Shown here: positions 1 to 61,566 of the stretch, piece by piece | Layout of the letters: every line of letters begins with the position of its first letter | How positions within the stretch are numbered: the first letter of the stretch is position 1 | NCBI GenBank assembly: GCA_040007395.1 | Contig: JBDTVG010000179.1 | Location: forward strand, 1 to 61,566 | Origin: Chloroflexota bacterium | Lineage (GTDB): Bacteria > Chloroflexota > Anaerolineae > Aggregatilineales > UBA2796 | Length of the DNA stretch: 61,566 nt | Direction: 5' to 3' | Notes under the pieces: model-generated | What the model saw: only the letters and a program-made list of their open reading frames with translations | Told to the model about the DNA's origin: nothing | Databases searched by the model: none | Program-made: the position numbers and the translations under genes

Positions 1-154
1 ACTTCTTCCAAATCAAGGCGTTCGCTTTCCCGATCTACCATAAGACCCCAGTAGTTAATAGTGTTAATTTGGTTTGTAATCTCCGCACCTTACAGTATTT
101 TTAGGTCGGCACCGATCTAAAATTTTAGGCCAAATTGTTATTGGAATACCAACT

Positions 155-2239
155 ATGATTTCCCCAGAAGCCAGCAAGACTCGACGATTTACAGCACCCA
201 ACGCAGCGCGTAGTATTATGATGCTTTTACCCGACCGCTTGCGGAGTGCCTTTGCAATCTTGTTGGCATTGCTTGTCCTGACAACGCCGATTGCTGTGCA
301 GGCAACGGGTGGATCGCATGTTTCGCAAAATACCTTCAGTGAACGTGCGCGGATAACCATTCATGATGGCGTGGCTCACGATCAGGCTGGAACCTCGGTG
401 AGCATCAGTGGCAACACAGCGATTATCGGCGCATCTGGAGAGAATGACCATAGTGGGACGGCTTATATCTTTGTGCGGCATGGCTTGACGTGGGATCAGC
501 AAGCCAGTCTAACCCCCACTGATGCAGCAGCAGCCGACTACTTCGGCTACGCAGTAGCAGTGAGCGGTGATACTGCATTGGTGGGAGCCTACGGTAAAAA
601 CAATTTCACCGGGGCAGCCTATGTCTTTGTCCGGACTGGTACGGTGTGGAGCCAACAGGCTAAGCTAACGCTCAACAATGGCGCAGCAGGCGACAATTTT
701 GGCGGGGCGGTAGCCCTCAGTGACGATACAGTGGTTATCGGTGCGGCTTACAAAGAAGGTGGTCGGGGATCTGCTTATGTCTTTGTGCGGAGTGGCTCCA
801 CATGGAGCTTACAGCAGATTATGACTGCCAATGACGGCTCGGCTCTGGATTATTTCGGTTATTCGGTGGCAGTTGAGGGCGATACAGCAATCGTAGGAGC
901 CTACAACTGTGCGAACACCGACAATGCTGGCGCTGCCTACGTGTTTGTTCGTCATGGGATAGCGTGGGATCAACAGCAGATCTTAACTTCTAACGATGGT
1001 GCGCCGGGGGATTATTTTGGCGGTTCAGTGGCGTTGAGTGGCGATACCGCACTCGTGGGAGCACCCTACCATCTCAACGATGCGACTGGTGCGGCGTATG
1101 TCTTTGTACGGAGTGGTGCAGTGTGGAGCCAACAGACCAAACTGACTGCCACTGACGGTATACCGATGGATTTTTTCGGTTATTCAGTCGCGATGAGCGG
1201 CGATACCGCGCTCATCGGAACCTTTGGTAAAAACGATCAAACGGGGGCTGCCTACGTATTTGGGCGTACTGGTACAGCATGGACTCAGCAGCAAACTCTG
1301 ACCGCCAGCGATGCCTCTAACAACGATCAGTTTGGTTGGTCTGTAGCTATGGATGGCGGCAGCAGTTTGGCCGGTGCGCCGATGAAAAACCATATACAAG
1401 GCGAAGCGTATGTGTTTGCCAACAACAGCGCAGGTGAGACAATTGGTGTCTTTCGTCCAGCTATGACCACGTTCTTTTTGCGAAGTTCCAATACTACTGG
1501 CGTTGCCTCGGTTGCAACACCATTAGGGATAACTACCGATCTGCCGATGGCGGGCGACTGGAATGGCGATGGCATCGATACCATTGGTGTCTATCGGTCT
1601 GATACAGGGCAGTTCTTCCTCAGAGACTCAAATATGGCGTCTGCACCCATTGTCTATAGTTTTTCGCTGGGAATGACTGGCGATCTACCAATGGCAGGTG
1701 ACTGGAACGGCGATGGCAAGGATAGTGTCGGTGTATTCCGACCCTCTAATGGGTTGATCTATCTCAAAAACGAGCTAAGTACAGGCTTCGCGGATTTCCA
1801 GATGATAATGGGCGTGCCAGGCGACCTGCCGTTGACAGGTGATTGGAATGGCGATGGCAGTGATAGCCCCGGTATCTATCGTCCCGCCACTGCTACTTTC
1901 TATCTGACCAATCAGGTTTGCAATTGCAGCACCTTTGGGGAGTATGCTGCGACGATGGGCGTTTCTGGAGATCTACCTTTCGCGGGTGACTGGGATGGCG
2001 ATGGCAAGACAGGGATTGGGGTTTTCCGTCCTACCAATGGCTTGATCTATCTCAAGGATGAACCAACCAGCGGGTTTGCTGATCTACAGATTGTGTTTGG
2101 CATTGCTAACGATTTGCCCGTTGCTGGACACTGGTCATCGCTGACGATGACTAACCCCGCTGCTGCGACCATTGCCAAGCCCAGTGTGCCGATCCAGACA
2201 TTGGCTGCCCCCAAGCTCGCGCCGACATTTGTCCCCTGA
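155..2239 (+). CDS. Secreted FG-GAP / VCBS-like repeat protein. It has an N-terminal signal peptide, seven FG-GAP-like units (DYFGYAVAVSGDTALVGA) and C-terminal GDWNGDG repeats.
   Basis: Long ORF with a hydrophobic N-terminus (LLALLVLTTPIAVQA). Reiterated FG-GAP-like and DLPxAGDWNGDGxD motifs are visible in the translation. Confidence 0.75.
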   Translation: MISPEASKTRRFTAPNAARSIMMLLPDRLRSAFAILLALLVLTTPIAVQATGGSHVSQNTFSERARITIHDGVAHDQAGTSVSISGNTAIIGASGENDHSGTAYIFVRHGLTWDQQASLTPTDAAAADYFGYAVAVSGDTALVGAYGKNNFTGAAYVFVRTGTVWSQQAKLTLNNGAAGDNFGGAVALSDDTVVIGAAYKEGGRGSAYVFVRSGSTWSLQQIMTANDGSALDYFGYSVAVEGDTAIVGAYNCANTDNAGAAYVFVRHGIAWDQQQILTSNDGAPGDYFGGSVALSGDTALVGAPYHLNDATGAAYVFVRSGAVWSQQTKLTATDGIPMDFFGYSVAMSGDTALIGTFGKNDQTGAAYVFGRTGTAWTQQQTLTASDASNNDQFGWSVAMDGGSSLAGAPMKNHIQGEAYVFANNSAGETIGVFRPAMTTFFLRSSNTTGVASVATPLGITTDLPMAGDWNGDGIDTIGVYRSDTGQFFLRDSNMASAPIVYSFSLGMTGDLPMAGDWNGDGKDSVGVFRPSNGLIYLKNELSTGFADFQMIMGVPGDLPLTGDWNGDGSDSPGIYRPATATFYLTNQVCNCSTFGEYAATMGVSGDLPFAGDWDGDGKTGIGVFRPTNGLIYLKDEPTSGFADLQIVFGIANDLPVAGHWSSLTMTNPAAATIAKPSVPIQTLAAPKLAPTFVP

Positions 2240-2271
2240 CGTAATGCGCCAACGATTAACCAAAGATTAAT

Positions 2272-2320
2272 CTCTCTCTGCGCGAAGTCATTTTCGCGCA
2301 GAGAGAGCGTTTGTTTTCCT
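2272..2320 (+). terminator. Rho-independent terminator: 15-bp GC-rich stem (ctctctgcgcgaa / ttcgcgcagagag) followed by a T-rich tract.
   Basis: A perfect inverted repeat sits immediately after the stop of the FG-GAP gene, followed by gtttgttttcc. Confidence 0.5.
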
Positions 2321-2467
2321 CTGAAGTTGTCACAAATTTTACACTGCTGTCACATCTTCGGGGAGTTTGCTGACTCTTTTGATATACTCTATATCATCGC
2401 CAGTTCAGCGTTTACATTATGATTATAATGCTACGCTTTGAGTCTCAAGTTCAAGAGGTAACTATAT

Positions 2468-3565
2468 ATGGCTGCTATTTCCACGACTCCCCCTAAGAAG
2501 GGTAAACCCGCTTGGGTCAAAATCATTGCTCAATATCAAAAACCAGTATTGTCGGCAAGTGTTTCGCAGCTTGCCAACAGTTTTCTGCCCTATGCTGCTG
2601 TCTGGGCTTTGGCGGCAGCAAGCGTTCTGCTCGGCTGGTCCTACTGGATCACATTGGGGCTGGCGGTGCTTGCTAGCGGTTTCCTGATGCGTATCTTCAT
2701 CATCCAGCATGACTGCGGTCATCAGTCGTTTTTTAAGTCCAAAAAGGCTAACGATCTGACCGGATTCATCTGCGGTGTTTTGACCATGACTCCCTATGAA
2801 TATTGGCGTACCAGCCACGCGATCCACCATGCGACAGCAGGCAACCTTGATCATCGTGGCGTGGGCGATGTTTACACGATGACCGTCAAGGAGTTCTTGG
2901 CAGGCACGCCGACGGATCGCTTCAAGTATCGGATGTATCGCAATCCCATCTTGATGTTCCTCCTAGCTCCCGGCTTCATGTTCATGATTAACCAGCGCAC
3001 ACCCTTAGCGCTGCCCTTCGCAACCTCCAAGCAGGGCCGCCGCAGTCTGTATTACACTGATCTGGCAATCTTTAGCCTTGCCGTTGTGCTATCACTCATC
3101 ATCGGCTTCAGAAACTACCTGATCATCCAAATTCCGATCAACATCATCGCCGCGACGGTAGGGGTATGGCTGTTCTACATCCAGCATCAGTTTGAGGAAG
3201 CCTACTGGAAGCCCGAAGACGATTGGGATTACACTACCGCTGCACTCAAGGGCAGTTCTTATTACAAACTACCGAAGGTGTTCCAGTGGTTCACCGGGAA
3301 TATCGGTCTGCACCACATCCACCACCTTAGCCCCCGCATCCCGAACTACCTGCTGGAAAAAGTCCACAACGATAACCCGGAATTCCAACAAGTCCCGATC
3401 ATTACCTTGTGGGCCAGCGCGAAAATCCTGCTTTCCCGGTTGGCGCTCTGGGACGAGGATGAGAAGCGATTGGTAAGCTTCGCTGAGGTAGATCGCCGCC
3501 AGCGGGCTGCTGCAATCGCTGACACGGCTAACCCTACGAACACAGAAACCGAGACAGCAAGCTAG
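2468..3565 (+). CDS. Membrane-bound fatty acid desaturase (acyl-lipid desaturase, three His boxes).
   Basis: His boxes HDCGH, HAIHH and HHIHH with TM segments between them. The RBS-like gaggtaac lies upstream of the ATG. Confidence 0.85.
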   Translation: MAAISTTPPKKGKPAWVKIIAQYQKPVLSASVSQLANSFLPYAAVWALAAASVLLGWSYWITLGLAVLASGFLMRIFIIQHDCGHQSFFKSKKANDLTGFICGVLTMTPYEYWRTSHAIHHATAGNLDHRGVGDVYTMTVKEFLAGTPTDRFKYRMYRNPILMFLLAPGFMFMINQRTPLALPFATSKQGRRSLYYTDLAIFSLAVVLSLIIGFRNYLIIQIPINIIAATVGVWLFYIQHQFEEAYWKPEDDWDYTTAALKGSSYYKLPKVFQWFTGNIGLHHIHHLSPRIPNYLLEKVHNDNPEFQQVPIITLWASAKILLSRLALWDEDEKRLVSFAEVDRRQRAAAIADTANPTNTETETAS

Positions 3566-3636
3566 CACCTGTCTTAAAAATTAACCTTGACATCTCACCG
3601 AAAAACGCGATAATACCCATCAGACAGAGATGTCTT

Positions 3637-3709
3637 GCCGAGGTAGCTCAGTGGTAGAGCAACGCACTGAAAATGCGTGGGTCGCCAGTTCAACTCTGGC
3701 TCTCGGCAC
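3637..3709 (+). tRNA. tRNA-Phe (anticodon GAA).
   Basis: Cloverleaf: acceptor GCCGAGG/TCTCGGC, D-loop AGCTCAGTGGTAGAGC, anticodon stem ACGCA/TGCGT with loop CTGAAAA, T-loop GGTTCAACTCTGG. Confidence 0.85.
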
Positions 3710-3712
3710 ACA

Positions 3713-3750
3713 AAAGCCACTCCCAAATTTGGGAGTGGCTTTTTATTTTC
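3713..3750. terminator. Bidirectional intrinsic terminator (aaagccactccc aaattt gggagtggcttt) between the tRNA-Phe/desaturase and the convergent flotillin gene.
   Basis: 12-bp perfect palindromic stem flanked by A/T runs on both sides. Confidence 0.6.
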
Positions 3751-3792
3751 TGACTAACCTTGCCTATATAAAACAGGTTTAGCGGAAGTATG

Positions 3793-5847
3793 CTAGGCAG
3801 GATTAGTATCGGGTGGGTTGACAGGCGGATCGGTATGTGTCGCAAGCTGCTGCAAAATGCTGTTGCGAATGCGCTTGACCTCATTGTCGTTCCGGCTAGC
3901 AGATTCGCTTTGTCCATTTTGATTACCGCCATTAGTGCTTGGCTTGGTCTCAATGTTTAACTTGTCAGACAGTAACATCGCAATCAAACCTTCGAAGGCG
4001 CTGTAACTACCAGTCCCATTGCCATCTGCACCTTTGCCGCCCGTGATAACCATTCGGGGGACAATCTCAACTCCCGATTTTTCGATAGCGGCACTAAAGC
4101 GTTCCATGACCTGTTGCAATACTTGATACTGCGGGCCACCGTAGGCACGAACTTGTTCTTCAACCGCCAACGCACGGGCAATACCAGTCCGGGCATCGCG
4201 TTCTGCTTCAGCCTCGGCAATAGCTTTGATTGTGGCGGCTTCTTGGAGCGAGCGCTGGTACGATGCTTTACCCTGATTGCTCTGAACCGTAATGGCAATC
4301 TCCGATTCGGTCAGGGCGGTTTGCTGCTGTGCAATCGCCTCGGCCTGACGGAGTTCGCGCTCTTTGTTGGCGGCGAGTTCCTTCTTGCTATAGGTTTCGA
4401 TCTGTTCTACCGCGATTTGGCGATCCCGCAACTGAGCAAGAATCTCTTCGATCTTGCGGTCATTGGCAGAGGAGGACGGCGTGCCGATCAACACTTCCTC
4501 TAGTTCCAGATTATAGTGAGCGAAACGCTCTTTCATTTCTATAGATGACTGGCCTTGAATCTGGCTACGTTCCTGAATTAACTGGATCAGGGTTCTAGTT
4601 TGTCCGATGTTTTTAAAATATGCAGCAACCATCGGGTCGAGAGTCTGATCCACCAGCCGTTTGATGTCACCGAAACGCTGAATAACCAGCGGCGCTTTGC
4701 GGTAGTCGATGTGGATCACGACGGACAAAGGCAGCGATGGCTCAAACGCATCTTTGGTGATCAGTTCAACTGCGGTCAGATTTTCGTCGTAGCGATGCAC
4801 TCCCACCTCGGCACTATTCCACTTGAGGATAATATTGGTCGTGGGTACGATAATGACCTTGCCTGCATAGGTGTTGAAGGCATATTTACCGGGCATGAGT
4901 GCCGTACTCCACACACCCTTAAACCCGCGTTCTACCATCTCGCCGTGTTTGTAATCTTCACCGGAAAGATCGCCGCCCTGTTCGCCTGTATAGGACACCA
5001 CTACGCCCACACTGCCGACTTCAATCGTTGTTTTGGGGATCATTTCGACAGTAGCAAACAGACAGTTGATATAGTAAGTTCCCTCGACAACTGTTTGGAA
5101 TTGGCGACCTCGCCGTCCGCCTGCCGCCAAGAACTTTTCTGGGTCTTGAAAGTTATTGTGATAGGTTGCGGGATTCTTTGGATCGTCGCCCACCGTTGGG
5201 GCGATAATATCACCTTGCGCTAGCGATGGCCCTTCATGGACTGTTACCACGCCAACCAGATCGTCAGCACCTTTGATAACCACCGGACGGAAACCTTGCC
5301 GTTCCGCAATAAGCGCAGCGGTACGCTTGAAAGTAACTTCGTCCTCGCGGCTTAAGGGAAGATAATACGTGCCTGTCTCGGTAAAAATGACAAACTGCGC
5401 TAGATTGAGCGCGTAAGTGCCTTCACGCAAGACTTCGCGCTGTGGGCCGCGCTGTCCACGATTTTTGAGAAAGCCCTCTACGTCCTGAAAATTCTTAGAT
5501 TCCGGCACATTTTGGGCGATGGTTTGTGAAGGCTGCAATGGTAGGCCATCACGGGCGAACACATAGCCGATCTGTCCCTGTGGAATAGTGACAAGGGGAG
5601 CCAGATGGACGCGAAATTGGAAGGGCATTAACAGGCGAATACCACCACGCAGTACATTAGGCTGGTAACCTGCTTCGCGGTTGAGCGCGATGAACCCTTC
5701 TTTAACCGACCCTTTCTCAGAAAAGATTTTCTCGACAATCCCTACGCGGTTGTTCGGAATAAATCGAATGGCAGAGAGCAACGCCACGAAAGCAACAACA
5801 ATCAACAACAGTACCAAGATAAGCGGAACTATCGCGAAGCCGTCCAC
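3793..5847 (-). CDS. Flotillin-like SPFH/band-7 domain protein (YqiK-like). N-terminal TM anchor and C-terminal coiled coil rich in E/A/Q.
   Basis: N-terminal hydrophobic helix, SPFH-like core, and a long EA-rich coiled coil (AEAEAERDARTG...). Confidence 0.75.
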   Translation of the reverse strand: MDGFAIVPLILVLLLIVVAFVALLSAIRFIPNNRVGIVEKIFSEKGSVKEGFIALNREAGYQPNVLRGGIRLLMPFQFRVHLAPLVTIPQGQIGYVFARDGLPLQPSQTIAQNVPESKNFQDVEGFLKNRGQRGPQREVLREGTYALNLAQFVIFTETGTYYLPLSREDEVTFKRTAALIAERQGFRPVVIKGADDLVGVVTVHEGPSLAQGDIIAPTVGDDPKNPATYHNNFQDPEKFLAAGGRRGRQFQTVVEGTYYINCLFATVEMIPKTTIEVGSVGVVVSYTGEQGGDLSGEDYKHGEMVERGFKGVWSTALMPGKYAFNTYAGKVIIVPTTNIILKWNSAEVGVHRYDENLTAVELITKDAFEPSLPLSVVIHIDYRKAPLVIQRFGDIKRLVDQTLDPMVAAYFKNIGQTRTLIQLIQERSQIQGQSSIEMKERFAHYNLELEEVLIGTPSSSANDRKIEEILAQLRDRQIAVEQIETYSKKELAANKERELRQAEAIAQQQTALTESEIAITVQSNQGKASYQRSLQEAATIKAIAEAEAERDARTGIARALAVEEQVRAYGGPQYQVLQQVMERFSAAIEKSGVEIVPRMVITGGKGADGNGTGSYSAFEGLIAMLLSDKLNIETKPSTNGGNQNGQSESASRNDNEVKRIRNSILQQLATHTDPPVNPPDTNPA

Positions 5848-5947
5848 GTTAGCCTCAATTCATGAGAATACTTATTCAAATCAAACATTTGGATCAGGAT
5901 CAGCTTAGCACAGATCCAAAAGCGGCGCGTCCCAATTTTGTGGGTAC

Positions 5948-7138
5948 TCAGTCTGCTTGACTCTTTATCTCGCCTAGACGACGCAGAAGCGGAGTAACCG
6001 TTAAGCCCTGAACCACAAGGGAAAACGTGACTACAGCAAAGGCAATGGTCAGGATCTCGTTCCTATGCTCAATTTCCAGCGGAAGCCCCAATGCCAGAGC
6101 TAGCGCCAACGCTCCGCGTAACCCACCCCAAAATAGCAGATGTTGATGCGACCATGCAACACGTAGTGCTGAGCGCGAAAACAGCGCACAACACAGGTAG
6201 ATCGCGACTGCACGCCCTACCAGAACCAGTCCAATTGCGACTAAGGCAGGCATCAATACCTCCCTAATCATCTGATGCGTTCCTTGGATACCAATCAAAA
6301 TAAAGATCAGAGAATTAACCACAAAGGCAACATATTCCCAGAACGTATTCAGCGTATCGCGCCCTTTATGAGAAATAAACCCAAATGAGCCAACATTGCC
6401 GATGAGCAACCCCGCGACGAGCGAAGCTAGAACCCCCGAAAAGTGCAAGTGTTCTGCCACCAGAAAAGAACCATAAGCGACAACAGTGGTAAGCGTAAGT
6501 TCTACAAGATGATCGACAGTCCGTCCAGAAAGCAGTAACATGCCGCCACCAAAAACCGCCCCGCATACGATGCCACCGATAATCGATAACAGTAGGCTAG
6601 GTACGATTTGTGAACCATTGATGCTGCCACCCGCAGCAATCATCACGACGATACTAAATGCGATCGCGACAGTACTATCATTGAAAAGACTTTCAGCTTC
6701 AACCAGTAAGCGTAAACGCCCCTGTACCCCTGCTTCATTGAAAGTCGCAATTACCGAAACTGGATCAGTGGCGGCGATGAGGATGCCGAACACAGCAGCG
6801 CTGGCCCAATCCCACTGGACGAGATAGTGCATTCCAAGCGTTGTAATGCCAGCGGCAAGCAGCACACCGACTGTCGCCAGAGTCAGGATAACTGCTAAAT
6901 CTTTGCGAAGTTCTACCCAGCGAATATACAAAGCTGCTTCAAAGACTAGGGGCGGCAAGAAAATATTGAATACGAGGTTTTTCGTGAGACCTATCTCTGG
7001 AAAGTTACCAAAAACAGACAAAACTCCGCCTGCTATTACTAAACCAACGCTATAGGGAATCCGCAGCCGTCGAACGACAACGGCAACCACGGCTGCTACC
7101 AATAGCAAAATTTCAACTCTCTCAACGGTCAGGTCCAC
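5948..7138 (-). CDS. Na+/H+ exchanger family (CPA1/NhaP-like) cation:proton antiporter. Start placed at GTG with the SD aagaggtg; the six-frame ORF extends to 7339.
   Basis: Polytopic membrane protein with the ATDPVSV motif typical of Na+/H+ exchangers. The SD sits 7 nt upstream of GTG at 7138. Confidence 0.7.
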   Translation of the reverse strand: MDLTVERVEILLLVAAVVAVVVRRLRIPYSVGLVIAGGVLSVFGNFPEIGLTKNLVFNIFLPPLVFEAALYIRWVELRKDLAVILTLATVGVLLAAGITTLGMHYLVQWDWASAAVFGILIAATDPVSVIATFNEAGVQGRLRLLVEAESLFNDSTVAIAFSIVVMIAAGGSINGSQIVPSLLLSIIGGIVCGAVFGGGMLLLSGRTVDHLVELTLTTVVAYGSFLVAEHLHFSGVLASLVAGLLIGNVGSFGFISHKGRDTLNTFWEYVAFVVNSLIFILIGIQGTHQMIREVLMPALVAIGLVLVGRAVAIYLCCALFSRSALRVAWSHQHLLFWGGLRGALALALALGLPLEIEHRNEILTIAFAVVTFSLVVQGLTVTPLLRRLGEIKSQAD

Positions 7139-7536
7139 AGTCGCACCTCTTGGGAAATATTCAGATCCGAGCCTAAATAGTCCACATTGATTTCCTCCAC
7201 TGCTATAGAACAACAGCGGAGTTATACATTTTGACAATCTCGTGCGACGTATTGGAGAAAACTGGAAGGCAAAGAATATTAGCCTATCACGGGCTATAAC
7301 CACCTTTATCAAACCGTGATCCATGAAAATTGGAAACAATTAACGACACAGCCCATCTTAATTCGAGTTATATACGTATTTAACGCAACTTTGTGGAGTT
7401 TGCCGTTATAATGCCATCAAGCTATTGAAATCCCGTCTATCTGATCAGGCTGCTTGCTTGGTCGTTCTAAAATCCCATCTCACTTCATTGCATTCACACT
7501 GTAGAGAAATAAAAACAATATGGGGAAGGAGGAGGC

Positions 7537-8772
7537 ATGGAAACTAACCCTACGATTCAACTATTCCTAGCACTTGGAATCATTGTGTTTATGGCGAAAA
7601 GCGCAGGTTACGTTAGCCGTCTGCTTGGTCAACCTGCCGTTTTAGGGGAACTTATCGCTGGGATCATTTTGGGGCCAAGTGTTCTTAATATGCTTGGCTG
7701 GTCGGTCTTTACCGATCAACACCTATCCGAAATGGTAATACACATTGCCGAACTTGGTGTACTGCTGCTCATGTTTAACGCCGGGTTGGAAATCGATCTA
7801 GTTAGTCTACGTCGAGTGCAAAACGTAGCGCTAAGTGCCGGGACATTAGGAGTGGTATTCCCTTTGCTTTTAGCGGTGCCAGTAGCTTTGGTTTCTAATT
7901 ACTCGCTTGAAGCAGCGCTGTTTATTGGCATGAGTATGGCAGCAACCAGCGTGAGTATTTCGGCACAGACGATGGTCGAGCTAGGTGTATTGCAGACCAA
8001 AGAAGGGATTGCCCTGTTAGGTGCTGCGGTTATTGATGATGTGCTGGCAATTTTGTTGCTGTCAGTGCTCATTGCCCTAAGCTTAGCGGGTGGTGGCGGT
8101 TTGGGAGATGTAATAGGCGTTGTACTCCGTATCACCATCTATATTGCGGCTGCTTTAGGAATTGGCTGGCTCCTGTTGCCAAGAATAGCCAACTGGATCG
8201 CTAACCGTCCGATTAGTAGCGGGGTTCTTGCCTTTAGTATCGTCGCTGCTCTACTGTTCGGATGGTCAGCGGAGTTGTTCGGCGGCATCGCGGCTATCAC
8301 TGGAGCCTTTATTGCGGGAGTTTGCCTTAGTCGTGCGGACAAGAAGATCCGGCATCAAATTGACGAAGGGTTGCATGAGATCAACTATGGGCTGCTTGTG
8401 CCGGTCTTTTTCATTAGCATCGGACTCAGAACTAATCTGCGTGATCTAGACAGTTCGCACATTCCATTTACCATTGCGCTCCTCGCCACCGCTATTGCTT
8501 CTAAAATTATCGGATCGGGGTTGGGCGCACGCTTGACTGGATTCGATAATCAGTCTGCATTACGGGTAGGCGTGGGAATGGTATCACGCGGCGAAGTGGG
8601 CCTGATTATTGCCACCGTTGGGTTACAAGCAGGAGTAATTCCAGCCAGTATATTCCCTGCCATTGTTCTGGTTACATTGGCAACCACTGTAGTGACTCCC
8701 CCTTTAGTGAGGTGGGCATTTCGAGAACCAAAATCAGCCCCAGCGGTAAGCCTAACCTACGATAAGGAATGA
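7537..8772 (+). CDS. CPA2-family (KefB/NapA-like) cation:proton antiporter.
   Basis: Strong SD ggaaggaggagg before the ATG. GELIAGIILGPSVLN and a Gly-rich TM core are typical of CPA2 transporters. Confidence 0.8.
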   Translation: METNPTIQLFLALGIIVFMAKSAGYVSRLLGQPAVLGELIAGIILGPSVLNMLGWSVFTDQHLSEMVIHIAELGVLLLMFNAGLEIDLVSLRRVQNVALSAGTLGVVFPLLLAVPVALVSNYSLEAALFIGMSMAATSVSISAQTMVELGVLQTKEGIALLGAAVIDDVLAILLLSVLIALSLAGGGGLGDVIGVVLRITIYIAAALGIGWLLLPRIANWIANRPISSGVLAFSIVAALLFGWSAELFGGIAAITGAFIAGVCLSRADKKIRHQIDEGLHEINYGLLVPVFFISIGLRTNLRDLDSSHIPFTIALLATAIASKIIGSGLGARLTGFDNQSALRVGVGMVSRGEVGLIIATVGLQAGVIPASIFPAIVLVTLATTVVTPPLVRWAFREPKSAPAVSLTYDKE

Positions 8773-8778
8773 TATACG

Positions 8779-9135
8779 ATGGCATATATGATTATGTATA
8801 TATTAGATCACATTCAGCAAATGCCTCAGATCCTTAAAGCATGGGAAGATGAAGGCGCACCGGGCATTACTATTCTCGATAGCACAGGTGTAAACCGACT
8901 GCGCCAAGCAGGCTTCCGGGATGACTTGCCCCTCGTCCCCTCGCTATCAGATCTATTGGAAGACAAATCTATCGAGCACAAAACGTTACTGATGATCGTT
9001 AAGACAGAGGCCGACGTAGATCGTTTTGTTGAAGCAGCCCGCGCCATTGTCGGGGATTTCAACGATCATCGTACTGGGATTATATGTGTTTGGCCTCTAG
9101 CACGGGTTTATGGCTTGGATCGGCCTATTGGTTGA
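8779..9135 (+). CDS. P-II-like (GlnB fold) small signalling protein, genetically coupled to the CPA2 antiporter.
   Basis: 118 aa. It aligns by eye to GlnB: the N-terminal beta-alpha-beta, then KTLLMIVKTEADVDRFVEAARAIVGDFNDHRTGIICVWPLARVYGL against [43 protein letters not shown]. It starts 7 nt after the transporter stop. Confidence 0.6.
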   Translation: MAYMIMYILDHIQQMPQILKAWEDEGAPGITILDSTGVNRLRQAGFRDDLPLVPSLSDLLEDKSIEHKTLLMIVKTEADVDRFVEAARAIVGDFNDHRTGIICVWPLARVYGLDRPIG

Positions 9136-9186
9136 AAACATAGTAAGTCGGCAGGTTGTTTTCCTGATCTAATAAATTCTACCCAC

Positions 9187-10686
9187 CTATGTCGTAGATT
9201 CAGTGGTGCTGATGTCATGCTGTACATCGTGCAGTTGGCGGGCGAACCAATGATGTATATCGTTGTCAGTCACTTGCTGTGCCAGCTTTTCAGCCCTGCT
9301 ATGTCGATCTTCTTGAGGCATATTCAACGCTTGGTAGATCGCTTCGCGTGCCCCATACACATCAAAGGGCGAAACTAAGAGCGCTTGTTCGCCAAACTCT
9401 TCGGCAACACCCGCTTCTTCAGAGAGGATCAACACCCCATTCCGTTGATTCAAAGCTACCCCTTCTTTCGCCACCAGATTCATACCATCGGCAAGCGGGT
9501 TAACCAACAGCACGTCGTATTGCGTAAGCGCCGTGAGCGCCCGAATATAGTTATTGCCCAGCATTACGCGCACAGGTTCCCAATCGCTTTGCCCCAATGT
9601 CGCGTTGATCTCGCCTACCAACGCCATGATGTCTCTCAGGTAGCGTTTGTATTCCGTCACCTCAGTGCGAGAAGGGACAAGCAGCGCCAACATATACACT
9701 TGTCCTCGGTACGCTGGGTAAACATTCAGAAAATTTCGATAGGCCATCAGCCCACGCAAAATATTCTTACTCGGCTCAACCCGATCCACCCGCAAGATCA
9801 TGCGTCGCGAGCCACTCAGCAGTTTCATGGAGGCATGGTGACTTTGCGCTTCCACACTGCCCGCAAGCTGCTTGAGTTCATCGACATCTACCGAAATAGG
9901 ATAGGGCTTGGCTTCGGTCTCCCGATTCTGATACGTAATACGTCGCCACGGGACTACCACACGGGCTTTCGGCAAGTTATCGAGGCATGTTTGCAGGAAG
10001 CGGCGTGTATCGCGTTCTGTCTGAAATCCGATCCGATCCGCCTGCAACATGGCGATCAGCAGTTCTTGACGGATAACCAATGGCAGCACCCGCCACGCAT
10101 CGGGGCCGGGCCAAGGAATATGGATAAAAGACTGGATGACAACGCGATCTCCCACCAATTCCCGCAGATAGCGTGGAAACAGATACAGGTGATAATCCTG
10201 CGGCATCACCAGCACCGGACCTTGGATTGCGGTGATGCTTTCCGCTGTTGCTGCCGCCAATTGGCGATTAATGGCGGTGTAGCCCTCAGTCCAAGCTCGC
10301 CAAGTCGTCTCATCAACCACTGGCAGCCGCGGCGTATCGTGTAACTGGTGCTGTACAAACCATAACAGCGGATTACTGATGACATTATAGTACTGCTTGT
10401 ATTGTTCAGGGTCGGGGACAACCAAGCGAATTTTCATATCCTGAACGGTATGAACGCCATCGCCCACATGATCCAGCCACTCACGATCCCCTTTGCTTAA
10501 GGCGCACGAGATCCATAAAATCTCATGTTGTCGCGCAAGGCTGCTGATCGCTGTGACTAACCCTCCTGACCCCCGTTCGATGACGGGTTCGCCGTCTTTC
10601 ATGGAAAACGAAAAGGGACCCCGATTCGAGACAATCACAATTTGCAGCGGCCCTGTTGAGGCTTGCTCTGGTGATACCATACTCAT
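9187..10686 (-). CDS. otsA: Alpha,alpha-trehalose-phosphate synthase (GT20).
   Basis: GT20 hallmark segments (LLVNPLADGMNLVAKE, HDYHLYLFPRYLR). It sits downstream of otsB in the same orientation. Confidence 0.9.
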   Translation of the reverse strand: MSMVSPEQASTGPLQIVIVSNRGPFSFSMKDGEPVIERGSGGLVTAISSLARQHEILWISCALSKGDREWLDHVGDGVHTVQDMKIRLVVPDPEQYKQYYNVISNPLLWFVQHQLHDTPRLPVVDETTWRAWTEGYTAINRQLAAATAESITAIQGPVLVMPQDYHLYLFPRYLRELVGDRVVIQSFIHIPWPGPDAWRVLPLVIRQELLIAMLQADRIGFQTERDTRRFLQTCLDNLPKARVVVPWRRITYQNRETEAKPYPISVDVDELKQLAGSVEAQSHHASMKLLSGSRRMILRVDRVEPSKNILRGLMAYRNFLNVYPAYRGQVYMLALLVPSRTEVTEYKRYLRDIMALVGEINATLGQSDWEPVRVMLGNNYIRALTALTQYDVLLVNPLADGMNLVAKEGVALNQRNGVLILSEEAGVAEEFGEQALLVSPFDVYGAREAIYQALNMPQEDRHSRAEKLAQQVTDNDIHHWFARQLHDVQHDISTTESTT

Positions 10687-10713
10687 TTCGTCCCCTTTTG
10701 TGTCTTGAATACT

Positions 10714-11562
10714 TCAGGATAAGGTTGGAGAAGGCACTGTCAATGGCACTGGCAATGCAGGCAATTGATCTGCGATCCAGTTGAGCAGATGAGCCACATC
10801 ATCGGGATCGTAAGCGATAAGATCGCTGTGCTCCTGCAACTGTAGCGGCGCACCTTCGGAAATTACCCCAACGGTTAATCCTTGTAACAGACCATCTCTG
10901 GCCTTTTCGTGCAGCAGCGACATCGCCGCCAAATCAGTTGTATCGTCGCCTAAGAAAATCGCGCCATCTAGCTCATAATCTGTGATCAAGGTTCGCACAG
11001 CAGTTCCCTTGTTGACGCTTATAGGCGGCTTGATCTCCAGAATTTCGCGGCCTTCGGTGAGGAGCAATCCATAGTGTTCAGCCAACGGCTGTAAGCGATC
11101 TAACAGTCGCTGCCGAACCGCCACAGGATCAGAAGTGGCACGGTAATTTACCGAGGCCGTTGGCCCCTTGTTGTTGATATAGACTCCCGGTTCGGTGAGT
11201 GCGCCGAAGGCTGCCAGCAGGGCTTGCAGAGGTTTCTCCCAACCGCGTGCCACTTCGACGAGCTGAACCGCCTCATCATGCCAGTAATCCATACCATGAT
11301 TGCCGTAATAGACCAGATGGGGTCGCTCGAATCGTTGTCGCAAGTCAGCGGTAGAACGCCCCGAAATCAGCGCAACCAGCGTGACCTTCTCTACCAATAC
11401 GTCTAGCGCTTGAGCATTCTCAGCCGTCATCGCTGCTTGCGACGACTCCGATACGAAATGGCTAAGTGTACCGTCAAAATCGCTGAGAATGCCCAGCCTT
11501 TTCGCCGCGATCACCTGCTTGAGGCGATCCTTATGTAGCGACCAATGCAGCGTATCGATCAT
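10714..11562 (-). CDS. otsB: Trehalose-6-phosphate phosphatase (HAD superfamily).
   Basis: HAD motif I DFDGTL, motif IV LGDDTTD. Operonic with otsA. Confidence 0.85.
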   Translation of the reverse strand: MIDTLHWSLHKDRLKQVIAAKRLGILSDFDGTLSHFVSESSQAAMTAENAQALDVLVEKVTLVALISGRSTADLRQRFERPHLVYYGNHGMDYWHDEAVQLVEVARGWEKPLQALLAAFGALTEPGVYINNKGPTASVNYRATSDPVAVRQRLLDRLQPLAEHYGLLLTEGREILEIKPPISVNKGTAVRTLITDYELDGAIFLGDDTTDLAAMSLLHEKARDGLLQGLTVGVISEGAPLQLQEHSDLIAYDPDDVAHLLNWIADQLPALPVPLTVPSPTLS

Positions 11563-11581
11563 AGCCTTTGTGTCATCTTCC

Positions 11582-12313
11582 TTATCCTGTAATCGGGAGG
11601 TCGGCTACTCTGGCGTTCAGCAGCCGTACATAAGGCGCAAAGATCCACCCAGTCTGGCCTTCAAACTGTACCTGTATCCAAGTTTGGTTGGCATTGCGGC
11701 CTACCACATTTACAATCGTTCCCCAGTCGAGCGTCTGAGTAAAAAAGAAATTTGTTCCCGGCCCACCACGCAGATGCAAAAAGGCTACGAGTTTGCCTTG
11801 TACACCTGTCGGCACCCCCGCAACGGTTACGGGAAGTCCGATAGCACCAGAAGCGATCTGCTCAGTGAACCTGATCTGCGACAGATTTGGACCATCGTAA
11901 TATTCCACCCGCAGAGTATGGTTTCCGGCAGAAAGCGGACGATCAACGGTATAGGCTGTGAATGGCTGGTCGTGCCATTGGTCGATAACCGCCGTGTTGT
12001 CGATAAATAACCGCAGTCCATCGTTCGCCGCCAGTGTGAAGCGATAGGTTCCAGCATAAAAAAAGGCCGTTTTAGTCCAGCGGATGCTGAAGTTGTCCGG
12101 CGGTAACGAAGCCGCAGGCGAAAACTTGGCCCAATAACTGCGGATAAAAGTAATATTGCGTGTAAGGACTGGCTGACCTTGCAGATTGCGATTGTTGAAA
12201 TATTCCACGGCCCACTGTGAGCCTTGCGCCGAGATAGTCACCACCAAGCCCAATCCGGCAGCCAACACAAGCATGATAATCACTAGCTTTGTGCGTACAA
12301 ATCGACCAAACAT
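11582..12313 (-). CDS. Secreted or membrane-anchored PA14 domain protein.
   Basis: N-terminal TM or signal (LVIIMLVLAAGLGLVV), then the PA14-like region YFNNRNLQGQPVLTRNITFIRSYW...YRFTLAANDGLRLFID. Confidence 0.65.
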   Translation of the reverse strand: MFGRFVRTKLVIIMLVLAAGLGLVVTISAQGSQWAVEYFNNRNLQGQPVLTRNITFIRSYWAKFSPAASLPPDNFSIRWTKTAFFYAGTYRFTLAANDGLRLFIDNTAVIDQWHDQPFTAYTVDRPLSAGNHTLRVEYYDGPNLSQIRFTEQIASGAIGLPVTVAGVPTGVQGKLVAFLHLRGGPGTNFFFTQTLDWGTIVNVVGRNANQTWIQVQFEGQTGWIFAPYVRLLNARVADLPITG

Positions 12314-12663
12314 GATTTTTTTCTCCTTATCGGAATATTATGGGATGCGAAAGTAAGAAAAGTAATCTATTCGAGGAACTATAGATGCTGCCCAGAATCG
12401 GTAGCGAATAGGATGAGTGAGTGGCACAGCAGAGTAATGAACAAGGTTAATTTAGCATAAACAGGAGTGCATGTGAAGTCAAGTAGTTTCTTAGGATAAA
12501 CGCATCAAAGTTGAGAAATAAGGTCAAAAAGGAAACGGTCATACACAACCGCCTTATTTCGGACAGATCCTCTTTTCATTTTACCCCTGTTCGCATTTAG
12601 ACACTCCCTTAAAGAATTGGGGCTTACCAAGATGAAAAAACGTCTATATAATAGACTATATTA

Positions 12664-12735
12664 ACGGGGTGTAGATCAGTGGTAGATCGCTGCGTTTGGG
12701 ACGCAGAGGCCGCCGGTTCGAGTCTGGCCACCCCG
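12664..12735 (+). tRNA. tRNA-Pro (anticodon TGG).
   Basis: Acceptor CGGGGTG/CACCCCG, anticodon stem CTGCG/CGCAG with loop TTTGGGA, T-loop GGTTCGAGTCTGG. Confidence 0.8.
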
Positions 12736-12741
12736 ACTATA

Positions 12742-12814
12742 GGCGGCTGTAATTCAGTGGTAGAATGCTTGCCTTCCAAGCAAGACGTCACGGGTTCGAA
12801 TCCCGTCAGCCGCT
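12742..12814 (+). tRNA. tRNA-Gly (anticodon TCC).
   Basis: Acceptor GCGGCTG/CAGCCGC, anticodon stem CTTGC/GCAAG with loop CTTCCAA, T-loop GGTTCGAATCCCG. Confidence 0.8.
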
Positions 12815-12820
12815 TTTAGA

Positions 12821-12896
12821 GGGCCCATAGCTCAGCGGTTAGAGCAGCCGGCTCATAACCGGTCGGTCGCAGGTTCGAATCCTGCTGGGCCCACCA
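12821..12896 (+). tRNA. tRNA with CAT anticodon (elongator Met or Ile-lysidine), with encoded CCA.
   Basis: Acceptor GGGCCCA/TGGGCCC, anticodon loop CTCATAA, T-loop GGTTCGAATCCTG, 3-prime ACCA. Confidence 0.8.
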
Positions 12897-14581
12897 AACG
12901 GGAGCCAAATCGAACCAGCAGCACTCCTGCTGGTTTGGGTTTTCTGTCCACGGGATCCATTCAATCGGGGCTGCATCACGGGAACGTTATTTGACGATAA
13001 TTCGTGCAGATAACTAAAAGGTGTCCGCAGCTCCATCCTTAAGATTTTCCCCTCTGGGCTGATTACAACCCGCTTGACCATATGTCTCAGCAAGCGTTGT
13101 TGTCCTTGCTGATCCAACTTTTCAAATAGTATACCAGCTTTCGCAATCAGATTGAGTGCGTCATCTAGCGATGCAATATGTGCTCCACAATTCTGGTCAA
13201 TGGCAAGCAATGTTGACTGAATTGCGCTACGTTGATCCTGCCAACCTTTCCAAAGTGTATCCCACACTTCCTCCGAAAGTTTCCCCTTCGTATGAAGACG
13301 AGCAGCCGCAAGCTCTTCTTCGTCAAGACTCTTCAAGGCTTTCTCCAGCATTGACCGATCCGTGCCGTCAGGCTTATTCAAATAATGATCTACATCTGCG
13401 AGATAAACTTCACGAATCCTCGGTAGTAATTCAGTGTCTATTTGAATATTTCTCAAATGTCCAGAAATCTGCTTGTCTATTTGATGGCAAAGGAAATTGT
13501 GCTTGCTGCTGGCAATACAATAATAAGCGACACCTCCTCTAACCCGGTTTGCGTTAGATGTCGAGCAAGTAAGCTTGATTGGCTGATTGCCTCCGATTTG
13601 TATATAGACCAGAGTTTGCAACAAATAAAAGTGGCGTGGTCTATGTTCACGAACTTCGTTACGCCGATCCAGAATCGCTAAACCTGTCTCAAATTCCTCG
13701 GTCGAAACGACTGGTTCCCAATCTCCACGTACTGTTTTGGGTGGTATTGTTGCCCATTTATTTTCGACGACTACCCAACCTGCATAGAACCAGTTGTGAA
13801 AAATATCTGAGAGCTTGTTAGCAGCGGGAACACGTTTGCCATTCGCCTTGACCGCTACAAATGGACGACCAGAACGCATACAGTACCCTCTCGCGTGAAG
13901 CACTTCGCAAATTTCGGCGAGGGTATGTTTGTCTTCGAGAAGAAGGTCCCACGCTTCTCGCCAGACTTTGTATTGCACTGGATCAGCGGCGATCCAGCGT
14001 TTATATTTCGCGTGTTTTAGGCGCTCCTCACGTTGGAGGCCAGCTTTTTTCTTCTCCTTATTGACGTAACCATCTGGCGCTCTCCACGACCATCCACCTT
14101 CGATAAGTTTCGTATGCATCCCTTCTCGACAACGTTCGCCGATCCGATCGGACTCGAAACGAGCCATATTGAACAGCACACCAACGATCATACGACCATC
14201 AGACTTCGCAGGATCGAGACTTGGATAAGTAGCTATTCGGAGCGTGATCCCTAGGGCCATCAATTCATCAAACGCACGTAGACCCTCAACATCATTCCTC
14301 CCAAAGCGATCAACGAACGCAATTGCTACGTGAGAAAATTTGCCAAGGCGGGCATCGGCAAGCATTTGTTGATAGTATTTGCGACCGGTTGATTTACCAG
14401 TAAACGTGTCGGCATAGCGCCCGATGTAAGGCAACCCTGAACTATCAATGAGCCGTTCGTGGTTGAGGCGACTCTGGCTTGTTTGTGAACGTTCTGGCGC
14501 TTGTGCATCCTCATCGCTGGTACGTAGGTATTCGACCCAGCCGGGTGTCAAAGTCAATTGTTGAACTTTGCGCTTACTCAT
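12839..14581 (-). CDS. Large serine recombinase (resolvase catalytic domain plus recombinase and zinc-ribbon domains). The 3-prime end is antisense to tRNA-Met.
   Basis: N-terminal YLRTSDEDAQ catalytic-serine motif and the resolvase core (AIAFVDRFGRN...GITLRIAT...MIVGVLFNMARFESDRIGER). At 580 aa it is typical of large serine integrases. Confidence 0.85.
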   Translation of the reverse strand: MSKRKVQQLTLTPGWVEYLRTSDEDAQAPERSQTSQSRLNHERLIDSSGLPYIGRYADTFTGKSTGRKYYQQMLADARLGKFSHVAIAFVDRFGRNDVEGLRAFDELMALGITLRIATYPSLDPAKSDGRMIVGVLFNMARFESDRIGERCREGMHTKLIEGGWSWRAPDGYVNKEKKKAGLQREERLKHAKYKRWIAADPVQYKVWREAWDLLLEDKHTLAEICEVLHARGYCMRSGRPFVAVKANGKRVPAANKLSDIFHNWFYAGWVVVENKWATIPPKTVRGDWEPVVSTEEFETGLAILDRRNEVREHRPRHFYLLQTLVYIQIGGNQPIKLTCSTSNANRVRGGVAYYCIASSKHNFLCHQIDKQISGHLRNIQIDTELLPRIREVYLADVDHYLNKPDGTDRSMLEKALKSLDEEELAAARLHTKGKLSEEVWDTLWKGWQDQRSAIQSTLLAIDQNCGAHIASLDDALNLIAKAGILFEKLDQQGQQRLLRHMVKRVVISPEGKILRMELRTPFSYLHELSSNNVPVMQPRLNGSRGQKTQTSRSAAGSIWLPFGGPSRIRTCDRPVMSRLL

Positions 14582-14726
14582 GGCGTTCAGTGTTCCCTAT
14601 AATGCGACACGGAAATCTGTTTTAAACGCATCATGACTCCTGACCATCGCGGATACGTTGCAGCATTATAGGACGCATTCGCGATTTTGTGTTTTTAGGT
14701 CGTCACCCACACCTAGGAAGCCCAAT

Positions 14727-15506
14727 TTATGACTGCGCCTCACGGCGATTTGGCAACTCTGTGGCATCAACGAGCAACTGCCATGTAGCAAGAATGGTTC
14801 CTTTGACTTCTAACTTGATAGCTCTGTCTTCATTGAAGTGGCTCAGATAGTAAAGACGGCTCAAACCGGTCGGCACATCCTTTTCTGGCAGAATCTCGCC
14901 TAATATTGCCTTACCTACAGGGTGCTGCGTCACATGTAAAATATCATCGCTGGTGGGCGGTGTGTTGGGCAGCAACAAACCGAGGTGGAATTCGATACTC
15001 CGCAGCATTGCCTCTTCGGAAATCCCCCCCAACAGACGGGTGAGTAGTTGATCAGGCTTGATGAACCACAGCGAACGGTTGCCTCGCAGCTCGTGGGCCT
15101 GCTTCTGCCACTTGCGAATTTCCTGTCGATAATGCGGAAGCCCATTAGCTTTCTCGAAATCTTCGAGCGTGTCTAACAACCCATTTTGCTGATCCAGTGT
15201 CAGTTCTTCAAAACGTGCAGCGACATACTCACCCATTACGCCGATCTCACGGCGTGTGGTCGGCAAGTAACCCGCCAATGAAAACAGCCAAGTCGGATCG
15301 AGCCGCAGAAAATCCGCTACTGCAACCAACAACTTTGGGCTAGGAGCAGGGGCATCATCCTCTAGGCCGAAGCGCAGCATGTTTCGAATCGAGTTTTCGG
15401 CGACCCCTGCGGCTTGCGCCAGCTTTCCGGCACTAACGTCATTTTGTGCCATAACATAACTTAGAAATGTGCCGAGTGACTCAGTTTCGTGTCTCTGCAT
15501 CGCCAC
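14727..15506 (-). CDS. XRE-like helix-turn-helix domain protein with an uncharacterised C-terminal domain. A candidate regulator or directionality factor next to the recombinase.
   Basis: N-terminal HTH-like segment LSYVMAQNDVSAGKLAQAAGVAENSIRNMLRFG. Placed between the recombinase and the cargo. Confidence 0.5.
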   Translation of the reverse strand: MAMQRHETESLGTFLSYVMAQNDVSAGKLAQAAGVAENSIRNMLRFGLEDDAPAPSPKLLVAVADFLRLDPTWLFSLAGYLPTTRREIGVMGEYVAARFEELTLDQQNGLLDTLEDFEKANGLPHYRQEIRKWQKQAHELRGNRSLWFIKPDQLLTRLLGGISEEAMLRSIEFHLGLLLPNTPPTSDDILHVTQHPVGKAILGEILPEKDVPTGLSRLYYLSHFNEDRAIKLEVKGTILATWQLLVDATELPNRREAQS

Positions 15507-15523
15507 CTCGCTTTGAAATACGC

Positions 15524-15608
15524 AACAAATTGATGTATTTTATTAAAGCAAAATAAATCTATTTTGTCAATAAAAGCGAGTCGAAATAGAATATACATCA
15601 ATTTGTTG
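15524..15608. promoter_or_regulatory. Pair of perfect 16-bp inverted repeats (caacaaattgatgtat / atacatcaatttgttg) bracketing an AT-rich 53-bp spacer in a divergent intergenic region.
   Basis: Read directly from the sequence. Located between the HTH gene (minus) and the cargo genes (plus). Confidence 0.35.
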
Positions 15609-16031
15609 ATGTATATTGAGCGTTGAAAATGAGTGAAGAACTTGAAATAAAGCGGATGGTGGCACGGCTCATTGACCTTGCGAAACTCTTAGCCGAAGTA
15701 GAGCAGCAAGATAACACCAAATTAGTGCAACCCTGCCAATCGATTCTGGATCGACCCCTCACAAAGCCGGCAGTGGAAAAGAAAGAGTCTCCCCAACCCA
15801 AAAGCGGAACTCGCTAAGGAACTACTCAACTGACAATATTTCGGCACCCCCACACTACTTGGCGCATAGCTCCAAAATCTGACCGCCCTCTATAAGCCCT
15901 TCAAAATTGTCGCTGCACAAGCGGCATTTTGGCTTATTGCCCATAAACATCCACTAGCGCTTTTGATAATTATTATATAATCAGGCTAGTGTCTCTCTAG
16001 GGCCTGTCTCACACATCAAAAGGATGTCCGC

Positions 16032-18770
16032 ATGACCTTCATGGACCAGTGGAGTGCAGAGCTTCCCGGCTCCCTCGCTGCCTGCCGCAAGGCGATTCAG
16101 GCGGCGGGCAAAAGCGCACAAGGTATCGATCCCAAATATGGTGTATTCGCCGCTGGACTGCTCTGGCCCGTGCGTGAGGCAGGCGCAGAAGATGACCAAC
16201 GCGAGGCCGTGCGCGAGATCTGCGGCGGCAAAGACGAGGCCAAACCGCTGCTGACTGCCATTCGCAATTGGTCGGATTATGTTGTGGCAGCGCGTGAACT
16301 TTCCGAGTCGACGAAGGGCAATCTACTGCTACAAATCGCGCTGGAAAAAGTGATCACACACTTTCAGGACGCGCTGGTTGCCGCCGAGTTCATGACCATC
16401 GACATTCGCGACAGCACCATACAGGGCGCGATTGTAAACATCGGCGGCAAGCAATATTTCTACGGCGATGTGGTGATCAATATCGTGCAAGAAGCAGTGA
16501 TGACCTGCCCACCACCCCCCGAAGACCCTGCCCAATTCGGCGGACGCGATACGGTATTGACCGATCTGTGCGATCAGCTTAAGCGTGGCGAGGTGACGGC
16601 GATCACGGCGGTGCATGGCTTGGGCGGGATCGGCAAAACGACACTGGCCCGCCGCCTCGCCAATGTGCTGCACCATGAAAAGACATTTCGGGCGGTGCTA
16701 TGGGCGAGTGTGACACGCAGCCCCGATCCGCTGAGTATTTTGCAGGTCTGGGCGAAGCACGGCAATCCTAACTATGCGCTGCCCGATGCCAAACCGGATC
16801 AGATCGCCTTGCAAGTCAAGGGATTGCTCGAAACCGCGATTGCCCAAACGTGCGAACACTGCGAACCGGATCGCGTGCTGGTGGTGCTGGATGATGTGTG
16901 GGATGACGCGGAGGGCAAAGGCAAAGCCGCCGCTCGACTGCTGCAAGCTGCCGCGCCGACTAACTCCACGATCTTGATCACGACCCGTTCGCAGAATCTG
17001 GCTATCGATCTGCACGCCAAACAGCCCTATGCGCTGGACCGCATGGCTGCCGAGGACGGGCTGGCGATGCTGCTGACCTATGACGATCTCAAAGGGCTGC
17101 CCCACGATCCCTTGAAGGCGCTGGTGATGGCGCTCGGTGGACACCCGCTGGCGCTCGATCTGGCAGTGCGGCGCGTTCAGAAGGCGGAAAATAAGGCCGA
17201 TGCGTTGACGGCGCATACTACGCTTTATCAGAAAGGATTGCTAGCAGGTGAAGGCTTCGGCGGACTGAAACTCGATCAGGGGCCAGATCGCGAAGACAAC
17301 CTGACGCTGGTGCTGTCGTACAGCTACGACGACCTGCCCGACCCCGATCAGGCGCATTTCCGGGCATTGGGGATGCTGCCGCCCGATGTGCCGTTTGACC
17401 GGACGATTCTGGCGGCGCTGTGGGAAGTCCCGCCTGAGGCAGTGATCGACTCGTGCGATACGCTGCGGCTGCTCTCGCTGCTCCAGCCCGATCCCGTTAG
17501 CGGGGAGGGTTGGTATCGCCAGCACCCGCTGCTGCGAAGCCGTGCGCTGGATCTGCTGAAAGGCGCGGCTGAGACGGACGCAGTATTCGCCCGCTACGCA
17601 GATCGGGTGATTGAGATTGCCGAGGGCTTTTATCGGCTGCCGCCGGAACAATGGGCCGAACTGTCGGCCTACCTACCGCATGTTCACGCTGTTGGCAGTG
17701 GCTTGGTCAAGGCGTTCAGCCCAGAGACACTGGATGATGCGCAATTGAGCCGCGCCCAACGCTTCGCCCTGAAGACCAGCCGCTATCTCGCCAACCGCCG
17801 CGAAGTGCACCAGATCGACTGGTTGGAGATGGGGCTAACTGCCAGCCGCCAGTTGCACGATGTGAAAAACGAATCCTATTTCTGTAACGATCTGGGTTTG
17901 GTCTACTCGGCGCTGGGGGAGAAGCGGCGGGCGCTGGACTTCTACGAGCAAGCCTTGCCGCTGTATCAGGCGGTGGGCGATCGCGGCGGGGAAGCCACCA
18001 CCCTCAACAACATTGGTTTGGTCTACTCCGCGCTGGGCGAGAAGCGGCGGGCGCTGGACTTCTACGAGCAAGCCTTGCCGCTGTATCAGGCGGTGGGCGA
18101 TCGCGGCGGGGAAGCCGTTACCTGTTTCAATATCGGCATGGTTTATCGCGCATTGGGCGATCTGGATCAGGCTATTGACTATGTAGCCCGCTGCGTTGAA
18201 CTCGATGAACAAGTCGAACACCCCGATCTGGAAAGTGATCGGCGGGCGTTGGAACAGTTGAAGCGCGAACGTGACGGTCAGCCGGAGCCGACAGTAGGCC
18301 AAACCCCAGAGGAAGTTATGAAAATGATAACTAACCTCTACCGCCAGCGTGGGCCGGACGCAGTACGCACGCTGCTCAAGCAGTCCGATGTAGCAGACGA
18401 AACTATCGAAGCGCTGCTCGCGCAGTTAGCCGCCGCTGGCACGCAGGCTGCGCCGAGTCAGCCTGTGCAGCCGCCCTCGACCCTGCCCGATGAAACGATC
18501 AATATGTTGGCAGGCAATACATTTGCCGTCAAAACCAGTGCGCCGGATAAGCTGGACAATTGGCGCACAAAATTGCAGAGTATCCGCGCCGATTTCGCTG
18601 CCAAAGGGGCCGACTGGCAGCTCGAAGTAGATTTTGTCGATGCGCTGCTGGCGGTGTTGGCGGATCAGCCCGCCGCGTTACCGGATGGCAACCCCTATCA
18701 ATCTGTTGTGCAGCAGGTGATCGCAGCCATTGAACAGTTTAGCAGTAATAGCAATCCACAAGGAGAATGA
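16032..18770 (+). CDS. STAND NTPase of the NB-ARC type with C-terminal TPR repeats and an N-terminal region of about 190 aa with no recognised fold.
   Basis: P-loop GLGGIGKTTLARRL, Walker B VLVVLDDVWD, NB-ARC-like GxP (GGHPLALDL), then repeated TPR units (LGLVYSALGEKRRALDFYEQALPLYQAVGDRGGEA). Confidence 0.85.
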   Translation: MTFMDQWSAELPGSLAACRKAIQAAGKSAQGIDPKYGVFAAGLLWPVREAGAEDDQREAVREICGGKDEAKPLLTAIRNWSDYVVAARELSESTKGNLLLQIALEKVITHFQDALVAAEFMTIDIRDSTIQGAIVNIGGKQYFYGDVVINIVQEAVMTCPPPPEDPAQFGGRDTVLTDLCDQLKRGEVTAITAVHGLGGIGKTTLARRLANVLHHEKTFRAVLWASVTRSPDPLSILQVWAKHGNPNYALPDAKPDQIALQVKGLLETAIAQTCEHCEPDRVLVVLDDVWDDAEGKGKAAARLLQAAAPTNSTILITTRSQNLAIDLHAKQPYALDRMAAEDGLAMLLTYDDLKGLPHDPLKALVMALGGHPLALDLAVRRVQKAENKADALTAHTTLYQKGLLAGEGFGGLKLDQGPDREDNLTLVLSYSYDDLPDPDQAHFRALGMLPPDVPFDRTILAALWEVPPEAVIDSCDTLRLLSLLQPDPVSGEGWYRQHPLLRSRALDLLKGAAETDAVFARYADRVIEIAEGFYRLPPEQWAELSAYLPHVHAVGSGLVKAFSPETLDDAQLSRAQRFALKTSRYLANRREVHQIDWLEMGLTASRQLHDVKNESYFCNDLGLVYSALGEKRRALDFYEQALPLYQAVGDRGGEATTLNNIGLVYSALGEKRRALDFYEQALPLYQAVGDRGGEAVTCFNIGMVYRALGDLDQAIDYVARCVELDEQVEHPDLESDRRALEQLKRERDGQPEPTVGQTPEEVMKMITNLYRQRGPDAVRTLLKQSDVADETIEALLAQLAAAGTQAAPSQPVQPPSTLPDETINMLAGNTFAVKTSAPDKLDNWRTKLQSIRADFAAKGADWQLEVDFVDALLAVLADQPAALPDGNPYQSVVQQVIAAIEQFSSNSNPQGE
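17881..18120 (+). repeat. Near-perfect tandem duplication (2 x about 120 bp) inside the STAND gene that duplicates one TPR unit.
   Basis: tggtctactc(g/c)gcgctggg(g/c)gagaagcggcgggcgctggacttctacgagcaagccttgccgctgtatcaggcggtgggcgatcgcggcggggaagcc appears twice in tandem. Confidence 0.8.
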
Positions 18771-18773
18771 ATC

Positions 18774-19193
18774 ATGTCCGACGACAAACCAACTATCAAT
18801 ATCAGTGGCAGTAACGTTCAGGGCGGGATCGTGGGAATTGGCGGGACGCAAAATTTTCAGCAAGCCGTGACCCTCACGCTCGGCAATCTCTCGTCCACCG
18901 TCGGTGCGCTGCAAGCCCCCGACCCAGACAAAGCCGAACTGCAAAAACTCATCGCTGAGCTGGAAGCCGCGCTCAAGAACGCACCCGCCGCTCATCAGGA
19001 CGATGCGAAAAAGATCGCTAAGCGTGCGAAAGAAGCCGTCGAGGAAGCTGCCGCCGATCACCCCGATAAGGATGGGGTCGAGGCGAAGGCCAATCTGCTC
19101 AAGAAGGCGGCGGAAAACGTCGCGGGCGCGATGCCGATTGTCCTGACGATTGCCACGAGTATCGTCGCGCATCTGCTCAAGTTGGGCATGTAA
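18774..19193 (+). CDS. Small protein (139 aa) with a C-terminal hydrophobic helix. Its N-terminal motif is shared with the upstream STAND protein. Candidate effector or adaptor.
   Basis: Starts 4 nt after the STAND stop. TINISGSNVQGGIVGIGGTQNFQQAV parallels STAND residues TIDIRDSTIQGAIVNIGGKQYFYGDV. The C-terminal MPIVLTIATSIVAHLLKLG looks like a TM helix. Confidence 0.5.
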   Translation: MSDDKPTINISGSNVQGGIVGIGGTQNFQQAVTLTLGNLSSTVGALQAPDPDKAELQKLIAELEAALKNAPAAHQDDAKKIAKRAKEAVEEAAADHPDKDGVEAKANLLKKAAENVAGAMPIVLTIATSIVAHLLKLGM

Positions 19194-19920
19194 GCACGCG
19201 GAGCATCGATTCTAAAATACAGATCAAATTTTGTTGGATGTGAGCGACTCGATGCAGATTTCACCGGCGCACGTCCTTTGCTTATCCGACAAGGTTGTTT
19301 TCTACGAATACTGCCGCGAATCTAACACGCCGCGCAGCCCTGTAAAGCGCAAGCGCTTCGCTGTGGATTTTTGCTTTGGCTTGTGCCGCTGCGCTCATGC
19401 AAAAATCCTTGCGCCCTGACGGGTACAAGACTGCTGAGATCGGCGTGTTGCAGGGAGGGCAGTATTGTAGAACAACCTGTCGATAAGAGGACATGCATAC
19501 GGTATCTGCACGAGCCGCAGAACGCCCGAAAGGGCACTGCCGAAGCAGGCTAACGGATTAAACGTTAGTGGATACCTGACGGTGCATGGCGCAATTGAGA
19601 CTGCATACTCACCCCGCTGCCGGAGGCGACCCTGCCTGCGGCAGTGTTGGCGTTTAGGACGGTCGTGAACTGTACAGCACACGCTGCTGTACGCCGGATC
19701 GGCCTCTGAATGGGCTTGTGCCGCAGATACAGCCACTGTATCAGCACAAGTCTTTGCACGTTCAGGCCACGCTCCAGACGAACCGGGTGAGATAGACCAA
19801 CCACGCAAGACAATCCTCTGCATCAAGCCGGACTCCCCTTTACCCGGCTGTTGCCCCCACGCGGTTGGTTGCTACTTTCAGAACATTTTGTTTTACAGCC
19901 TCTCGAAAGGAGTCTCCCCT

Positions 19921-20835
19921 ATGTCCACTGAAAGACCGCTCGTGTATAGCTGCCGTCAGTATCGTCTCCTTATCGCGGGCAGCCGCCAAGCAACTGAGGC
20001 CATGCTTCACGCTGCGTATAAAGCAGTTGTGCGGGCCAGAGCCAACGGCTGGGCCATTCACGTCGGCGACGCACAAGGGGTCGATGCGGCAGTCGTCGCG
20101 GCGTGCAATGAACTCGGTGTGAACTATGTGTGCTTCGGATTGGGCAGTGCTCCCCGCAATTCACAGGTTAGCGGCAGTGTCACCGGGCGCTACTGGCGAG
20201 TCGCGCCTGATAAGGCGAAAGACTACGCGGCACGGGATCGCGTCATGGTGGATTGCTCAGATCGCGGTCTGTTCATCTGGAACGGGCAGTCGAAAGGGAC
20301 GCTGGCAGGCCACACTTACATGCAGCAGTTGGGCAAACCGGTAGATCTGCTCACCTTTGGCGAGCAAGCGCAGGTCAAAGAGCAGGAAACCCAAGCGAAA
20401 TCACCTGACAAGCCATGTGTTCCTCACCCTGCCGTGGTCGAAGTTATCCTCGATACCACCCTCACGGACACTGCCCAGCAAGGCATCTTTGGCCTGCGGG
20501 CGCTAGATGCCACCGGGGCTGTCCTGTATCAGAAGCGCGTGGAAGTCGCGCATCTCGACACGACGACGGCTGACTATGCCAAACTGCAAGTGCTTATCAC
20601 GGCTCTGGACACGCTCAAAGGGCGACTGAAAGGCAGTGAGGCGGTCTACACCTTGCGCGTTGTGCAGTCCAGCAAAAATGTCGAGGGGTGGTTGGGTAAG
20701 CAGTTCAAGCGCAACATGCCGCAGGTCAAGGCACTGGGCAGCACCGCAGACGAGCTGCTGAAAGCATTTCCGTCTGTCGAGTGGGTCAAAATGCCCCGCG
20801 CCCAGATTGTGTCAGCTCTCTCAAAAATTCGCTAA
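19921..20835 (+). CDS. SLOG (DprA/LOG-like Rossmann) domain fused to a catalytically degenerate RNase H-like domain.
   Basis: SD aaggag 10 nt upstream. LIAGSR...GWAIHVGDAQGVDAAVVAA matches the DprA/SLOG signature (GSR...SGxAxGxD). The C-terminal half aligns to RNase HI (TTTADYAKLQVLITALDTLK against TTNNRMELMAAIVALEALK; VEGWLGKQFKRN against ITQWIHNWKKRG), but the E and two D catalytic positions are replaced. Confidence 0.55.
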   Translation: MSTERPLVYSCRQYRLLIAGSRQATEAMLHAAYKAVVRARANGWAIHVGDAQGVDAAVVAACNELGVNYVCFGLGSAPRNSQVSGSVTGRYWRVAPDKAKDYAARDRVMVDCSDRGLFIWNGQSKGTLAGHTYMQQLGKPVDLLTFGEQAQVKEQETQAKSPDKPCVPHPAVVEVILDTTLTDTAQQGIFGLRALDATGAVLYQKRVEVAHLDTTTADYAKLQVLITALDTLKGRLKGSEAVYTLRVVQSSKNVEGWLGKQFKRNMPQVKALGSTADELLKAFPSVEWVKMPRAQIVSALSKIR

Positions 20836-20968
20836 ACCCCTGGGCAGGTATTCATTCCAGATAGACGACCTTATCGGTCGTTTTTTGTTTCCAGCCAAAA
20901 GCAAAGGCGACTGCTATGAACAGTCGCCCTTGGCTTGCAAAACTTTGCAATTTGATGTGGAGGAAAGT

Positions 20969-21598
20969 ATGACAGACAATGCAAATTTTGGCAAACCGCC
21001 ACTGGTAGATCGTACCAAAGGCCGGCGGTTGCCAACGCCGCGTTCAGATCGCCCGCACCGCGAGGATTTGTGCTTCCCCGTGCGGTGCGCCAATCCCTCG
21101 TGTAACCATGTCCGCTGGTTGACTCGCTCTGATGCTGACAAAGCCGAAGCCGAACAGCGCGTCTGCAAGAAGTGTCAAACCTCGGAAGCGGGTAAGAAAG
21201 GCTACGCTGCGACCGCAACCTTGTATGGAGCCGATTTTGCGCTCAAGGCTGTCCGACAGCAGCAACTTGAACACCCGTCACGCTACGAACGCATCGTGGA
21301 AAGCTGGTTGGCAGAACTCGCGCTGGCTCATGACCTGCATGTTCTGACTCAGGTGGCTTTCACGGCGACAGATCTTGGCAATGTGGCCCATCACTTCCTG
21401 ATTGACTTTGTGGTGGAGACCTCTAGCGATGCACTGGCGGTGGAAGTGAACGGCTATCATCACAAGAAACTCCGGGCGGAGCGTGACTACTGGTTGACTC
21501 AATTGTATCCCGGCGACGTGTACTTCATCGACACCGATGACATTGACCACACCCCACAGGCGATCAAGGATACCTTGCGTCAACTGGTTCAACGCTAG
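20969..21598 (+). CDS. Zn-ribbon plus DUF559-type (Vsr/PD-(D/E)xK-like) endonuclease-fold protein.
   Basis: SD ggaggaaag before the ATG. CxxxC...CxxC ribbon (CANPSCNH...CKKCQ). The C-terminal IDFVVETSSDALAVEVNGYHH...RDYWL...GDVYFI matches the DUF559 pattern (DF-x-EVDG-xH...R). Confidence 0.5.
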   Translation: MTDNANFGKPPLVDRTKGRRLPTPRSDRPHREDLCFPVRCANPSCNHVRWLTRSDADKAEAEQRVCKKCQTSEAGKKGYAATATLYGADFALKAVRQQQLEHPSRYERIVESWLAELALAHDLHVLTQVAFTATDLGNVAHHFLIDFVVETSSDALAVEVNGYHHKKLRAERDYWLTQLYPGDVYFIDTDDIDHTPQAIKDTLRQLVQR

Positions 21599-21648
21599 GA
21601 AAATCCGTTACAATCGGGCCACAATGTCTCGCATTCAGAGGGTGTCCC

Positions 21649-21891
21649 ATGACGATACGTGCCGAACATCTGGTGCTCATCACTCATCGTACTGCTGGCG
21701 ATCAAGTGGTATCGGCGTGGTATCGCGTCTTGCCAGAGGACGATCTGGCCCTCATTACGGTACGGCAAGGGACATGGAAAGCCGACATTGTGTATACCTT
21801 CACGGCACCACGCGCATACCTTCAGGCACTAGTCGAGATCATTAACGAGACTATCCCCGATGCCAACGCCCGCTTTGTAACGTCTTTCTAA
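21649..21891 (+). CDS. Hypothetical small protein (80 aa).
   Basis: ORF in the same orientation as its neighbours. No recognisable motif. Confidence 0.3.
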   Translation: MTIRAEHLVLITHRTAGDQVVSAWYRVLPEDDLALITVRQGTWKADIVYTFTAPRAYLQALVEIINETIPDANARFVTSF

Positions 21892-21985
21892 CCGTCCGTC
21901 GCCACAACCGAAGCTATAAGGTAAGCCCACGCTGTGTTCGGCAGCGTGGGCTTTTTCGTGTCTCGTTTGAGTTGAGGAGTATGAA

Positions 21986-22630
21986 ATGATGACGCAATCG
22001 GTGAAGTCCTATACGAACATTCCCGCCAAAGTCTACGAGCATTACAACACGCGGTACAACAACTATACCTACCGTCTGTTTGAAGCGAAGCTGCTCAAGC
22101 TCATTGCCCATAGCCCAGCGTATGGTGGTCATGCTTTTGCCCATACCACGCTCAATCTCCTGATCGATGCCAGTTTGGAGCGTTCCGGTGCTACCTTTTA
22201 CGCTGGCGCCGAAGTCAGCCTGATGCAGCTTATCCGCCCCATAAGTGCGGATCTGGTGGCGCTGGCTCGCCAACACCTAGAAAACTTCGCGCCATCGACC
22301 CGACCAGAACGCCCTCAATCCGAAACCGATTACGCCCTCTATGAAATCCTCTATGCCCAAGAGAGTGTCGAGTTGGCAGTCTGCCGGACAAGTGAGGTGC
22401 ATTCGTGGCGGGGACGGGTGGCTTACGCTTGGGTGAGCGCAGCCTTGTCGCTGCTGCACGCCGCGGCGGCAGTGCTGGTCGAGAGCCATTACGACAGCTA
22501 TCCGCTTGAGAAGCTGGACCAAGCCATGAACTCGCTGCGAAGCGCTGCGCTCGAAGGTCAGGCTCAGCATTTCGCCTTCGCTGCGGACTTTGTGACGTGG
22601 ATGCGCCAGTTGGTTAAAGCACGAGATTAG
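21986..22630 (+). CDS. Hypothetical alpha-helical protein (214 aa).
   Basis: Good SD (gaggag) before ATGATG. No recognisable domain. Confidence 0.45.
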   Translation: MMTQSVKSYTNIPAKVYEHYNTRYNNYTYRLFEAKLLKLIAHSPAYGGHAFAHTTLNLLIDASLERSGATFYAGAEVSLMQLIRPISADLVALARQHLENFAPSTRPERPQSETDYALYEILYAQESVELAVCRTSEVHSWRGRVAYAWVSAALSLLHAAAAVLVESHYDSYPLEKLDQAMNSLRSAALEGQAQHFAFAADFVTWMRQLVKARD

Positions 22631-22689
22631 TCCCTATCGCAGTGGGGTCAGCGTGACCCCGCTGTTTGTTCAGTGAAAGGAAGCGTTCT

Positions 22690-23139
22690 ATGACGACTAT
22701 TTCTCCCAAGAAAAGTACAAAGTCGAAGCTACCACCCCCGTCGACTATTCTGACGATAACCCTCAATCCCGACGGCACAGGGACACTCCTCACCAAACGC
22801 GGTGAGCTGGCCTGTGTCAACAGTTTTACTTACCACGACCTGAAAGGCATCCTGAACGCCATTCAACAAGGTGCGGCTCGATTGGTCGAGGTTGAGCAGA
22901 ACCCACCGCCTGCGTTATTTGAAGCCTCGCCTGTTCCCGCCACAACTTCAGTCACCGACGTTGACACTACGGCAGGTGACGACGAAGGTGCTGAAACCGC
23001 TAGCGCCGATAACCCAGCGGACTCCGAAGCACAAGACGCATCCAGTGAAACACCAACTTCCGCCGTACTGGCTACCGAGGGCGATCCGCTGATTCGTGTA
23101 GCTCCTCCGGTCAATTCTATCCAAATGTCCTTACTGTAG
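22690..23139 (+). CDS. Hypothetical protein with an acidic low-complexity C-terminal half.
   Basis: SD aaggaag precedes the ATG at 22690. The N-terminal 70 aa look structured; the C-terminus is D/E/T/A-rich. Confidence 0.4.
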   Translation: MTTISPKKSTKSKLPPPSTILTITLNPDGTGTLLTKRGELACVNSFTYHDLKGILNAIQQGAARLVEVEQNPPPALFEASPVPATTSVTDVDTTAGDDEGAETASADNPADSEAQDASSETPTSAVLATEGDPLIRVAPPVNSIQMSLL

Positions 23140-23161
23140 TGATCGAAAGGAAAACCAGATC

Positions 23162-23452
23162 ATGTCTGACCAGACGATAAATTCTCAACCTGAAGCTACT
23201 GAGACAAATGCAGAACCGCAGCTGTCCACACCGGATAATGCAACCACTGCGGCCCAACCCAGCCACGTTATCTTCAAAATTGGTGCGAATCGTATTGTGG
23301 CAGACGAGGCAACCGCCAAATTGTCGCCAGAACAGGCTCGCACGTTCTTGAAAGCCACTTATCCAGAAGTGGTCAATGCTACCGTCCGTGAGCGTATTGA
23401 GGGCGATACCAAAATCGTCGAATTTCTCCCGCAGCCGGGACGCAAAGGCTAA
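23162..23452 (+). CDS. Small protein (96 aa). A disordered N-terminus is followed by a compact domain of about 60 aa. Candidate ubiquitin-like (beta-grasp) partner of the downstream E2/E1-like genes.
   Basis: VIFKIGANRIVADEATAKLSPEQARTFLKATYPEVVNATVRERIEGDTKIVEFLPQPGRKG has a beta-grasp-like alternation. It ends GRKG rather than GG. Inference only. Confidence 0.3.
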   Translation: MSDQTINSQPEATETNAEPQLSTPDNATTAAQPSHVIFKIGANRIVADEATAKLSPEQARTFLKATYPEVVNATVRERIEGDTKIVEFLPQPGRKG

Positions 23453-23489
23453 GTATTATGTTCACGGGCATCACAAGTTGTAACTTAAA

Positions 23490-23826
23490 CCATAAAACTT
23501 CCGTTTGGAAGCATTATGGTTCCAAAGTGCATGGAAGCGTTATGGTTCTAACCCGATGCAAAAAGGGCGGGATTTGAGGCACACTGCGCCGAAATCTGGC
23601 GATCCCACAATACCCTCGGAGTAGAGCCAAAGTAGATGCTGCTCCACCACTTTGGCTCTACTAGATAACTCCCGCCTATCAATTTTAGGAGGCTTTATGC
23701 TTCAAAATCCCACTTTAGGAAGTTTTATGCTTCCAGAAAGGATGGCAAACCCTTGCCAAAACGTTTCCAACGACCATTTTTAGGAAGCTTTATGCTTCCA
23801 AGAGAGGAGATTTTATGCTTCAAGTC
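23490..23826 (+). repeat. Array of six copies of an 18-20-bp palindromic motif (T)AGGAAGCTTTATGCTTCCA and the variant GGAAGCATTATGGTTCC. The last copy contains the start codon of the next gene.
   Basis: Copies at about 23507, 23533, 23687, 23717, 23782 and 23806, plus an inverted half-copy at 23490. Each copy reads as GGAAGC-N5-GCTTCC and also looks like SD (AGGAGG/AGGAAG) plus ATGCTTC. Confidence 0.6.
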
Positions 23827-24075
23827 ACAACAAGTTTAGAACTTGCCGATTGCCTGAGAGAGATCATCCCTGTGGAGCTACAAGGGGTGGAACTGCTCAA
23901 GCAATTCCGCCATAACACCGGGGCATGGTTTCCTCAGGTTCCTGCGGCGATTATCATCGAAGCCACTACCCAGATGATCGCCTATACCAAAGACTGCGCC
24001 GCCGCAGTCTGGAAACTACAGGTACTGCCGCCGACGACGCTGGCTACACTGCCTTGCAGGGAGTTTTGTCTATGA
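23815..24075 (+). CDS. Hypothetical protein (86 aa), first gene of the E2/E1 operon.
   Basis: Its ATG is embedded in the last repeat copy. Its stop overlaps the next start (ATGA). Confidence 0.4.
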   Translation: MLQVTTSLELADCLREIIPVELQGVELLKQFRHNTGAWFPQVPAAIIIEATTQMIAYTKDCAAAVWKLQVLPPTTLATLPCREFCL

Positions 24076-24929
24076 ACACATTACTGGCGGCACAAGCCTT
24101 GCTGGGAAAGGCGTTGTTGGCAGATCCCCGATTAGCGCTGGCTCAGGCCGCCGCTTGGCTGGACCCATCAAACATCCTCACGCATCCCAGTGACAGCAGT
24201 GACGAGGCTTTTGACGAAGCTGTGAACGAGATCACCTGGGCTTTGCACCTCTGCCGGAAGTTATTTCCAGAGGTATACGCTGGGGCCTCACAGTTGGTCT
24301 GGCAAGGGGCAAATGAGCAGACAATAGATAACTTCCTCTTGGACGGCATCAATGCCCACCTCGTGATGAAACTGGACGCGCTTGAAGAAATACCAGGTGG
24401 TGTGCCGGTGGAGATGCTGGGAGTCTCGTTCTACGAAGACGACTTTTTCGAAAACTATCCCCAACTCGTCGCTATCCTCACCGATTTCGGTATCCAGCCA
24501 GATTGCACCGAGACTGATATCTGGCGGGCTGGCGAATTAGCGAACACGTTATACGCCAGCGTCGAGCGACAATCTGGCACCACTTACCATCACCTCTGCT
24601 CACTGCTCAGTTGGCTGTTTGCCAGCAGTGGCAATACCTGTTTAGATATGACGACAGAGGAGTTTTGGGAGTCAGGCATTGCCCTGTTGGAGTGGCACGC
24701 AGAAAACGTTGAGGCGATGAATGCCATGGCGACCGAAGCAATGTCTATCTTTGACGAGGCCCAAGCCGGGTTGCAGGTGCTTCAGACTGATAGCGAACTC
24801 CGTCAGGTTTTCCAGCATAACCTTCATAAATTGCTCAATGCTTCGGCTCAGTCGGGTCGAAAGAAAGGAACATCCTCCAATGACCGTACTAGGCACACTC
24901 AGCGCTTTCAATGGCCTGAACGCCCTTGA
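24072..24929 (+). CDS. Hypothetical alpha-helical protein (about 286 aa), translationally coupled to its neighbours.
   Basis: ATGA overlap with the upstream gene. No JAB, ParB or other motif recognised. Confidence 0.45.
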   Translation: MNTLLAAQALLGKALLADPRLALAQAAAWLDPSNILTHPSDSSDEAFDEAVNEITWALHLCRKLFPEVYAGASQLVWQGANEQTIDNFLLDGINAHLVMKLDALEEIPGGVPVEMLGVSFYEDDFFENYPQLVAILTDFGIQPDCTETDIWRAGELANTLYASVERQSGTTYHHLCSLLSWLFASSGNTCLDMTTEEFWESGIALLEWHAENVEAMNAMATEAMSIFDEAQAGLQVLQTDSELRQVFQHNLHKLLNASAQSGRKKGTSSNDRTRHTQRFQWPERP

Positions 24930-25617
24930 AGCGGCAGTCCAAGAACTGCCGCACCTCACCTTGAATTTCTATTCGTATGGAATCCTTATGCGCCGTCGGC
25001 TAGAAAATGGCGGTGAAACTGAATACCCCGTCAGTCCAGAGCAGCTAGCGACGGCCCTCTCTGCCAAAGTGCGTTTTGAGACAGGACTGCTGTCCAGCAA
25101 TACCCTCTATGTTGCCACGGAAGGCATCCAAAAGCTTATCGTGGACTATCGCAAACCGCAGCAGACGGCCCTCTTTTTGGATGGCTCAGAAACATCCGTC
25201 CGGGTGCCACTGCCAGGATTGGTCATGATCCGGGTCACGAGCGCCAACGATAACCCGCGCTATGGAGTCTATGCGGTCAAACGCCGTCCGACAACGCTTG
25301 ACATGCCTCTGTTCCTAGCACCACTGCCGAACATGGATAGCCATTCCGTGTGTTGGGGGTCCGTCAAAAAAGTCTCGCCGGAGGGATTAGCCAATTCCAC
25401 ACTCGATGAAGATTGGACGCTGCTCTTGGGCAGTATATTTACCAGTCACAGCGTCCATGGGAAGAGCAAGAGTCACCCCGCTGACATTCGCCAGAAACTC
25501 ATCAATGTAGAAAAAGGTGGGGCGCGTCGGTATCCCACCGGTGATCTGGTAAAACTCGACTTTACACTGTCCGATGTTATCCGGAAGGTGCAGCATGACT
25601 CAAGTACACGCTTTTAA
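24879..25617 (+). CDS. Candidate prokaryotic E2-like (UBC-fold) protein.
   Basis: SD aaggaa 8 nt before the ATG at 24879. Beta-rich core (LPGLVMIRVT...YGVYAVKRR), then LAPLPNMDSHSVCWGSVKK, which resembles the HPN-x-CL active-site loop of E2s. Lies directly upstream of, and overlapping, the E1-like gene. Confidence 0.4.
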
Positions 25618-26368
25618 CCCCGACAATACCCTGACCGAGATCGTTCTGGTGGGGTTGGGCGGGACGGGAAGCCAGTGGGCGCGGACGATCTGCCGCATCG
25701 TCTGGGATCTCCGCCGACGGCGACAGCATGTGCCAACTATCCGCTTTGTAGACCCCGACAAAGTAGAAGCTAAAAATGTAGGTCGTCAGATGTTCACGCA
25801 AGCTGATATAGGCTACTACAAAGCGGAAGTCCTCGCCCGACGTTTCAATCTGGCCATGGGCCTGAACATTATCTGGCATAATGCACCATTCGATACTGAG
25901 CAACATACGCAGGGGCATGGCACAGTATTGTGTGGAGCCGTCGATAATCATTTAGCTCGCCTTGAGTTGTCGAAAGTCAAAGGGGTCTGGATTGACAGTG
26001 GCAATGCGGCTAGCAGTGGGCAGGTCATCATTGGCTGTTCGAGCGATAAGTCAGAGGTGCTTCGCAGCATCGAGTCAGGCCGATTCAGCCGTCTGCCCAA
26101 CGCGGCATTAGTCTTTCCAGCACTGCTGGAACCAGAGCCAGAACCTGTGCCTACGCCGACCCTCGACTTATCCTGCGCCGATCTGATGGAGAGCGGTGAA
26201 CAGCGGCTTTTGGTAAATGACCTGATGGGCCATGTGGCGGGAGAATATACTTTCAAGCTCTTGAACCGCCTACCCATCTATTCGTTTCTCACGTTCGTCG
26301 ATGCCGAGGGGTTAGCAATACGGAGTGTCCCCATTACGAAGGACGACCTGCTGGCCTACCTCAACTAA
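25595..26368 (+). CDS. ThiF/MoeB/E1-like adenylyltransferase (ubiquitin-activating-enzyme superfamily).
   Basis: Rossmann VLVGLGGTGSQ, the DPDKVEAKNVGRQ (D-x-D-x-v-e-x-sNL-nRQ) motif, and LCGAVDNHLARLEL. At about 258 aa it is the size of PRTRC-type ThiF proteins. Confidence 0.8.
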   Translation: MTQVHAFNPDNTLTEIVLVGLGGTGSQWARTICRIVWDLRRRRQHVPTIRFVDPDKVEAKNVGRQMFTQADIGYYKAEVLARRFNLAMGLNIIWHNAPFDTEQHTQGHGTVLCGAVDNHLARLELSKVKGVWIDSGNAASSGQVIIGCSSDKSEVLRSIESGRFSRLPNAALVFPALLEPEPEPVPTPTLDLSCADLMESGEQRLLVNDLMGHVAGEYTFKLLNRLPIYSFLTFVDAEGLAIRSVPITKDDLLAYLN

Positions 26369-27014
26369 CCTTGTCAGCATACACTTCACGCCAACCGGGA
26401 GAAAGCACTTCCAGGTCGGCAAGCTCAGCGCAGGCCGCTGGGTTCACTTCGCGGTCAGTCATGAGATTGTTCAGTCGAGCAATGGAAAACTGTGGATAAG
26501 GGCGTTCTAGCAGCTGGTAGGCATCGCCAGCTTGCACATAGCCGGTGTGCAGCACACGATGATACCAGCCACCCCAGCCTTTGGCCTCTACACGAGCCGT
26601 CAGATCCCTAATTCCCATCCGACGCGCCAGTTTCCAGCAGGGAAAACGGGGTTGAGCGACTTGCAAACGGGCTTCGCCTACCGCATAGATGTCTCCCAGG
26701 CAAACAGTCGCTTCGGTCACCTCGGAAACCGTGAAGTTCTCGCCAAAGCTTCCATAGGGAAGATCCACAACCGATAGTTCCTGTAGCCAAACTGGATAAT
26801 GGGCCGCACTATAAGCCAGCACAGCGCGGAACGGGCCACCGTGATTGTGTAAATCCTGCTGACCGTCGCCTGCCAGGTTGAGTGGATCAAGCCAGATGGG
26901 ACCACTAACGGACTGCTTGAAGATGCCCGACTGCCACGATTTGCGTGAAATGTGGTCTGGGCCATAGTCGGCGGGCAACCCAACTTGAACGGAAAGTAAG
27001 GTAGAGGGGGTCAA
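26361..27014 (-). CDS. MOSC domain protein (YiiM-like).
   Basis: GENFTVSEVTEATVCLGD...GEARLQV...RFPCWKL matches the MOSC beta-barrel signature with the conserved Cys. Confidence 0.7.
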   Translation of the reverse strand: MTPSTLLSVQVGLPADYGPDHISRKSWQSGIFKQSVSGPIWLDPLNLAGDGQQDLHNHGGPFRAVLAYSAAHYPVWLQELSVVDLPYGSFGENFTVSEVTEATVCLGDIYAVGEARLQVAQPRFPCWKLARRMGIRDLTARVEAKGWGGWYHRVLHTGYVQAGDAYQLLERPYPQFSIARLNNLMTDREVNPAACAELADLEVLSPGWREVYADKVS

Positions 27015-27212
27015 GATCTATACCTCAATTCTACAAGACGAAGCCGTAAAAGGTCGGCCTGTTCAAGTTCTCCATGGTGTGATGTTGCACCCCTTAGAAG
27101 GTGCAAGCTGACGCTTCCTTACGATTTCTACAAGCTAATTCTCTCGAAGTTGCCTGGCCTCTGTCAGGCATTTTTGATTCCGCTTCAAACCATGAATGGA
27201 GGTCAACTAAAG

Positions 27213-28841
27213 ATGCACGCGATTGCACTTTTTATCTATGGTACCGAAATGCGACAGGAGCTGTTGTGTATCAAATGCACCCAGCTTGTGCCGACTATCT
27301 TGCTGCGTTTGTTCGGCAACCATGCGTCGGACTTGACATCTTCCCACTCTCCCTACCAATACATCTACATACCAGGTGTGCAGTACCTTGTCCACAGTTT
27401 TCTAATCCTGCAAGTAACAGACGAAGAAAAGAAGGTCGTTGAGACTATCACATGGTCCTATCGAAGCTCGCCACAGACTTTTCTATGGCAGGATAGCCAC
27501 TGGTATGAATTTCCGTTTGGGGATGGCAGTCGAAGTGGTCATCGGGATTATCGTCTCGTCTCTGCTGCGACGTGCGCCACAAGTTATCCGACAGTTCCGG
27601 GTAGCGATGGCCCTTTCGTCATTCCATCGGCGCTGGGATCTGCGCCAAGTTCAGACATCACCATCCAACGCTCTGCCAGAGAAGGAAAGGGCAAGACTTG
27701 GTGGTGGATCGGCGGCAATACAAAACCGGTAAAGGATATTCTGGATGAGGCTGGAGCGCGCTGGTCGCGCCGCCGTCAACAATGGTATTACATTGGTGAA
27801 GTTTTGCCCGTTGCTATCCAAGCCCTTGGCGAAGCGAAACCATCACTTGCTGCTTCAGCCGACCTAGTCCAGTCGCGTTCGGATAGTGGGCTGTTTCCTA
27901 ACAACGGCGGAATCGCCATATCGCAGACGGTCAGTGAATCTCATCGAACTTCACTTGAGCTGTTGCCGGAAAATGCGAACACAACTTCCGCCCCAGAGTT
28001 GGTGCGTTATACAGCAACCCCTGTGGCTGCGATGCCAGCGGAATCCGGGTCGAATGAAGAAAGCGTGATGCGCTCGGTGCAGACCGACGATGTACAGGCA
28101 GCGCTCATCGCGCACATCCATGATTGGGAACGGGGTAAACCTATCCTCATTGATTTCGTGGGATCGCGCAACGCGATTAAACAACTCCTCGCCAAACCCT
28201 TCAACCCCGGCAATATAGGGCGGGGCGATGGGGTGGGATTCATCCTCGTCAATGGCAGCAGTTTCTCCAACTTCCGCTTGCCCGACCTGAATTACAAAGC
28301 AATCTCGGCGAGTCTCAAGAACCGGGCCATCGAAGGGCGCATTGTCTCTCTGGACGCGACTACTGCTGCTCCCAAGCAAGAGTGCTATGTCCTCGTGTCT
28401 GGGCCGATCCGCATTCCCGAAACAGACGATCCGGAAACCGTGGCCGCGATCTGGCAGCGCTATGTCCGTTATCGGCAAGCCCCCAATCGTCCAGAATTTG
28501 CCCGCTATGAACCCACAGCTTGGACAACAGACCTATACAACGTCTATCAAGCCCTGCGTGTGCGACTAGGACGGCCCCTGCATATCGGCTGGATGCCTTG
28601 GCTGTTCCAGCAAGTCGCTGACCAGCAGTTAACTTCTCCCAAACTCGGCTTGAGCGGAGTCATGGTGTGCAAGTATATCGGCGGCTACATCACGCCTAAA
28701 GCCGCTGGTGCCGTCGAGCAAGGTGCCTATCGGCTGACGTGTAGTGAGGTCAGTGAGCTATGGGGTGAGGTGATCATGGCCAATCCCCAGCGGGCGCAAG
28801 GAATTGTGTTCAAGTCTGATGAGAAAGGAGCCGTGTCATGA
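27213..28841 (+). CDS. Hypothetical protein (about 540 aa), translationally coupled to the methyltransferase-helicase gene. Contains a Trp-rich KGKTWWWIGG...ARWSRRRQQWYYIG segment.
   Basis: SD ggagg before the ATG at 27213; the ORF could start earlier (27150 or 27192). The stop overlaps the next ATG by 4 nt. Confidence 0.45.
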   Translation: MHAIALFIYGTEMRQELLCIKCTQLVPTILLRLFGNHASDLTSSHSPYQYIYIPGVQYLVHSFLILQVTDEEKKVVETITWSYRSSPQTFLWQDSHWYEFPFGDGSRSGHRDYRLVSAATCATSYPTVPGSDGPFVIPSALGSAPSSDITIQRSAREGKGKTWWWIGGNTKPVKDILDEAGARWSRRRQQWYYIGEVLPVAIQALGEAKPSLAASADLVQSRSDSGLFPNNGGIAISQTVSESHRTSLELLPENANTTSAPELVRYTATPVAAMPAESGSNEESVMRSVQTDDVQAALIAHIHDWERGKPILIDFVGSRNAIKQLLAKPFNPGNIGRGDGVGFILVNGSSFSNFRLPDLNYKAISASLKNRAIEGRIVSLDATTAAPKQECYVLVSGPIRIPETDDPETVAAIWQRYVRYRQAPNRPEFARYEPTAWTTDLYNVYQALRVRLGRPLHIGWMPWLFQQVADQQLTSPKLGLSGVMVCKYIGGYITPKAAGAVEQGAYRLTCSEVSELWGEVIMANPQRAQGIVFKSDEKGAVS

Positions 28842-31800
28842 GACGCGCTGCAATTGAAAAGATTGGCTACTACCCCATTCCTGATGCGATGATGCACTGG
28901 ATCGTCGCCCAATTGAGCATCGCCGCCGGGGCGACCATTTCGTTCATCGACCCGTGCATGGGCGAAGGGGCAGCACTGAAGATCCTCAAAGATCAGGTGA
29001 AAGCCCATAAGGCTGAAGCCCTAGTCTATGGCTGCGAAATCAGTCGCCAGCGCTATGCCACGGCGCTCCAAACGGTACTGAACGAGCGACGCGAGGGTAT
29101 CAGTCGGCTGGTCAGTGGTGCGGCAGAGTTTATCGACACCAGCAAGCATACGTTCTCGTTGCTGTACCTCAACCCACCCTTTGATGAACGTGGCAAGGAG
29201 CAAAACCGCTGGCTCGAATTGACCGAGGAGTGGCTGGTGCCGGGCGGCTGGTTGATTTTCATCACGACCGAGGACTCCGCCCTTCGACCCGACACGCAGC
29301 GCTTGCTGGATCGCTGCTACGAGCAGGTGGTGTGCTATCGCTATCCAGACGCACAGCGTCATTTCAAGGAAGTGGTTGTCTTTGCCAAGCGTCGGCAGGC
29401 GAATAAGCGTGAGGCAATCCGCTCCGTGATCTACACCGCTAGCAGCCTGGCGACCTTGACCCTGCAAGAACAGTTCAGCTTCGAGGTTCCTGCTAGTAAG
29501 GCTCCGCAGCGCTTCACGATGACGGTGCCGGATCTGGAAGACAGCCTGACTTGTCTCCACGAGATGGGCATCAGCACCACCGCGTTATGGACACGCCTCA
29601 CCCAGTCCGCTTCATTGTCCAGCAAATGGCAGCCTCTCCTTGAACTCGGCGATGGACACATTGCCAATCTCATCAGTTCCGGTGCCTTTGATGGAATGCC
29701 TATCGATGATCCTGACTTGGGTCGCTGCCTGATTACGGGCTACGGCACAAAAGAGAAGACCGAGCCAGTCGTCGAAGTCGATGAGGATGGCATCACCGAG
29801 AAAGAGACTGTCACTGAGATTGCGGTGGTGCATCTGGTGGTGATGAATATCGACACAGGTGAACTGCATAAGTTCAGCAGCCGCGATCCCGGCCGGATGG
29901 AGTCATTCATCCTGCGCCACCTACACACGCTCAAAGCGGCCATTGCCGATACCCTCAAACCTATCTTCGACCCTGAAACGATGTTGGATGCTTACCTGCC
30001 GTATGTGCCACATTTCAAAGCGCCCGGTGTGTTACCTGGTGCAACCCGGCTGCGACTGCACAATGGCGACAAACTGCGTGTGAAAGCGAAACACGATGGC
30101 TATTACTTGGCCCAGCGCGACGAGGGTGAGGCAGTTAAGGTACTCAAGTCTGAGGTGGCCCACCTTTACCAGAATATGCTACCGGCCCAAATCATCAAGG
30201 CCGCGGCGATGGCTTATGCCATGCAGCACACGACGACCAGCGTCATCGAAGTTGGTCAGATGGGTGTGGGCAAAACCAGTACGGGAATGCTGACGTTGTA
30301 CCTGTATCTGGCGAAACAGATCGAACGCGCCATGCTGCCTCTCAAAGACACCTTGCAAAAACTCGGTGAGTTGGAGAGCGATCTGCTTGAGGCACAGCGC
30401 ACAGGCCACCGCCAGCACGTCCGCAGCCTCAAGGAAGCGATCCGATTGACCGAGAAGACGCTGAAAGCGATGTTCAAGATCGTCGTGGTCTGTCCCGGTC
30501 ATCTGGTCAACAAGTGGGCACGGGAAGCGACCACTAACTTCTCCGAGATGCAGATCGGCGGTCAGAAGGCGACGGTCATTATTCCGGGTCGTGCGCCGCA
30601 CCGTGTGACACATTATGAGTTACTCGGCAGCCGTGTGGTTTGCCAGGACTGCGGCGCTGTGGCTGATATTAGCCTGTCCCGTGCAGAGATCTTGAAAGGT
30701 CTCAAGCTCAAGGACAAGCTGCTGCGGTTGAGCCGCCTGAAATGCAGCAATCCTGAGTGCGGACATTGGCTTATCCAGACTTACGAGGACTGTGCTGTTG
30801 AAGACATCGACAATGCTTTCGCGGCACCCGGCTTGACCATCTTGGTACTGTCCAAAGAGGATGCCAAACTCGGTGCCAACTGGGAGGCTGCATTCATCCC
30901 GAAGGCGATGCCGCTCTGGGATGAAGCAGGTCATCTCCAACGCAACGCGGAGGGTCGCCTTCAGACCTATACGGTCGCCCAATGCCCGGAATGCGGGGCG
31001 ATTGCCATGAACCGCAAAGGCGACGAAGCGTTGTCTGTCGAGCAGATCACCGACCCAGATAAGCGCAAGAAATACTACTGCAAAGGCACAGTGCAGCGGG
31101 TCAAGCGCGAAGGGGGCAAAGTCGTCATGGAAGCTCAAACTTTCTATGTGTGGCAGGGCCGCAAATATCAATCGCAGCATCTGCCCGAAGGGACTGATCC
31201 CCAGAAACTCGTTAAGGTGACTCGGATGGTGCCAGCAACCGTAACTGAACGCTGTGGCGCACCCCTGTTTACTTTCACCCGCTTGGGCAGCACAACCAAG
31301 CATTCTAAGATTAGTCCCAAGCCGCGCAACCGTTATGCGTCATGGACACGGGGTGAAGTGTATCCCAATCACGGATCGGCCCGGTGGGAGCTGGCGAAGG
31401 TCATCGCTCGGCAGCATCGTGGCGAGTATCTCCTTGTTATTGATGAATGCCATATGTTCAAGGCGCAAACGTCGATTCAAGGACTGGCAGTACAATGGCT
31501 CATCGAGAGTGCCACGCGCACCATTGCCCTGACGGGGACAATCTTTGGCGGCAAAGCCTCCAGTTTATTCTACCTGCTGTACCGACTCTCACCTCGGTTC
31601 CGCGAAACCTTTGGCTGGAAATCCGTCGAGCGCTTTGTGGATCTGTTTGGTGTCCATGAATACATCACCAAGCGAACCCGCGTAGACAGTGAAGGCACAC
31701 CCAGCGCCTACGGGGCGCATATTAAGAAAACTGAACGCACCGACGAAGGTAATGGGGTCGATCCGTCCATCGTGCGCTGGCTGCTAAGTATTGGGGTGTT

Positions 31801-33310
31801 CCTCACGCTGGACGACTTGGGGATTGAACTACCGGAGAAGCAAGAGCAGTTTCATTTCCTGACTCCGGAACTGGAACTGAAAGCAGGGTTGCATGGCCTA
31901 AGCCAAATCCGGCAGGAGGCTGCCAAGCTCGCCGCCCGCGGCGATTTTTCGCTGTTTTCGGCGTGGATGCAGGCGGCACTGGGCTGGAGTCTCTGCCCGG
32001 ATCAGGATGAGATCTATATGGCCCCTGAGCATCGTCAGAAGGTGGCGAAACTGCTCGTTGAGGGGAAAGTCGAAGAGGCTAGCCTCCATGAGAAACTGCA
32101 TAGCGACCTGTGGGCATCGGCGGTCCCGTTTACCCCGGAGCGTCCCGAAGGCAGGATTGTCCAAGAGATAGCCGATGCCTGCCTGAATGGTTGGCGCGAT
32201 TTGGGTGACCGGTCGGTGGTGTATGTATCCGGCGTAAAGCGGCCTGCCAACAAACACCTCTATCACGCGATGAAACGGCGCGGTCTCAAGCCGTTCATCC
32301 TAGCGACCCCCGGCGATATGGAAGTGGTTAAGTGGTGTGCGCCAGAGGACTTCGCCCGCTGCGATCTGGAAGACCGGGAAGCGGTGATCACCGAGGCGCT
32401 CGAACACAAAGACAGCAATGTCCTCATCGTCAATCCACCGCTGGTAGCCACTGGTCTGGATCTGATTGCCTTCAATCACCTGCATTTCTGTGGTGTGCCG
32501 ACCTACAGTGTCTACCTCTTCGAGCAGGCGATGTGTCGTCTACACCGTCCGGGCCAGCAAAAGAAGGTCACAATCCACTTCTGGGTCTACGGGTGGAATC
32601 CGACAGAGGGCAACGCCAAAGAGAACGAACTACAGGCGTTAGCCATGGCGGTCATGTCAGACAAAGTGCGGGCTTCGGCAGTTGTCTCCGGCAGTGTCGG
32701 CGCAGCGCTAGCCGCGCTTAACCAGACACAGGGCGACATCATGAATACCTTGCGTGAGTTGCTGCTCAGTGGCGAAGCCGACCAGATTACCGTGGCTGAG
32801 ACGAGCGACCAAGTGATTTTCAAAGAAGCGCTGCGCGTAAACCCACTCTATGCCAAAATCGAGGCACTCGTCGAGCAATACGATGATGCACGGCAACCTT
32901 TTGTCGAGGCAAGTGTACCGGAGCGATTTATGCCAATGACCCCTGTTATCTATCAGCCCGAACTGACTCCTGCGACGGCTGAACCACTGCTGGTCATTGC
33001 CGTAGAACCGGCTTCCCCATTGGAGCCTGATTGGAAAGGCGATCCCTTGCTGCTCCTGCTGGCGGATTTGGGCGGGAGTATCACGAATATCTCCAATACC
33101 GTGTTTGCTATCCAACTACAAAAGCCAGCGCGTTCGCCCAAAGTTAAGGCACCACGCCGCAAACGGCGTGTAAATCTATTGGATGCGCCTGACGACCTGC
33201 CAAAGCCTCCCCAAGTGCGCTGGCTGCCTGATCCTTGCCTAGATCCCATTCGTGAAACTACGCCCAACGGCACACCTTTGATGGAAGTCGTGCAGCTTGA
33301 GTTGTTTTAA
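28838..33310 (+). CDS. Giant fusion protein: N-terminal N6-adenine DNA methyltransferase plus a SNF2/DEAD-like helicase with inserted zinc ribbons. Typical of plasmid/ICE anti-restriction and transfer modules.
   Basis: MTase motif I FIDPCMGEGAAL and motif IV NPPF. Helicase DExH box LVIDECHMF and motifs V/VI (LIVNPPLVATGLDL; QAMCRLHRPGQ). CxxC pairs: CQDCGAV...CSNPECGH, CPECGAI...YYCKG. Confidence 0.85.
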   Translation: MRRAAIEKIGYYPIPDAMMHWIVAQLSIAAGATISFIDPCMGEGAALKILKDQVKAHKAEALVYGCEISRQRYATALQTVLNERREGISRLVSGAAEFIDTSKHTFSLLYLNPPFDERGKEQNRWLELTEEWLVPGGWLIFITTEDSALRPDTQRLLDRCYEQVVCYRYPDAQRHFKEVVVFAKRRQANKREAIRSVIYTASSLATLTLQEQFSFEVPASKAPQRFTMTVPDLEDSLTCLHEMGISTTALWTRLTQSASLSSKWQPLLELGDGHIANLISSGAFDGMPIDDPDLGRCLITGYGTKEKTEPVVEVDEDGITEKETVTEIAVVHLVVMNIDTGELHKFSSRDPGRMESFILRHLHTLKAAIADTLKPIFDPETMLDAYLPYVPHFKAPGVLPGATRLRLHNGDKLRVKAKHDGYYLAQRDEGEAVKVLKSEVAHLYQNMLPAQIIKAAAMAYAMQHTTTSVIEVGQMGVGKTSTGMLTLYLYLAKQIERAMLPLKDTLQKLGELESDLLEAQRTGHRQHVRSLKEAIRLTEKTLKAMFKIVVVCPGHLVNKWAREATTNFSEMQIGGQKATVIIPGRAPHRVTHYELLGSRVVCQDCGAVADISLSRAEILKGLKLKDKLLRLSRLKCSNPECGHWLIQTYEDCAVEDIDNAFAAPGLTILVLSKEDAKLGANWEAAFIPKAMPLWDEAGHLQRNAEGRLQTYTVAQCPECGAIAMNRKGDEALSVEQITDPDKRKKYYCKGTVQRVKREGGKVVMEAQTFYVWQGRKYQSQHLPEGTDPQKLVKVTRMVPATVTERCGAPLFTFTRLGSTTKHSKISPKPRNRYASWTRGEVYPNHGSARWELAKVIARQHRGEYLLVIDECHMFKAQTSIQGLAVQWLIESATRTIALTGTIFGGKASSLFYLLYRLSPRFRETFGWKSVERFVDLFGVHEYITKRTRVDSEGTPSAYGAHIKKTERTDEGNGVDPSIVRWLLSIGVFLTLDDLGIELPEKQEQFHFLTPELELKAGLHGLSQIRQEAAKLAARGDFSLFSAWMQAALGWSLCPDQDEIYMAPEHRQKVAKLLVEGKVEEASLHEKLHSDLWASAVPFTPERPEGRIVQEIADACLNGWRDLGDRSVVYVSGVKRPANKHLYHAMKRRGLKPFILATPGDMEVVKWCAPEDFARCDLEDREAVITEALEHKDSNVLIVNPPLVATGLDLIAFNHLHFCGVPTYSVYLFEQAMCRLHRPGQQKKVTIHFWVYGWNPTEGNAKENELQALAMAVMSDKVRASAVVSGSVGAALAALNQTQGDIMNTLRELLLSGEADQITVAETSDQVIFKEALRVNPLYAKIEALVEQYDDARQPFVEASVPERFMPMTPVIYQPELTPATAEPLLVIAVEPASPLEPDWKGDPLLLLLADLGGSITNISNTVFAIQLQKPARSPKVKAPRRKRRVNLLDAPDDLPKPPQVRWLPDPCLDPIRETTPNGTPLMEVVQLELF

Positions 33311-33332
33311 GGCAAGCCGCAAAAAGTGAAGC

Positions 33333-33370
33333 ACAGGATGTCATCGCACGATGACATCCTGTTTGTCGCA
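33333..33370 (+). terminator. Intrinsic terminator after the methyltransferase-helicase gene (caggatgtcatcg cac gatgacatcctg, then tttgtcgc).
   Basis: 13-bp perfect stem followed by a T-rich run. Confidence 0.5.
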
Positions 33371-33497
33371 ATTATCGACTTTCTACGCGCAAAACTTGTT
33401 TAATAGAACGTTTGTGCTATAATCTAGGTGAGAAACATCAGCCTTCCGTCGTAATGGTTGCATCAAACCGTAGCTATCTAGCACGAGGACACGCACG

Positions 33498-34421
33498 ATG
33501 AATGCTGAAACGGAAACTTTCATTCGTGACCTATTTACGGGCTGTAGTACAGAGCCAGTTTTCTTGACGCTAACTGCCATTCACCCCGATGGCGATAAAC
33601 CTACGCCATCGCGTCATGTGCGGCTAGGCGATACTGTCGCCCTTGAACAGGCCTTGTCTGGACTACACAAAGCGAATGATCTAGGATGGGGTGCTTATAT
33701 CGGCATTGCGCCGCGCCATCAGGACTTGGGCCGTTGGTCACGCGGTCGCAAAAGCAATCTGGCTTGTTTGCCCGCGTTATTTGTGGACATTGACCAGCCC
33801 GATAATGCGCTTATCCGTCTGGGCTGGTTTGATCTCCCGGCCTCATGTATTTTGCATAGCGGGCGCGGGTATCACGCCTACTGGTTCCTCGACCCACCAA
33901 CAACAGATTTTATCCAGGCTGATAAGCTGCTGCATGGTCTGGCTCAACGTCTCAATGGTGATGCAGCCTTGTCAGTAGCGCAAAGTATGCGTCTGCCAGG
34001 AACCATAAACACCAAATTGGGGCGCGCTCATGCCGTGTGTCATTTCGTGGGCTACCATCCTGAACGGCGCTACGATCTGACTGAGTTCAAACCCTTCCTG
34101 CCCAAAGTTCTATCGTACACGAACCGTCGCCACACTTGGGAAACTCAGGAACGCAACACCGCTAAACTATCGCCATTAGCACTTGATACGTTGACCGATG
34201 CTGTGCTTTACCAGTTAGAGGGGCGCTGGCGCTCTAACGGATTCATCGGTGCGCTTTGTCCACTGCCGCATCTGAGAGATAGACCAGGAATGCATTTCAG
34301 CTATCACGCTGAGACCGGCTGGGGCCATTGTTTTGGGAAACACGGAAAAATATCCCCAATGGACCTAGAGGAGTTGTTAGGTGTATCTGTACAGCATCAT
34401 TCGTCGGTTGGCGCAGCATGA
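33498..34421 (+). CDS. Primase-polymerase (PrimPol/bifunctional primase) like protein.
   Basis: LFVDIDQPD...ILHSGRGYHAYWFL resembles the prim-pol catalytic motifs (DxD...SGxGxHxY). Sits in a mobile-element context. Confidence 0.55.
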   Translation: MNAETETFIRDLFTGCSTEPVFLTLTAIHPDGDKPTPSRHVRLGDTVALEQALSGLHKANDLGWGAYIGIAPRHQDLGRWSRGRKSNLACLPALFVDIDQPDNALIRLGWFDLPASCILHSGRGYHAYWFLDPPTTDFIQADKLLHGLAQRLNGDAALSVAQSMRLPGTINTKLGRAHAVCHFVGYHPERRYDLTEFKPFLPKVLSYTNRRHTWETQERNTAKLSPLALDTLTDAVLYQLEGRWRSNGFIGALCPLPHLRDRPGMHFSYHAETGWGHCFGKHGKISPMDLEELLGVSVQHHSSVGAA

Positions 34422-34448
34422 GCTTGCTCAGAAAGAGGCTATATTTCG

Positions 34449-34826
34449 ATGAACCATGACATACTCCATCGGCTTCGTACTATCTGCCTTGCCTTACCCG
34501 AAACAATAGAACAAAACGAGGGGAGTGTCGGCAAGCCTGTCTTCAAAGTGCGGAATAAAATTTTCGCCATGCAACATCTTATGGAGGATCGCCCGTCGCT
34601 GTGGTGTAAATCGACTCTGAGCTTTCAGGAGATGCTCGTCAGTTCCGAACCCGAACGCTATTTTGTCCCGCCCTATGTAGGGCATCACGGCTGGATTGGG
34701 ATATGGCTTGACGTTGACCTTGACTGGGGGTTTATCGGACATCTGGTGGAGGAAAGCTACCGCAAGACGGCTCCGAAGAAGCTTTCAGCGGGTATTGGAC
34801 AAAACAAGAGACAGGCCACTGGATAA
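34449..34826 (+). CDS. MmcQ/YjbR-family small DNA-binding-like protein.
   Basis: VRNKIFAM...YFVPPYVGHHGWIGIWLD matches the YjbR pattern. Confidence 0.55.
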   Translation: MNHDILHRLRTICLALPETIEQNEGSVGKPVFKVRNKIFAMQHLMEDRPSLWCKSTLSFQEMLVSSEPERYFVPPYVGHHGWIGIWLDVDLDWGFIGHLVEESYRKTAPKKLSAGIGQNKRQATG

Positions 34827-34846
34827 ACAGTGACGCTGTTGCTTGC

Positions 34847-36121
34847 TTACCGCTCATAATCCTGTGCTTTTAGGCCCGTCGTCGAAACCGTGCGAAGTTC
34901 ATTATACGCATGAACAAGGCTGAAATTATCGTCGTTCATGTGCTGACGTTGCTCCGGAGGCATGGCGTTCCATTCACCGTTGAGACGGTTGCCTTGAGCC
35001 TGCTTTGTTAGCCAGTGGACGGTCTTTTCAACATCGCGATTGTGGCCTGACATCAAGTAGCCCCGCTTGTTGAGAGTTTGCCCCAACTCGTGCGTGTAGT
35101 CCTCAGCGCGTTCCTTTGCCTTCGGGTTAAAGTGAGCAACTTCCAGCATGGCACTGTTATCTTGCTGACTCACGAACGCAGCGGCAGCATACCCAATTCG
35201 TGTCCGACCATCCGGCGAAATAATGGGCAGAAGCTTGAGCGTGACCCTTTGCCGATCCGAAGGGAGTCTCAGTTGGTTAGCCGTATGGTTAATGGCATGG
35301 TCGCCTTGTTCCCACGCTGCATTTCGTTCAGGGCTGAGTGGCTTCCATAAGCCAGATAAGCCATTTTCTCTAGCCTCATCAGTCAACAGTTTCACAGTCT
35401 CCTGAATATCCTCAGCACGCCCTATCGTCACACGTTTATCCTGCCTCAGACTCACCAGCAAATGATCGGCATATTTTTCAGCCTGTGTTTGTTCATCAGG
35501 CGCAAAGTGGCCTATTTCCATCAGACGGCGCTGCTGTGCCTGAGTGACAAGCGCTGCTGTCGCAAAGCCGACAGGCGTTTTCCCATTCGGCGAGATCACT
35601 GGGACCACTCCAACCTGAACTTGCTGTCGGGCTGGATTATCGGGCGCTAACCACAGTTTTCCCGTATGGGGATCGATTTCGCCACCCCGCTCAAAAGGCA
35701 TAGCATGGACGGCGGCAACCTTTTCTAGGACATCGACTGCAATATGGCGATGACAAAAGGTGCTAGGTGAGCAGTAGCAGGTCAGCGTCACCTGTTCCCC
35801 TTGCAGCAGATCCAGAAAGGGCTGCTTGTCTCGCGCATATCTATCTCGCAACAGCCCTAAATACTGCGTCGTATAGGCCTCGTCGGTGAGCGGCGTTGTT
35901 GGTCGGCCTGTCACTTTATCAATTTTCCAGCGATCTATTTCTATCTGATTCTGACTCTGCATCGCTTCATACAACTTATGTCCAGCAACGAGCGGCCAAG
36001 TAGGAGCCAGAACGCTGCCTCGACCTTGCTGACCGGATTGCACCGTTGTATTAATACGCGTATTCTGAGAGTTCGTTTTATCATCGTCTCTGGTCAAGCG
36101 ACTGGTAAACACTTGGACCAT
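34847..36121 (-). CDS. Protein with an N-terminal DUF4326-like Cys/His motif (LTCYCSPSTFCHRHI) and an internally duplicated C-terminal domain of about 110 aa.
   Basis: VVPVISPNGKTPVGFATAALVTQAQQRRLMEIGHFAPDEQTQAEKYADHL repeats as LLPIISPDGRTRIGYAAAAFVSQQDNSAMLEVAHFNPKAKERAEDYTHEL. Confidence 0.45.
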   Translation of the reverse strand: MVQVFTSRLTRDDDKTNSQNTRINTTVQSGQQGRGSVLAPTWPLVAGHKLYEAMQSQNQIEIDRWKIDKVTGRPTTPLTDEAYTTQYLGLLRDRYARDKQPFLDLLQGEQVTLTCYCSPSTFCHRHIAVDVLEKVAAVHAMPFERGGEIDPHTGKLWLAPDNPARQQVQVGVVPVISPNGKTPVGFATAALVTQAQQRRLMEIGHFAPDEQTQAEKYADHLLVSLRQDKRVTIGRAEDIQETVKLLTDEARENGLSGLWKPLSPERNAAWEQGDHAINHTANQLRLPSDRQRVTLKLLPIISPDGRTRIGYAAAAFVSQQDNSAMLEVAHFNPKAKERAEDYTHELGQTLNKRGYLMSGHNRDVEKTVHWLTKQAQGNRLNGEWNAMPPEQRQHMNDDNFSLVHAYNELRTVSTTGLKAQDYER

Positions 36122-36489
36122 CAGAATCGCCCTTTATCAAGCGTTATCTCGACCAGTGGGATTACCAGAGAATCCAACTTAGCCGCAGCCTGACGAAAAG
36201 CAGCTTCGTCCAAGACGAAGGGCTGCCAGTCACTATGGGATGTAGGCAAAGGAATAAGCATGGGCTGACGAGGGGCGTAAATGGCTTCGGTTGCCATATC
36301 AAAGATGATATCTACTGGCAGCTCATCTGGCGTTCGACTTGTGATCTGGTAGACGAGCTGCCAAATCATTGTCCCCATGACAGCATAAGCAAGCTGCCGA
36401 TACTCATCGGTAACTAGGTCGTATTGAATCAGCCACGCATAGAAAAGCTGGGTTGTTCGCCCGTATGCCTCTATCCAATCCACAAGCAT
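36121..36489 (-). CDS. Hypothetical protein (about 122 aa).
   Basis: SD gggagg before the ATG at 36489. Stop adjacent to the start of the next gene. Confidence 0.35.
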   Translation of the reverse strand: MLVDWIEAYGRTTQLFYAWLIQYDLVTDEYRQLAYAVMGTMIWQLVYQITSRTPDELPVDIIFDMATEAIYAPRQPMLIPLPTSHSDWQPFVLDEAAFRQAAAKLDSLVIPLVEITLDKGRF

Positions 36490-36673
36490 GGAGCCTCCCT
36501 TCACTTCAATGGTCGGTAATGATTGTGCGATTAAGGCGTGGAGCCGACAAAACCTATCAGGTCAGGCAGTGGTCAGAAATGGCACTAAAAATCAATGTAG
36601 GCTCTATAACTTGTACTCCAACGCGGGTCGCCATTGAATATTGTTTTGCCAAGTTAGTGAGTTATCCACCGCT

Positions 36674-36942
36674 TCCAGCGGCCGCGCCGCTGGCCATGGT
36701 CGCCATCGAGGCGACCATACGATGTTGCATTGCAACATCGCTACTCACCGCGCCCGTCCGGTGTCACCTCAGGGGTGACGGACGCGGGAGTAGCCAGCTA
36801 AAGCTGGCCCCCGTCGCTGCGCTCTGGGGGAGTACGGTGCGCTCTACCGCGCACCGTGCAGGGCAAGTCGCCGACTTGCCCTGCATCGTCGTTGCCTCAT
36901 CAGGCAACGACACAACACCCTGCCGCTGGCGCGACAGGTGTT
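36674..36942. other. Cluster of seven or more consecutive perfect hairpins in about 270 bp. Candidate origin of transfer (oriT), single-strand origin, or structured RNA, located about 300 bp upstream of the relaxase module.
   Basis: Palindromes ccagcggccgcgccgctgg, gatgttgcattgcaacatc, ccggtgtcacc/ggtgacgg, gccagctaaagctggc, gtacggtgcgc/gcgcaccgtgc, gcagggcaagtcg/cgacttgccctgc, gtcgttgcc/ggcaacgac and caacacc/ggtgttg. Confidence 0.4.
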
Positions 36943-37260
36943 GATATAAGACAGCCTGTAAGGTGCTTTGCTTGGTCATCGCCTGACGAGGCTATCACAG
37001 ACTACCTTATGCCGTTGTGACCCGATCTAAGCAAATGGGTCTCTTGGCAGCGTTTGTAGCGTATGGCAAAGGGCCGCCAGTGGCGGTTGAAAGGCACATC
37101 CAGCGAGTCGCCAAGCGGCACATTTCACAACGTGTCAAGAATCTATCGGGTCAGGTTGTGGTCAGAATTGGGACTAAAGCTAGCGAGGGGCTGCGGGCAA
37201 GAGAGCCGTACACCTATATACTTTTGGACCATAGGGTAATGGTAAACAAGGTTCGATCCG

Positions 37261-37716
37261 ATGTCCAAACGCCGGATATTTACTATTCAGCACACCGCCT
37301 ACTTCAGTACCGAGATGTGGGCGCTGCTTCAACAACTTGCCAACCATCGAGGCAATGGCTGTACTGAAAATGACCTTATCCGTGAAGCAGTGCGCGGTCT
37401 GATCGATAATGAAAGTGGCATCATTGGCAGTCGCCGTCACTTCCAAAAATCCCTTCAAGAGCGTGTTGAGGCGCTTGAAACGACTCTTTCAATGGCCTCA
37501 GAACAATCCACGCATTTAATCGTGTTTTATCTGAATATCATCATTCAACTACTCGCCTTTGGCTTGGCTCACCTCATTTCACTGTTGAGCAAGCATCAGA
37601 TTTCTCCACAACAGCTTATTCAGAGAGCTGTCATCGAAGCCCGAAAAGAAGAACGGGTCTTTGCCGAACAAGTCCAAGCAGTTCGAGCGATGGACATTCC
37701 TGAGAAGTCCTCATGA
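37261..37716 (+). CDS. Putative relaxosome accessory protein (about 150 aa). Its stop overlaps the relaxase start.
   Basis: Position and ATGA coupling to the relaxase. N-terminal region compatible with a small DNA-binding fold. Inference. Confidence 0.35.
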   Translation: MSKRRIFTIQHTAYFSTEMWALLQQLANHRGNGCTENDLIREAVRGLIDNESGIIGSRRHFQKSLQERVEALETTLSMASEQSTHLIVFYLNIIIQLLAFGLAHLISLLSKHQISPQQLIQRAVIEARKEERVFAEQVQAVRAMDIPEKSS

Positions 37717-38450
37717 GCAAAGCGACCATTGTCTTCGATCTGGCTTTCTCATCTTGGAAAGGACAGCGTGGATCTGGCTCGACTGGCTATACCGAGCTAA
37801 AAGCCCGTTTGAAATACTTTCAATATCGAAATGATCGCAATGGGCATATCCCGCAAGAAGAAGGCTTGGAACGCTGGACAGATCGCGGCTTGGGGCCGAG
37901 TTGGGGCGACATCTTGAGCAATTGTCAAGCGCTTGGTTCGGAGAAAGTGTTGGCGTGGACGCTCGTGGTCAGCCCCGCCCCAGACTTGATGGCGCTCGTA
38001 CCGGAAGGGCAGCGTCCTGAGCTAGTCAAGTCTATCACGGAGCAGATTGTCGAGACCTATTACACCGAACGTGGTGTCGAGGTACCTGAATACTCCTACG
38101 TGTTACATGACCGACTTACGAACGGCAGCCAAAACGGTGGTGACAGAATACAGCAACTGCATACCCATGTGGTGCTGCCAGGCACGGTTCCCGTTGTCGA
38201 AGGAGGGCGCGAACCCTTCTATAACCGCAGTCGCAAAGGCCATTTTGAGCAGCTTCGAGACATTACCAACACGACCTTTGCAACGGCATTGGACAAGCGC
38301 ATCGGCCCTGAGTGGCGAAATTTAAGAGTGCCTGAAAGACCCCTGCTCGAACCAATCGTCCCCCTACCTGAAATTAGCGACGCTGATGGGCGCAGTGTTT
38401 CTGAACTGGATCGTTGGTTCCCGCGTCCCCCTACGCGGGAGATAGAGTAG
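37713..38450 (+). CDS. Small relaxase/mobilisation nuclease (MobA/VirD2-like, MOBP/Q-type).
   Basis: Motif I-like segment with Tyr (SSWKGQRGSGSTGYTELKARLKYFQYR) and a histidine-triad-like motif (IQQLHTHVVLPG). Confidence 0.55.
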   Translation: MSKATIVFDLAFSSWKGQRGSGSTGYTELKARLKYFQYRNDRNGHIPQEEGLERWTDRGLGPSWGDILSNCQALGSEKVLAWTLVVSPAPDLMALVPEGQRPELVKSITEQIVETYYTERGVEVPEYSYVLHDRLTNGSQNGGDRIQQLHTHVVLPGTVPVVEGGREPFYNRSRKGHFEQLRDITNTTFATALDKRIGPEWRNLRVPERPLLEPIVPLPEISDADGRSVSELDRWFPRPPTREIE

Positions 38451-38461
38451 AAGGCGCTTAT

Positions 38462-38704
38462 ATGTGGCATAAATTGCATGACACGCTCAAAGGCTATGTC
38501 CCGTTGATGATCGGCGCAGGGACAATTATCTTGGTTATCGATAGCATCGTTTTCTTTTTGCATCGTCTTTTAGGCCTCGACAAGGGGACAGCGTTCTACT
38601 TGGCTGTTCTACTGCTCTGCTGTATCGCCTATCTGGCGCTTTATCACCAAGCTTATCACCCTCAACCAGACGAGGCAGATTCCGAAACATCACAAGACCG
38701 CTAG
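38462..38704 (+). CDS. Small two-TM membrane protein (about 80 aa) between the relaxase and the coupling protein.
   Basis: SD agaaggcg before the ATG. Two hydrophobic helices (LMIGAGTIILVIDSIVFFL; AFYLAVLLLCCIAYLALY). Confidence 0.35.
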   Translation: MWHKLHDTLKGYVPLMIGAGTIILVIDSIVFFLHRLLGLDKGTAFYLAVLLLCCIAYLALYHQAYHPQPDEADSETSQDR

Positions 38705-38739
38705 CGTCGGATCGCGGTGTAGAAGGGAGTCATTCTACG

Positions 38740-40917
38740 ATGTTCTTCTGGCTGTTCACGGAAGGTCGAGCACTGGTATCCGGCCTGCTTTGTCCACTCA
38801 GCGTTTTGGCGGTGTTGATTCCAGTCGCGGTGACATTCATTTTAGGGGTGGGTATTCAACGCCGTGCCGAAGGTACACCACTCAGTACCAACGGTTGGTT
38901 ATCGTTGGCTAAATGGGTGGCTTTTATTGCGTCTACTATTGGCGCAGCGTCGCTCTATATCTCGCTGCTTGGTGGACTGGCCGTTCAGCGAGCGACAGTT
39001 CACCAAAAGCCATGGGTCGGGTTGCTCAGCGCATTGGTCGGTGGACCTATGACGATCAACCAGCCACGCCTGCTCATCATGGGGAGTGGCTTGTGGATTA
39101 CCCTGCTGTTCTTGAATATGGCGCTCTGGCAAGGGTTGCGGAATGGCGGTTGGTTGCGTGAGTGGATCGACACCCTGCGCCGTCCTAGCCAGCAGCGGGG
39201 CGAAATGGGATCGGCCCATCTGTGTACGCGCCGGGAATATCGCCGTTATCGCCGCGTTGACCCGGAAGGAATCACCTTTTTGGGTGCGTACTGGGGCGAA
39301 CGCAACCTACGTCTCGATGTGGGCTGGGGTCGTTTTTGTCTGAGTAGTGAAGATGCCGCAAGGGGTGTTTTAACGCTTGGTTCGCCCGGTTCAGGGAAAA
39401 CGCAGGCCGTCATTTTACCTGTGATTGCTGACCGAATGCTGGCAGGACACAGCCTGATTGTGGCTGATCCGCAAGGTGAATTGACCCCGCATGTGATGCG
39501 CTTTGCCAAACGAACACACCATTTGGTCGTAGTGCATGATCCCACCAGTCGCGATGGCCCACGCTACAACCTCGCCGCCGGCCTCACCACTATTCCTGCG
39601 GCGGCTGCTATTGCTAAGGTGTTGATCCCCGGTACCCAAGGTGACAATAAATTTTGGTCCGACGCTGCCACCGATCTGCTCTCCGCTTGCTTGATTCGCT
39701 TTGACAACCTCGGTGAGATAAAAGCCGCGTTGGATGATCCCATGACGCTGTCGAAAAAGCTGACCGAGCCACGCGATGACGCAACGCTGGCCGCCAGCGC
39801 TTTCATTGCCAGCGTATCGAGCGATGGCAAAGTCGCGTCCAATACGATTGCGACCCTCGGCACAGCCTTGACGGGCTGGGCCTCTGCCGAAGTCCGCAAG
39901 AATACGAGCGTCTCTGATTTCAATGCGGATTTGATCGTATCGCAAAAGACGATTGTGGTCCTGACCTGCCCCGGTGAGATGCGGGAAGTGTATGCGCCGT
40001 ATCTTGGCGCAACCCTGCGTAAATTGATGCGGGACTTGGATCGCATCGGGGAACAGAATAAAGATCCGCGTCAACCCGGAGCGCTGCCTGTGCCAGTCGG
40101 CATCATCCTCGATGAATTTCCCACACTGGGGCGACTCGATTCGCTTGTGTCTGACGTGAACCTCGTGCGAAAACGAAGGATAAGTATTCTCATTGGTGCC
40201 CAGACCAAAGGCCAATTTCACCTGATCTATGGCGACGAGGCGACCAAAGCACTCTTAACCGGCTTGGCGACGCAAATCGTTTATGGGGCGTGTGACCATG
40301 ACACCGCCGAGTTTTACAGCAAAGCTTCTGGGACTGCCACCGTTGATACCGATCCCGATCCACATAAAGCCAGCCTGCGGCAGCGGCCCTTACTTACTGC
40401 TGATGAAATCGTTAATCCACAGCACGGTAACTGCACGATCTTTTCGCGTTTTGTAGAAGCTAACCATGCACTGCAAGTTATCTTTCAGGCCGAGCTAACC
40501 CGGCTGTACGAACGCGAAGATTGGCAGGAGCATCTGGCAGCTTCGCAAAATAACGAACCCATGATCTTAAAACGTGGCATTTGCCTGACGTTGCCTACTG
40601 TGGCACAATCTGAGGCAGTATCGAGCTTCTCACCACCACCAACGACCTTATCCTCTCCACCGCCTGCATCCCAACATGCTATGCAGACCACAACCGCACA
40701 GCGTTTGAGTCAACCCAGCGCAGATGAGTTGGATGCTATTTTTGGGTCCTCTGAAACCGATTTAGCGATGGTTGAACAGTTGCAGAAAGTGCGACAGCAG
40801 CGTGAAATAGCCAATCACACAAATGTGTTACAGGCGGCAGGTATCATAACGACTACCGTAGACACGTTTAAGAGCAATCTGCATGGAACAGGAGCGCAGA
40901 AAAATGACCTCGACTGA
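38740..40917 (+). CDS. Type IV coupling protein (VirD4/TraG/TraD family).
   Basis: N-terminal TM helices, Walker A GSPGSGKTQ, the T4CP DPKGE motif as DPQGEL, and Walker B ILDEFPTLG. Confidence 0.85.
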   Translation: MFFWLFTEGRALVSGLLCPLSVLAVLIPVAVTFILGVGIQRRAEGTPLSTNGWLSLAKWVAFIASTIGAASLYISLLGGLAVQRATVHQKPWVGLLSALVGGPMTINQPRLLIMGSGLWITLLFLNMALWQGLRNGGWLREWIDTLRRPSQQRGEMGSAHLCTRREYRRYRRVDPEGITFLGAYWGERNLRLDVGWGRFCLSSEDAARGVLTLGSPGSGKTQAVILPVIADRMLAGHSLIVADPQGELTPHVMRFAKRTHHLVVVHDPTSRDGPRYNLAAGLTTIPAAAAIAKVLIPGTQGDNKFWSDAATDLLSACLIRFDNLGEIKAALDDPMTLSKKLTEPRDDATLAASAFIASVSSDGKVASNTIATLGTALTGWASAEVRKNTSVSDFNADLIVSQKTIVVLTCPGEMREVYAPYLGATLRKLMRDLDRIGEQNKDPRQPGALPVPVGIILDEFPTLGRLDSLVSDVNLVRKRRISILIGAQTKGQFHLIYGDEATKALLTGLATQIVYGACDHDTAEFYSKASGTATVDTDPDPHKASLRQRPLLTADEIVNPQHGNCTIFSRFVEANHALQVIFQAELTRLYEREDWQEHLAASQNNEPMILKRGICLTLPTVAQSEAVSSFSPPPTTLSSPPPASQHAMQTTTAQRLSQPSADELDAIFGSSETDLAMVEQLQKVRQQREIANHTNVLQAAGIITTTVDTFKSNLHGTGAQKNDLD

Positions 40918-41212
40918 GCGTCCAGCCCTGACAAAAAGACGCATGGTGCAGTTAATCCATTATCGCACTCGGCTTACCCACAAACAGGTCACCAACGTAC
41001 TGGAAGCGTTCATCGAGTTGGTCAGTCAGGAAATTGCCACAGAAGGGCGTGTGGAGCTAGAAAACTTCCTGACGCTCGATGTAAAAACGGTGAAACATCG
41101 CAGTCCTTACGGGAGTGCGGTGATTGCTTATAAGGCAGTCCGCTGCCGACCCGGACGACGGTTGCGTGCAATGCTGCGTGAAAACCCGCCAGGAAACCAT
41201 AAACGACGGTAA
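40904..41212 (+). CDS. HU/IHF-family DNA-bending protein.
   Basis: LTKRRMVQLI...KQVTNVLEAF...GRVELENFLTLDVKTVKHRSPYGSAVIAYKAVRCRPGRRLR matches the HU/IHF arm and body. The ATG at 40904 is preceded by caggagcg. Confidence 0.7.
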   Translation: MTSTERPALTKRRMVQLIHYRTRLTHKQVTNVLEAFIELVSQEIATEGRVELENFLTLDVKTVKHRSPYGSAVIAYKAVRCRPGRRLRAMLRENPPGNHKRR

Positions 41213-41227
41213 ATCGGAAGGTATCCC

Positions 41228-41947
41228 ATGCGTGTGGTAATCGTGGATGACAATGAGGTCGCTCAGAATTTTGCCATCAAGATCTTGTGCAGCCATCAGA
41301 TTGATGTTCTTGCGTTCAGCAATTCTATTGAAGCGCTGAATTATTTGACCACCCATGAGCCTGATGCGGTCTTGATCGATTACATGCTACCCGGTGGGCC
41401 TGACGGCCTTAAACTGGCGGCGCAGGTTCGCCGCCTCTATCCGGCGTGCATCATTATTATGATAAGCGCCTACGCCCAGATAGAGGATGTGGTGGAGGCC
41501 ATGCGGATTGGTTGTGACGATTTCTTATTCAAGAAAAATCTTCAGCCAGAGGAATTGTTAAACCGGATCGGCAGTGCGGTGATGCAGCGGAAGGCGTGGT
41601 TCCCCGCCCCGACTCCGACGCGCTTATCAGACGGGGAAATGTACCTCGACGTGGAAGCCTATCGGGCGGTCTGGTACGGCGCGGAGTTGACCCTCACCCC
41701 AACGCAATTCAATGTGCTGATTCAATTACTCTCGAAGCCTGGTCATATTTTTAATTATGGCGAACTGTATGCGCGGTGTACGGGAATACGGCTGGCTCCC
41801 GGTGAGGCACGCTCCAAACTTAAAACGCACATTATCAACTTACGCCAGAAACTCGAACAGGAGGAGCATCCCCGCACCATCTGGAATGTGCGCGGTGCTG
41901 GCTATAAATGGGAAATCCGCAGTGAGCCGTTGCCAGATGATGGCTGA
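41228..41947 (+). CDS. OmpR-family response regulator (REC plus winged-helix trans_reg_C).
   Basis: REC domain with D at IVDDN/LIDY. C-terminal LTPTQFNVLIQLLSKPGHIFNYGELY...IWNVRGAGYKW. Confidence 0.8.
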   Translation: MRVVIVDDNEVAQNFAIKILCSHQIDVLAFSNSIEALNYLTTHEPDAVLIDYMLPGGPDGLKLAAQVRRLYPACIIIMISAYAQIEDVVEAMRIGCDDFLFKKNLQPEELLNRIGSAVMQRKAWFPAPTPTRLSDGEMYLDVEAYRAVWYGAELTLTPTQFNVLIQLLSKPGHIFNYGELYARCTGIRLAPGEARSKLKTHIINLRQKLEQEEHPRTIWNVRGAGYKWEIRSEPLPDDG

Positions 41948-41982
41948 TGGCGGACAGACATAATGATGAGTACTCGCAAAAC

Positions 41983-42345
41983 ATGAAAATACTGTACATT
42001 GAGGACAATCCGACGGCCGTCAAAAATGTCCAACGGCTGGCGGCCCTGATAGGCTGTGAGTGCTTAGTGGCAGTCACGGGAGCGCAGGGTCTAGCCTTAC
42101 TCGATGACCGCCCGGATATCGTCTTGACCGATATGGAGTTACCGGATTATGACGGCATTCCCCTTATCCGCGAAATCCGGTCAAGGGGTTCCACCGTTCC
42201 AATTATTGCTATCACGGGTTTTGCGTTGGTGGGTGAACGTGAGCAGTGTTTCGAGGCAGGCTGCAACGAGTATCTGCGTAAACCCTATGAGCTATCCGCG
42301 TTGATGGACTTACTCAGGCGTTACGGACCCGCCACCAGCAGTTAA
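41983..42345 (+). CDS. Single-domain CheY-like response regulator (the six-frame ORF begins at 41947).
   Basis: MKILYIEDNP...DIVLTDMELPDYDG...K motifs of REC domains. Confidence 0.7.
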   Translation: MKILYIEDNPTAVKNVQRLAALIGCECLVAVTGAQGLALLDDRPDIVLTDMELPDYDGIPLIREIRSRGSTVPIIAITGFALVGEREQCFEAGCNEYLRKPYELSALMDLLRRYGPATSS

Positions 42346-42641
42346 TATCTTCTGTAGTCATGATTTGTACCTTTCTTTAGCTTCGATATCTAAAGTTTGG
42401 CACTTTTCATGGCTATTTCAACCCGCACCATTGGTTATTATAACTCGACACCAAAAGTGTTTTCCGAGCCTTGACCCGCTCGAAGGAGGTATGGACCAGC
42501 CGATGAGCCTCAATCGCTATGGCCGGGTGCAAGGCAATATCGTCAATAGAGTCGATTCAAGTGGATTAATTATGGGAATATCATCCTATTGTTAAATGTA
42601 ATTTTTGTGCAAATAGATACACTAAGATTTAACCAAACTAC

Positions 42642-42670
42642 TTGACAACTTGTGAGCGCCTAGTTATTAT
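42642..42670 (+). promoter_or_regulatory. Sigma70-like promoter (TTGACA-17 nt-TATTAT) in the AT-rich region upstream of the giant RHS gene.
   Basis: Hexamers read directly from the sequence with a 17-nt spacer. No experimental support. Confidence 0.35.
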
Positions 42671-42824
42671 CCCCTAAACAAAGACATTTCCCATTCAAAA
42701 AAGCTTCTCTGTTATACACGGGAAAGGGCTTGAGCTATTATGTTCCTCAGGCGCTGCTAGTTCCCCTACTAGTCAAAGTTGCTTTTTCATCTAATTCTGA
42801 ACACTTACCTTGAGAAGGCTACTC

Positions 42825-45800
42825 ATGACCTATCGGTGGATCACGTCGCTGCGCCGTTCGTTGAATCTTGTCCTTATCCTCGGCCTCGGTATCAACCCAC
42901 TGACACCGATTATTCTCTTGAGAGCCTCGCTCGAAAACGGAAAATCTACTGCCAGTGTTGTCAGTCCCGAAATTGCTTCGGCGGCAGGAGCAACAGCATC
43001 AGCGATTATACCCCCCTCGATACCTGCCAAGTCGCCCGTAGCGAGTGTGTCATCTGCCACCAGCAATTCATGCGATACTAGCCTTGCTATAAAACGGGTG
43101 GGTTTTATGAACATCGGTACTAGTACCGGTTGGACTTATTCCTCTTCAATCTCTGGTAATGGGCGTTATGTCGTTTATACAACCCACAGTAGTCCTTATA
43201 ATCTCAATGAAGATGACTATGAGGATATTAGTCTTTTTGACAGACAAACATGCACAAACACCGGGATTATCTCTACTAGATATGTACCCAACAACTCATT
43301 TGCAATGGAACCTGCCATTTCAGCAGATGGGCGATATGTCGCTTTTATTTCTGGTGGTAGCGCTATAGTACCTAATGATACGAATAATGTTGCAGATGTC
43401 TTTGTCTATGATAGAGACACTCCACAAGGAGGCTCTCACTTTACACGGGCCTCAGTTAGCTCTACGGGGATACAGGCGAATGGTCCTTCTATCGGAAGTA
43501 ACTGGCCTATTTATAATCGCACACTATCAATTTCAGCCGATGGACGTTATGTAGCATTTATTTCTGATGCGAGTAATTTATCGCCAAGCGATACTAATCA
43601 AGATCCAGATGCTTTTGTGCATGATATGGTAACAGGCGAAACATCCCGTGTATCGGTACAAACGGGTGGTGGGCAAGTAGATGGTAACTCTGTGGGAATA
43701 GATGCTATTTCCATTTCTACACCGACTTACGACAATGCACAGCTTCCACAGGATGGCCCTATTGTGGCGTTCTCCTCGAATAGCACGCAACTGGTCTCAT
43801 CTGATAACAATAATTACTCTGACGTTTTTATCCACAACATGAAAACAAATATAACAAGTCGTATTTCTACAAACATAAATGGACAAGAGGCAAATAATAA
43901 TAGCGATAGTCCGTCAATTTCGGCTAACGGTGGCTATGTTGTTTTTCGCTCCGATGCCACAAATTTAGTTGATAATTCATATAATAACCAAGGGGATCTA
44001 TTCCTCTATAAAATTCCAACCGCTACCTTAGCCGCCACTATCACACTAATTACGATGGGTTATGACGGATCTCACACGGATTATGGGTCACGTTTGCCCG
44101 ATATTTCAGCCAATGGTCGGTTTATAACTTTTGCTAGCCAAGCAACCCATTTGGTTTCTGGCTATGACATCAGCGGTGCTCAGTATAATTTCTATAGATA
44201 TGACAGTAAAACAAAAACAACGACCCTATTGAATATAGCTTTTGATGGTCGCTATTTGGGTGGATTAGCACTAACAGCTTCACTTGATTTTTCGGTCACA
44301 ATTTCTGATGATGGGATCAATGCTGCATTTCCTTTTTGGAATTACCTTGGCCCACATAGACTAACCCCACCTGAGTTCCTTGATATATTTCCTCACGCTA
44401 ACCCATCTATCTTTGTGACAAGTATTTTACCGAGCAATCTCGATGCCGTCTCTGGGGATAACCTAGATAGTACCTGCTTGGACTCTAATACCGCTCATCA
44501 GGCGCAAGCCTTCGTGGGTCATTCGCCCAATATTAACCCGCTCACCGGAAATTATGCCTATTCGACCACTGATCTGACCATCCACAGTGAAGGCGATCCG
44601 ATCAGCTTCCGTCGGATCTATTCGACCCATCGGCTCGGTTACACCACTGATAACGACGATATGCTTGGCCCGGGTTGGACTCATAATTTTGATATACGCC
44701 TTCTTTTCAGTTCGCCAGATGCGGTGACTCTCCAATCCTGCAATGGTGCCCGACAGCGTTTCAACAGGGATGGAAATGGCATCTATACGCCGGAGCCAGG
44801 TCTACTGGCGAGTTTAACGGTCGCAACAGGATCGAATGGTGGTTATGTCGTCAAGCTACGTAATCAGACTACATACGTATTCAATGCTCAGGGGCAACTC
44901 ACTCAAATCACACGTGTACCCGGTCTGAAGACTGAGTGGAACGTTTTAAATTTTTCCTATTACACTAATCTCCCCGCAACTGCCTCTAGCGTTGAAAAGC
45001 GCTTGGCATGGATTAAATTTGACAATTTTCGCAACGAAAATGGCACACAACCAGAGCGCTATCTAAGATTTTGCTATTACGATAGCGGGCGGTTGAACTC
45101 GGTGATCGACACTCAGTTGCCGGACTCAACTGCGCCAGACTACTGGAACGATTGCCCAGAGACTAGCAGTACAAATATCGTTCGCGCAAAAGTGAAATTT
45201 ATTTACTCAAATGGTTATGATAATAGCCTTGGCAATTTAATCGCTGCGCGTGATGTTCGTGGACAGGTATGGGACTATATCTATGGACAAACTATTGCAG
45301 ATAAGCCATATCTGACCAAAGTACTCAGCCCATTAGATTACCCCGAAGGTGCAGACCAACCGTGGATAGAGAAACAAGAATATAACTCTGATGACGGGCG
45401 GCTTCTAAGACAATTCAACGGCAATAACAATTTAACTGTCGAATTGTCGCCTCAATCTAATAGTAAACTTCGCATTGATGTTAAGGATGGTCGGGCTAAC
45501 ACACAAACTTATTTCTACAATACGCTGAACAGCTTCGCGGGTATCGAATACCCATTTAAACCCGTAGGAGCGACCGCAACTACCACAATACAAACTGAAA
45601 CACGCTACGACGAAAATTATCGACCAGTGTATCGTAAAGATGGCAACGACAATGTCACCCGGTTAGAGTGGAGTGCCAACGGGCACAACCTGAAATCGAT
45701 TACGGACGCACTGAATCAGACTACGAGCTACGAATACGATACTGCTACTAACAACCTGCTAAAGATTTCCAATCTTGCAGGGAAGAGAAGGACCACTGAG

Positions 45801-48800
45801 TATCGTTATGGAAAAGATTGCGATGATAATCTAGTCAGTAATTCTTTCCCGATGTTCGTTACGGCAATCAAAGAGTCTTCGCTGTCTTCGTCAGATGGGA
45901 CCATACCGACCTGTACTCGCTTTGTCCCGACAGCTTCTGGAAATTTGGGCGAGGTTATCGATACCCAGAACAAAAAGACGGTATATGCGTATCATCGCGA
46001 CGATGCCTATAAGCGCAGTGTTACGGTTGTTAAGAATTACGATGGTGAGACAACCACCTCAGATAAAAATGTTATCACGACCTATTTGTATGACGAACAG
46101 TGGAATTCGCAGTTGGCATTTATCTCAAATGACCGCGATACCCCCATGCCACCGACCCCTACGCCACAACCCGCGGTCCGCCAGTTAACTGCTAGCGACC
46201 CCTCCCAGTGCTCATGGAAAGACAATACACATCGAGGACGGTTGGTTACCGTAGTAGATCCGGCTGGTCATTGGAACCTCACTGGGTACGATGGAGCCGA
46301 TCATCTTATTGTCATTGACAAGAATAGAAGACCTCAATCTCTTAATGATCGGGAGCCGGAACGACCTGGCAATGCTATTATCACGTGCCAGCAGTACGAT
46401 GCCGCTGGACGACTAGAAATTATGTACGAAACATTATCGAGACTCACTAATAATTCGGACTTACTAAACATTTTTAACCGACCTGTGCCAAATGGTATGG
46501 ATCTAGATAAACGCTATACACACTTTAGATATGACGACGCTAACCAGTTGACCCGAGTTATTCGCAATGCGTTTCCCAGCGGTACTGACCCATTAGATCT
46601 CTATAGTTTCAATACTCAATATCCTGATATAAACATTAGTACTGGCTATATTTACGATGAAGCAGGCAATGTAACTAGCTCCTTTAATGCAGGTGGTTTG
46701 CCTGAACGTGTTGACCAAACTTGCTATGACAATTTGAACCGTCCGGTAATGCGTGTTCAAAATGCAAAGACTGGTATAAGTAGCACAGCGTGTACATTTC
46801 TAAGCACCTCATCCGCCAAGCCCGATGAAGACGTTACGACTCTGATGAGGTATGATGCAGTCGGTAATGTCATCCAAACGACGAATGTTACTAACTCAAG
46901 TAATACAGACCTCGTCACTCAATTCAAGTACGATGCCCTGAATCGCCAAACAGCGACGATTGAGAATGTGAAGCCTGTCTCTGTTACGACAGATCAAAAC
47001 GTAAAATCTTATACATTTTATAACCAGCTTGGGCAAGTTCAAAGCAAAGTGGATCCAGTGAAGCATGTCACTTGGTTATGTTATGATGGCCTCAACCGCC
47101 CCAACCGCCAAGTGGTCAATTTCAGCAACATTTCCAATCTAGGCAGTATTGATGAAAACACGCCACCTGTTCACGCTCCCGATAAAGATCCTTGTCTATC
47201 CACTTACACCGAAGATCCATCTCCAGACAAAGACCTTGTTTCTCTGACTGTCTATGATGGGCTTGGACGCGTTTTGGATACGATTGATCCACTAAAGCGT
47301 AAGACTCACCTCGACTATGATGCTCTGGATCGCCCAACGCTAAAAATTGCCAATTATCAGAATGGCGAATTTGATCCAAGCCTGCCTGATCAAGATGTGT
47401 TTGAACAAACCCAGTATGATCCTCTGGGGCGAGTCATCAGTGTCGCCACAGCATCGCCAGCTCTTACGCCTTCAACTACCGCTTTTGCACCAACATGTGT
47501 TTCTACAAGCAATACTATAGATAACCGATGTCGATACACAAAGATTTCTTATGACGACTCGCTCTTGATGGTCACGACTACTCAAAACTATAAGGATGGA
47601 AATCTAGACGCGAATAATCCTGACGAGGATATATCAACCGTCGTATGGTACGATGCAATGGGTCTGCCCAATCGACAAGATACACCTAAACGTCAGAACA
47701 GTATTCATGAGCCGATTTTATACTCTTTTTATGATGGTATGGATCATCTGCTCAAAGTCACTAACAAGTTTTGGCCCGATGGTAAAAAAACCTATGTTTA
47801 TGACGCGTTGGGTCGGCTGATCACACAAATCAATGCCCTTGAGAAGAATACTGAGATTACCTACGACGGGCTGAACCGTCAATGCTCCATTAAGGATGCA
47901 CGACAATCCCAAACCAAGCTTATCTATAACAAATTAGGCCAAGTTATCCGCCGCATTGATCCCAATGGTGTAGTCACCCGCCTAGACTATGATGGAATGG
48001 GGCATTTGAAGTATGTCTGGGAGAACTATCAAGGGTCCGATAACCCTCCTCCGTCTAATGGGTGTGAATATTTAAGTACAGATAGTGCTACCCCTACTCC
48101 AAACAACCAAGCTTTTCCAGATAGGAATGTGCGTACCGCCTACGAATACGATGAACTCGGCAATCTGACAAAAATGACCCTGCCAAATGGCAGCGTTACT
48201 AATTATACCTATGATCAGCTGAATCGGCGGCTCACGGTAGTTGGTCCGTTGGCTGGACCAAACAACACTTGGACGACTACCTATTCAAAAATATACCAAA
48301 ATGATGCTGATGCCCCCGGGATACCAGTCCTTATAACTCAAATGACAGATCCTCTTGGAAAGGTCCACAAGACTGAGTACAACGGTCTCGGTCAAGTCCT
48401 CCGCACAAACCATACCGATGCCAATCAACCTAAACTTGATACACAATTTAGCTACGATCCGGCGGGTCGGTTGTTGAAGATGACCGATTCACTGGCAGGC
48501 ACCCCAGTAGCGAATACCGACTTTAAACATGATGGCATGGATCGGCTCACTTCAGTCACGGATTCTTTCAACAAAACAGTGGGCTATCAATACAATGTTG
48601 ATGGCACCCGCAAGGAACTTGATTTACCTGATAGTCGCAAAATTAACTACGAGTATTTTGATAGTGGTCTCTTACAAAACGTTCATACCACTGGAATCGG
48701 TTGGAATACCCAAACCCAGGCAACATATGACTATGATGTCGCCGGGAACGTGAAAACAATGGTGCTCGGCAATGGGGTCCGGGCGACCTATGATTATTAT

Positions 48801-51800
48801 GAAGACAACCGCCTAAGGTCACTGGAATATCAGCCCCCTTCATCCGATGCAGTGCTATCAGCCTATGTATATTCACTGGATAAGGTCGGTAATCGCTGCA
48901 TCACCCAAGAATATTTTGAACAGCCCCCTGCAACGCTAAATGCACCTGAACCCTGCCCGACAGAGACGGCGACTGAAATACCGACGAATACTCCCACGGT
49001 TACGCCGACATTTACCGAAACAGCGACTAGCACAGCGACAACTACATCTACTGATACACCAACCAATACGGCAACCGCGACAGCAACCAACACGGCGACT
49101 GCAACCCCCAGTAATACAGCAACAAAAACAGCTAGCGCAACAGCGACAAACACGCCAACCGCGACGTTTACGACCAGCAATACACCAACCAATACCGCCA
49201 CACCAATTACGCCAACAAAAACGGCGACCAATACCGCAACGCGAACTCCTACCAATACGGCAACAGCCACCGCCACACCCACACGGACTCCCACTTTTAC
49301 GGCAACGCCTGTGCCAAGTGTCGGGGATACTATTGGGGTTCTCCACCCCTCAAACCAAACTTTTTATCTGCGTAATTCGAATACCACAGGAAACGCCGAT
49401 ATTACAGCACCGTTCGGCACTAATAGCGCGGAGGTGCCGATTACAGGGGATTGGAACGGCGATGGCATCGATACCATTGGCTACTTCCTGCCCAGCACAG
49501 GTGAGTTTGTCCTACGCGACAGCAATAGTGCTGGCTCCCCAACTTATGACTTTACGTTTGGTGCTTCAGGTGACATTCCAATCGTTGGTAACTGGAATGG
49601 CAATACCGGTGGCATCGTCCCAGGCAATGGCAAAGATGGTATTGGTGTATACCGGCCTTCCAATGGTACGTTCTACTTGAGGAACACTTTGTCGTCCGGC
49701 TTTGCTGACTACACCATAACGTTCGGCAATCCTAGTGATCTACCTATCGCAGGCGATTGGGATCACGACGGTAAAGACAGCCCAGGGGTTTTCCGACCTT
49801 CTACTTCCCAATTTTTCTTGACTAATCAGGTGTGCAATTGCAGTGGCGTTGCTGCCTATACTATGACGTTTGGAGCCAGCGGGGATCAACCCATTGCAGG
49901 CGATTGGAATGGCGATGGCATCAGCGGTATTGGGGTATTCCGTTCTACGACTACACAAATGTTTCTACACAATAACCCAACTACTTCCGGTGCAGCGACG
50001 GCGGATTTCAGTTTCACTTATGGCTCAATTGGTGATAAGCCAGTTGCTGGACACTGGGCAGCTGGTAGCTTGCCTAGCCAAGCCCTGACCCTCTCGACAA
50101 ATAATCTGTGTACGCTGCCCACTCAGCCGCGAGCATGGGAAGTACAGAATCCCAACACACAGCCCGTGAAGTTTGTATGGACAATCCTGAATTCCACACG
50201 GGGGCAGAGTGGCAAAGGCATCGTGCCTGCTGGTGGTACTATGACGTTTATGACGCTACCTGAGCCGGCCAACGGCATTGTGCAGATCTATGTCAACGGT
50301 ATCTTGCAGGCTGCTCAAGCTAGTACTGTCCCGGCTTGCACAGCCACCCCAAGCGCTACCCCTACGGCTAGCGCCACACCGCGAGATACAGTGACGGCTC
50401 CGCCAACCCACATACCCAGCAGTACCAATACCATGCTACCGACAAATACGGCAACGCTTAACATGGTCACCCCAACGCGGACTATCGTCGTGACGGCAAC
50501 CTCAACGAATGCAGCAACACTAACGATTGAAGTTGCCACAGCAACACCGATCTTTATCGTCACTCCCACCGCGACACCGACAAATACCGCGACTCAAACG
50601 GTTGCACCTGCCACAGCAACGCCAACTTCGACAGTCACAGCCACTCTCACGCCATCGGTTACGGCAACTCCGACTTATACCGCCAGTGCAACCAACACAG
50701 CTACGACCACCGCCACGCCATCCAATCATGGCGGCCGGATTGTCTTCGCCTCGGATCGGGACGGCGGCAACTGGGACATCTACAGCATGAACGGCGATGG
50801 CACAGATGTCCAGCGCCTAACGAGCGACCCCGCAGTGGATGGACAGCCTACTTGGTCGCCGGATGGCACACAGATTGCCTTCTTCTCGGCGCGAGACGGG
50901 AACTGGGAAATCTATGTGATGAACGCCGATGGCAGCCATGTCCAGCGGATCACGCACAACAATGTTGTTGACGAACAGCCCGCGTGGTCGCCCGATGGCA
51001 AACAGATTGTCTTTGCCTCTGGGCCAAGCGATCATCTGGATCTGTACACCATGAATGTCGATGGGTCTCAGCTACAGCGCTTAACCAACAACGGCAGTTC
51101 GAATCAGCAGCCCGCCTGGTCACCCGATGGCAAAGAGATCGCCTATACCTCTGGGCACGGTGCGGATACCGACTTGTATGTTATGGCTGTCGATGGTTCA
51201 GCTACGCGACGACTGACGAACGACTTTCACACCAACCAGCAGCCCACCTGGTCAGCCGATGGTCAGCGCCTGCTGTACAGTTCCAATCGCGGTGGCAACT
51301 TCGATGTCTACGTGATGGATGCTGCCGACAGCGCCAACAACCAAAACCTGACGAACAGCCCCACTGCCGAGCAGCAGGCGGTGTGGTCGCCCGATAATCA
51401 CCAAATCGCTTTCAGCAGCAAACGCGCCGACCATCTGGACATCTACGTCATGAACGCCGATGGCAGTGCCGCGCATAATTTGACCGCGCAGCATGGGGAA
51501 AATGGGTCGCCGAGCTGGACCGACACCGCGACAATCACTGTTACACCGAGTAGCACCCCCCACCTCGCGCCGACTTTTGTGCCGAACCAAAGTTCGATAG
51601 TGAATGTTCAGTTTGTGCCGCCAACGCTCGCCCCGGTGCGGCCAAATCGCCAGATAGTCAATAGGCCCGCCCTACAGCCTGTAGCGCAAATTTCGCCTAC
51701 GCTCACCCTGAATTTTGAAGCGGACAGCTATAATGCAGCGCCTGAGACAGTAGGCAATTGTAATGTAGCTGGCGATGCAGGTATTTGGGCAGTCAACACT

Positions 51801-53936
51801 GGTTGGTCAGCTAGGGTTGTTTACAACCTTAATAATTCGGGCTGTGAAATCGGGCATTTGCTATACATTCAAGTGCCGTCTTCGGCCTTTACAGGTTATG
51901 TTGACCGCGTTACCGTTACTTATGATTATAGTTGCCCCAATACAAGTAACTGTGTTGGGCAAGGTCGATTTGGAAACGATTCGCAGACCACTACCCTCAT
52001 CAAAGGAGACAATGTCCATCAGACGGTTAAGCTTGACACTATGCAATCTGGCCTTTCATTCTATATGCAAGGCGACAGTGGGGGTACAGGTTATGTTCCT
52101 ACGGGCTACATCAATCTCCGTAAAGTCGAGATATACGCAACAAGTGACCACGCCTCCCAGCAGACCATCCATTACACCTATGACAAGCTCTACCGCCTGA
52201 CCCAAGCCGAGTACGAGGGTACCGATGGGATTCCGACTCGGCAGTACGATTACACCTACGACCTGATGAATCGCACACAGGCCAAATTGACTCTGCCCAG
52301 TCTAACGCCTGTTATCGACGTGTTTACGTATAACGAAGCCAACCAAATCAAAACACGGACGCTAAACAATCAAACAGTCACTTATGACTACGACTTTGCG
52401 GGGAACCTGAAAAGTGATGGGCCTAACACCTATGGCTATGATCCCGCCAACCGCTTAAGGCAGTTTAGCAATATTGGTAACAGCATGTACACCGAATACC
52501 AATATGACGGGCTGGATCACCGCTCCAAGCAGATCGTGAATGGTGTTAACACGACCTACCTATATGACATCAACGCGGGGCTGCCCCAGCTACTCAGTGA
52601 GTCGGCGGGAAGCTCATCAACGTGGTATCTGAACGGTCTTGATGTGGTCGCCCAGCAGACTGGCCCAACATGGAGCTACTTCAGTCAGGACGGACTAGGG
52701 TCTGTCCGCCAGATGCTCGATCCGACGCAGAGTGTCACGATGAGTGCAGAGTACGATCCGTATGGCGTACCGATTGCGTCACCCACAACGACGCTGGGCT
52801 ACACCGGAGCACCGACCGACCAGAATAGCTTGGTGTACCTGAACGCCCGCTACCTCGACCCAGCGACAGGCACCTTCCTGAGCCGCGACCCCTTCGAGGG
52901 CATGGCAGACAGCGTTATGTCGCGCAACCCGTACAGCTATACGGGCGGCAACCCGGTCAATCGCACTGACCGCAATGGCAAATGCTTTTGGGATGGTTGC
53001 ATTGCCGAAGCCATAATAGTCGGAGCCGTATTTGGGGCAGTAACCAGCGCTGGCATTAACGGCGCAATCCAAATTGGCGCTGGGATGGCCTTCAAGCATC
53101 AGTCTTTGGGCGAGGCTTGGACCAACCTCAATTGGGGTGAGGTGGCGGTATCTGGGATTGAAGGTGCGGTCTTTGGTGCAATTGCAGGGCCAATTGGTGC
53201 GTGGACCGGTGGTTTGGTCAAAACAGGTAGTATCACTGGGGCGCAAGCATTAATCGGTGGATTCGCGTTCAATACGACAATCGGCACTGCTTCAAGTGTC
53301 TTCATCCATCGACAAGACTTTGCTTCGGCGGCGGTTGCTAATGTGGCAGGCGGTTTGATCGGTGAGGCAGTCGGTTATGGCTTGAGTAGGGCTTTTAGAC
53401 GACCGTCAATTGTTCCTGCCGAGACCGAAAATATGGCTGGGACAGGTGGTGTAACTTCATATGTCAATGAACAGCCGTCCACCAACATGCAAAACCAAGA
53501 GAAAAATATGTCATGTGGCGCTGCATGTATTCGACAATATTTACTCGATGTAGGTAAGGACGTACCAGAATCTGAGATCCGACCATTAGCAGGATTTTGG
53601 GAGAAATATGGAATCGAAGGTGAGCGAGCCGCAGATGCATTAAATGAACTCTATCCTGACAAAGAAGCTTTATTTTATGGTGGTGGGGTTCGTTACGATA
53701 CACCACTAGAAAATTTGAATCGTACAGGGACGTGGATGGCCCAGCTTGGATTATCAACCGGCCCTCACTGGGTATTGGTTGATGGCTTTAATGAAGCAGG
53801 ATTGTTAATGATTCGCGATCCATGGGGAGTAACTGGGCCTGGTTCTGGCTTCGGCTCTGAAGCTACAATAAAACCTGAAGATTTTCAGCATCTTTGGGAT
53901 CTCGCAGCAAATCAAGTGGTATATCGAAAGAGATAA
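42825..53936 (+). CDS. Giant secreted RHS/YD-repeat polymorphic toxin (about 3,700 aa). Order of domains: signal peptide; PD40/TolB-like propeller; long YD-repeat shell; Thr/Ala/Pro/Asn linker; FG-GAP/VCBS module; second linker; second TolB-like propeller; beta-rich domain; YD repeats and RHS core; Gly-zipper hydrophobic segment; C-terminal C39-like papain-fold peptidase domain.
   Basis: Repeats such as ISADGRYVAFIS (PD40), YDxxGRL/YDGLNR (YD), WSPDGxxIAFxSxRDGNWEIYVMNADGS (TolB), the RHS core end RYLDPATGTFLSRDP...NPYSYTGGNPVNRTD, then AIIVGAVFGAVTSAGINGAIQIGAGMAF and NMSCGAACIRQYL...GPHWVLVDG...IRDPWG (Cys...His...Asp, C39-like). Confidence 0.85.
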   Translation: MTYRWITSLRRSLNLVLILGLGINPLTPIILLRASLENGKSTASVVSPEIASAAGATASAIIPPSIPAKSPVASVSSATSNSCDTSLAIKRVGFMNIGTSTGWTYSSSISGNGRYVVYTTHSSPYNLNEDDYEDISLFDRQTCTNTGIISTRYVPNNSFAMEPAISADGRYVAFISGGSAIVPNDTNNVADVFVYDRDTPQGGSHFTRASVSSTGIQANGPSIGSNWPIYNRTLSISADGRYVAFISDASNLSPSDTNQDPDAFVHDMVTGETSRVSVQTGGGQVDGNSVGIDAISISTPTYDNAQLPQDGPIVAFSSNSTQLVSSDNNNYSDVFIHNMKTNITSRISTNINGQEANNNSDSPSISANGGYVVFRSDATNLVDNSYNNQGDLFLYKIPTATLAATITLITMGYDGSHTDYGSRLPDISANGRFITFASQATHLVSGYDISGAQYNFYRYDSKTKTTTLLNIAFDGRYLGGLALTASLDFSVTISDDGINAAFPFWNYLGPHRLTPPEFLDIFPHANPSIFVTSILPSNLDAVSGDNLDSTCLDSNTAHQAQAFVGHSPNINPLTGNYAYSTTDLTIHSEGDPISFRRIYSTHRLGYTTDNDDMLGPGWTHNFDIRLLFSSPDAVTLQSCNGARQRFNRDGNGIYTPEPGLLASLTVATGSNGGYVVKLRNQTTYVFNAQGQLTQITRVPGLKTEWNVLNFSYYTNLPATASSVEKRLAWIKFDNFRNENGTQPERYLRFCYYDSGRLNSVIDTQLPDSTAPDYWNDCPETSSTNIVRAKVKFIYSNGYDNSLGNLIAARDVRGQVWDYIYGQTIADKPYLTKVLSPLDYPEGADQPWIEKQEYNSDDGRLLRQFNGNNNLTVELSPQSNSKLRIDVKDGRANTQTYFYNTLNSFAGIEYPFKPVGATATTTIQTETRYDENYRPVYRKDGNDNVTRLEWSANGHNLKSITDALNQTTSYEYDTATNNLLKISNLAGKRRTTEYRYGKDCDDNLVSNSFPMFVTAIKESSLSSSDGTIPTCTRFVPTASGNLGEVIDTQNKKTVYAYHRDDAYKRSVTVVKNYDGETTTSDKNVITTYLYDEQWNSQLAFISNDRDTPMPPTPTPQPAVRQLTASDPSQCSWKDNTHRGRLVTVVDPAGHWNLTGYDGADHLIVIDKNRRPQSLNDREPERPGNAIITCQQYDAAGRLEIMYETLSRLTNNSDLLNIFNRPVPNGMDLDKRYTHFRYDDANQLTRVIRNAFPSGTDPLDLYSFNTQYPDINISTGYIYDEAGNVTSSFNAGGLPERVDQTCYDNLNRPVMRVQNAKTGISSTACTFLSTSSAKPDEDVTTLMRYDAVGNVIQTTNVTNSSNTDLVTQFKYDALNRQTATIENVKPVSVTTDQNVKSYTFYNQLGQVQSKVDPVKHVTWLCYDGLNRPNRQVVNFSNISNLGSIDENTPPVHAPDKDPCLSTYTEDPSPDKDLVSLTVYDGLGRVLDTIDPLKRKTHLDYDALDRPTLKIANYQNGEFDPSLPDQDVFEQTQYDPLGRVISVATASPALTPSTTAFAPTCVSTSNTIDNRCRYTKISYDDSLLMVTTTQNYKDGNLDANNPDEDISTVVWYDAMGLPNRQDTPKRQNSIHEPILYSFYDGMDHLLKVTNKFWPDGKKTYVYDALGRLITQINALEKNTEITYDGLNRQCSIKDARQSQTKLIYNKLGQVIRRIDPNGVVTRLDYDGMGHLKYVWENYQGSDNPPPSNGCEYLSTDSATPTPNNQAFPDRNVRTAYEYDELGNLTKMTLPNGSVTNYTYDQLNRRLTVVGPLAGPNNTWTTTYSKIYQNDADAPGIPVLITQMTDPLGKVHKTEYNGLGQVLRTNHTDANQPKLDTQFSYDPAGRLLKMTDSLAGTPVANTDFKHDGMDRLTSVTDSFNKTVGYQYNVDGTRKELDLPDSRKINYEYFDSGLLQNVHTTGIGWNTQTQATYDYDVAGNVKTMVLGNGVRATYDYYEDNRLRSLEYQPPSSDAVLSAYVYSLDKVGNRCITQEYFEQPPATLNAPEPCPTETATEIPTNTPTVTPTFTETATSTATTTSTDTPTNTATATATNTATATPSNTATKTASATATNTPTATFTTSNTPTNTATPITPTKTATNTATRTPTNTATATATPTRTPTFTATPVPSVGDTIGVLHPSNQTFYLRNSNTTGNADITAPFGTNSAEVPITGDWNGDGIDTIGYFLPSTGEFVLRDSNSAGSPTYDFTFGASGDIPIVGNWNGNTGGIVPGNGKDGIGVYRPSNGTFYLRNTLSSGFADYTITFGNPSDLPIAGDWDHDGKDSPGVFRPSTSQFFLTNQVCNCSGVAAYTMTFGASGDQPIAGDWNGDGISGIGVFRSTTTQMFLHNNPTTSGAATADFSFTYGSIGDKPVAGHWAAGSLPSQALTLSTNNLCTLPTQPRAWEVQNPNTQPVKFVWTILNSTRGQSGKGIVPAGGTMTFMTLPEPANGIVQIYVNGILQAAQASTVPACTATPSATPTASATPRDTVTAPPTHIPSSTNTMLPTNTATLNMVTPTRTIVVTATSTNAATLTIEVATATPIFIVTPTATPTNTATQTVAPATATPTSTVTATLTPSVTATPTYTASATNTATTTATPSNHGGRIVFASDRDGGNWDIYSMNGDGTDVQRLTSDPAVDGQPTWSPDGTQIAFFSARDGNWEIYVMNADGSHVQRITHNNVVDEQPAWSPDGKQIVFASGPSDHLDLYTMNVDGSQLQRLTNNGSSNQQPAWSPDGKEIAYTSGHGADTDLYVMAVDGSATRRLTNDFHTNQQPTWSADGQRLLYSSNRGGNFDVYVMDAADSANNQNLTNSPTAEQQAVWSPDNHQIAFSSKRADHLDIYVMNADGSAAHNLTAQHGENGSPSWTDTATITVTPSSTPHLAPTFVPNQSSIVNVQFVPPTLAPVRPNRQIVNRPALQPVAQISPTLTLNFEADSYNAAPETVGNCNVAGDAGIWAVNTGWSARVVYNLNNSGCEIGHLLYIQVPSSAFTGYVDRVTVTYDYSCPNTSNCVGQGRFGNDSQTTTLIKGDNVHQTVKLDTMQSGLSFYMQGDSGGTGYVPTGYINLRKVEIYATSDHASQQTIHYTYDKLYRLTQAEYEGTDGIPTRQYDYTYDLMNRTQAKLTLPSLTPVIDVFTYNEANQIKTRTLNNQTVTYDYDFAGNLKSDGPNTYGYDPANRLRQFSNIGNSMYTEYQYDGLDHRSKQIVNGVNTTYLYDINAGLPQLLSESAGSSSTWYLNGLDVVAQQTGPTWSYFSQDGLGSVRQMLDPTQSVTMSAEYDPYGVPIASPTTTLGYTGAPTDQNSLVYLNARYLDPATGTFLSRDPFEGMADSVMSRNPYSYTGGNPVNRTDRNGKCFWDGCIAEAIIVGAVFGAVTSAGINGAIQIGAGMAFKHQSLGEAWTNLNWGEVAVSGIEGAVFGAIAGPIGAWTGGLVKTGSITGAQALIGGFAFNTTIGTASSVFIHRQDFASAAVANVAGGLIGEAVGYGLSRAFRRPSIVPAETENMAGTGGVTSYVNEQPSTNMQNQEKNMSCGAACIRQYLLDVGKDVPESEIRPLAGFWEKYGIEGERAADALNELYPDKEALFYGGGVRYDTPLENLNRTGTWMAQLGLSTGPHWVLVDGFNEAGLLMIRDPWGVTGPGSGFGSEATIKPEDFQHLWDLAANQVVYRKR

Positions 53937-53938
53937 AA

Positions 53939-54262
53939 ATGACAATTCAGGATGCAGTAAAATACTTGGTAAATAATGGCTTGATAGCTGAGGCCATCAA
54001 TAATGAGACGCAGATTTCAGGTGGCACTGCACTCGTACCACTTGGAGACATTACTGGGGTTCGCAACGCGTTTACGATTTATCGAGATCAAAACCATTGG
54101 GTAGTTTATTTGCCAGCGCTATATAAAGACTTGCGCGAGGAATCTCTTTTAGCTGCTGTACAAACTGTAATTGAACTAACCGAACCTTTATTACATCAGG
54201 AAGATAATTTAGGGTCACAAAGTGAAAGTGATCTACCATCAGGTACCGATAGTGTAGCCTAA
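53939..54262 (+). CDS. Candidate cognate immunity protein (about 107 aa) immediately downstream of the toxin tip.
   Basis: ATG 3 nt after the toxin stop. Small soluble protein with no known motif. Assignment by polymorphic-toxin locus logic only. Confidence 0.4.
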   Translation: MTIQDAVKYLVNNGLIAEAINNETQISGGTALVPLGDITGVRNAFTIYRDQNHWVVYLPALYKDLREESLLAAVQTVIELTEPLLHQEDNLGSQSESDLPSGTDSVA

Positions 54263-54271
54263 ACATCATCC

Positions 54272-54795
54272 ACCAGTGTGATGGACTGGATCACTGCTAC
54301 AAGCAGACCGTAAACGGTGATTCCACGACCTACGTGTTTGACATCAACGCACAGTTACCCCAGCTGTTCAGTGAGTCAACGGGGAATTCGACGCGGTATC
54401 TGAATGGTCTGGATGTCGTTGCCCAGCAGCGGAATAACGAAGGGTGGAGCTACTTCGGACAGGATGGGCTGGGGTCTGTCCGCCAGATGATCGATCCGGC
54501 GCAGAATGTCACGATGAACGCCGAGTACGATCCGTATGGGGTGCCGATTGCGCCACCCACGACGACACTGGGCTACACCGGTGCGCCGACCGACGCAAAT
54601 GGCCTGGTGTACCTGAACGCCCGCTACCTCGACCCAGCGACTGGCACCTTCCTGACCCGTGACCCCTTCGAGGGCGTGGCAGACAGCGCCATGTCGCGCA
54701 ACCCGTACAGCTATACTGGCGGCAACCCGGTCAATCGCACCGACAGAAGTGGGAAATTCGCACCGGTACATTTTGCATGGCACCTTTTGAATTAA
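54272..54795 (+). pseudogene. Orphan RHS C-terminal fragment: a copy of the last part of the RHS shell/core of the upstream giant gene without a start, ending in a 12-aa stub (FAPVHFAWHLLN) instead of a toxin domain.
   Basis: DGLDHCYKQTVNGDSTTYVFDINAQLPQL...RYLDPATGTFLTRDPFEGVADSAMSRNPYSYTGGNPVNRTDRSGK is nearly identical to residues encoded at about 52,500-52,990 of the main gene. Confidence 0.7.
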
Positions 54796-54813
54796 GTCTC
54801 GGTGCCGAATTAT

Positions 54814-54855
54814 CAGCGCGTGAGGCAGGTATAGAATATTCTCACGCGCTTTGTT
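54814..54855 (+). terminator. Possible terminator hairpin (cagcgcgtgag ... ctcacgcgct) with a large loop, followed by ttgtt.
   Basis: 10-bp inverted repeat after the orphan fragment. Large loop, so weak. Confidence 0.3.
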
Positions 54856-54919
54856 AAGACACTTAAAAATAAATTTTCATTATGTGTGGGCATTGAGGTT
54901 GCCCCAAAAAGTTCAATAG

Positions 54920-56896
54920 TTAGCCGGAAAAGCGTACATTATCTCGATCAGCCAGAGTAGGATCTGCCAGTGGCAGTGTGAAGTGGAATGTGGTTCCTTG
55001 TCCGGCTTGACTCTCAACCCAAATTCTGCCGTTTTGCAGTTCGATAAAGCGTTTGCTAATGTGCAATCCCAGACCTGTCCCGCCGAATTCACGGGTAATC
55101 TCTTGTGAGCCTTGAAGGTAGGGCGTGAATAGGCTTTCCAGCACTTGTGGTGAAATGCCGGGTCCGGTATCGGCAACTGCAAAATGCAGCATCGTTGTTT
55201 CGGGATATACACTCAACGTGATGCTACCTGTAGTCGTAAACTTCACAGCATTTCCGACAATGTTAGTCAGCACTTGCGTGAGCCGTAAATCGTCAGCCAA
55301 GATAGCAGGTAATGAAGTACTGTATGCTGTGCGAAACTCTACGCCATTTTGGAGGGTGATCAGTGCGTTTTGGTGTACCTGTTCCAAAATAGGCAGCGGA
55401 TCAATCGCTTTGACGGCAATCTCCATTTTTCCCGCTTCAATTTTGGCAAGATCGAGTACTTCATCCACTAACTTCTTGAGAAGTTGTGCATTGTATTCGA
55501 CATCCACAATATCCAATCGATAGGCTTCTGGCAGAGGGATGTTCTGAAATGTCTCAGGGAAATTCAAGACGAACTCAGTAGTATGCAGGATATTGCTCAC
55601 AGGGTTTCTAATCTCATGGCTCATGTACGTGATAAACTGTGTTTTGGCGGCGTTGGCTTGCTGGGCCTCTTCGAATAGCTCGGCATTGCGGATGGCGATG
55701 GCAATTTGCCGAGCCAGGATCTGGAGTACTTCAATATCAGCGGCAGAAAACGCATTGAGTTGATCACTCTCAATATCGAGTACCCCTACGAGTTTTTCTT
55801 CGGATGTACGGACAAATAAGGGGATCGTGACTTCAGATAATGTTTGTGGGAATAACGCATCATAGGCAAATCGGCTATCCTTGCGGACATCAGCGACCAT
55901 AACCACTTCCCGCAGGACAGCCGCAGCCCCGACTAAACTGGTGATATCTAAAGCGTGCTGCCGACTATCCGTCGAAGTAAGCGGCGGAAAAGTTCCCGCA
56001 GCAGCACGTAAGATAAGGGCTTCTTGTGTACCATCGTAGAGGTAAACGGCAACGGCATAGTAGTCGAAAGTCTGCTGGATTTCCTCAACCATCACTTGCA
56101 ACAAATTATCTAAGGTCAAAAATGCAGTTATGTGCTGCCCTACACGTGTGATGGCGCTTAGTTGCTCAGCGCGATAGGATAGCTTGCGGTTGAGTTGCGT
56201 TAATGGATCAAACAATCGCTGCTGTAGCACTGGCCCAGCCAAAATGAGCACACTTAGCGTATAAAGATTGGCTCCTACCGAGAATTTAGGCAGAATATCG
56301 GTGATATAGGCGAAGCCCGCAACATGCAATAATATCAACCCCAAAAATAATCGTCGGTTAGTGTTCAGTGATGCTCGCTTAATTTCCGTGAGCAGGATAA
56401 GAAACGAATACCCATTAATGATTTCGCCAAGGGCCAACAAGACTAATCCTATCGTGCTTGTTGAGCGTTCCAGAGTTCCGTTAGGAAAATAGCTTACTTG
56501 GGGAAACAATAAATTCTGACTGCCAAAAACGGCAACGACGAATACATAAATCACTATCAATCTAACCACAATTCGTTGCGAAAAAGTCCATGCAATGAGG
56601 AATTCCAGGACAAAGATTAGGGTAAATAAGGGGATCGTCGATAAGGCTATTGCTGCCATATTGAAGTACGGTAGCAAGTGAGGTGGATCGAGGCGACCGA
56701 CAATGTCGATAACGCAATTCATTAGCCCAAAGCAGCCAATACAAAAGACCAGTGCGGCGAAGGCCTGTCCTTTGGTATCTCGTGTGAGCTGAAATAAAAC
56801 AAGCATTACCACCGAAAAGCTGGTGATGGCGGTGAGCGCTTCGGACAGCAGTACTAAGCCTGCAAACCACTGCCCAACTTCGGTGAGCTGTACCAT
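54920..56896 (-). CDS. Membrane sensor histidine kinase (polytopic N-terminal sensor, GAF domain, HisKA, HATPase_c).
   Basis: Six or more N-terminal TM helices, H-box HEIRNPVSNIL, G-boxes GTGLGLHISKRFIELQNGRIWVESQAGQGTTF. Confidence 0.85.
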   Translation of the reverse strand: MVQLTEVGQWFAGLVLLSEALTAITSFSVVMLVLFQLTRDTKGQAFAALVFCIGCFGLMNCVIDIVGRLDPPHLLPYFNMAAIALSTIPLFTLIFVLEFLIAWTFSQRIVVRLIVIYVFVVAVFGSQNLLFPQVSYFPNGTLERSTSTIGLVLLALGEIINGYSFLILLTEIKRASLNTNRRLFLGLILLHVAGFAYITDILPKFSVGANLYTLSVLILAGPVLQQRLFDPLTQLNRKLSYRAEQLSAITRVGQHITAFLTLDNLLQVMVEEIQQTFDYYAVAVYLYDGTQEALILRAAAGTFPPLTSTDSRQHALDITSLVGAAAVLREVVMVADVRKDSRFAYDALFPQTLSEVTIPLFVRTSEEKLVGVLDIESDQLNAFSAADIEVLQILARQIAIAIRNAELFEEAQQANAAKTQFITYMSHEIRNPVSNILHTTEFVLNFPETFQNIPLPEAYRLDIVDVEYNAQLLKKLVDEVLDLAKIEAGKMEIAVKAIDPLPILEQVHQNALITLQNGVEFRTAYSTSLPAILADDLRLTQVLTNIVGNAVKFTTTGSITLSVYPETTMLHFAVADTGPGISPQVLESLFTPYLQGSQEITREFGGTGLGLHISKRFIELQNGRIWVESQAGQGTTFHFTLPLADPTLADRDNVRFSG

Positions 56897-56909
56897 ATGT
56901 TTTCTCAGA

Positions 56910-57548
56910 CTATTGGGGATTTCTTACCAAGAACCAAGCATGAAGCCTGCCTCTAGGGGTATTCCCTTCTTCGGCAATATGAAAACCTACTCGCTGGTAA
57001 AACCGTAATGTTCGCGGATTCAAAGTTTCCAAGTAACACGGAAGTCCTGCGGCATCAGCGCGGGATAAGATAGGTTCCAGTAGGCGTACTCCGATACCTT
57101 GCCCTTGCAAGCGTGGATCGACCCCAATCATAAATAAATACCAGTGCGGGCTAGGCATCACACGTTTTCGAATTGCTTCGGCATAGTTAACAAAATCGAG
57201 AGCACGCAGTACTCGGCGCACACCAATGCGGATATAAGCACCCAATAATCCCGATCGGATCATTTTGTTCAACGGAATACTGGTGTGCCCAGGTTTCATC
57301 CATAGCGCTACGCCGTTGACCGAGTTTGGTGTGGTGTAAACTTCATCATATAGAAGCGCGTAGTTGAGTACGCGACTGTATAGATCAGGGAGCAGTTTGG
57401 CACGAAGGTCATCTTCGGGGATATAGTACTTCGGTGCAGGATCATCGAAGAATGACTTGGCTAGGATTTGGCTTGCTACCTTGATTTGGAAACGTTGCAG
57501 AGGTACGGATGCAGAATTGACCAGTTGAGTTGCCATTACAGTACTCAA
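56910..57548 (-). CDS. GNAT-family N-acetyltransferase.
   Basis: Acetyl-CoA binding-like RLQGQGIGVRLLE and the overall GNAT layout. Confidence 0.65.
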   Translation of the reverse strand: MSTVMATQLVNSASVPLQRFQIKVASQILAKSFFDDPAPKYYIPEDDLRAKLLPDLYSRVLNYALLYDEVYTTPNSVNGVALWMKPGHTSIPLNKMIRSGLLGAYIRIGVRRVLRALDFVNYAEAIRKRVMPSPHWYLFMIGVDPRLQGQGIGVRLLEPILSRADAAGLPCYLETLNPRTLRFYQRVGFHIAEEGNTPRGRLHAWFLVRNPQ

Positions 57549-57763
57549 AAAATAATGTGTAGTGCCGGTCGAGCAAACATGCAGAGCTATGCAAAGAGGT
57601 GCTTGCTACAGCAATAGTGTTGAGAGTTCATTGAAGAAAATAAAGCGGCAATAACTCTAACCATTGATTATACAATAAATCTTAGAAATTTTCTATAGAA
57701 AATATATTTTTCCTTAATTAGGCAACGCTCTATTGACTATTACTGATAAACTCAGGCGTATTG

Positions 57764-58471
57764 TCAGTTATTTGCAATGGGCCAAGAAATATGCCAGGTT
57801 GAGTTAGCGAGTTCCTGCCCACTGGTTAGCCACAAGTTGCCATTATGAACTTCGGCGATCCGCTGGCAGATCAATAAATCCAGCCCTAACTCGCTATCAG
57901 GATGAGCACGCAAGAAATCCCTTATCGGTACTTCGTGCGGTATCGCTGCACTTTGACCGTCCTGCACCGACACAATTACAAAGCGTTCGGCTGCTCGTAC
58001 TATGATATGAATTGTGTCATTATGGGCTAATCGAATCATGGTTGTGAGGAGAATATGTAGAGCTTGTTGGAGATAATCGCTATTGGCATCCAAGAGCGTT
58101 AAGTCATCTTCCATATCGAGAACAAGCTGACGATGAAGCGTATTGGCGAGTGGTTGTACTTCGTTGTAGACTCGCTGGATTGCATAGGCAATTTCAATTA
58201 CGGAGTGTTCCTGAGGCAAACTATCGATACTGACCAGCCCAAGCAATTTTTCAGCAATCGCCAGTACCCCTTCGGCAGCACCCCGCATTTGTGAGATGTT
58301 CTCCCGAACGAGCGGACTCACCTCACCTTCCGCTCCATATAAAATCGTATCAGCAAGTTGCATAATATCCGTTAGCGGTGTGGAAATTTTATGCCCAACA
58401 TTTTGTAGGAGTGTGCGTCTATCCTGTGGGCTGCTCATTTTAGTTTCCCAATAGCGGTATCTATCTATCAC
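57764..58471 (-). CDS. Soluble histidine kinase (HisKA plus HATPase_c only, no sensor or TM). Last gene of a three-gene coupled operon.
   Basis: H-box VGHKISTPLTDIMQL near the N-terminus. G2 box ELGLDLLICQRIAEVHNGNLWL. Confidence 0.65.
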   Translation of the reverse strand: MIDRYRYWETKMSSPQDRRTLLQNVGHKISTPLTDIMQLADTILYGAEGEVSPLVRENISQMRGAAEGVLAIAEKLLGLVSIDSLPQEHSVIEIAYAIQRVYNEVQPLANTLHRQLVLDMEDDLTLLDANSDYLQQALHILLTTMIRLAHNDTIHIIVRAAERFVIVSVQDGQSAAIPHEVPIRDFLRAHPDSELGLDLLICQRIAEVHNGNLWLTSGQELANSTWHISWPIANN

Positions 58472-59850
58472 TTCGAAAATGTTACAGTATACTGATACTG
58501 CGAGAACACTATCAATGTGGCATAGGGTTCACTGTGCCACGCAATATTCACCGTTAAATCGACCGCCTGCCCAGGCAGTACATCCGTTGCAGGGATTTCC
58601 GCTGCCATCTTGGGTCCTACCGGATAGTTCTGATACCCATAAATCACCTGCACAGCCTGATCATCAAGCCGCAAGGTAGTATAGTGGGTGTTGAAAATAC
58701 GCAACCGGAAAACAGCGACATTTTGTCGGGTTTCTACAGAAATGACCTCAACCCCTACATTGGGTATAACGGGAGTAGAGGTTAGAGTCGGTGTCGGCAT
58801 GTCCATTTTAGGCAGATCCAGTCCAGCGACAGATCCATTGCCGCTAAGCTCCAGATCGGCTAGATACTTGGCGATAACGACCATCCGGTTCGAGGTGGGT
58901 TCATTTGTATCGGGATCATGCTCACCAATGAGCGTGAGAACCAGCCCCGGACCACTCTGTTGGAATAAACTGGTATCGCTCCGGTTGACGACGTTCCGGG
59001 ACTCAAACGCGAAGCGCTGCGAAGTTCCGGTATTCATTTGCAAAACAAAAGTGGTGCCGTTGGTCATTTTCTCGAAGAGTGTTGCGTTTTCCGGTGACCA
59101 AGGGATACCCACTACAGGTCGGATAATCAAGCCGGATAGATAGGAGACGGTATCCGGATTCTCAGCGTAGTTCCATTCAGTCGTTTGGATGATTTTCCGC
59201 TGGACAATAAAAACACGCGGCTGTTTTTCAGTGTCCTGAATCACACGCAAATTGACTGGAAAAACTGTTGAACTTCGACTGCTTGTGTCGCCGCCCTGAA
59301 TAATGCTATCTTGGGCATCGAATGCCAATGGCGTTGGCGTTGGGCTGAAGATGGCGGTTATCGTTGGCTTCTGTATTGCTGTCCCCTTTAAGACGGCTTG
59401 ACCTTTGTTACGTGAGGTGTTGATGAAGATAAACCCAAAAACCAGCAGACTTAATCCCAGCATGAATAAGGTAACCATAGGGCGCTTTTTTGTTTGAGGC
59501 ACGTCCACTTCAAGGGCAGGTCGTACCACCTCAGCGTTAGCCGCTGCCGCGTCGCGTACCTGCTTGGGCACCCGAACCCAGATTTCGCCGTTAGGCAGAA
59601 CGGGTACCATATGTTCCTGTACATAGTATTGGTCGATGATCTGGTTGACCGCTTTTAACTCCATCGCGTCTGAGCCAACGACCCCTTCGCTGTGAATAAA
59701 CCGCTCATAAATCGCTCGATACTGTCGCTGGCGTTCCGTGGGAACCCCTTCCCAAAGGGCCTCAACTTCAGCTAGCGACAGGTGGCGTAGGGCTTCAATA
59801 GAATAATAGGTGAGTCCGTCTGGCTTGGTAACTGGGGTTAGTGTACTCAT
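58468..59850 (-). CDS. Single-pass membrane protein (460 aa) with a cytoplasmic N-terminal domain and a large extracytoplasmic beta-rich domain.
   Basis: TM helix MVTLFMLGLSLLVFGFIFI at about residue 125. ATGA overlaps with both neighbours. Confidence 0.45.
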   Translation of the reverse strand: MSTLTPVTKPDGLTYYSIEALRHLSLAEVEALWEGVPTERQRQYRAIYERFIHSEGVVGSDAMELKAVNQIIDQYYVQEHMVPVLPNGEIWVRVPKQVRDAAAANAEVVRPALEVDVPQTKKRPMVTLFMLGLSLLVFGFIFINTSRNKGQAVLKGTAIQKPTITAIFSPTPTPLAFDAQDSIIQGGDTSSRSSTVFPVNLRVIQDTEKQPRVFIVQRKIIQTTEWNYAENPDTVSYLSGLIIRPVVGIPWSPENATLFEKMTNGTTFVLQMNTGTSQRFAFESRNVVNRSDTSLFQQSGPGLVLTLIGEHDPDTNEPTSNRMVVIAKYLADLELSGNGSVAGLDLPKMDMPTPTLTSTPVIPNVGVEVISVETRQNVAVFRLRIFNTHYTTLRLDDQAVQVIYGYQNYPVGPKMAAEIPATDVLPGQAVDLTVNIAWHSEPYATLIVFSQYQYTVTFSK

Positions 59851-61532
59851 TCGCGGTAGCCTTCCTTGCCAGTAACTGGCATTTCAGTCGCTGTATTGAC
59901 TGGAACTTGCCGACTCCCATAAGCCGAAATATCGCTGGGCAGCATTCGCGCTGTGTGTTCAAGCCGCTGGGTGCTGGCGAGGCTGTCCTGCCAGGACTGA
60001 CCCCGTACCTCATGTTGATGATGAATGAGACTGTCGCGGCTCTCAGGAGACAGTTTACCGTCAGGATTGCTTTTTACCTCTTGAATGATATGTTCCACCG
60101 CTTTGCCAGACAGTCCCATGGTTAGCGCCTGATCCGCAAACATCTGGAACCGTGGCACATCCCGCTCGATAGGATCAATCGTTTTACCGTTACGCAGCAC
60201 AGGGGTGAGATCCAGCGCACCCGCCATGGCGGCGGAGATACCTGTATTATCCGTGCCAATGCGACCCGTTGCCGCATTCTCTTGTTGCAGGCTGTCAATG
60301 GCTTTGCTCATGACCAGTCCCACATTGTTGGAGCCATTTTGAGTCAGGCGGCCTTCCACCTGTTCAAACCGTTTTTGAGTATCTGCTGCCTGTACTGAAC
60401 GGCTCAGTAATTCAGCAGATCGCGTCAATGCGTCACCCGCTCTCATGGCAGTCGCTTCAAGCCGAGTGGCGGCTCCTTCTATCGCTTTGCCAGAACCATC
60501 ACTGCCCTCTGATTGGTTAGCGTTGCTGTTGGCGGCTAGCGTGCGCTGCATATCCTGCTGAATGGTTTCGTCCAGATTGCCGTCGTTGTTCAAGGGTAGA
60601 CTGTTGTTATTGGGATGCCCCTCATTTATTGATGACTGTACTGGCGTGAACTTTTCGTCCACCCCCCAGCCAGATAGCTTATCAATGGGGGCATCTCCAC
60701 GCCGAAAGGCATCTCCAGCCTCACCCCGCAGTGGTGAACCGCCTTGCCCACTCTTGGCTGCGGTGCCAGATTCCCAAGTTGGCCCCACCAGAGCATTTTC
60801 CATCAGTTGGCCGATGTTGGGACGCAGCATGGATCGCCGCCAATACTGATTTCCGGCTTCGTCGAGATAGGCCTCTTCATGTTGCGGATTACGATCAGTC
60901 AACAGGGCAGATCCTACGGATGGCCCCGCGAGTCGCTTAACGACACTGCCCGTGAGCGGTACGGCGCTAGTGATGCTTTCGCCAACCGCCTTGACGGAAG
61001 CCCCTTCGATGTACTGATTGGCGGCTTCCCCCAACGAGGTTTCACGTAAACCAGGTAAGCGCGTCAAGACGTAGGCCGCGCCATCTAATGCTTTGGTGCC
61101 GCCCATAGCCACACCTGCGGCTTGCGCCCAAGTACTGCCATTTGCTAGAGCGCTGTAGCCACCGGTTAATCCTCCTACACCATCCGCTATGCCCGTTCCT
61201 AACAGGGCTACACTACCGACCATGGCGCCGCCAGCGGCAAGCGCCAGATTTGCCGAGGCACCCGCCATCGTCCCCGGTGAAACAATAACATTGCCTGTGG
61301 CATTGCCAAAAGCCTCAAACAGCCGATTGAAGGCGTTCCAAACTGCCTTGAGGCCCGAAATGAGCAAGATGCCCATGACGAGTAGGCCTACGACGGAGAC
61401 TCCTAACGTAATGAGCGCACTACCTGTATTGGCAGCGGCGATATAAAGGGCAACGACCAGTGCTTGCAACAGCGCAATTACGATGGCTTGGATGATCAGG
61501 GCAAACCAGTGGTCAATAATCGCCCAAGCCAC
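59847..61532 (-). CDS. Gly/Ala-rich polytopic membrane protein (561 aa or more). The reading frame stays open upstream to the window edge, so the N-terminus may be incomplete.
   Basis: GTG start at 61532 with no in-frame stop upstream within the window. Two or three N-terminal TM helices, then long Gly/Ala/Ser-rich segments. Confidence 0.45.
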   Translation of the reverse strand: MAWAIIDHWFALIIQAIVIALLQALVVALYIAAANTGSALITLGVSVVGLLVMGILLISGLKAVWNAFNRLFEAFGNATGNVIVSPGTMAGASANLALAAGGAMVGSVALLGTGIADGVGGLTGGYSALANGSTWAQAAGVAMGGTKALDGAAYVLTRLPGLRETSLGEAANQYIEGASVKAVGESITSAVPLTGSVVKRLAGPSVGSALLTDRNPQHEEAYLDEAGNQYWRRSMLRPNIGQLMENALVGPTWESGTAAKSGQGGSPLRGEAGDAFRRGDAPIDKLSGWGVDEKFTPVQSSINEGHPNNNSLPLNNDGNLDETIQQDMQRTLAANSNANQSEGSDGSGKAIEGAATRLEATAMRAGDALTRSAELLSRSVQAADTQKRFEQVEGRLTQNGSNNVGLVMSKAIDSLQQENAATGRIGTDNTGISAAMAGALDLTPVLRNGKTIDPIERDVPRFQMFADQALTMGLSGKAVEHIIQEVKSNPDGKLSPESRDSLIHHQHEVRGQSWQDSLASTQRLEHTARMLPSDISAYGSRQVPVNTATEMPVTGKEGYRE

Positions 61533-61566
61533 TGGCTCAGTACGTTTGAAGAACGCGAACAGAATG

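Follow-up and report, generated by a model that had tools for sequence, protein, structure and literature searches.

The window analysed here, an entire contig of 61,566 nucleotides from a metagenome-assembled genome (MAG), carries an integrated mobile element of an uncultured Chloroflexota bacterium that is at least 49 kb long. We consider it probable, though far from certain, that this copy is a member of an undescribed Chloroflexota family of integrative and conjugative elements (ICEs) with a serine integrase acting at tRNA 3' ends, and that its mating apparatus is truncated. The left end of the element is at tRNA-Met, and from there to the contig end at least 48.7 kb of it are present. The element reaches at least position 61566, since the two genes at the right edge of the contig are part of a conserved mating-apparatus cluster, and its right end (attR) is off the contig. 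A sequence-only reading had described an integrative mobilizable element (IME) of about 28 kb, integrated at tRNA-Met by a serine recombinase and bounded on the right after the HU gene, at 42.35-42.8 kb. The target and the enzyme were borne out. The size and the right boundary were not: element-family genes run to the contig end, two response regulators follow HU in relatives as they do here, and the proposed junction stretch holds an RHS C-terminal remnant and a promoter-like site of the RHS gene.

Table 1. Features of the window, with the basis of each assignment.
Feature	Position	Strand	Basis
tRNA-Met(CAT), integration target (B half-site)	12821..12896	+	ARAGORN, Rfam
Large serine recombinase (integrase)	12839..14581	-	Pfam Resolvase 4e-20, Recombinase 2e-5
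Inferred attL	12873..12944	+	T-loop GTTCG (12873-12877), 33 nt, element-side CGAAC (12911-12915); then hairpin (12913-12935), T-run
Possible HTH regulator adjoining integrase	14727..15506	-	HTH_3 weak match, E 0.088
NB-ARC + TPR STAND NTPase (cargo)	16032-18770	+	Pfam
DUF4404-like protein (cargo)	18774-19193	+	Pfam
Backbone block: DprA/SLOG-like (19888-20835), NERD-like, o214	19888..22630	+	L100 synteny
PRTRC-like ubiquitin-type cassette: Ub-like (23162-23452), 334-aa protein, E2-like (24721-25617), ThiF/E1 (25574-26368)	23162..26368	+	Pfam Prok_Ub, Prok-E2_D, ThiF
MOSC-domain gene	26361-27014	-	Pfam MOSC 1e-31
563-aa ORF	27150-28841	+	no match in Pfam/NCBIfam searches
DUF6094 methyltransferase-SNF2/helicase giant	28838-33310	+	Pfam
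AEP-type primase-like protein	33498-34421	+	RepB_primase weak, E 0.023
YjbR (+), 424-aa DUF488-N3a repeat protein (-), 127-aa ORF (-)	34449..36504		Pfam
Non-coding stretch, candidate oriT	36505..37260	+	upstream of MOB cassette; palindromes
MOB cassette, starting with 151-aa accessory protein	37261..41212	+	same gene order in relatives
MOB cassette: relaxase	37713-38450	+	predicted fold, invariant His triad
MOB cassette: small membrane protein	38414-38704	+	
MOB cassette: VirD4-type coupling protein (T4CP)	38740-40917	+	T4SS-DNA_transf 8e-34
MOB cassette: HU	40883-41212	+	Pfam
OmpR-type response regulator (RR239), single-domain response regulator (RR132)	41228..42345	+	Pfam
RHS toxin locus (cargo)	42480..54795	+	Pfam
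RHS locus: remnant RHS core end	42480-42595	+	
RHS locus: 3708-aa RHS/PD40 protein	42810-53936	+	
RHS locus: small ORF	53894-54262	+	
RHS locus: orphan RHS tip	54334-54795	+	
7TM-GAF histidine kinase (HK658)	54920-56896	-	Pfam
GNAT	56910-57548	-	Pfam
Short HisKA/HATPase protein	57764-58471	-	Pfam
o460, 460-aa single-pass membrane protein	58468-59850	-	synteny, hydropathy
o561, polytopic membrane protein, cut by contig end	after o460, to 61566	-	synteny, hydropathy

The left junction is defined by the geometry of the recombinase gene and its tRNA. tRNA-Met is the final gene of a host tRNA-Pro/Gly/Met cluster, and the last 18 codons of the recombinase are antisense to it. As in other large serine recombinases, the catalytic Resolvase domain with its serine motif lies at the N terminus of the protein and is accompanied by a Recombinase domain. 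Its homologues number 571, and the family alignment (A6) retains the motifs YxRTS and RFGRxD (YLRTS, RFGRND). The conserved part stops near position 12998, the tail being encoded by a hairpin and the antisense tRNA; the hairpin is also conserved in L013, L015, and L100. In the window and in L013, L015, L100, L035, L042, L057, L068, and L018, the recombinase gene has its 3' end in overlap with a tRNA. At all nine recombinase-tRNA junctions, which involve eight tRNA species, the T-loop GTTCG and an element-side CGAAC are separated by exactly 33 nt. Of five control tRNAs without an annotated recombinase beside them, four did not show this spacing, and the fifth, a tRNA-Gln in L018, turned out to be the ninth recombinase junction. 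The fixed geometry indicates that the left junction is at the tRNA 3' end. The inverted GTTCG...CGAAC pair flanks the junction, with its symmetry centre at 12894 (C74 of the tRNA). The sequence-only reading had remarked on the missing direct repeat at the right end, and indeed no direct repeat of the tRNA-Met 3' end occurs anywhere in the window; the lack of a long direct repeat is expected of a serine integrase.

We infer that integration at the extreme 3' end of tRNA-Met was the work of the large serine recombinase, with a crossover at the discriminator/CCA or a few bases from it. The T-arm and acceptor end would act as one half-site, which would leave the tRNA intact and generate no long direct repeat. 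The left end has what an ICE requires, an integrase at the element end with a definable attachment site. Known large serine integrases (phiC31, Bxb1, A118, TndX, CcrAB) share the domains, the catalytic motifs, the element-edge position of the gene and the lack of long direct repeats, whereas their targets are protein-coding or intergenic rather than tRNA 3' ends. According to an earlier survey, no integrase of this kind had been reported to use a t(m)RNA gene, and such use was predicted for only 14 of 297 elements (PMC7192596). In the wider proposal given below, this clade would use the universally conserved T-loop GTTCG as a half-site and would cut at the discriminator/CCA, and the family could in this way settle in at least eight different tRNA genes. 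Neither an empty site nor a circular junction was found, and the genome collection holds no close relative of the host (best OtsA match 46% identical). A phage identity was rejected, as there were no relatives in IMG/VR. The product of the possible HTH regulator gene had no homologue in related loci.

The relaxase, coupling protein and HU named by the sequence-only reading are all present, in a MOB cassette whose order matches L006, L009, L011, L012, and L016 (six loci including the window). Two components expected of an ICE, a relaxase and a type IV coupling protein, are present here. The T4CP scores 117.7 bits against T4SS-DNA_transf (cut-off 20.1) and also matches TrwB_AAD_bind and TraG-D_C; among NCBIfam models the CD1115 family fits it best (6e-36). 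Its sequence shows the motifs Walker A (GSPGSGKT) and Walker B (ILDEF), and hydropathy predicts N-terminal membrane helices. The 245-aa relaxase gave no match in Pfam or NCBIfam. The best 22 PDB matches of its AlphaFold model (pLDDT 84.5) are all conjugative relaxases (MobA, TrwC, TraI, NES, and MobM), with Foldseek E-values of 1e-5 to 5e-4 and probability 1.0 for those of the MobA/TrwC/TraI type. H132 and H150xH152 form a His triad that is invariant across the family, and conservation nominates the N-terminal Y35 as the candidate catalytic tyrosine. Model and conservation together describe an HUH fold whose metal site is formed by three histidines, and by its predicted fold the ORF is an HUH relaxase. 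Its sequence does not place it in TrwC, Relaxase, or MobA_MobL: Pfam searches with 10 distant family members gave no match, and the family profile matched TrwC weakly (E 0.3) at the HxH motif. The family is small and closed (about 220 clusters at 50% identity), with no match on any PLSDB plasmid. It resembles MobA (R1162, MOBQ) and TrwC/TraI (MOBF) in predicted fold, three-histidine metal site and N-terminal tyrosine, and its QLHTHVVLPG resembles motif III of MOBF, but sequence identity is 11-15% and the protein of about 240 aa has no helicase/primase domain. Nicking would be done by the accessory protein and this stand-alone relaxase, at an oriT that probably lies in the 750-bp gap ahead of their genes, and the VirD4-type coupling protein and HU would complete the relaxosome. 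The gap contains perfect 14-nt and 10-nt palindromes at 36857-36911, and its conservation in relatives is only patchy.

The mating-apparatus cluster is conserved in more than 20 Chloroflexota loci, its order being fixed in about 20 long ones. Homologues of the two contig-end genes, the last of which is annotated 'partial' by NCBI, occur in L015, L017, and L018 and, in fixed synteny, in 80 metagenome loci. In the window, the short HisKA/HATPase gene overlaps the stop codon of o460, the next gene upstream in the operon, by 4 nt. In relatives, the operon begins with two LuxR-type regulators and three membrane or secreted proteins, followed by the o460-type protein, a VirB2-like pilin, a 157-aa protein, a VirB4-like ATPase, a topoisomerase and two more proteins. 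The VirB2-like and VirB4-like assignments combine sub-cut-off matches with gene order: the pilin-like protein matches TrbC/VirB2 at 1e-4, and every NCBIfam match of the ATPase is a VirB4, TraC, TrbE, or CD1110 model (best 1.8e-8). The ATPase profile found no match in the PDB. Synteny suggests a role for o460 and the polytopic protein in the mating apparatus; the model of the latter (pLDDT 57) is not good enough to judge a VirB6-like fold. In other genomes the cluster is linked to members of the window's recombinase family and to its relaxase cassette, and cluster and recombinase occur together in six of the approximately 20 long loci and in L018. Homologues of both o460 and o561 lie inside the ERZ28593685 element, alongside a recombinase/tRNA-Ala junction and the MOB cassette.

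In the conserved operon of complete relatives, which would supply the mating channel, a pilin-to-topoisomerase block usually lies between o460 and HU. Here that place is taken by the RHS toxin locus and two-component genes, and neither tblastn nor the relatives' family HMMs (the VirB4-like HMM built from 17 relatives) detected the block in the window. The window copy retains the proximal genes only. The sequence-only reading had argued from missing channel genes to an IME. Its observation stands, as no VirB4-, pilin-, or VirB6-like gene was found within 12.8-42.8 kb, also with HMMs from the relatives' mating genes; its conclusion is not supported, as the family encodes a divergent type IV secretion system (T4SS) and proximal operon genes lie at the contig end. 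The copy resembles an ICE that has been truncated more than it does a compact IME. It is probably unable to build its own channel, and could still be excised and be mobilised in trans by a complete relative. In the wider proposal given below, its pilin/ATPase/topoisomerase block would have been replaced by the RHS toxin locus and sensor kinases.

An IME of about 29.5 kb, running from tRNA-Met to about 42.4 kb after the response regulators and never having had channel genes, seems unlikely to us. It would treat the RHS locus and kinases as host DNA and the contig-end genes as an unrelated element or remnant. The interval 12.8-42.4 kb does hold integrase, relaxase and T4CP without channel genes, G+C falls from 0.52-0.57 to 0.42-0.47 at 43-48 kb, the RHS remnant marks a rearrangement point, and L006, L009, and L011 show no mating genes within 7-10 kb after HU. 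However, the ERZ28593685 and L012 elements show the same left-to-right arrangement, with methyltransferase, MOB cassette and HU opposed to a mating operon in inverted orientation; two unrelated elements would have to mimic this order by chance. Homologues of RR239 and RR132 (41-59% identity) immediately follow HU in L006, L009, and L011, and in L006 a kinase close to the HU-RR-RR genes matches the whole length of HK658 at 42% identity. The related elements L012 and L074 carry RHS genes as cargo, no P-arm-like sequence lies near 42.4-42.8 kb, and no attR was found on the contig. Two points count against our preferred reading: the 42.4-57.7 kb region could be host DNA between two separate element remnants, and the MAG may be misassembled at the repetitive RHS locus. 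Repeat D1 (90%) belongs to this locus.

Less probable still is a complete, self-transmissible ICE with the pilin, VirB4-like ATPase and topoisomerase genes beyond the contig end. As the contig breaks off within the mating operon, some of the element is out of view; a rearrangement could have placed the missing genes elsewhere, and the window copy may be self-transmissible. Compared with the ERZ, L035, L057, and L018 type, the window copy already has its integrase cassette in inverted orientation with respect to the backbone. Against this, about 20 loci with sufficient downstream sequence have the block downstream of o460, directly or after a few kb of inserted cargo (the exception being L042, where 8.6 kb of other genes follow o460 before the sequence ends), and in the window the downstream side of o460 is fully visible and lacks it. 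Transfer without a VirB4-type channel, through the coupling protein and membrane proteins of a filamentous host as with the FtsK-like TraB of Streptomyces, is very improbable: many Chloroflexota grow as filaments, the T4CP has N-terminal membrane helices, and the relaxase is intact with no VirB4 on the contig, but nothing points to a TraB-like mechanism, and complete relatives carry a VirB4-like ATPase and pilin beside the same genes, so the family's normal route is a T4SS.

The truncated-ICE reading can be set against known systems. Like monoderm ICEs (Tn916/ICEBs1/C. difficile CTn, MPF-FA/FATA), the family has a terminal integrase, a relaxase with a VirD4-like coupling protein, cargo hot spots and, in relatives, a VirB4-like ATPase with small pilin-like and membrane proteins. 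Unlike them, its relaxase belongs to no Pfam or NCBIfam family, the relatives' ATPase scores far under family cut-offs (28-33 bits versus 590), no family could be detected for the other mating proteins, its integrase, a large serine recombinase, is directed to tRNA 3' ends, and the window copy lacks the ATPase and pilin block. IMEs encoding a relaxase and T4CP have been reviewed (PMC5704250). The on-contig part shares with IMEs an integrase, a relaxase and a coupling protein in the absence of a full channel, with helper T4SS dependence expected, and differs in carrying part of its own mating operon, in its length and in its undefined ends. A wider proposal, to which we give slightly less than even weight, is a Chloroflexota-wide conjugative family with a T4SS missed by standard models, a relaxase outside curated MOB models and a tRNA-using integrase clade, the window copy being an ICE-to-IME intermediate.

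Gene order in the left half suggests that recombinase through MOB cassette form one element: L100 carries recombinase, SLOG, NERD-like, o214 and DUF6094 genes in the order of the window, the middle three at 52%, 55%, and 41% identity. The claimed concentration of conflict systems is not supported. The STAND (NB-ARC/TPR), SLOG (DprA-like; Pfam DNA_processg_A 7e-5) and E1/E2 genes do exist by Pfam, but SLOG, NERD-like and o214 are conserved backbone, and the E1/E2/Ub proteins have PRTRC families as best NCBIfam matches; the STAND protein alone among them looks like plain cargo. Its block, with the DUF4404-like gene, is absent from L100, and its PADLOC match is limited to the TPR part. The ubiquitin-type cassette resembles PRTRC of plasmids and ICEs in its consecutive Ub-like, E2-like and ThiF proteins, and differs in scoring under the cut-offs (PRTRC_ThiF, PRTRC_B, and PRTRC_C; 114 versus 145, 48 versus 131, and 20 versus 46 bits), in having no detected ParB-related, A, E, or F component and in its absence from L100, the closest relative; it does not qualify as PRTRC. 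Palindromic 17-mers in five or six copies lie at 23507-23822 in this region. The methyltransferase-SNF2 giant of the sequence-only reading is confirmed through DUF6094, and its 'PrimPol' survives as a weak RepB-primase match. The DprA/SLOG-like block, the giant and the AEP primase may represent conserved establishment functions. In L006, L009, and L011, too, the giant and the primase-like gene precede the MOB cassette, and the 424-aa DUF488-N3a protein is 43% identical to same-position genes of L006 and L011.

The window probably carries a copy, at least 48.7 kb long, from an undescribed family of Chloroflexota ICEs, inserted at tRNA-Met, in which the integration and DNA-processing modules are intact, the mating operon is truncated and the right end lies off the contig. 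The window is an entire contig of a Chloroflexota MAG, and its last gene, ABI947_19410, is marked as partial by NCBI. The gene classes listed by a sequence-only reading were all recovered in the window by Pfam. Two of its names need qualification: the "PrimPol" shows a weak RepB-primase match, although it is conserved beside the methyltransferase in relatives, and the "relaxase" matches no Pfam or NCBIfam model, the name being borne out by its predicted fold.

Features of the window and gene order of the mating cluster in relatives
Feature	Position (nt)	Description or evidence
Host-like left part	left 12.6 kb	FG-GAP protein, desaturase, tRNA-Phe, SPFH protein, two Na+/H+ exchangers, OtsA/OtsB, PA14 protein; closes with tRNA-Pro/Gly/Met cluster
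Inverted pair at tRNA-Met	12873-12915	centre at 12894
Large serine recombinase		580 aa
NB-ARC/TPR STAND protein		Pfam
Tandem duplication in TPR region of STAND gene	17886-18125	120 nt, 90% identical
DprA/SLOG-like protein		Pfam
Ub-like/E2-like/ThiF trio		Pfam
Palindromic 17-mers GGAAGCnTTATGnTTCC	23507-23822	5-6 copies, in gap after Ub-like gene
DUF6094 methyltransferase fused to SNF2-type helicase		Pfam
VirD4-type coupling protein (T4CP)		117.7 bits against a cut-off of 20.1
HU gene		Pfam
RHS remnant	42480-42595	upstream of RHS gene; end of a different RHS core
RHS protein	42810-53936	3708 aa, PD40 beta-propeller repeats, Thr/Pro-rich linkers
Orphan RHS tip	54334-54795	downstream of RHS gene; 90% DNA identity to 52671-52970
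GAF histidine kinase	54920-56896	
o460 membrane protein	58468-59850	weak Sortase-domain match (E 0.002, residues 260-328) after single membrane helix
o561 polytopic membrane protein	59847-61566	cut by contig end
Mating cluster of relatives, 1-4		LuxR-type regulator, second regulator, 401-aa protein, 267-aa protein
Mating cluster of relatives, 5-6		polytopic 850-aa protein (o561 type), 445-aa protein (o460 type)
Mating cluster of relatives, 7-9		81-aa, 157-aa and 703-aa proteins
Mating cluster of relatives, 10-12		73-aa protein, topoisomerase, two more proteins

The recombinase ORF reads antisense into tRNA-Met. Its homologues adjoin tRNA-Arg(tct) in loci L013 and L100, Ala in L015, Lys(ctt) in L035, Lys(ttt) in L042, Val in L057 and Arg(ccg) in L068, and in L018 the recombinase lies at tRNA-Gln, its gene left uncalled in the annotation. 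Across all nine loci, covering eight tRNA species, the GTTCG of the T-loop (GTTCA in one case) is matched in inverted orientation by CGAAC on the element side, exactly 33 nt away; the midpoint of the pair is the base immediately 3' of the discriminator. GTTCG-N33-CGAAC was absent in four control tRNAs without an adjoining recombinase. A terminator-like hairpin stands 3' of the pair, and the called recombinase ORFs continue through this conserved hairpin and the antisense tRNA. The fixed geometry in nine loci places the junction at a constant point of the tRNA 3' end, which explains why the tRNA 3' end is not directly repeated in the window. We infer that the T-arm serves as a half-site and that the cut falls at, or a few bases from, the discriminator/CCA. 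Mageeney et al. noted that t(m)RNA gene use by a serine integrase was unreported, and their own predictions of such use covered only 14 of 297 elements (PMC7192596); Prochlorococcus elements include a few with large serine recombinases (10.1101/2020.12.28.424599). Serine integrases targeting one fixed position in many tRNA genes would be mechanistically novel and could become tools, as every genome offers an attB that is short, universal and conserved.

In L100, a recombinase 63% identical to that of the window lies at tRNA-Arg and is followed by homologues of the SLOG-like gene, the NERD-like gene and the backbone gene o214, and by a DUF6094 gene. Because this is the gene order of the window, the recombinase and the methyltransferase side belong to the same element. 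The integrase cassette of the window is inverted relative to the type found in ERZ28593685, a related element. The DUF6094 methyltransferase gene of L100 is shortened, and beside it (1-2835) lies a reverse transcriptase of group II intron type (RVT_1, GIIM, HNH). The recombinase homologue nearest to that of the window, with 69% identity (L013, 9022-11659), sits between tRNA-Arg(ccg) and tRNA-Arg(tct), with host-like sugar-transport genes on its 5' side, and could be solitary or degenerate. An OtsA scan of contigs in the genome collection found no close host relative (best relatives 40-46% identical), and an exact-protein look-up gave no match; no empty site, attR or excision product was found for the window element.

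The 245-aa protein of the MOB cassette (ABI947_19345 in NCBI) is, by its predicted fold, a relaxase outside every curated family. The 22 best PDB matches of its AlphaFold model (pLDDT 84.5) are conjugative relaxases only (E 1e-5 to 2e-2), including MobA, TraI of pCU1 and pKM101, TrwC, NES, F TraI and MobM. The alignment shows invariant H132 and H150xH152, the latter within QLHTHVVLPG, and a near-invariant Y35, and the profile meets TrwC exactly at the TrwC HxH motif (E 0.3). All 231 homologues are unannotated and, where named, belong to Chloroflexota or Anaerolineae. Across 1.84 billion proteins the family forms only about 220 clusters at a 50% identity level; ten distant members all lack Pfam domains, and PLSDB plasmids contain no homologue. 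Six loci (the window, L006, L009, L011, L012 and L016) share the cassette order of a ~146-aa accessory protein, relaxase, small membrane protein, T4CP and HU. An OmpR-type response regulator directly follows HU in L006, L009 and L011 as in the window, the second regulator of the window is also found in L006 and L011, and a few kb beyond the regulators L006 encodes a GAF histidine kinase with 42% identity to its window counterpart. The methyltransferase giant, the primase-like protein and a 424-aa repeat protein are conserved upstream; aligning the gaps upstream of the cassette in search of oriT gave only patchy similarity.

Homologues of the two genes that close the contig occur as a pair in ERZ28593685. 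A single scaffold of that element carries both its MOB cassette and its recombinase/tRNA-Ala junction, with at least 36 kb between them. A metagenome scan with the o460/o561 family returned 80 loci, and in about 20 long ones the order of the surrounding cluster is constant; six of these, plus L018, also have the recombinase on a tRNA. The 81-aa protein matches TrbC/VirB2 pilin (1e-4). The 703-aa protein has Walker motifs, and its NCBIfam matches are solely VirB4, TraC, TrbE or CD1110 ATPases, the best (1.8e-8) far under cut-offs; its 703-712-aa counterparts are 74-88% identical among loci, and the VirB4-like profile found no match among PDB sequences. The structure model of the polytopic protein is poor (pLDDT 57). 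Judged from sub-threshold matches for VirB2 and VirB4 together with gene order, the cluster is a putative divergent T4SS overlooked by standard models. This conserved, unannotated Chloroflexota cluster occurs in L017, L018 and L024-L089 (for example L018, 6148-22402); L017 additionally has DnaG-type primase, DUF3987 and actin-like ParM genes.

Gene order in the window runs from the methyltransferase through the MOB cassette to HU, with the mating operon inverted and pointing towards them, and is colinear with the ERZ28593685 and L012 elements. In relatives, a pilin-to-topoisomerase block of about 9 kb lies downstream of the o460-type gene. This block is absent from the window by tblastn and by HMMs built from relatives, and its place is taken by a short kinase-like gene (4-nt overlap with o460), a GNAT gene, the GAF kinase, the orphan RHS tip, the 11-kb RHS/PD40 gene, the RHS remnant and two response regulators. 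The site after o460 is a variable cargo position in several loci, and RHS genes are cargo in two further family members, L012 and L074; a possible caveat is that the MAG was misassembled at the RHS repeats.

The compact mobilizable element of about 28 kb proposed earlier, with unrelated DNA to its right, is unlikely. Its right junction at 42.35-42.8 kb falls in a stretch that carries an RHS core-end remnant and what resembles a strong promoter of the RHS gene, with nothing resembling the other integrase arm, and the contig's last two genes match a pair inside the ERZ28593685 element. Scanning for an attR that resembles the inverted P' arm gave a best match of 8/17, the chance level. A complete ICE with its missing genes past the end of the contig is less probable still: the last gene is indeed partial, but the position that the block occupies in relatives lies within the window and holds other genes. 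DNA transfer independent of a channel is highly improbable, the relatives having a mating cluster.

Read as a truncated ICE, the window copy illustrates how such an element can decay to a mobilisable one, its channel genes swapped for cargo, and a complete relative may still be able to mobilise it. A second relaxase paralogue in the same MAG (P0034, ABI947_23025; 57% identical), on another contig of 90996 nt, suggests a second related element and potential helper. A full-text literature search found no ICE or T4SS described from Chloroflexota, where conjugation is essentially uncharted. The collected loci provide a testable parts list for a Chloroflexota conjugation system and explain the "no T4SS" verdicts of standard annotation in these genomes.

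The concentration of conflict systems seen by the sequence-only reading is not borne out: the SLOG block counts as backbone, the trio of E1, E2 and Ub is PRTRC-like, and the STAND protein alone looks like plain cargo. PRTRC models of NCBIfam match the trio with scores below cut-offs, and fit better than an anti-phage reading of the E1/E2 genes, for which PADLOC matches were weak and confined to the E1 core. A prophage origin was also rejected; the recombinase and T4CP have no IMG/VR relatives, whether searched as single sequences or with an alignment, and no Pfam phage structural domains were found. The palindromic 17-mer GGAAGCnTTATGnTTCC is absent from the rest of the window (chance expectation 0.11), and its copies look like candidate operator, iteron or centromere-type sites.

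Follow-up and report, generated by a model that had tools for sequence, protein, structure and literature searches.

A candidate NLR-type sensor-effector pair sharing a beta-rich motif on an integrative element of a Chloroflexota bacterium

How would a STAND NTPase act when its N-terminal region holds no recognised effector domain and a small gene follows it almost without a gap? We addressed this question for a gene pair in a 61,566-nt stretch of DNA (hereafter the window) from a Chloroflexota MAG, in which the original prediction had placed two ORFs, both of them present with the lengths and coordinates that it gave. The reading that we favour, with a probability of roughly 60%, is a two-gene NLR-type system in which a sensor and a separate executioner are joined by a shared motif, and which probably provides abortive-infection defence as cargo of an integrative element. 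The features of the locus are the following:

12821-12896, + strand: tRNA-Met (ARAGORN), the left edge of the element
12839-14581, - strand: large serine recombinase gene, its 3' end overlapping tRNA-Met (Pfam Resolvase and Recombinase; PHROG integrase E=2e-47)
16032..18770, + strand: STAND/NLR gene, 912 aa, comprising N-domain, shared motif, NB-ARC, TPR and C-terminal domain (ORF, Pfam)
16032..16391, + strand: N-domain, residues 1-120, a conserved helical domain ahead of the motif (alignments of related loci)
16395..16484, + strand: sensor-side motif TIDIRDSTIQGAIVNIGGKQYFYGDVVINI, residues 122-151 (HMM, hhalign, shuffle test)
16554..17156, + strand: NB-ARC NTPase domain, residues 175-375 (Pfam PF00931 E=1.3e-15)
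17874..18236, + strand: TPR repeats, residues about 615-735 (Pfam TPR_12 E=2.9e-29)
18339..18767, + strand: NLR C-terminal domain, residues about 770-912, kept in related loci immediately 5' of the small gene
18760..18765, + strand: Shine-Dalgarno AAGGAG within the NLR gene end, 8 nt 5' of the small-gene ATG (read from the sequence)
18774..19193, + strand: small protein gene, 139 aa, comprising shared motif, DUF4404-like helical bundle and hydrophobic C-terminal helix
18792..18881, + strand: effector-side motif TINISGSNVQGGIVGIGGTQNFQQAVTLTL, residues 7-36 (BLASTP, HMM, shuffle and hhalign comparisons)
18921..19190, + strand: helical bundle (helices 50-68, 72-92, 99-115 and 121-138)
19119-19184, + strand: hydrophobic, tail-anchor-like segment formed by the last helix, residues 116-137 (Kyte-Doolittle)

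The two genes are separated by a spacer of 3 nt (TGA at 18768-18770, ATC, then ATG at 18774). The larger protein has the hallmarks of an NB-ARC STAND NTPase, namely a P-loop (GLGGIGKTT, 196-204, with K202), a Walker B motif (VLVVLDDVWD, 282-291, with D287/D288), an RNBS-B-like TTR (ILITTRS, 314-320), a GxP motif (GGHPLAL, 369-375) and a Pfam match (PF00931, 57.8 bits, cut-off 23.5). The P-loop, Walker B and TPR repeats named in the original prediction were thus all recovered, by sequence position and by the Pfam NB-ARC and TPR matches, and the TPR region was found to hold a 120-nt tandem duplication (direct repeat, 90% identical, 17886-18125). Its description as Avs-like stands for the architecture, a mobile-element-borne STAND NTPase with C-terminal TPR-type repeats, and fails for the family: PADLOC returned generic TPR models only, with no Avs model and no system model matched, and its candidate PDC-M14B gave weak matches restricted to its C-terminal part. 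Together with the lack of a recognised N-terminal effector, this rules out Avs membership; unlike Avs proteins, the window NLR has no fused enzymatic effector, and a separate gene, linked to it through a motif, encodes its putative effector.

The 190-aa N-terminal region is, as had been claimed, free of any recognised effector (no Pfam match in residues 1-170), but it is not featureless, since a conserved helical domain of 120 aa is followed there by the motif. This N-domain is kept in the window, L011 (two copies), L019, L023, P0027, P0100 and the 2080-aa NACHT protein of L004, whereas L001 and L025 have NLRs that lack it; its AF2 model has six helices at low confidence (pLDDT 58.6), and a Foldseek search against the PDB gave no match. 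At the other end, the NLR C-terminal domain has only a weak Pfam match to DUF7691 (E=0.005), and is kept in L001, L012 (as a remnant), L014, L020, L021, P0027 and P0100, with 3-4 copies in the NLR-small fusion proteins.

Residues 122-151 of the STAND protein and 7-36 of the small protein align without gaps with 14/30 identical positions. This likeness, first noticed as the small-protein N-terminus mirroring a STAND segment, is weak pairwise: BLASTP with composition adjustment on the motif pair alone was not significant (E=28), and the Smith-Waterman score of 68 was equalled by 2-3 of 2000 shuffles preserving local composition. It becomes significant with profiles. An HMM made from 15 homologous small-protein N-termini, the window's own left out, found the window STAND protein at residues 122-151 (E=4.4e-7) and nothing else among the 2280 six-frame ORFs of the window, and the profile-profile comparison that the original prediction had proposed aligned the STAND-side and small-protein profiles over 41 columns (hhalign, 96.9% probability, E=1.8e-10). 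The two copies are 54/90 identical at the nucleotide level and 13/30 at third codon positions, so the likeness is held at the protein level and is not due to recent gene conversion. The motif is made up to 82% of seven residues (I 17.5%, G 16.9%, T 11.2%, N 10.6%, V 10.2%, S 8.6%, Q 6.9%) and is scarce in P (0.6%), K (1.6%) and L (1.8%); in the AF2 model of the sensor it forms three short strands at low confidence.

Such a compositional bias, along with the BLASTP result, is what one would expect if the likeness were a by-product of G/N/I/V-rich low complexity or of common ancestry with no functional interaction. We hold this to be highly improbable and largely refuted by the comparisons made: the HMM and hhalign scores are significant, local-composition shuffles rarely match the observed score, third codon positions have diverged, the motif keeps its position and register directly 5' of a CPxxP..HFGGR linker, and its variants are pair-specific, with class switches occurring jointly in the two partners.

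These pair-specific variants were seen in related loci. In L001 and L019, Smith-Waterman scores reached 82 for cognate motif pairs versus at most 48 for non-cognate ones, while the pairs of the window, L011 and L004 share one common motif type and are mutually indistinguishable in the pair-specificity comparison. A second motif class (B) is found in L025, where the NB-ARC protein carries NYDLSGDFREGIVNVGSRLENVTQNV and the small protein TYNFSGHFTGSILNVNSILKNVTQTI, and in the iSTAND-MoxR-vWA system of L024, where the iSTAND N-terminus carries DEYNLTGQFPDSTINIKSTI and its partner DKFDMSGDFQGAIINIKSTL; the class, A or B, changes in both partners together. As read from the sequences, pair-specific likeness with joint class switching is the behaviour by which amyloid signalling motifs and effector-associated adaptor modules are defined. 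The shared motif, a beta-rich element of about 30-40 aa that co-evolves between sensor and effector, most likely enables the activated sensor to trigger the small protein, and the sensor-effector coupling through it is well supported.

Genomic linkage points the same way. The small gene adjoins a STAND NTPase gene (NB-ARC or NACHT), or is fused to it in frame, in 12 of 14 distinct loci. The NLR gene comes first in the window, L001-3, L014, L020, L021 and the IS-truncated L012, and the small gene comes first in L011 and L019. In L004 the partner is the 2080-aa NACHT protein with a window-type N-domain and motif, in L023 the NLR gene overlaps by 4 nt the gene of a TIR-motif-DUF4404 protein, and two in-frame NLR-small fusions occur (P0027/L022 and P0100). 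The conserved association with STAND genes therefore holds in either gene order, with NB-ARC/TPR or NACHT partners and in two fusions, neither of the two outcomes that the original prediction had named as refuting occurred, and its adaptor reading gains support from the significant profiles, the 12/14 linkage, the greater likeness of cognate motifs and the joint class switching. A point against our explanation is the well-flanked P0015 lineage (>20 contigs), where the small gene has no adjoining STAND gene and lies between a gene for a ParE-like toxin and one for a PLD-SNF2 helicase.

What the small protein might do was approached through its family. It has 17 homologues (46-72% identity), which, where a source is named, all come from Chloroflexota MAGs or metagenomes. 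NCBI names it a DUF4404 family protein, and the corresponding Pfam match (PF14357) passes marginally (27.6 bits against a gathering cut-off of 27); the model spans residues 35-98 only, so that of the motif it takes in no more than the final two residues, and it leaves out the hydrophobic helix. The module of motif, DUF4404 and hydrophobic helix was retrieved in 964 protein clusters at E<=1e-3. Among the 145 matches listed it is C-terminal in all, two of them adding a tail of 26 or 57 residues, and the beta-rich motif precedes it except in a truncated protein (P0050) and a tandem-module one (P0049). DUF4404 itself is matched at E<=1e-3 in 37 of the 92 longer relatives (>170 aa), and the same 92 matches include fusions to EAD7 (13), caspase (5), CHAT (4), TIR (4), bDLD1 (2) and EAD8. 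The commonest form in the window's subfamily is the stand-alone one, motif plus bundle plus hydrophobic helix with no enzyme. We regard this as most likely a previously undescribed effector family within a sensor-triggered motif pair.

The hydrophobic C-terminal helix that had been noticed is there (Kyte-Doolittle 19-residue mean of 1.86 for residues 116-134; helix predicted with pLDDT about 85), and its hydrophobicity is only moderate family-wide (median 1.66; >=1.6 in 61%), which counts against our explanation. The predicted fold is a four-helix bundle in which this helix is packed. In the AF2 monomer, motif residues 7-23 are disordered or have low pLDDT and residues 22-37 are drawn as a helix at low confidence, which, with the low confidence of the sensor-side copy, weighs against a beta assembly. 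That the small protein disrupts membranes is plausible given the bundle-packed hydrophobic helix and the existence of NLRs with no other effector. In the latter, a short N-terminal leader carries the motif in place of the N-domain, starting from about residue 13 in L001 and about residue 45 in L025 (residue 5 in the iSTAND protein of L024); in the L001 and L025 NLRs nothing but the motif stands N-terminal of NB-ARC, so that the small protein is the sole candidate effector there.

The same helix could instead make the small protein a membrane anchor or regulator, whose motif, by binding that of the sensor, would tether the NLR or the fused enzymes to the inner membrane or keep the NLR off before triggering, leaving any killing to others such as the N-domain. 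That domain is indeed free of an assigned function (no Pfam or Foldseek match), the module also follows TIR, caspase and CHAT domains that could be the real effectors, two close homologues carry the JGI name ElaB/YqjD-like, given to ElaB/YqjD/DUF883-like tail-anchored proteins, and the in-frame fusions would yield a permanently tail-anchored NLR. Those natural fusions would be a permanent sensor-effector tether, and a membrane-anchor role fits them equally well. We nevertheless think an anchor or regulator unlikely: the L001 and L025 NLRs keep their pairing with neither N-domain nor other effector, the enzyme-free form is the commonest in the subfamily, and the modelled helix is packed into the bundle as in switchable membrane-inserting proteins and unlike constitutive anchors. 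Membership in ElaB/YqjD/DUF883 itself was rejected: the small protein has, like these proteins and like DUF4404, a hydrophobic helix at its C-terminus after a helical region, but it gave no Pfam DUF883 match at E<=0.01 and no NCBIfam match.

Under the favoured two-gene reading, the effector at rest would be a compact four-helix bundle with its hydrophobic C-terminal helix tucked in and its N-terminal motif unstructured. A ligand sensed by the TPR and C-terminal region would, with nucleotide exchange, cause NB-ARC to oligomerise, and the oligomer would gather the sensor-side motifs into an ordered beta assembly. This assembly may then recruit and template the effector motifs by amyloid-like stacking or beta-strand addition, and clustering or refolding of the effector would free or insert the hydrophobic helix, with membrane damage leading to growth arrest or death. 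Amyloid-type templating, toxicity and an anti-phage role are what we infer.

We then compared the pair with described systems. Dyrka et al. (2020, bioRxiv 10.1101/2020.01.06.895854) describe BASS motifs as having much G/N/Q/V/I and little P/K/L, and report, as does Kaur 2020 (PMC7159879), an enrichment of systems of this kind among multicellular bacteria. As in BASS/Bell-NLR pairs, an NB-ARC/TPR or NACHT NLR is encoded next to a helical protein of 120-140 aa with a putative membrane-targeting helix, the genes are collinear and near-touching or overlapping (the 3-nt spacer of the window, the 4-nt overlap of L023), the hosts belong to multicellular-type phyla, Chloroflexota among them, and a motif of some 25-30 aa, prone to beta structure, is matched within each pair; the composition and length (25-40 aa) typical of amyloid signalling motifs describe the window pair as well. 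The differences lie in the effector, a DUF4404-like four-helix bundle where Bell is a helical bundle of some 100 aa that has its hydrophobic helix at the N-terminus, and in its reversed polarity, with the motif N-terminal (7-36) and the hydrophobic helix C-terminal. This topology, the reverse of that of Bell and HeLo effectors, is a point against our explanation, and so is the internal position of the motif in most sensors, behind the 120-aa domain (122-151 in the window), where a BASS NLR has it at the extreme N-terminus. Membership of the motif in BASS1-10 was rejected: HMMs made from the validation sample, one sixth of the published nr70 set (PMC8086366, supplementary file 2), gave at best about 10 bits against the motif, and the reverse search on this partial sample gave a best E of 0.02, which likewise weighs against our explanation.

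In the Bab/Agp pair of E. coli, amyloid signalling leading to anti-phage abortive infection was shown experimentally, with BASS11 motifs at Bab 86-108 and Agp 2-25 (Ibarlosa et al. 2024, bioRxiv 10.1101/2024.11.07.622273). The window pair resembles it in having adjoining genes on a mobile element and a short common motif that would link a TPR sensor to a small helical membrane-targeting executioner, and the lists of partner domains overlap with those of BASS11, a likeness that concerns the partner domains only. Unlike the window sensor, Agp (TPR-GreA/B-C-PIN) has no STAND NTPase, and unlike the window effector, Bab is Bell-related, its hydrophobic helix lying at the N-terminus and its motif at the C-terminus. 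In fungal HET-S/NWD2 NLR-HeLo signalosomes, an NLR and a separate pore-forming helical protein are linked by a templating motif, and the inactive helical (HeLo) domain hides its membrane-inserting helix; these belong to another kingdom, have no sequence relationship with the window pair and show the opposite effector domain order.

Effector-associated domains (EADs) place one copy in an NTPase and one in a neighbouring effector (Kaur, Burroughs, Iyer, Aravind 2020/2021; PMC7159879, PMC8195603), as does the motif, whose NTPase/effector copies were seen with NB-ARC, NACHT and iSTAND partners; copies in adjoining genes are likewise the most similar (L001 and L019), and relatives of the small protein bear N-terminal EAD7, EAD8 or bDLD1. 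EADs are small globular, mostly helical domains, unlike the motif, a beta-rich peptide some 30 aa long, and neither window protein has a Pfam match to EAD1-11 or bDLD, the EAD7, EAD8 and bDLD1 matches being confined to relatives. A DUF4404-type effector module does not appear under this name in the papers searched, and term searches of the two Aravind-group papers (PMC7159879, PMC8195603) gave no matching tail-anchored effector. EACC1 is a small, non-enzymatic, pore-forming effector that accompanies Avs and caspase sensors and is latent until activated by proteolysis, with a single central TM helix and alpha+beta extensions (Kaur 2020; Evans et al. 2025, bioRxiv 10.1101/2025.11.14.688446). It is similar as a small non-enzymatic membrane effector and in its bacteria, Ktedonobacter included, and differs in architecture, compared here by published descriptions; no Pfam EACC1 match and no protease gene beside the window pair were found, which rules out membership. 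Judged by sequence and architecture, the candidate pair resembles BASS/Bell-NLR and EAD systems and stands apart by its reversed topology, a motif outside BASS1-10 as sampled and a non-Bell effector.

The gene pair lies just inside an integrative element at tRNA-Met that also encodes a T4SS coupling protein, E1/E2-like genes and an SNF2-methyltransferase, and in which no phage structural genes were found; L022 likewise has E2/E1 neighbours. With this gene content, and with the enrichment of such systems in multicellular bacteria, the coupling could be real and serve a role other than anti-phage defence, such as element addiction or exclusion, kin discrimination or developmental cell death in filamentous Chloroflexota, in which case the NLR would sense an endogenous or conjugation-related signal. 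We give this little credence beside abortive-infection defence, as the domains that join the family (TIR, caspase, CHAT and EADs) belong to systems directed against invaders, Bab/Agp, the nearest analogue to have been put to experiment, is anti-phage, and relatives lie in classic defence islands, one with restriction-modification and ParE genes (L007) and one within a BREX island with PglZ/BrxL (L023).

The window, one complete 61,566-bp contig of a Chloroflexota MAG, encodes two adjacent genes on the same strand:

16032-18770, plus strand, ORF: NB-ARC/TPR STAND gene, 912 aa (the NLR, or sensor)
18774-19193, plus strand, ORF: small protein gene, 139 aa

Only 3 nt separate the STAND stop codon TGA (18768-18770) from the ATG of the small gene, and a Shine-Dalgarno sequence (AAGGAG, 18760-18765) lies within the 3' end of the STAND gene, so that the pair is almost certainly co-transcribed and its translation may be coupled. 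In the large protein, Pfam recognised an NB-ARC domain (residues 175-375) and TPR repeats (about 615-735) and had no match in residues 1-170; the NTPase is intact, with all canonical NB-ARC motifs in place (P-loop 196-204, Walker B 282-291, TTR 314-320, GGHPLAL 369-375). The sole Pfam match of the small protein was a marginal one to DUF4404 (residues 35-98, 27.6 bits for a cut-off of 27). PADLOC assigned no system to the pair; its matches, all weak, concerned the candidate PDC-M14B in its C-terminal part. Nothing relevant emerged when the surroundings of the pair were scanned for Rfam families and terminators, and the 693 bp located 3' of the small gene (19194-19887) held no convincing plus-strand ORF, terminator-like site or Rfam match.

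The pair had been singled out because the N-terminus of the small protein appeared to mirror a segment of the STAND N-terminal region, and this similarity proved real. Residues 122-151 of the STAND protein (TIDIRDSTIQGAIVNIGGKQYFYGDVVINI) align without gaps to residues 7-36 of the small protein (TINISGSNVQGGIVGIGGTQNFQQAVTLTL), with 14 of 30 positions identical. A composition-adjusted pairwise BLASTP of the two N-terminal regions was non-significant on its own (E=28) because the segment is compositionally biased: I, G, T, N, V, S and Q make up 82% of it, and P, K and L are almost absent. Using shuffles that preserve local composition, the Smith-Waterman score of 68 was equalled by 2-3 of 2000. 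An HMM built from the small-protein N-termini of other species matched the window STAND protein at exactly residues 122-151 (E=4.4e-7 among 2280 six-frame ORFs) as well as, at the corresponding position, the NLRs of a further locus, and a profile-profile comparison of the two motif copies gave a probability of 96.9% (E=1.8e-10 over 41 columns). The copies are thus homologous. Their DNA is identical at 54 of 90 positions and at just 13 of 30 third positions, which indicates that the similarity is maintained on the protein and rules out recent gene conversion.

Where the motif has diverged, both partners have changed together. More distant relatives carry a second motif class, class B (consensus GDTFNMSGNFQGAILNIKSTLTNVTQSIG). 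At the related locus L025, the adjacent NB-ARC NLR is also of class B and carries its motif immediately ahead of the same CPxPP..HFGGR linker, and at L024 the partner is the DUF4062-iSTAND protein of a MoxR-vWA ternary system, with the motif at its N-terminus. For L001 and L019, cognate sensor and effector motifs aligned with a score of 82 and any non-cognate combination with at most 48; the pairs of the window, L011 and L004 share one common motif type and are mutually indistinguishable. An effector-associated domain (Kaur et al., 2020, PMC7159879) is defined operationally by such co-divergence of adjacent copies, and the same pattern defines amyloid signalling motifs paired with NLRs (Dyrka et al., 2020, bioRxiv 10.1101/2020.01.06.895854).

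Diverged motif pairs at related loci (sensor; effector)
L001: sensor INVTNSPINTEIGGINNIITIEGGVTIT; effector INLTNSPVQAGIGGVGSNITISGDVSVT
L019: sensor NAPISGGNVIIGSKQ; effector NAPVQGANVIIGSEQ
L025, NB-ARC, class B: sensor NYDLSGDFREGIVNVGSRLENVTQNV; effector TYNFSGHFTGSILNVNSILKNVTQTI
L024, iSTAND, class B: sensor MATSDEYNLTGQFPDSTINIKSTI; effector MGDKFDMSGDFQGAIINIKSTL

There are 16 close homologues of the small protein, at 46-72% identity; where a taxon is named, it belongs to Chloroflexota (Anaerolineae, Ardenticatenaceae), and the others are metagenome sequences. Scans with the small-protein profile, whose back-translated patterns were narrow, yielded 2 loci in GTDB genome contigs and 7 in JGI metagenome contigs, and a tblastn search against plasmids gave no match. 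We recovered a total of 14 distinct loci of the window subfamily, 12 of which are physically linked to a STAND NTPase in one of several arrangements.

Arrangement of the small gene and its STAND partner in the window and related loci
NLR followed by small gene: window, L001-L003, L014, L020, L021
NLR reduced by IS elements to a 67-aa C-terminal remnant: L012
Small gene followed by NLR: L011 (two tandem NLRs), L019
2080-aa NACHT protein, then DUF2610 gene, then small gene: L004
NLR overlapping by 4 nt a TIR-motif-DUF4404 protein, within a BREX island: L023
Complete NLR fused in frame to the small protein: P0027 (confirmed as L022 on a 757-kb contig), P0100

The two exceptions are L018, on a 1.8-kb contig, and the lineage of the orphan small protein P0015 (L007-L010, L015-L017), present in at least 24 contigs. 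The P0015 motif is shortened N-terminally and is without its first strand (MPDNIIGGNVNIGGTQDFHG…); its gene is flanked by a ParE-like toxin gene and a PLD-SNF2 helicase gene, with an MmeI-type restriction-modification gene adjacent and a tyrosine integrase gene also near, and the P0015 neighbourhoods contain no STAND gene and no second motif copy in any neighbour. The original prediction, an NLR paired with a motif-matched small protein, is borne out by the ORFs, the motif tests and the conserved linkage, and its interpretation came through both of the tests that it had set itself, namely significance of the motif similarity and conserved association with STAND genes.

Several further features of these loci were recorded. 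A C-terminal NLR domain of about 140 aa (window 18339-18767; also L001 7639-7998, L014, L020, L021, P0027 and P0100; signature …NTxAVKTxxPDxLxxWRxxLQ…WQxEVxFVxALLAxLxDQxxxLPxxNPY…) always directly precedes the small gene in these sequences; the fusion proteins carry 3-4 tandem copies of it, L001 encodes it as an ORF of its own (119 aa), and its sole Pfam match was a weak one to DUF7691 (E=0.005). Two tandem 120-nt units in the window (17886-18125, 90% identical) encode near-identical TPR repeats (GEKRRALDFYEQALPLYQAVGDRGGEA twice), and in the fusion P0027 more than 10 TPR units are nearly identical, which looks like repeat expansion or contraction as in hypervariable NLR sensor domains. The DUF2610 gene lying between the NACHT sensor and the small effector gene (L004 7424-7852; also L005 and L013) encodes 142 aa. 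A serine recombinase gene is located immediately downstream of the small effector gene in L004, and the window likewise has one.

Ahead of the motif, residues 1-120 of the sensor form a conserved N-domain with the signature MxFxDxW...LWP[VI]RE...LL..I..W...EL...AL..V..F, common to NB-ARC NLRs and the 2080-aa NACHT protein (33% identity). It is absent from the NLRs of L001 and L025, whose leaders before the motif are about 12 and 45 residues long respectively, and since the pairing is kept there, the N-domain is unnecessary for coupling as such. It may cap the motif, act as a second effector or serve as an adaptor. Its AF2 model consists of six helices at low confidence (pLDDT 58.6), with meaningless Foldseek matches; in word-indexed homologue searches, the NLR N-terminal region retrieved two close fragments only, whether used alone or as a profile, and not the window protein itself.

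When the profile of the small-protein family was run exhaustively with HMMER against 1.84 billion representatives, it matched 964 clusters at E<=1e-3, of which 488 reached E<=1e-10. The module, a DUF4404-like four-helix bundle with a hydrophobic C-terminal helix, was C-terminal in all 145 of the listed matches examined (two with a trailing tail of 26 or 57 residues), and a beta-rich G/N/S/I/V motif of class A or B stood directly ahead of it, except in P0050, which is N-terminally truncated, and P0049, in which a second module copy precedes. The latter protein (541 aa) has pentapeptide-like repeats followed by two tandem DUF4404 and hydrophobic-helix modules, the only duplication seen. The module is reused with immune domains: the 92 matches longer than 170 aa included DUF4404 (37), EAD7 (13), caspase (5), CHAT (4), TIR (4), bDLD1 (2) and COR-B (2) domains, along with EAD8 and two NLR fusions. 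The hydrophobic helix of the small protein in the window has a 19-residue Kyte-Doolittle mean of 1.86 (family median 1.66). No specific solved homologue was found, and the term "DUF4404" was not found in the literature searched under that name. At rest, HeLo/Bell domains, Bax and alpha-pore-forming toxins conceal a hydrophobic helix in a helical bundle; the small protein would be a parallel to these and not a homologue. The natural NLR fusions and the enzyme-carrying relatives would also suit the main rival reading, a small protein that serves as a membrane anchor or regulator; the hydrophobic helix is packed in the bundle in the model, however, and NLRs exist without any other effector, so that we consider such a role unlikely.

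We favour instead a motif-coupled NLR with a membrane executioner, a combined explanation to which we assign a probability of about 0.6. Oligomerisation of the NLR would gather the sensor motifs, which would nucleate assembly of the effector motifs; the hydrophobic helix of the effector would then be freed into the membrane, and the cell would be damaged or killed. Homotypic coupling of sensor and effector through the motif is very probable, and we lean slightly towards the small effector being a membrane executioner. The assembly might be genuinely cross-beta and amyloid, or a simpler complex formed by beta-strand addition, and amyloid-type templating is given somewhat less than even odds. 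In composition the motif agrees with what has been published on bacterial amyloid signalling motifs (Dyrka et al., 2020, bioRxiv 10.1101/2020.01.06.895854), and Bab/Agp provides an experimental precedent for the logic of a motif relay (bioRxiv 10.1101/2024.11.07.622273).

The pair would work like BASS/Bell-NLR pairs, HET-S/NWD2 pairs and EAD-coupled effectors, but is a strict member of none. In contrast to Bell, the small protein has its hydrophobic helix at the opposite end and no structural match to that domain; compared with BASS/Bell systems, the effector motif is at the opposite end and the sensor motif is usually internal. Membership of BASS1-10 was rejected, as the motif went unrecognised by HMMs derived from a sample of one sixth of the published set; so were EAD and bDLD (no match to any Pfam model of either), EACC1, ElaB/DUF883 (of which the small protein is not recognisably a member) and Avs (no family assignment by PADLOC). 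[quoted passage not shown]

A principle that unites NLR immunity across fungi, animals (RHIM) and certain bacteria is the coupling of a sensor to its effector by short matching motifs, the bacterial cases having hitherto been defined, to our knowledge, around Bell-domain effectors. The locus follows the same genetic logic as a motif-coupled NLR and effector pair, with another effector family in reversed topology, and it reveals that family to be large, unannotated and a mirror image, in topology, of the known ones. With about 960 clusters the effector family is widespread, and its members are found fused to the usual immune domains; DUF4404 now has a testable function, the class A and class B motifs are natural specificity pairs, and the NLR-small fusions are natural "Rosetta-stone" cases. 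More tentatively, motif and module could together define a large class, so far undescribed, of membrane executioners (about 1000 clusters at 50% identity) that are latent until activated by templated amyloid-like assembly. Such executioners, with an N-terminal signalling motif, would be the mirror image of HeLo/Bell effectors; they would act alone or carry TIR, caspase or CHAT domains, and the motif, its classes co-evolving with the sensors, would be a swappable "address label" to NB-ARC/NACHT NLRs and iSTAND-MoxR-vWA systems. If so, prokaryotic amyloid-type immune signalling would reach well beyond Bell-domain systems, and DUF4404 would gain a function.

The NLR pair is cargo of an integrative element (followed over window 12665-41947) at a tRNA-Pro/Gly/Met cluster and lies just inside it:

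12665-12896: tRNA-Pro/Gly/Met cluster
3' end overlapping tRNA-Met: large serine recombinase gene
onward, in order: repressor-like gene, NLR pair, DprA/SLOG-like and NERD-like genes
24721-26368: Prok-E2_D and ThiF (E2/E1-like) gene pair
then, in order: gene of a DUF6094 methyltransferase-SNF2 protein (1490 aa), primase-like gene, TraG/VirD4 T4SS coupling protein gene
also within 12665-41947: DUF488-N3a gene

The element is possibly conjugative; a prophage origin is unsupported, as there is a T4SS coupling protein and no phage structural gene (capsid, terminase) was detected. No att direct repeat of tRNA-Met was found to mark the right end of the element. GC content rises from about 0.47 to 0.56-0.62 at the NLR pair, and other relatives are located in BREX and restriction-modification islands; circumstantially, the setting is typical of defence cargo. 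The same Prok-E2_D and ThiF pair occurs near the fusion at L022 (2611-4085), which suggests that the system travels with one family of mobile elements. Antisense to tRNA-Met (12821-12894, minus strand), an Rfam match to "Plastid-ycf2" (51 bits; gathering score 65.7) is almost certainly an artefact of tRNA-like structure. Farther along the window, a 3708-aa ORF (42810-53936) with RHS repeats, PD40/beta-propeller repeats, DUF6531 and DUF6443 resembles a polymorphic toxin; within it lies a stretch of Thr/Pro-rich repeats with a 12-nt period (48954-49306), and a 300-nt segment (52671-52970) recurs with 90% identity just 3' of the ORF (54445-54744).

Follow-up and report, generated by a model that had tools for sequence, protein, structure and literature searches.

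Does this contig of a Chloroflexota bacterium carry a ubiquitin-like conjugation cassette, or only an isolated ThiF homologue? The question was raised by a locus within a stretch of 61,566 nucleotides (the window), in which a first-pass annotation had proposed an E1-like (ThiF) gene with candidate E2-like and ubiquitin-like (Ubl) partners on a mobile element, resembling the ParB-Related, ThiF-Related Cassette (PRTRC) but missing its JAB and ParB genes. Family models, synteny with the PRTRC of Novosphingobium pentaromativorans plasmid pLA4 and comparative genomics agree with this proposal. The locus is probably a reduced PRTRC/6d Ubl-conjugation cassette, in which a Ubl translated in its mature form would be passed from E1 to E2 by a thioester relay.

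The cassette occupies positions 22690-26368 of the plus strand as a collinear operon of six open reading frames, all of them intact:

22690-23139, plus strand: E-position gene, 149 aa from its ATG (157 aa if the frame is read from the TTG at 22666)
23162-23452, plus strand: Ubl gene of the Prok_Ub/PRTRC_C family, 96 aa, ending GRKG-stop
23499-23824, no strand: spacer that separates the Ubl and 86-aa genes, with near-palindromic repeats GGAAGCWTTATGSTTCC
23815-24075, plus strand: gene of the 86-aa partner protein, conserved between the Ubl and 285-aa genes
24072-24929, plus strand: gene of the 285-aa all-alpha protein (predicted), in ATGA overlap with the 86-aa gene
24880-25617, plus strand: E2-like gene of the Prok-E2_D/PRTRC_B family, 245 aa
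25574-26368, plus strand: E1-like ThiF-family adenylyltransferase gene (PRTRC_ThiF, PF00899), 264 aa

The reading frames of the first-pass annotation were all recovered at these coordinates on the plus strand, and the translational overlap that it described between the E2 and E1 genes amounts to 44 nt; its protein lengths of 246 and 286 aa were each one residue too long, the actual values being 245 and 285 aa. These frames are genuine genes and not chance open reading frames, because E1, E2 and Ubl match known families and for each cassette gene there are tens to hundreds of homologues with conserved gene order.

Both motifs from which the E1-like protein was first recognized, VLVGLGGTGSQ and DPDKVEAKNVGRQ, are present. 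The protein passes the gathering threshold of ThiF (PF00899) with 53 bits, and its top NCBIfam match is PRTRC_ThiF (TIGR03736) at 114.1 bits, which is under the cutoff of 144.75; the pLA4 E1 scores 261.9 bits on the same model. The residues G27xGGxG32, D60, D62, R71, K83, D124 and S200-C201 are invariant across the E1s compared, 70 from the clade and 8 canonical or cyanobacterial ones. An exact look-up of the 264-aa product gave no match, so an alternative start at the ATG at 25595 is possible.

The E2-like product, read from its ATG, is identical to a deposited protein (P0001, "MAG: Chloroflexota bacterium ABI947_19290"). It scores 69 bits on Prok-E2_D (PF14460; threshold 25), and its best NCBIfam match is PRTRC_B (TIGR03737) at 48.5 bits, under the cutoff of 131.45. 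Across 27 sequences of the family, P149-L-P-N152, C159-W-G161 and H191 are invariant, which bears out the E2-like assignment and makes Cys159 the candidate catalytic residue. The active-site likeness on which that assignment had been based, a His-x-x-Cys, proved spurious: the His of "DSHSVC" varies, and the true signature is PLPN-x6-C, with a conserved His191 located 32 residues downstream of the Cys. Its LPN-x6-C portion corresponds to the HPN...C motif of E2 enzymes. The structural model appears UBC-like, at moderate support, and in each of the 80 genome loci that were recovered with this protein the gene forms part of the cassette.

The Ubl consists of a low-complexity N-terminal extension of 35 aa followed by a core of about 60 aa that ends G93-R-K95-G96-stop. 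As a single sequence it reaches Prok_Ub with E = 6.3e-4 (19.9 bits vs a threshold of 25), and its best NCBIfam match is PRTRC_C (TIGR03738; E = 4.6e-4, 20.3 bits vs a cutoff of 45.95). Prok_Ub is matched by 36 of 39 members of its family, and hhalign of this family against the canonical and cyanobacterial Ubls gave Prob 97% and E = 1.3e-10, with the GxKG end in common. The 96-aa protein, initially named only as a possible Ubl, is therefore placed in Prok_Ub by the evidence at family level. Together with the invariant Cys of the E2-like protein and its apparently UBC-like model, this sets the E1 gene in a cassette, and not among isolated ThiF/MoeB homologues. The GRKG end had been taken as divergent, but it is the normal Ubl end of the family: of 70 loci, 66 have GRKG-stop and the remaining 4 have GYKG or GKKG, so that all 70 read G-x-K-G-stop, and the pLA4 PRTRC_C ends GTKG-stop. 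G-x-K-G-stop is the hallmark of this Ubl family.

The reported lack of JAB and ParB holds for the entire 61.5-kb window, in which profile and phmmer searches found neither. A Pfam scan of every open reading frame of at least 150 aa between 12.8 and 42 kb returned no JAB and no ParB/ParBc domain; a 7-sequence PRTRC_A/MPN HMM and a ParB phmmer search with the pLA4 query, both run on all six-frame open reading frames of at least 40 aa, gave a best E of 0.37; and no plausible frame of the window contained an HxH...SxxD motif. JAB (searched with the same 7-sequence HMM) and ParB were likewise found in none of 82 related loci. Between the E2 and E1 genes there is no room for a JAB gene, because the two overlap (in 69 of 81 loci). 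Another PRTRC-type cassette that lacks JAB is located on a Shewanella plasmid.

The mature end of the Ubl may account for part of this loss. Since the protein is translated already ending at its reactive glycine, no precursor has to be processed and JAB would be dispensable in its processing role. The cyanobacterial relatives of the Ubl carry an internal AGTKG, and in the sampled lineages, which include few JAB-containing loci, a testable rule is suggested: JAB is present wherever the Ubl is extended and absent only where the Ubl is mature. pLA4 has kept JAB despite its mature Ubl end. From this retention with a Gly-ended Ubl it follows that JAB is not merely a processing enzyme, and that the mature Ubl does not fully explain its loss.

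Of 60 related loci with full flanks, 54 contain the 86-aa gene, and in every case it lies between the Ubl and 285-aa genes; the 86-aa and 285-aa proteins are naturally fused into one of 390 aa in L059/P0149. The first-pass annotation had suggested both as unrecognized partners that might always accompany the E1/E2 pair. Their constancy is supported by the 54 of 60 collinear loci, whereas the 285-aa protein is not unrecognized, being the known alpha-helical protein of 6d operons. It is predicted to be all-alpha (pLDDT 88), its model matched no solved fold, and its family shows about 30% identity within the clade; hhalign nevertheless relates this family to the equivalent gene of JAB-containing cyanobacterial cassettes (Prob 96%, E = 4.7e-9). 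It showed no sequence or profile similarity to PRTRC_F, whose position it holds, and the 86-aa protein gave no family match in Pfam, NCBIfam or the PADLOC models. The alpha-helical protein and its fusable 86-aa partner thus make up a constant component of the cassette. The E-position gene lies directly upstream of the Ubl gene in 49 of 60 full-flank loci; its product has a small N-terminal domain, an acidic, proline-rich disordered tail and the C-terminus IQMSLL-stop. In pLA4 this position belongs to PRTRC_E, but neither sequence nor profile comparison detected any similarity between the two proteins.

The spacer between the Ubl and 86-aa genes sets the window apart from its relatives. Their median spacing is 9 nt, while a repeat-filled spacer of 362 nt occurs in the window only. 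Six copies of the near-palindromic motif are found in it; a search gave 7 matches against 0.04 expected by chance, every one inside the spacer, and the last copy overlaps the ribosome-binding site and ATG of the 86-aa gene. The motif was not found in 91 related loci.

The reduced layout as a whole is collinear in 54 of the 60 full-flank related loci, almost all of them in Anaerolineae-type MAGs. Judged by sequence conservation, it is a conserved lineage and not a product of decay: catalytic residues and the Ubl end are invariant across many MAGs despite 30-60% identity, which indicates purifying selection. Such conservation suggests that a five-to-six-gene unit can work without JAB and without ParB, and this unit would offer a minimal construct for reconstitution.

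Everything that a relay requires, namely a C-terminal Gly on the Ubl, an ATP site and Cys on the E1 and a Cys on the E2, appears from sequence conservation to be present. In the proposed mechanism, the ThiF-type E1 would bind ATP and adenylate the free C-terminal Gly96 of the Ubl, which would then be handed as a thioester to E1 Cys201, passed on to E2 Cys159 and finally joined to a lysine of a target. The 86-aa and 285-aa pair would most likely serve as a specificity or adaptor (E3-like) module, or might be the substrate itself, though this is a guess. Conjugation may be irreversible, or may be undone by host factors.

The genetic setting bears on what this conjugation might serve. The locus belongs to the DNA-processing section of a mobile element integrated in an Anaerolineae-type Chloroflexota bacterium. 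In the window, the element is marked by a tRNA cluster with a large serine recombinase, a T4SS coupling protein and a giant DUF6094-SNF2 protein; the neighbours in related loci include SSB, a primase-like protein, RNase H, integrases and Tn7 genes. The position of the cassette among the genes for element maintenance (giant methyltransferase-helicase, primase-like protein, SSB and RNase H) is constant, the plasmid-borne cassettes lie near ParB, dnaN/dnaX, polymerase and helicases, and the cassette occurs in several copies per genome. No phage relatives of the cassette were found. Such a fixed position favours a function in establishing or replicating the element over one in classical phage defence.

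A defence function of the Bil, CBASS Cap2 or Bub kind, in which the cassette would be element cargo that attaches the Ubl to proteins of invading phages or plasmids, is for this reason unlikely. It would be in keeping with the other bacterial E1/E2/Ubl operons, which are defence systems, with weak matches of the E1 to the PADLOC Cap2 "E1-E2" and BilD models, and with a STAND NB-ARC-TPR NTPase and a SLOG/DprA-like gene upstream in the window. The PADLOC matches, however, cover only a generic Rossmann segment (E between 1e-7 and 1e-3). The remaining five proteins match no defence model of PADLOC, nor any PADLOC or NCBIfam model specific to CBASS-II Cap2/3, Bil or 6A-MBL. The cassette does not lie in a variable defence island, and the two upstream genes are not conserved neighbours, since the STAND gene is present in 1 of 80 loci and the SLOG gene in 19 of 80.

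Somewhat less probable still is an adenylation or sulfur-carrier system, in which the E1 would convert the Ubl to a thiocarboxylate, as with ThiS and MoaD, and the Ubl would donate sulfur for modification of nucleic acids or cofactors by neighbouring enzymes. The E1 is indeed a minimal ThiF/MoeB-like protein of 264 aa whose next-best matches are ThiS adenylyltransferases. In 34 related loci, a PAPS-reductase/PP-loop (DndC-like) gene follows the E2 gene at a distance of about 2.3 kb, but the window has none; conversely, the MOSC-domain gene that adjoins the E1 stop codon on the opposite strand of the window is found in 0 of 80 related loci. A sulfur carrier would also leave unexplained the E2-like protein with invariant Cys and His in all 80 genome loci recovered with it, the Ubl ends G-x-K-G and not GG as in ThiS and MoaD, and neither the E1 nor the core operon has a rhodanese or other sulfurtransferase domain.

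In a more specific and highly speculative extension of the conjugation reading, the mobile element would use the cassette for tagging at the replisome: the Ubl/E1/E2 machinery would be brought to the host beta-clamp (DnaN), or to proteins bound to the clamp, and would modify these. This idea is suggested by the gene neighbourhood and by clamp-like C-terminal motifs. The E-position proteins end in IQMSLL-stop in the window and in QLSLF, QLTMF or QAKLF in relatives, which resemble the beta-sliding-clamp-binding motif, and their cyanobacterial equivalents end in QLTLF, QLNLF or QITLF; the giant DUF6094-SNF2 methyltransferase-helicase ends in QLELF-stop in the window and in QL[AS]LF-stop in 49 related loci. 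If true, bacteria would have their own counterpart of PCNA ubiquitylation, which would act while the element is being established or replicated.

That the locus is a decaying, nonfunctional remnant of a PRTRC cassette, as the two missing components, the spacer that interrupts the operon of the window and the frameshifted E1 genes of three related loci might suggest, is hardly credible in view of six intact reading frames, the collinear layout, the invariant catalytic residues and Ubl end, and the JAB-less cassette on the Shewanella plasmid.

The preferred reading, a reduced PRTRC/6d conjugation cassette, can be compared with the known systems. Bil, CBASS type II and Bub systems include a dedicated peptidase and function in phage defence. 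With Bil (types I and II), CBASS type II Cap2/Cap3 and Bub, the cassette has a common logic of E1-like adenylation, an E2-like Cys and a beta-grasp substrate with a C-terminal Gly; the families differ, however, with only the generic E1 Rossmann segment matching, and the window cassette has no peptidase and lies in a setting of mobile-element maintenance. These three are the characterized bacterial families; among the classic families of bacterial E1-E2-Ubl operons, PRTRC/6d was the one for which a literature search found no experimental work.

The closest annotated E1 and E2 relatives, at about 30-35% identity, belong to cassettes of cyanobacteria and Chlorohelix, mostly on conjugative plasmids beside replication and giant helicase genes. 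That of Anabaena cylindrica pANACY.02 consists of a 155-aa protein, a Ubl with extension, a 248-aa protein, E2_D, MPN and ThiF. The alpha-helical protein that precedes E2 in these cassettes is the homologue of the 285-aa protein detected by hhalign above. They differ in the MPN/JAB gene between E2 and E1, which is missing in the window, and in a C-terminal Ubl extension of about 80 aa after the internal AGTKG, which would need cleavage, whereas the window Ubl stops at Gly. No relation was detectable between this extension and the 86-aa protein.

Canonical PRTRC, defined by NCBIfam TIGR03734-03742, has the order ParB-E-C-small-alpha-B-A-ThiF; in pLA4 this becomes ParB-E-C-73aa-251aa-B-A(DUF2016+Prok-JAB)-ThiF. 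Conjugative plasmids and integrative elements frequently carry PRTRC/6d. The window repeats the order as E-position, Ubl (C), small open reading frame, alpha-helical protein, E2_D (B) and ThiF, and a Polaromonas cassette, F-B-A-ThiF, is also syntenic with it. The E1, E2 and Ubl each match their own PRTRC model best, and the G-x-K-G-stop Ubl end and a conjugative or mobile carrier are held in common. The window differs in lacking ParB and protein A (DUF2016 + Prok-JAB), and all three matches fall under the curated cutoffs.

Operon type 6d comprises Ubl, JAB, E1, E2 and a novel, rapidly diverging alpha-helical protein (Iyer, Burroughs & Aravind 2006, Table 1, row 6d; PMC1779556). Its E2 is without the classical His, but on the C-terminal side of the Cys there is a His that is absolutely conserved (PMC1779556). 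The window E2 shows the same arrangement, with LPN for HPN, the conserved Cys159 and the C-terminal His191, and the 285-aa protein next to it corresponds to the diverging alpha-helical protein. In place of the complete 6d set, the window lacks the JAB with its N-terminal alpha+beta domain and adds the conserved 86-aa gene and the E-position gene.

The window is a contig of 61,566 bp from a Chloroflexota MAG. Six densely spaced open reading frames, located on the + strand between 22.6 and 26.4 kb of the window, make up a cassette of the PRTRC type:

22666/22690-23139, + strand, E-position protein, 157/149 aa
23162-23452, + strand, ubiquitin-like protein (Ubl), 96 aa
23815-24075, + strand, 86-aa protein, preceded by a 362-nt spacer
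24072-24929, + strand, 285-aa protein, in ATGA overlap with the 86-aa gene
24880-25617, + strand, E2-like protein, 245 aa
25574-26368, + strand, E1, 264 aa, overlapping the E2 gene

The E1 belongs to the ThiF family (PF00899, 53 bits); its top NCBIfam match was PRTRC_ThiF at 114 bits, below the cutoff of 145. The 245-aa protein is a Prok-E2_D member (PF14460, 69 bits against a threshold of 25) and matched PRTRC_B at 48.5 bits, below the cutoff of that model. Weak matches to PRTRC_C and Prok_Ub were found for the 96-aa protein, and the E-position, 86-aa and 285-aa proteins of the window had no match among the Pfam and NCBIfam family models. An exact match to the E2-like protein is recorded as "MAG: Chloroflexota bacterium ABI947_19290"; none was obtained for the 264-aa E1 by exact-sequence look-up, which a different start call for this gene probably explains. 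An Rfam search and promoter and terminator scans of 22.5-27.2 kb gave nothing over background. The cassette of E1, E2-like protein and Ubl proposed in the first-pass annotation is borne out by these family matches, by the canonical PRTRC gene order and by comparative genomics; the finding is real, and that reading was right in its essentials.

Neither JAB (PRTRC protein A, with DUF2016 and a Prok-JAB peptidase) nor ParB was found in Pfam scans of every element ORF of at least 150 aa. A seven-sequence JAB HMM, which recovered its seven training sequences at E < 1e-70, was run together with a ParB search over all six-frame ORFs of at least 40 aa, and neither gave a hit for the window or for any of 82 related loci. 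The lack of both genes near the cassette, also claimed in the first-pass annotation, is upheld at this scale; it is real and is a trait of the lineage. A DUF488-N3a protein (34847-36121, − strand) was considered as a hidden ParB and rejected, one paper treating DUF488 as fused to ParB folds and not as a ParB fold itself. Such proteins recur near the cassette, at least in one related locus (L001, 6419-6793), and a cluster of ~143-aa proteins occupies the same relative position in 8 loci.

A scan of the genome collection gave 80 loci. Almost all of them belong to MAGs of Anaerolineae or Aggregatilineales, and one genome often carries several. Among the 60 loci with full flanks, the Ubl, 285-aa and E1 genes were each present in 59 and the 86-aa gene in 54, and 54 loci were collinear; the 86-aa and 285-aa genes, suspected from the start to be partner genes, are steady members of the cassette. 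Of 81 loci, 69 have overlapping E2 and E1 genes. In a six-locus sub-clade (L060, L066, L068 at 10638-11147, L069, L079 and L084), an extra, unrelated gene of ~155 aa (MGYDCY...) stands between E2 and E1, the canonical place of JAB; its product shows none of the JAB motifs and was not matched by the HMM. Three loci (L006, L046 and L085) have a frameshifted E1 gene and are either decayed copies or assembly errors.

On one side of the cassette are a tRNA-Pro/Gly/Met cluster and, adjacent to it, a large serine recombinase (12.7-14.6 kb); on the other is a T4SS coupling protein (38.7-40.9 kb). At 12665-14581, tRNA-Met overlaps with its 3' end the terminal part of the recombinase gene, which is on the opposite strand; this makes the site a likely integration junction. 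No att-type direct repeats bounding the element were found, the far end included, and no relaxase or VirB4 was recognised in the window, so mobility is inferred from the context. STAND NTPase, SLOG/DprA-like, 1490-aa DUF6094-methyltransferase/SNF2 and RepB-primase-like proteins are encoded near the cassette. The STAND NTPase (16032-18770; 912 aa, NB-ARC and TPR) contains a 120-nt tandem duplication (17886-18125, 90% identity), and the SLOG/DprA-like gene (19888-20835) adjoins it. A MOSC/YiiM-like gene (26361-27014, − strand) is convergent with E1 and has an 8-nt overlap with the E1 stop codon; since it is absent from all 80 related loci, it is placed outside the cassette. Just past the coupling-protein and response-regulator genes, a lower-GC region encodes a 3708-aa protein (42810-53936) with RHS and PD40 beta-propeller repeats.

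In the relatives, the cassette has a conserved neighbourhood: it is preceded by genes for a 560-aa protein, a giant MTase-helicase and a primase-like protein and followed by those for a PAPS-reductase-like protein, a w07-like protein and SSB, with RNase H, integrases or Tn7 genes close by. The corresponding block of the window (27150-34421; 563-aa protein, giant MTase-helicase and RepB-primase-like protein) lies downstream of the cassette, whereas it is upstream in most relatives, and a 214-aa gene (21986-22630) shows the reverse placement to this block; the gene order of the window is rearranged or circularly permuted. Plasmid-borne cassettes adjoin ParB, giant helicases, dnaN/dnaX and polymerases. 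The closest E2 relatives on plasmids come from cyanobacteria; of the 42 plasmids concerned, 25 were typed as conjugative. No relatives were found in IMG/VR or the GenBank phage collection. This neighbourhood points to a role in the establishment or replication of the element. That the cassette is instead a defence system carried as cargo is unlikely, in view of the fixed maintenance-gene context and of PADLOC, which recognised only a generic E1 Rossmann segment and gave no other match to a defence model.

The C-termini of the E-position protein and of the MTase-helicase look like the bacterial beta-clamp-binding motif, QL[SD]LF, which is taken here as a resemblance only. In the window, the E-position protein ends in QMSLL-stop (23122-23136) and the giant DUF6094/SNF2 protein (28838-33310, 1490 aa) in QLELF-stop (33293-33307), with QL[AS]LF-stop in 49 related loci. 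The ending Q-x-x-[LMIV]-[LFWMIV]-stop was found in the E-position protein at 19 of 54 loci versus 55 of 1440 other ORFs (Fisher p = 7e-13); 49 of those 55 fit the stricter Q[LMIV]x[LM][FLM], and all 49 are the helicase. Most E-position proteins without the terminal motif contain an internal (D/E)(L/M)SLF, three cyanobacterial E-position proteins end in QLTLF, QLNLF and QITLF, and a plasmid polymerase in locus L004 ends in KVQLSLF-stop.

Conserved residues suggest how the cassette may act. In 27 homologues of the E2-like protein (53-77% identity), P149-L-P-N152, C159-W-G161 and H191 are invariant. The LPN-x6-C segment corresponds to the HPN...Cys signature known from E2 enzymes, accompanied by the downstream His of operon type 6d, a class of Ubl, JAB, E1, E2 and alpha-helical protein whose E2, without the classical His, carries an absolutely conserved one C-terminal to the Cys (Iyer et al. 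2006, PMC1779556). The active-site His first pointed to, in DSHSVC, is not conserved among the E2 homologues. In an AlphaFold2 model (pLDDT 83), PLPN...C directly follows the last strand of a beta-meander, which would give moderate structural backing to the UBC-like reading; no PDB entry was matched, either by this model in Foldseek or by the E2 profile at the sequence level.

Pfam Prok_Ub was matched by 36 of 39 Ubl family members. In hhalign, the family profile aligned over its full length to canonical and cyanobacterial Ubls (Prob 97%, E = 1.3e-10); the profile had no match in the PDB. G93, K95 and G96 are invariant across the family. The C-terminus is G-R-K-G-stop in 66 of 70 loci; the remaining four have GYKG or GKKG there. 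Protein C of the Novosphingobium plasmid pLA4 ends in GTKG-stop. The GRKG end had been regarded as divergent from Gly-Gly; as the clade Ubls (70 of 70 loci) and pLA4 protein C share such ends, GxKG-stop is the normal hallmark of the family. Throughout 70 clade members and 8 canonical or cyanobacterial E1s, the nucleotide-binding GxGGxG, D60, D62, N68, R71-Q72, K83, D124 and R129 are invariant, as is a Ser200-Cys201 pair beyond the adenylation core, in which Cys201 is the candidate thioester Cys.

The best-supported mechanism, with every catalytic step deduced from conserved residues, is adenylation followed by a thioester relay. The E1 would adenylate Gly96 of the Ubl, which would then pass to Cys201 of the E1 as a thioester, onward to Cys159 of the E2, and finally be joined to a target lysine; the 86/285-aa pair may serve as adaptor or substrate. 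A sulfur carrier in place of protein tagging is improbable, given the invariant E2 and the GxKG end of the Ubl. A decaying remnant is very improbable given the conservation across the clade.

Among relatives with JAB, the closest are on plasmids of Anabaena, Gloeothece and Leptolyngbya, and their Ubl genes encode Ubl-AGTKG followed by ~80 more residues:

L090, 3279-3713, extended Ubl with internal AGTKG
L089, 3537-3947, extended Ubl with internal AGTKG
L087, ~5285-5701, extended Ubl with internal AGTKG

These extended proteins would be precursors needing a cut after the Gly. The Ubl of the JAB-less lineage is translated already ending at Gly, which fits a processing role of JAB. Processing cannot fully explain the loss of JAB, because pLA4 has a mature-ended Ubl plus JAB; in that plasmid JAB presumably deconjugates. 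A Chlorohelix plasmid was uninformative as to the Ubl, an IS21 element lying upstream of its cassette.

The 285-aa protein was modelled confidently as all-alpha (pLDDT 88, pTM 0.78). It belongs to a small family: 314 representatives were found among 1.84 billion, and identity within the clade is only ~30%. A single-sequence search gave 4 matches only. With a 161-sequence profile, hhalign gave a match (Prob 96%, E = 4.7e-9, 187 columns) to the gene that stands before E2 in the cyanobacterial and Chlorohelix cassettes with JAB. Because of this match, the 285-aa gene, at first taken for an unrecognised partner, corresponds to the alpha-helical protein of type 6d, which diverges rapidly (Iyer et al. 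2006, PMC1779556). Comparison with Polaromonas PRTRC_F and the pLA4 251-aa protein was not significant in hhalign, and none of ten distant family members matched PRTRC_F in NCBIfam scans. The 86-aa protein is conserved, its gene without exception standing between those of the Ubl and the 285-aa protein. In one genome, the 86-aa and 285-aa proteins are naturally fused in frame (P0149, 390 aa; L059, 8899-10068), which suggests that they act together as one functional unit. Two origins tried for the 86-aa protein, a split-off C-terminal extension of the cyanobacterial Ubls (hhalign E = 0.25) and kinship with the pLA4 73-aa ORF (E = 0.57), were not significant. The E-position protein is conserved in position and architecture (a small domain, then a disordered tail) and has no similarity to PRTRC_E or to cyanobacterial E-position proteins. 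In this element only, a 362-nt spacer (23453-23814) splits the operon between the Ubl and 86-aa genes. It contains six copies of the near-palindrome GGAAGCWTTATGSTTCC, where 0.04 are expected by chance, and these resemble duplicates of the region in which the 86-aa gene starts (RBS-ATG-CTT); there was no Rfam match, and the near-palindrome was not found in any other locus.

The cassette family has been known computationally since 2006; Corbett-lab preprints name only CBASS-II, Bil and Bub as characterised. On pLA4 the order is ParB, E, C (68 aa), 73-aa ORF, 251-aa ORF, B (Prok-E2_D), A (DUF2016 and Prok-JAB) and ThiF, and in Polaromonas it is F, B, A and ThiF. The order in the window is identical to that of pLA4 position by position, minus the front ParB and minus protein A between B and ThiF. 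The PRTRC-annotated cassette of Shewanella putrefaciens pSA70-3 (L091) has ParB, a Ubl ending in KTKG-stop, an E2_D-like protein and ThiF; unlike ParB, JAB is not detectable there, and a BRCT-domain gene lies inside the cassette. The window cassette is a reduced variant of this family, without JAB and ParB. This variant occurs widely among Anaerolineae-type Chloroflexota, and its main value is that of a minimal model for the PRTRC/6d bacterial ubiquitin-like family.
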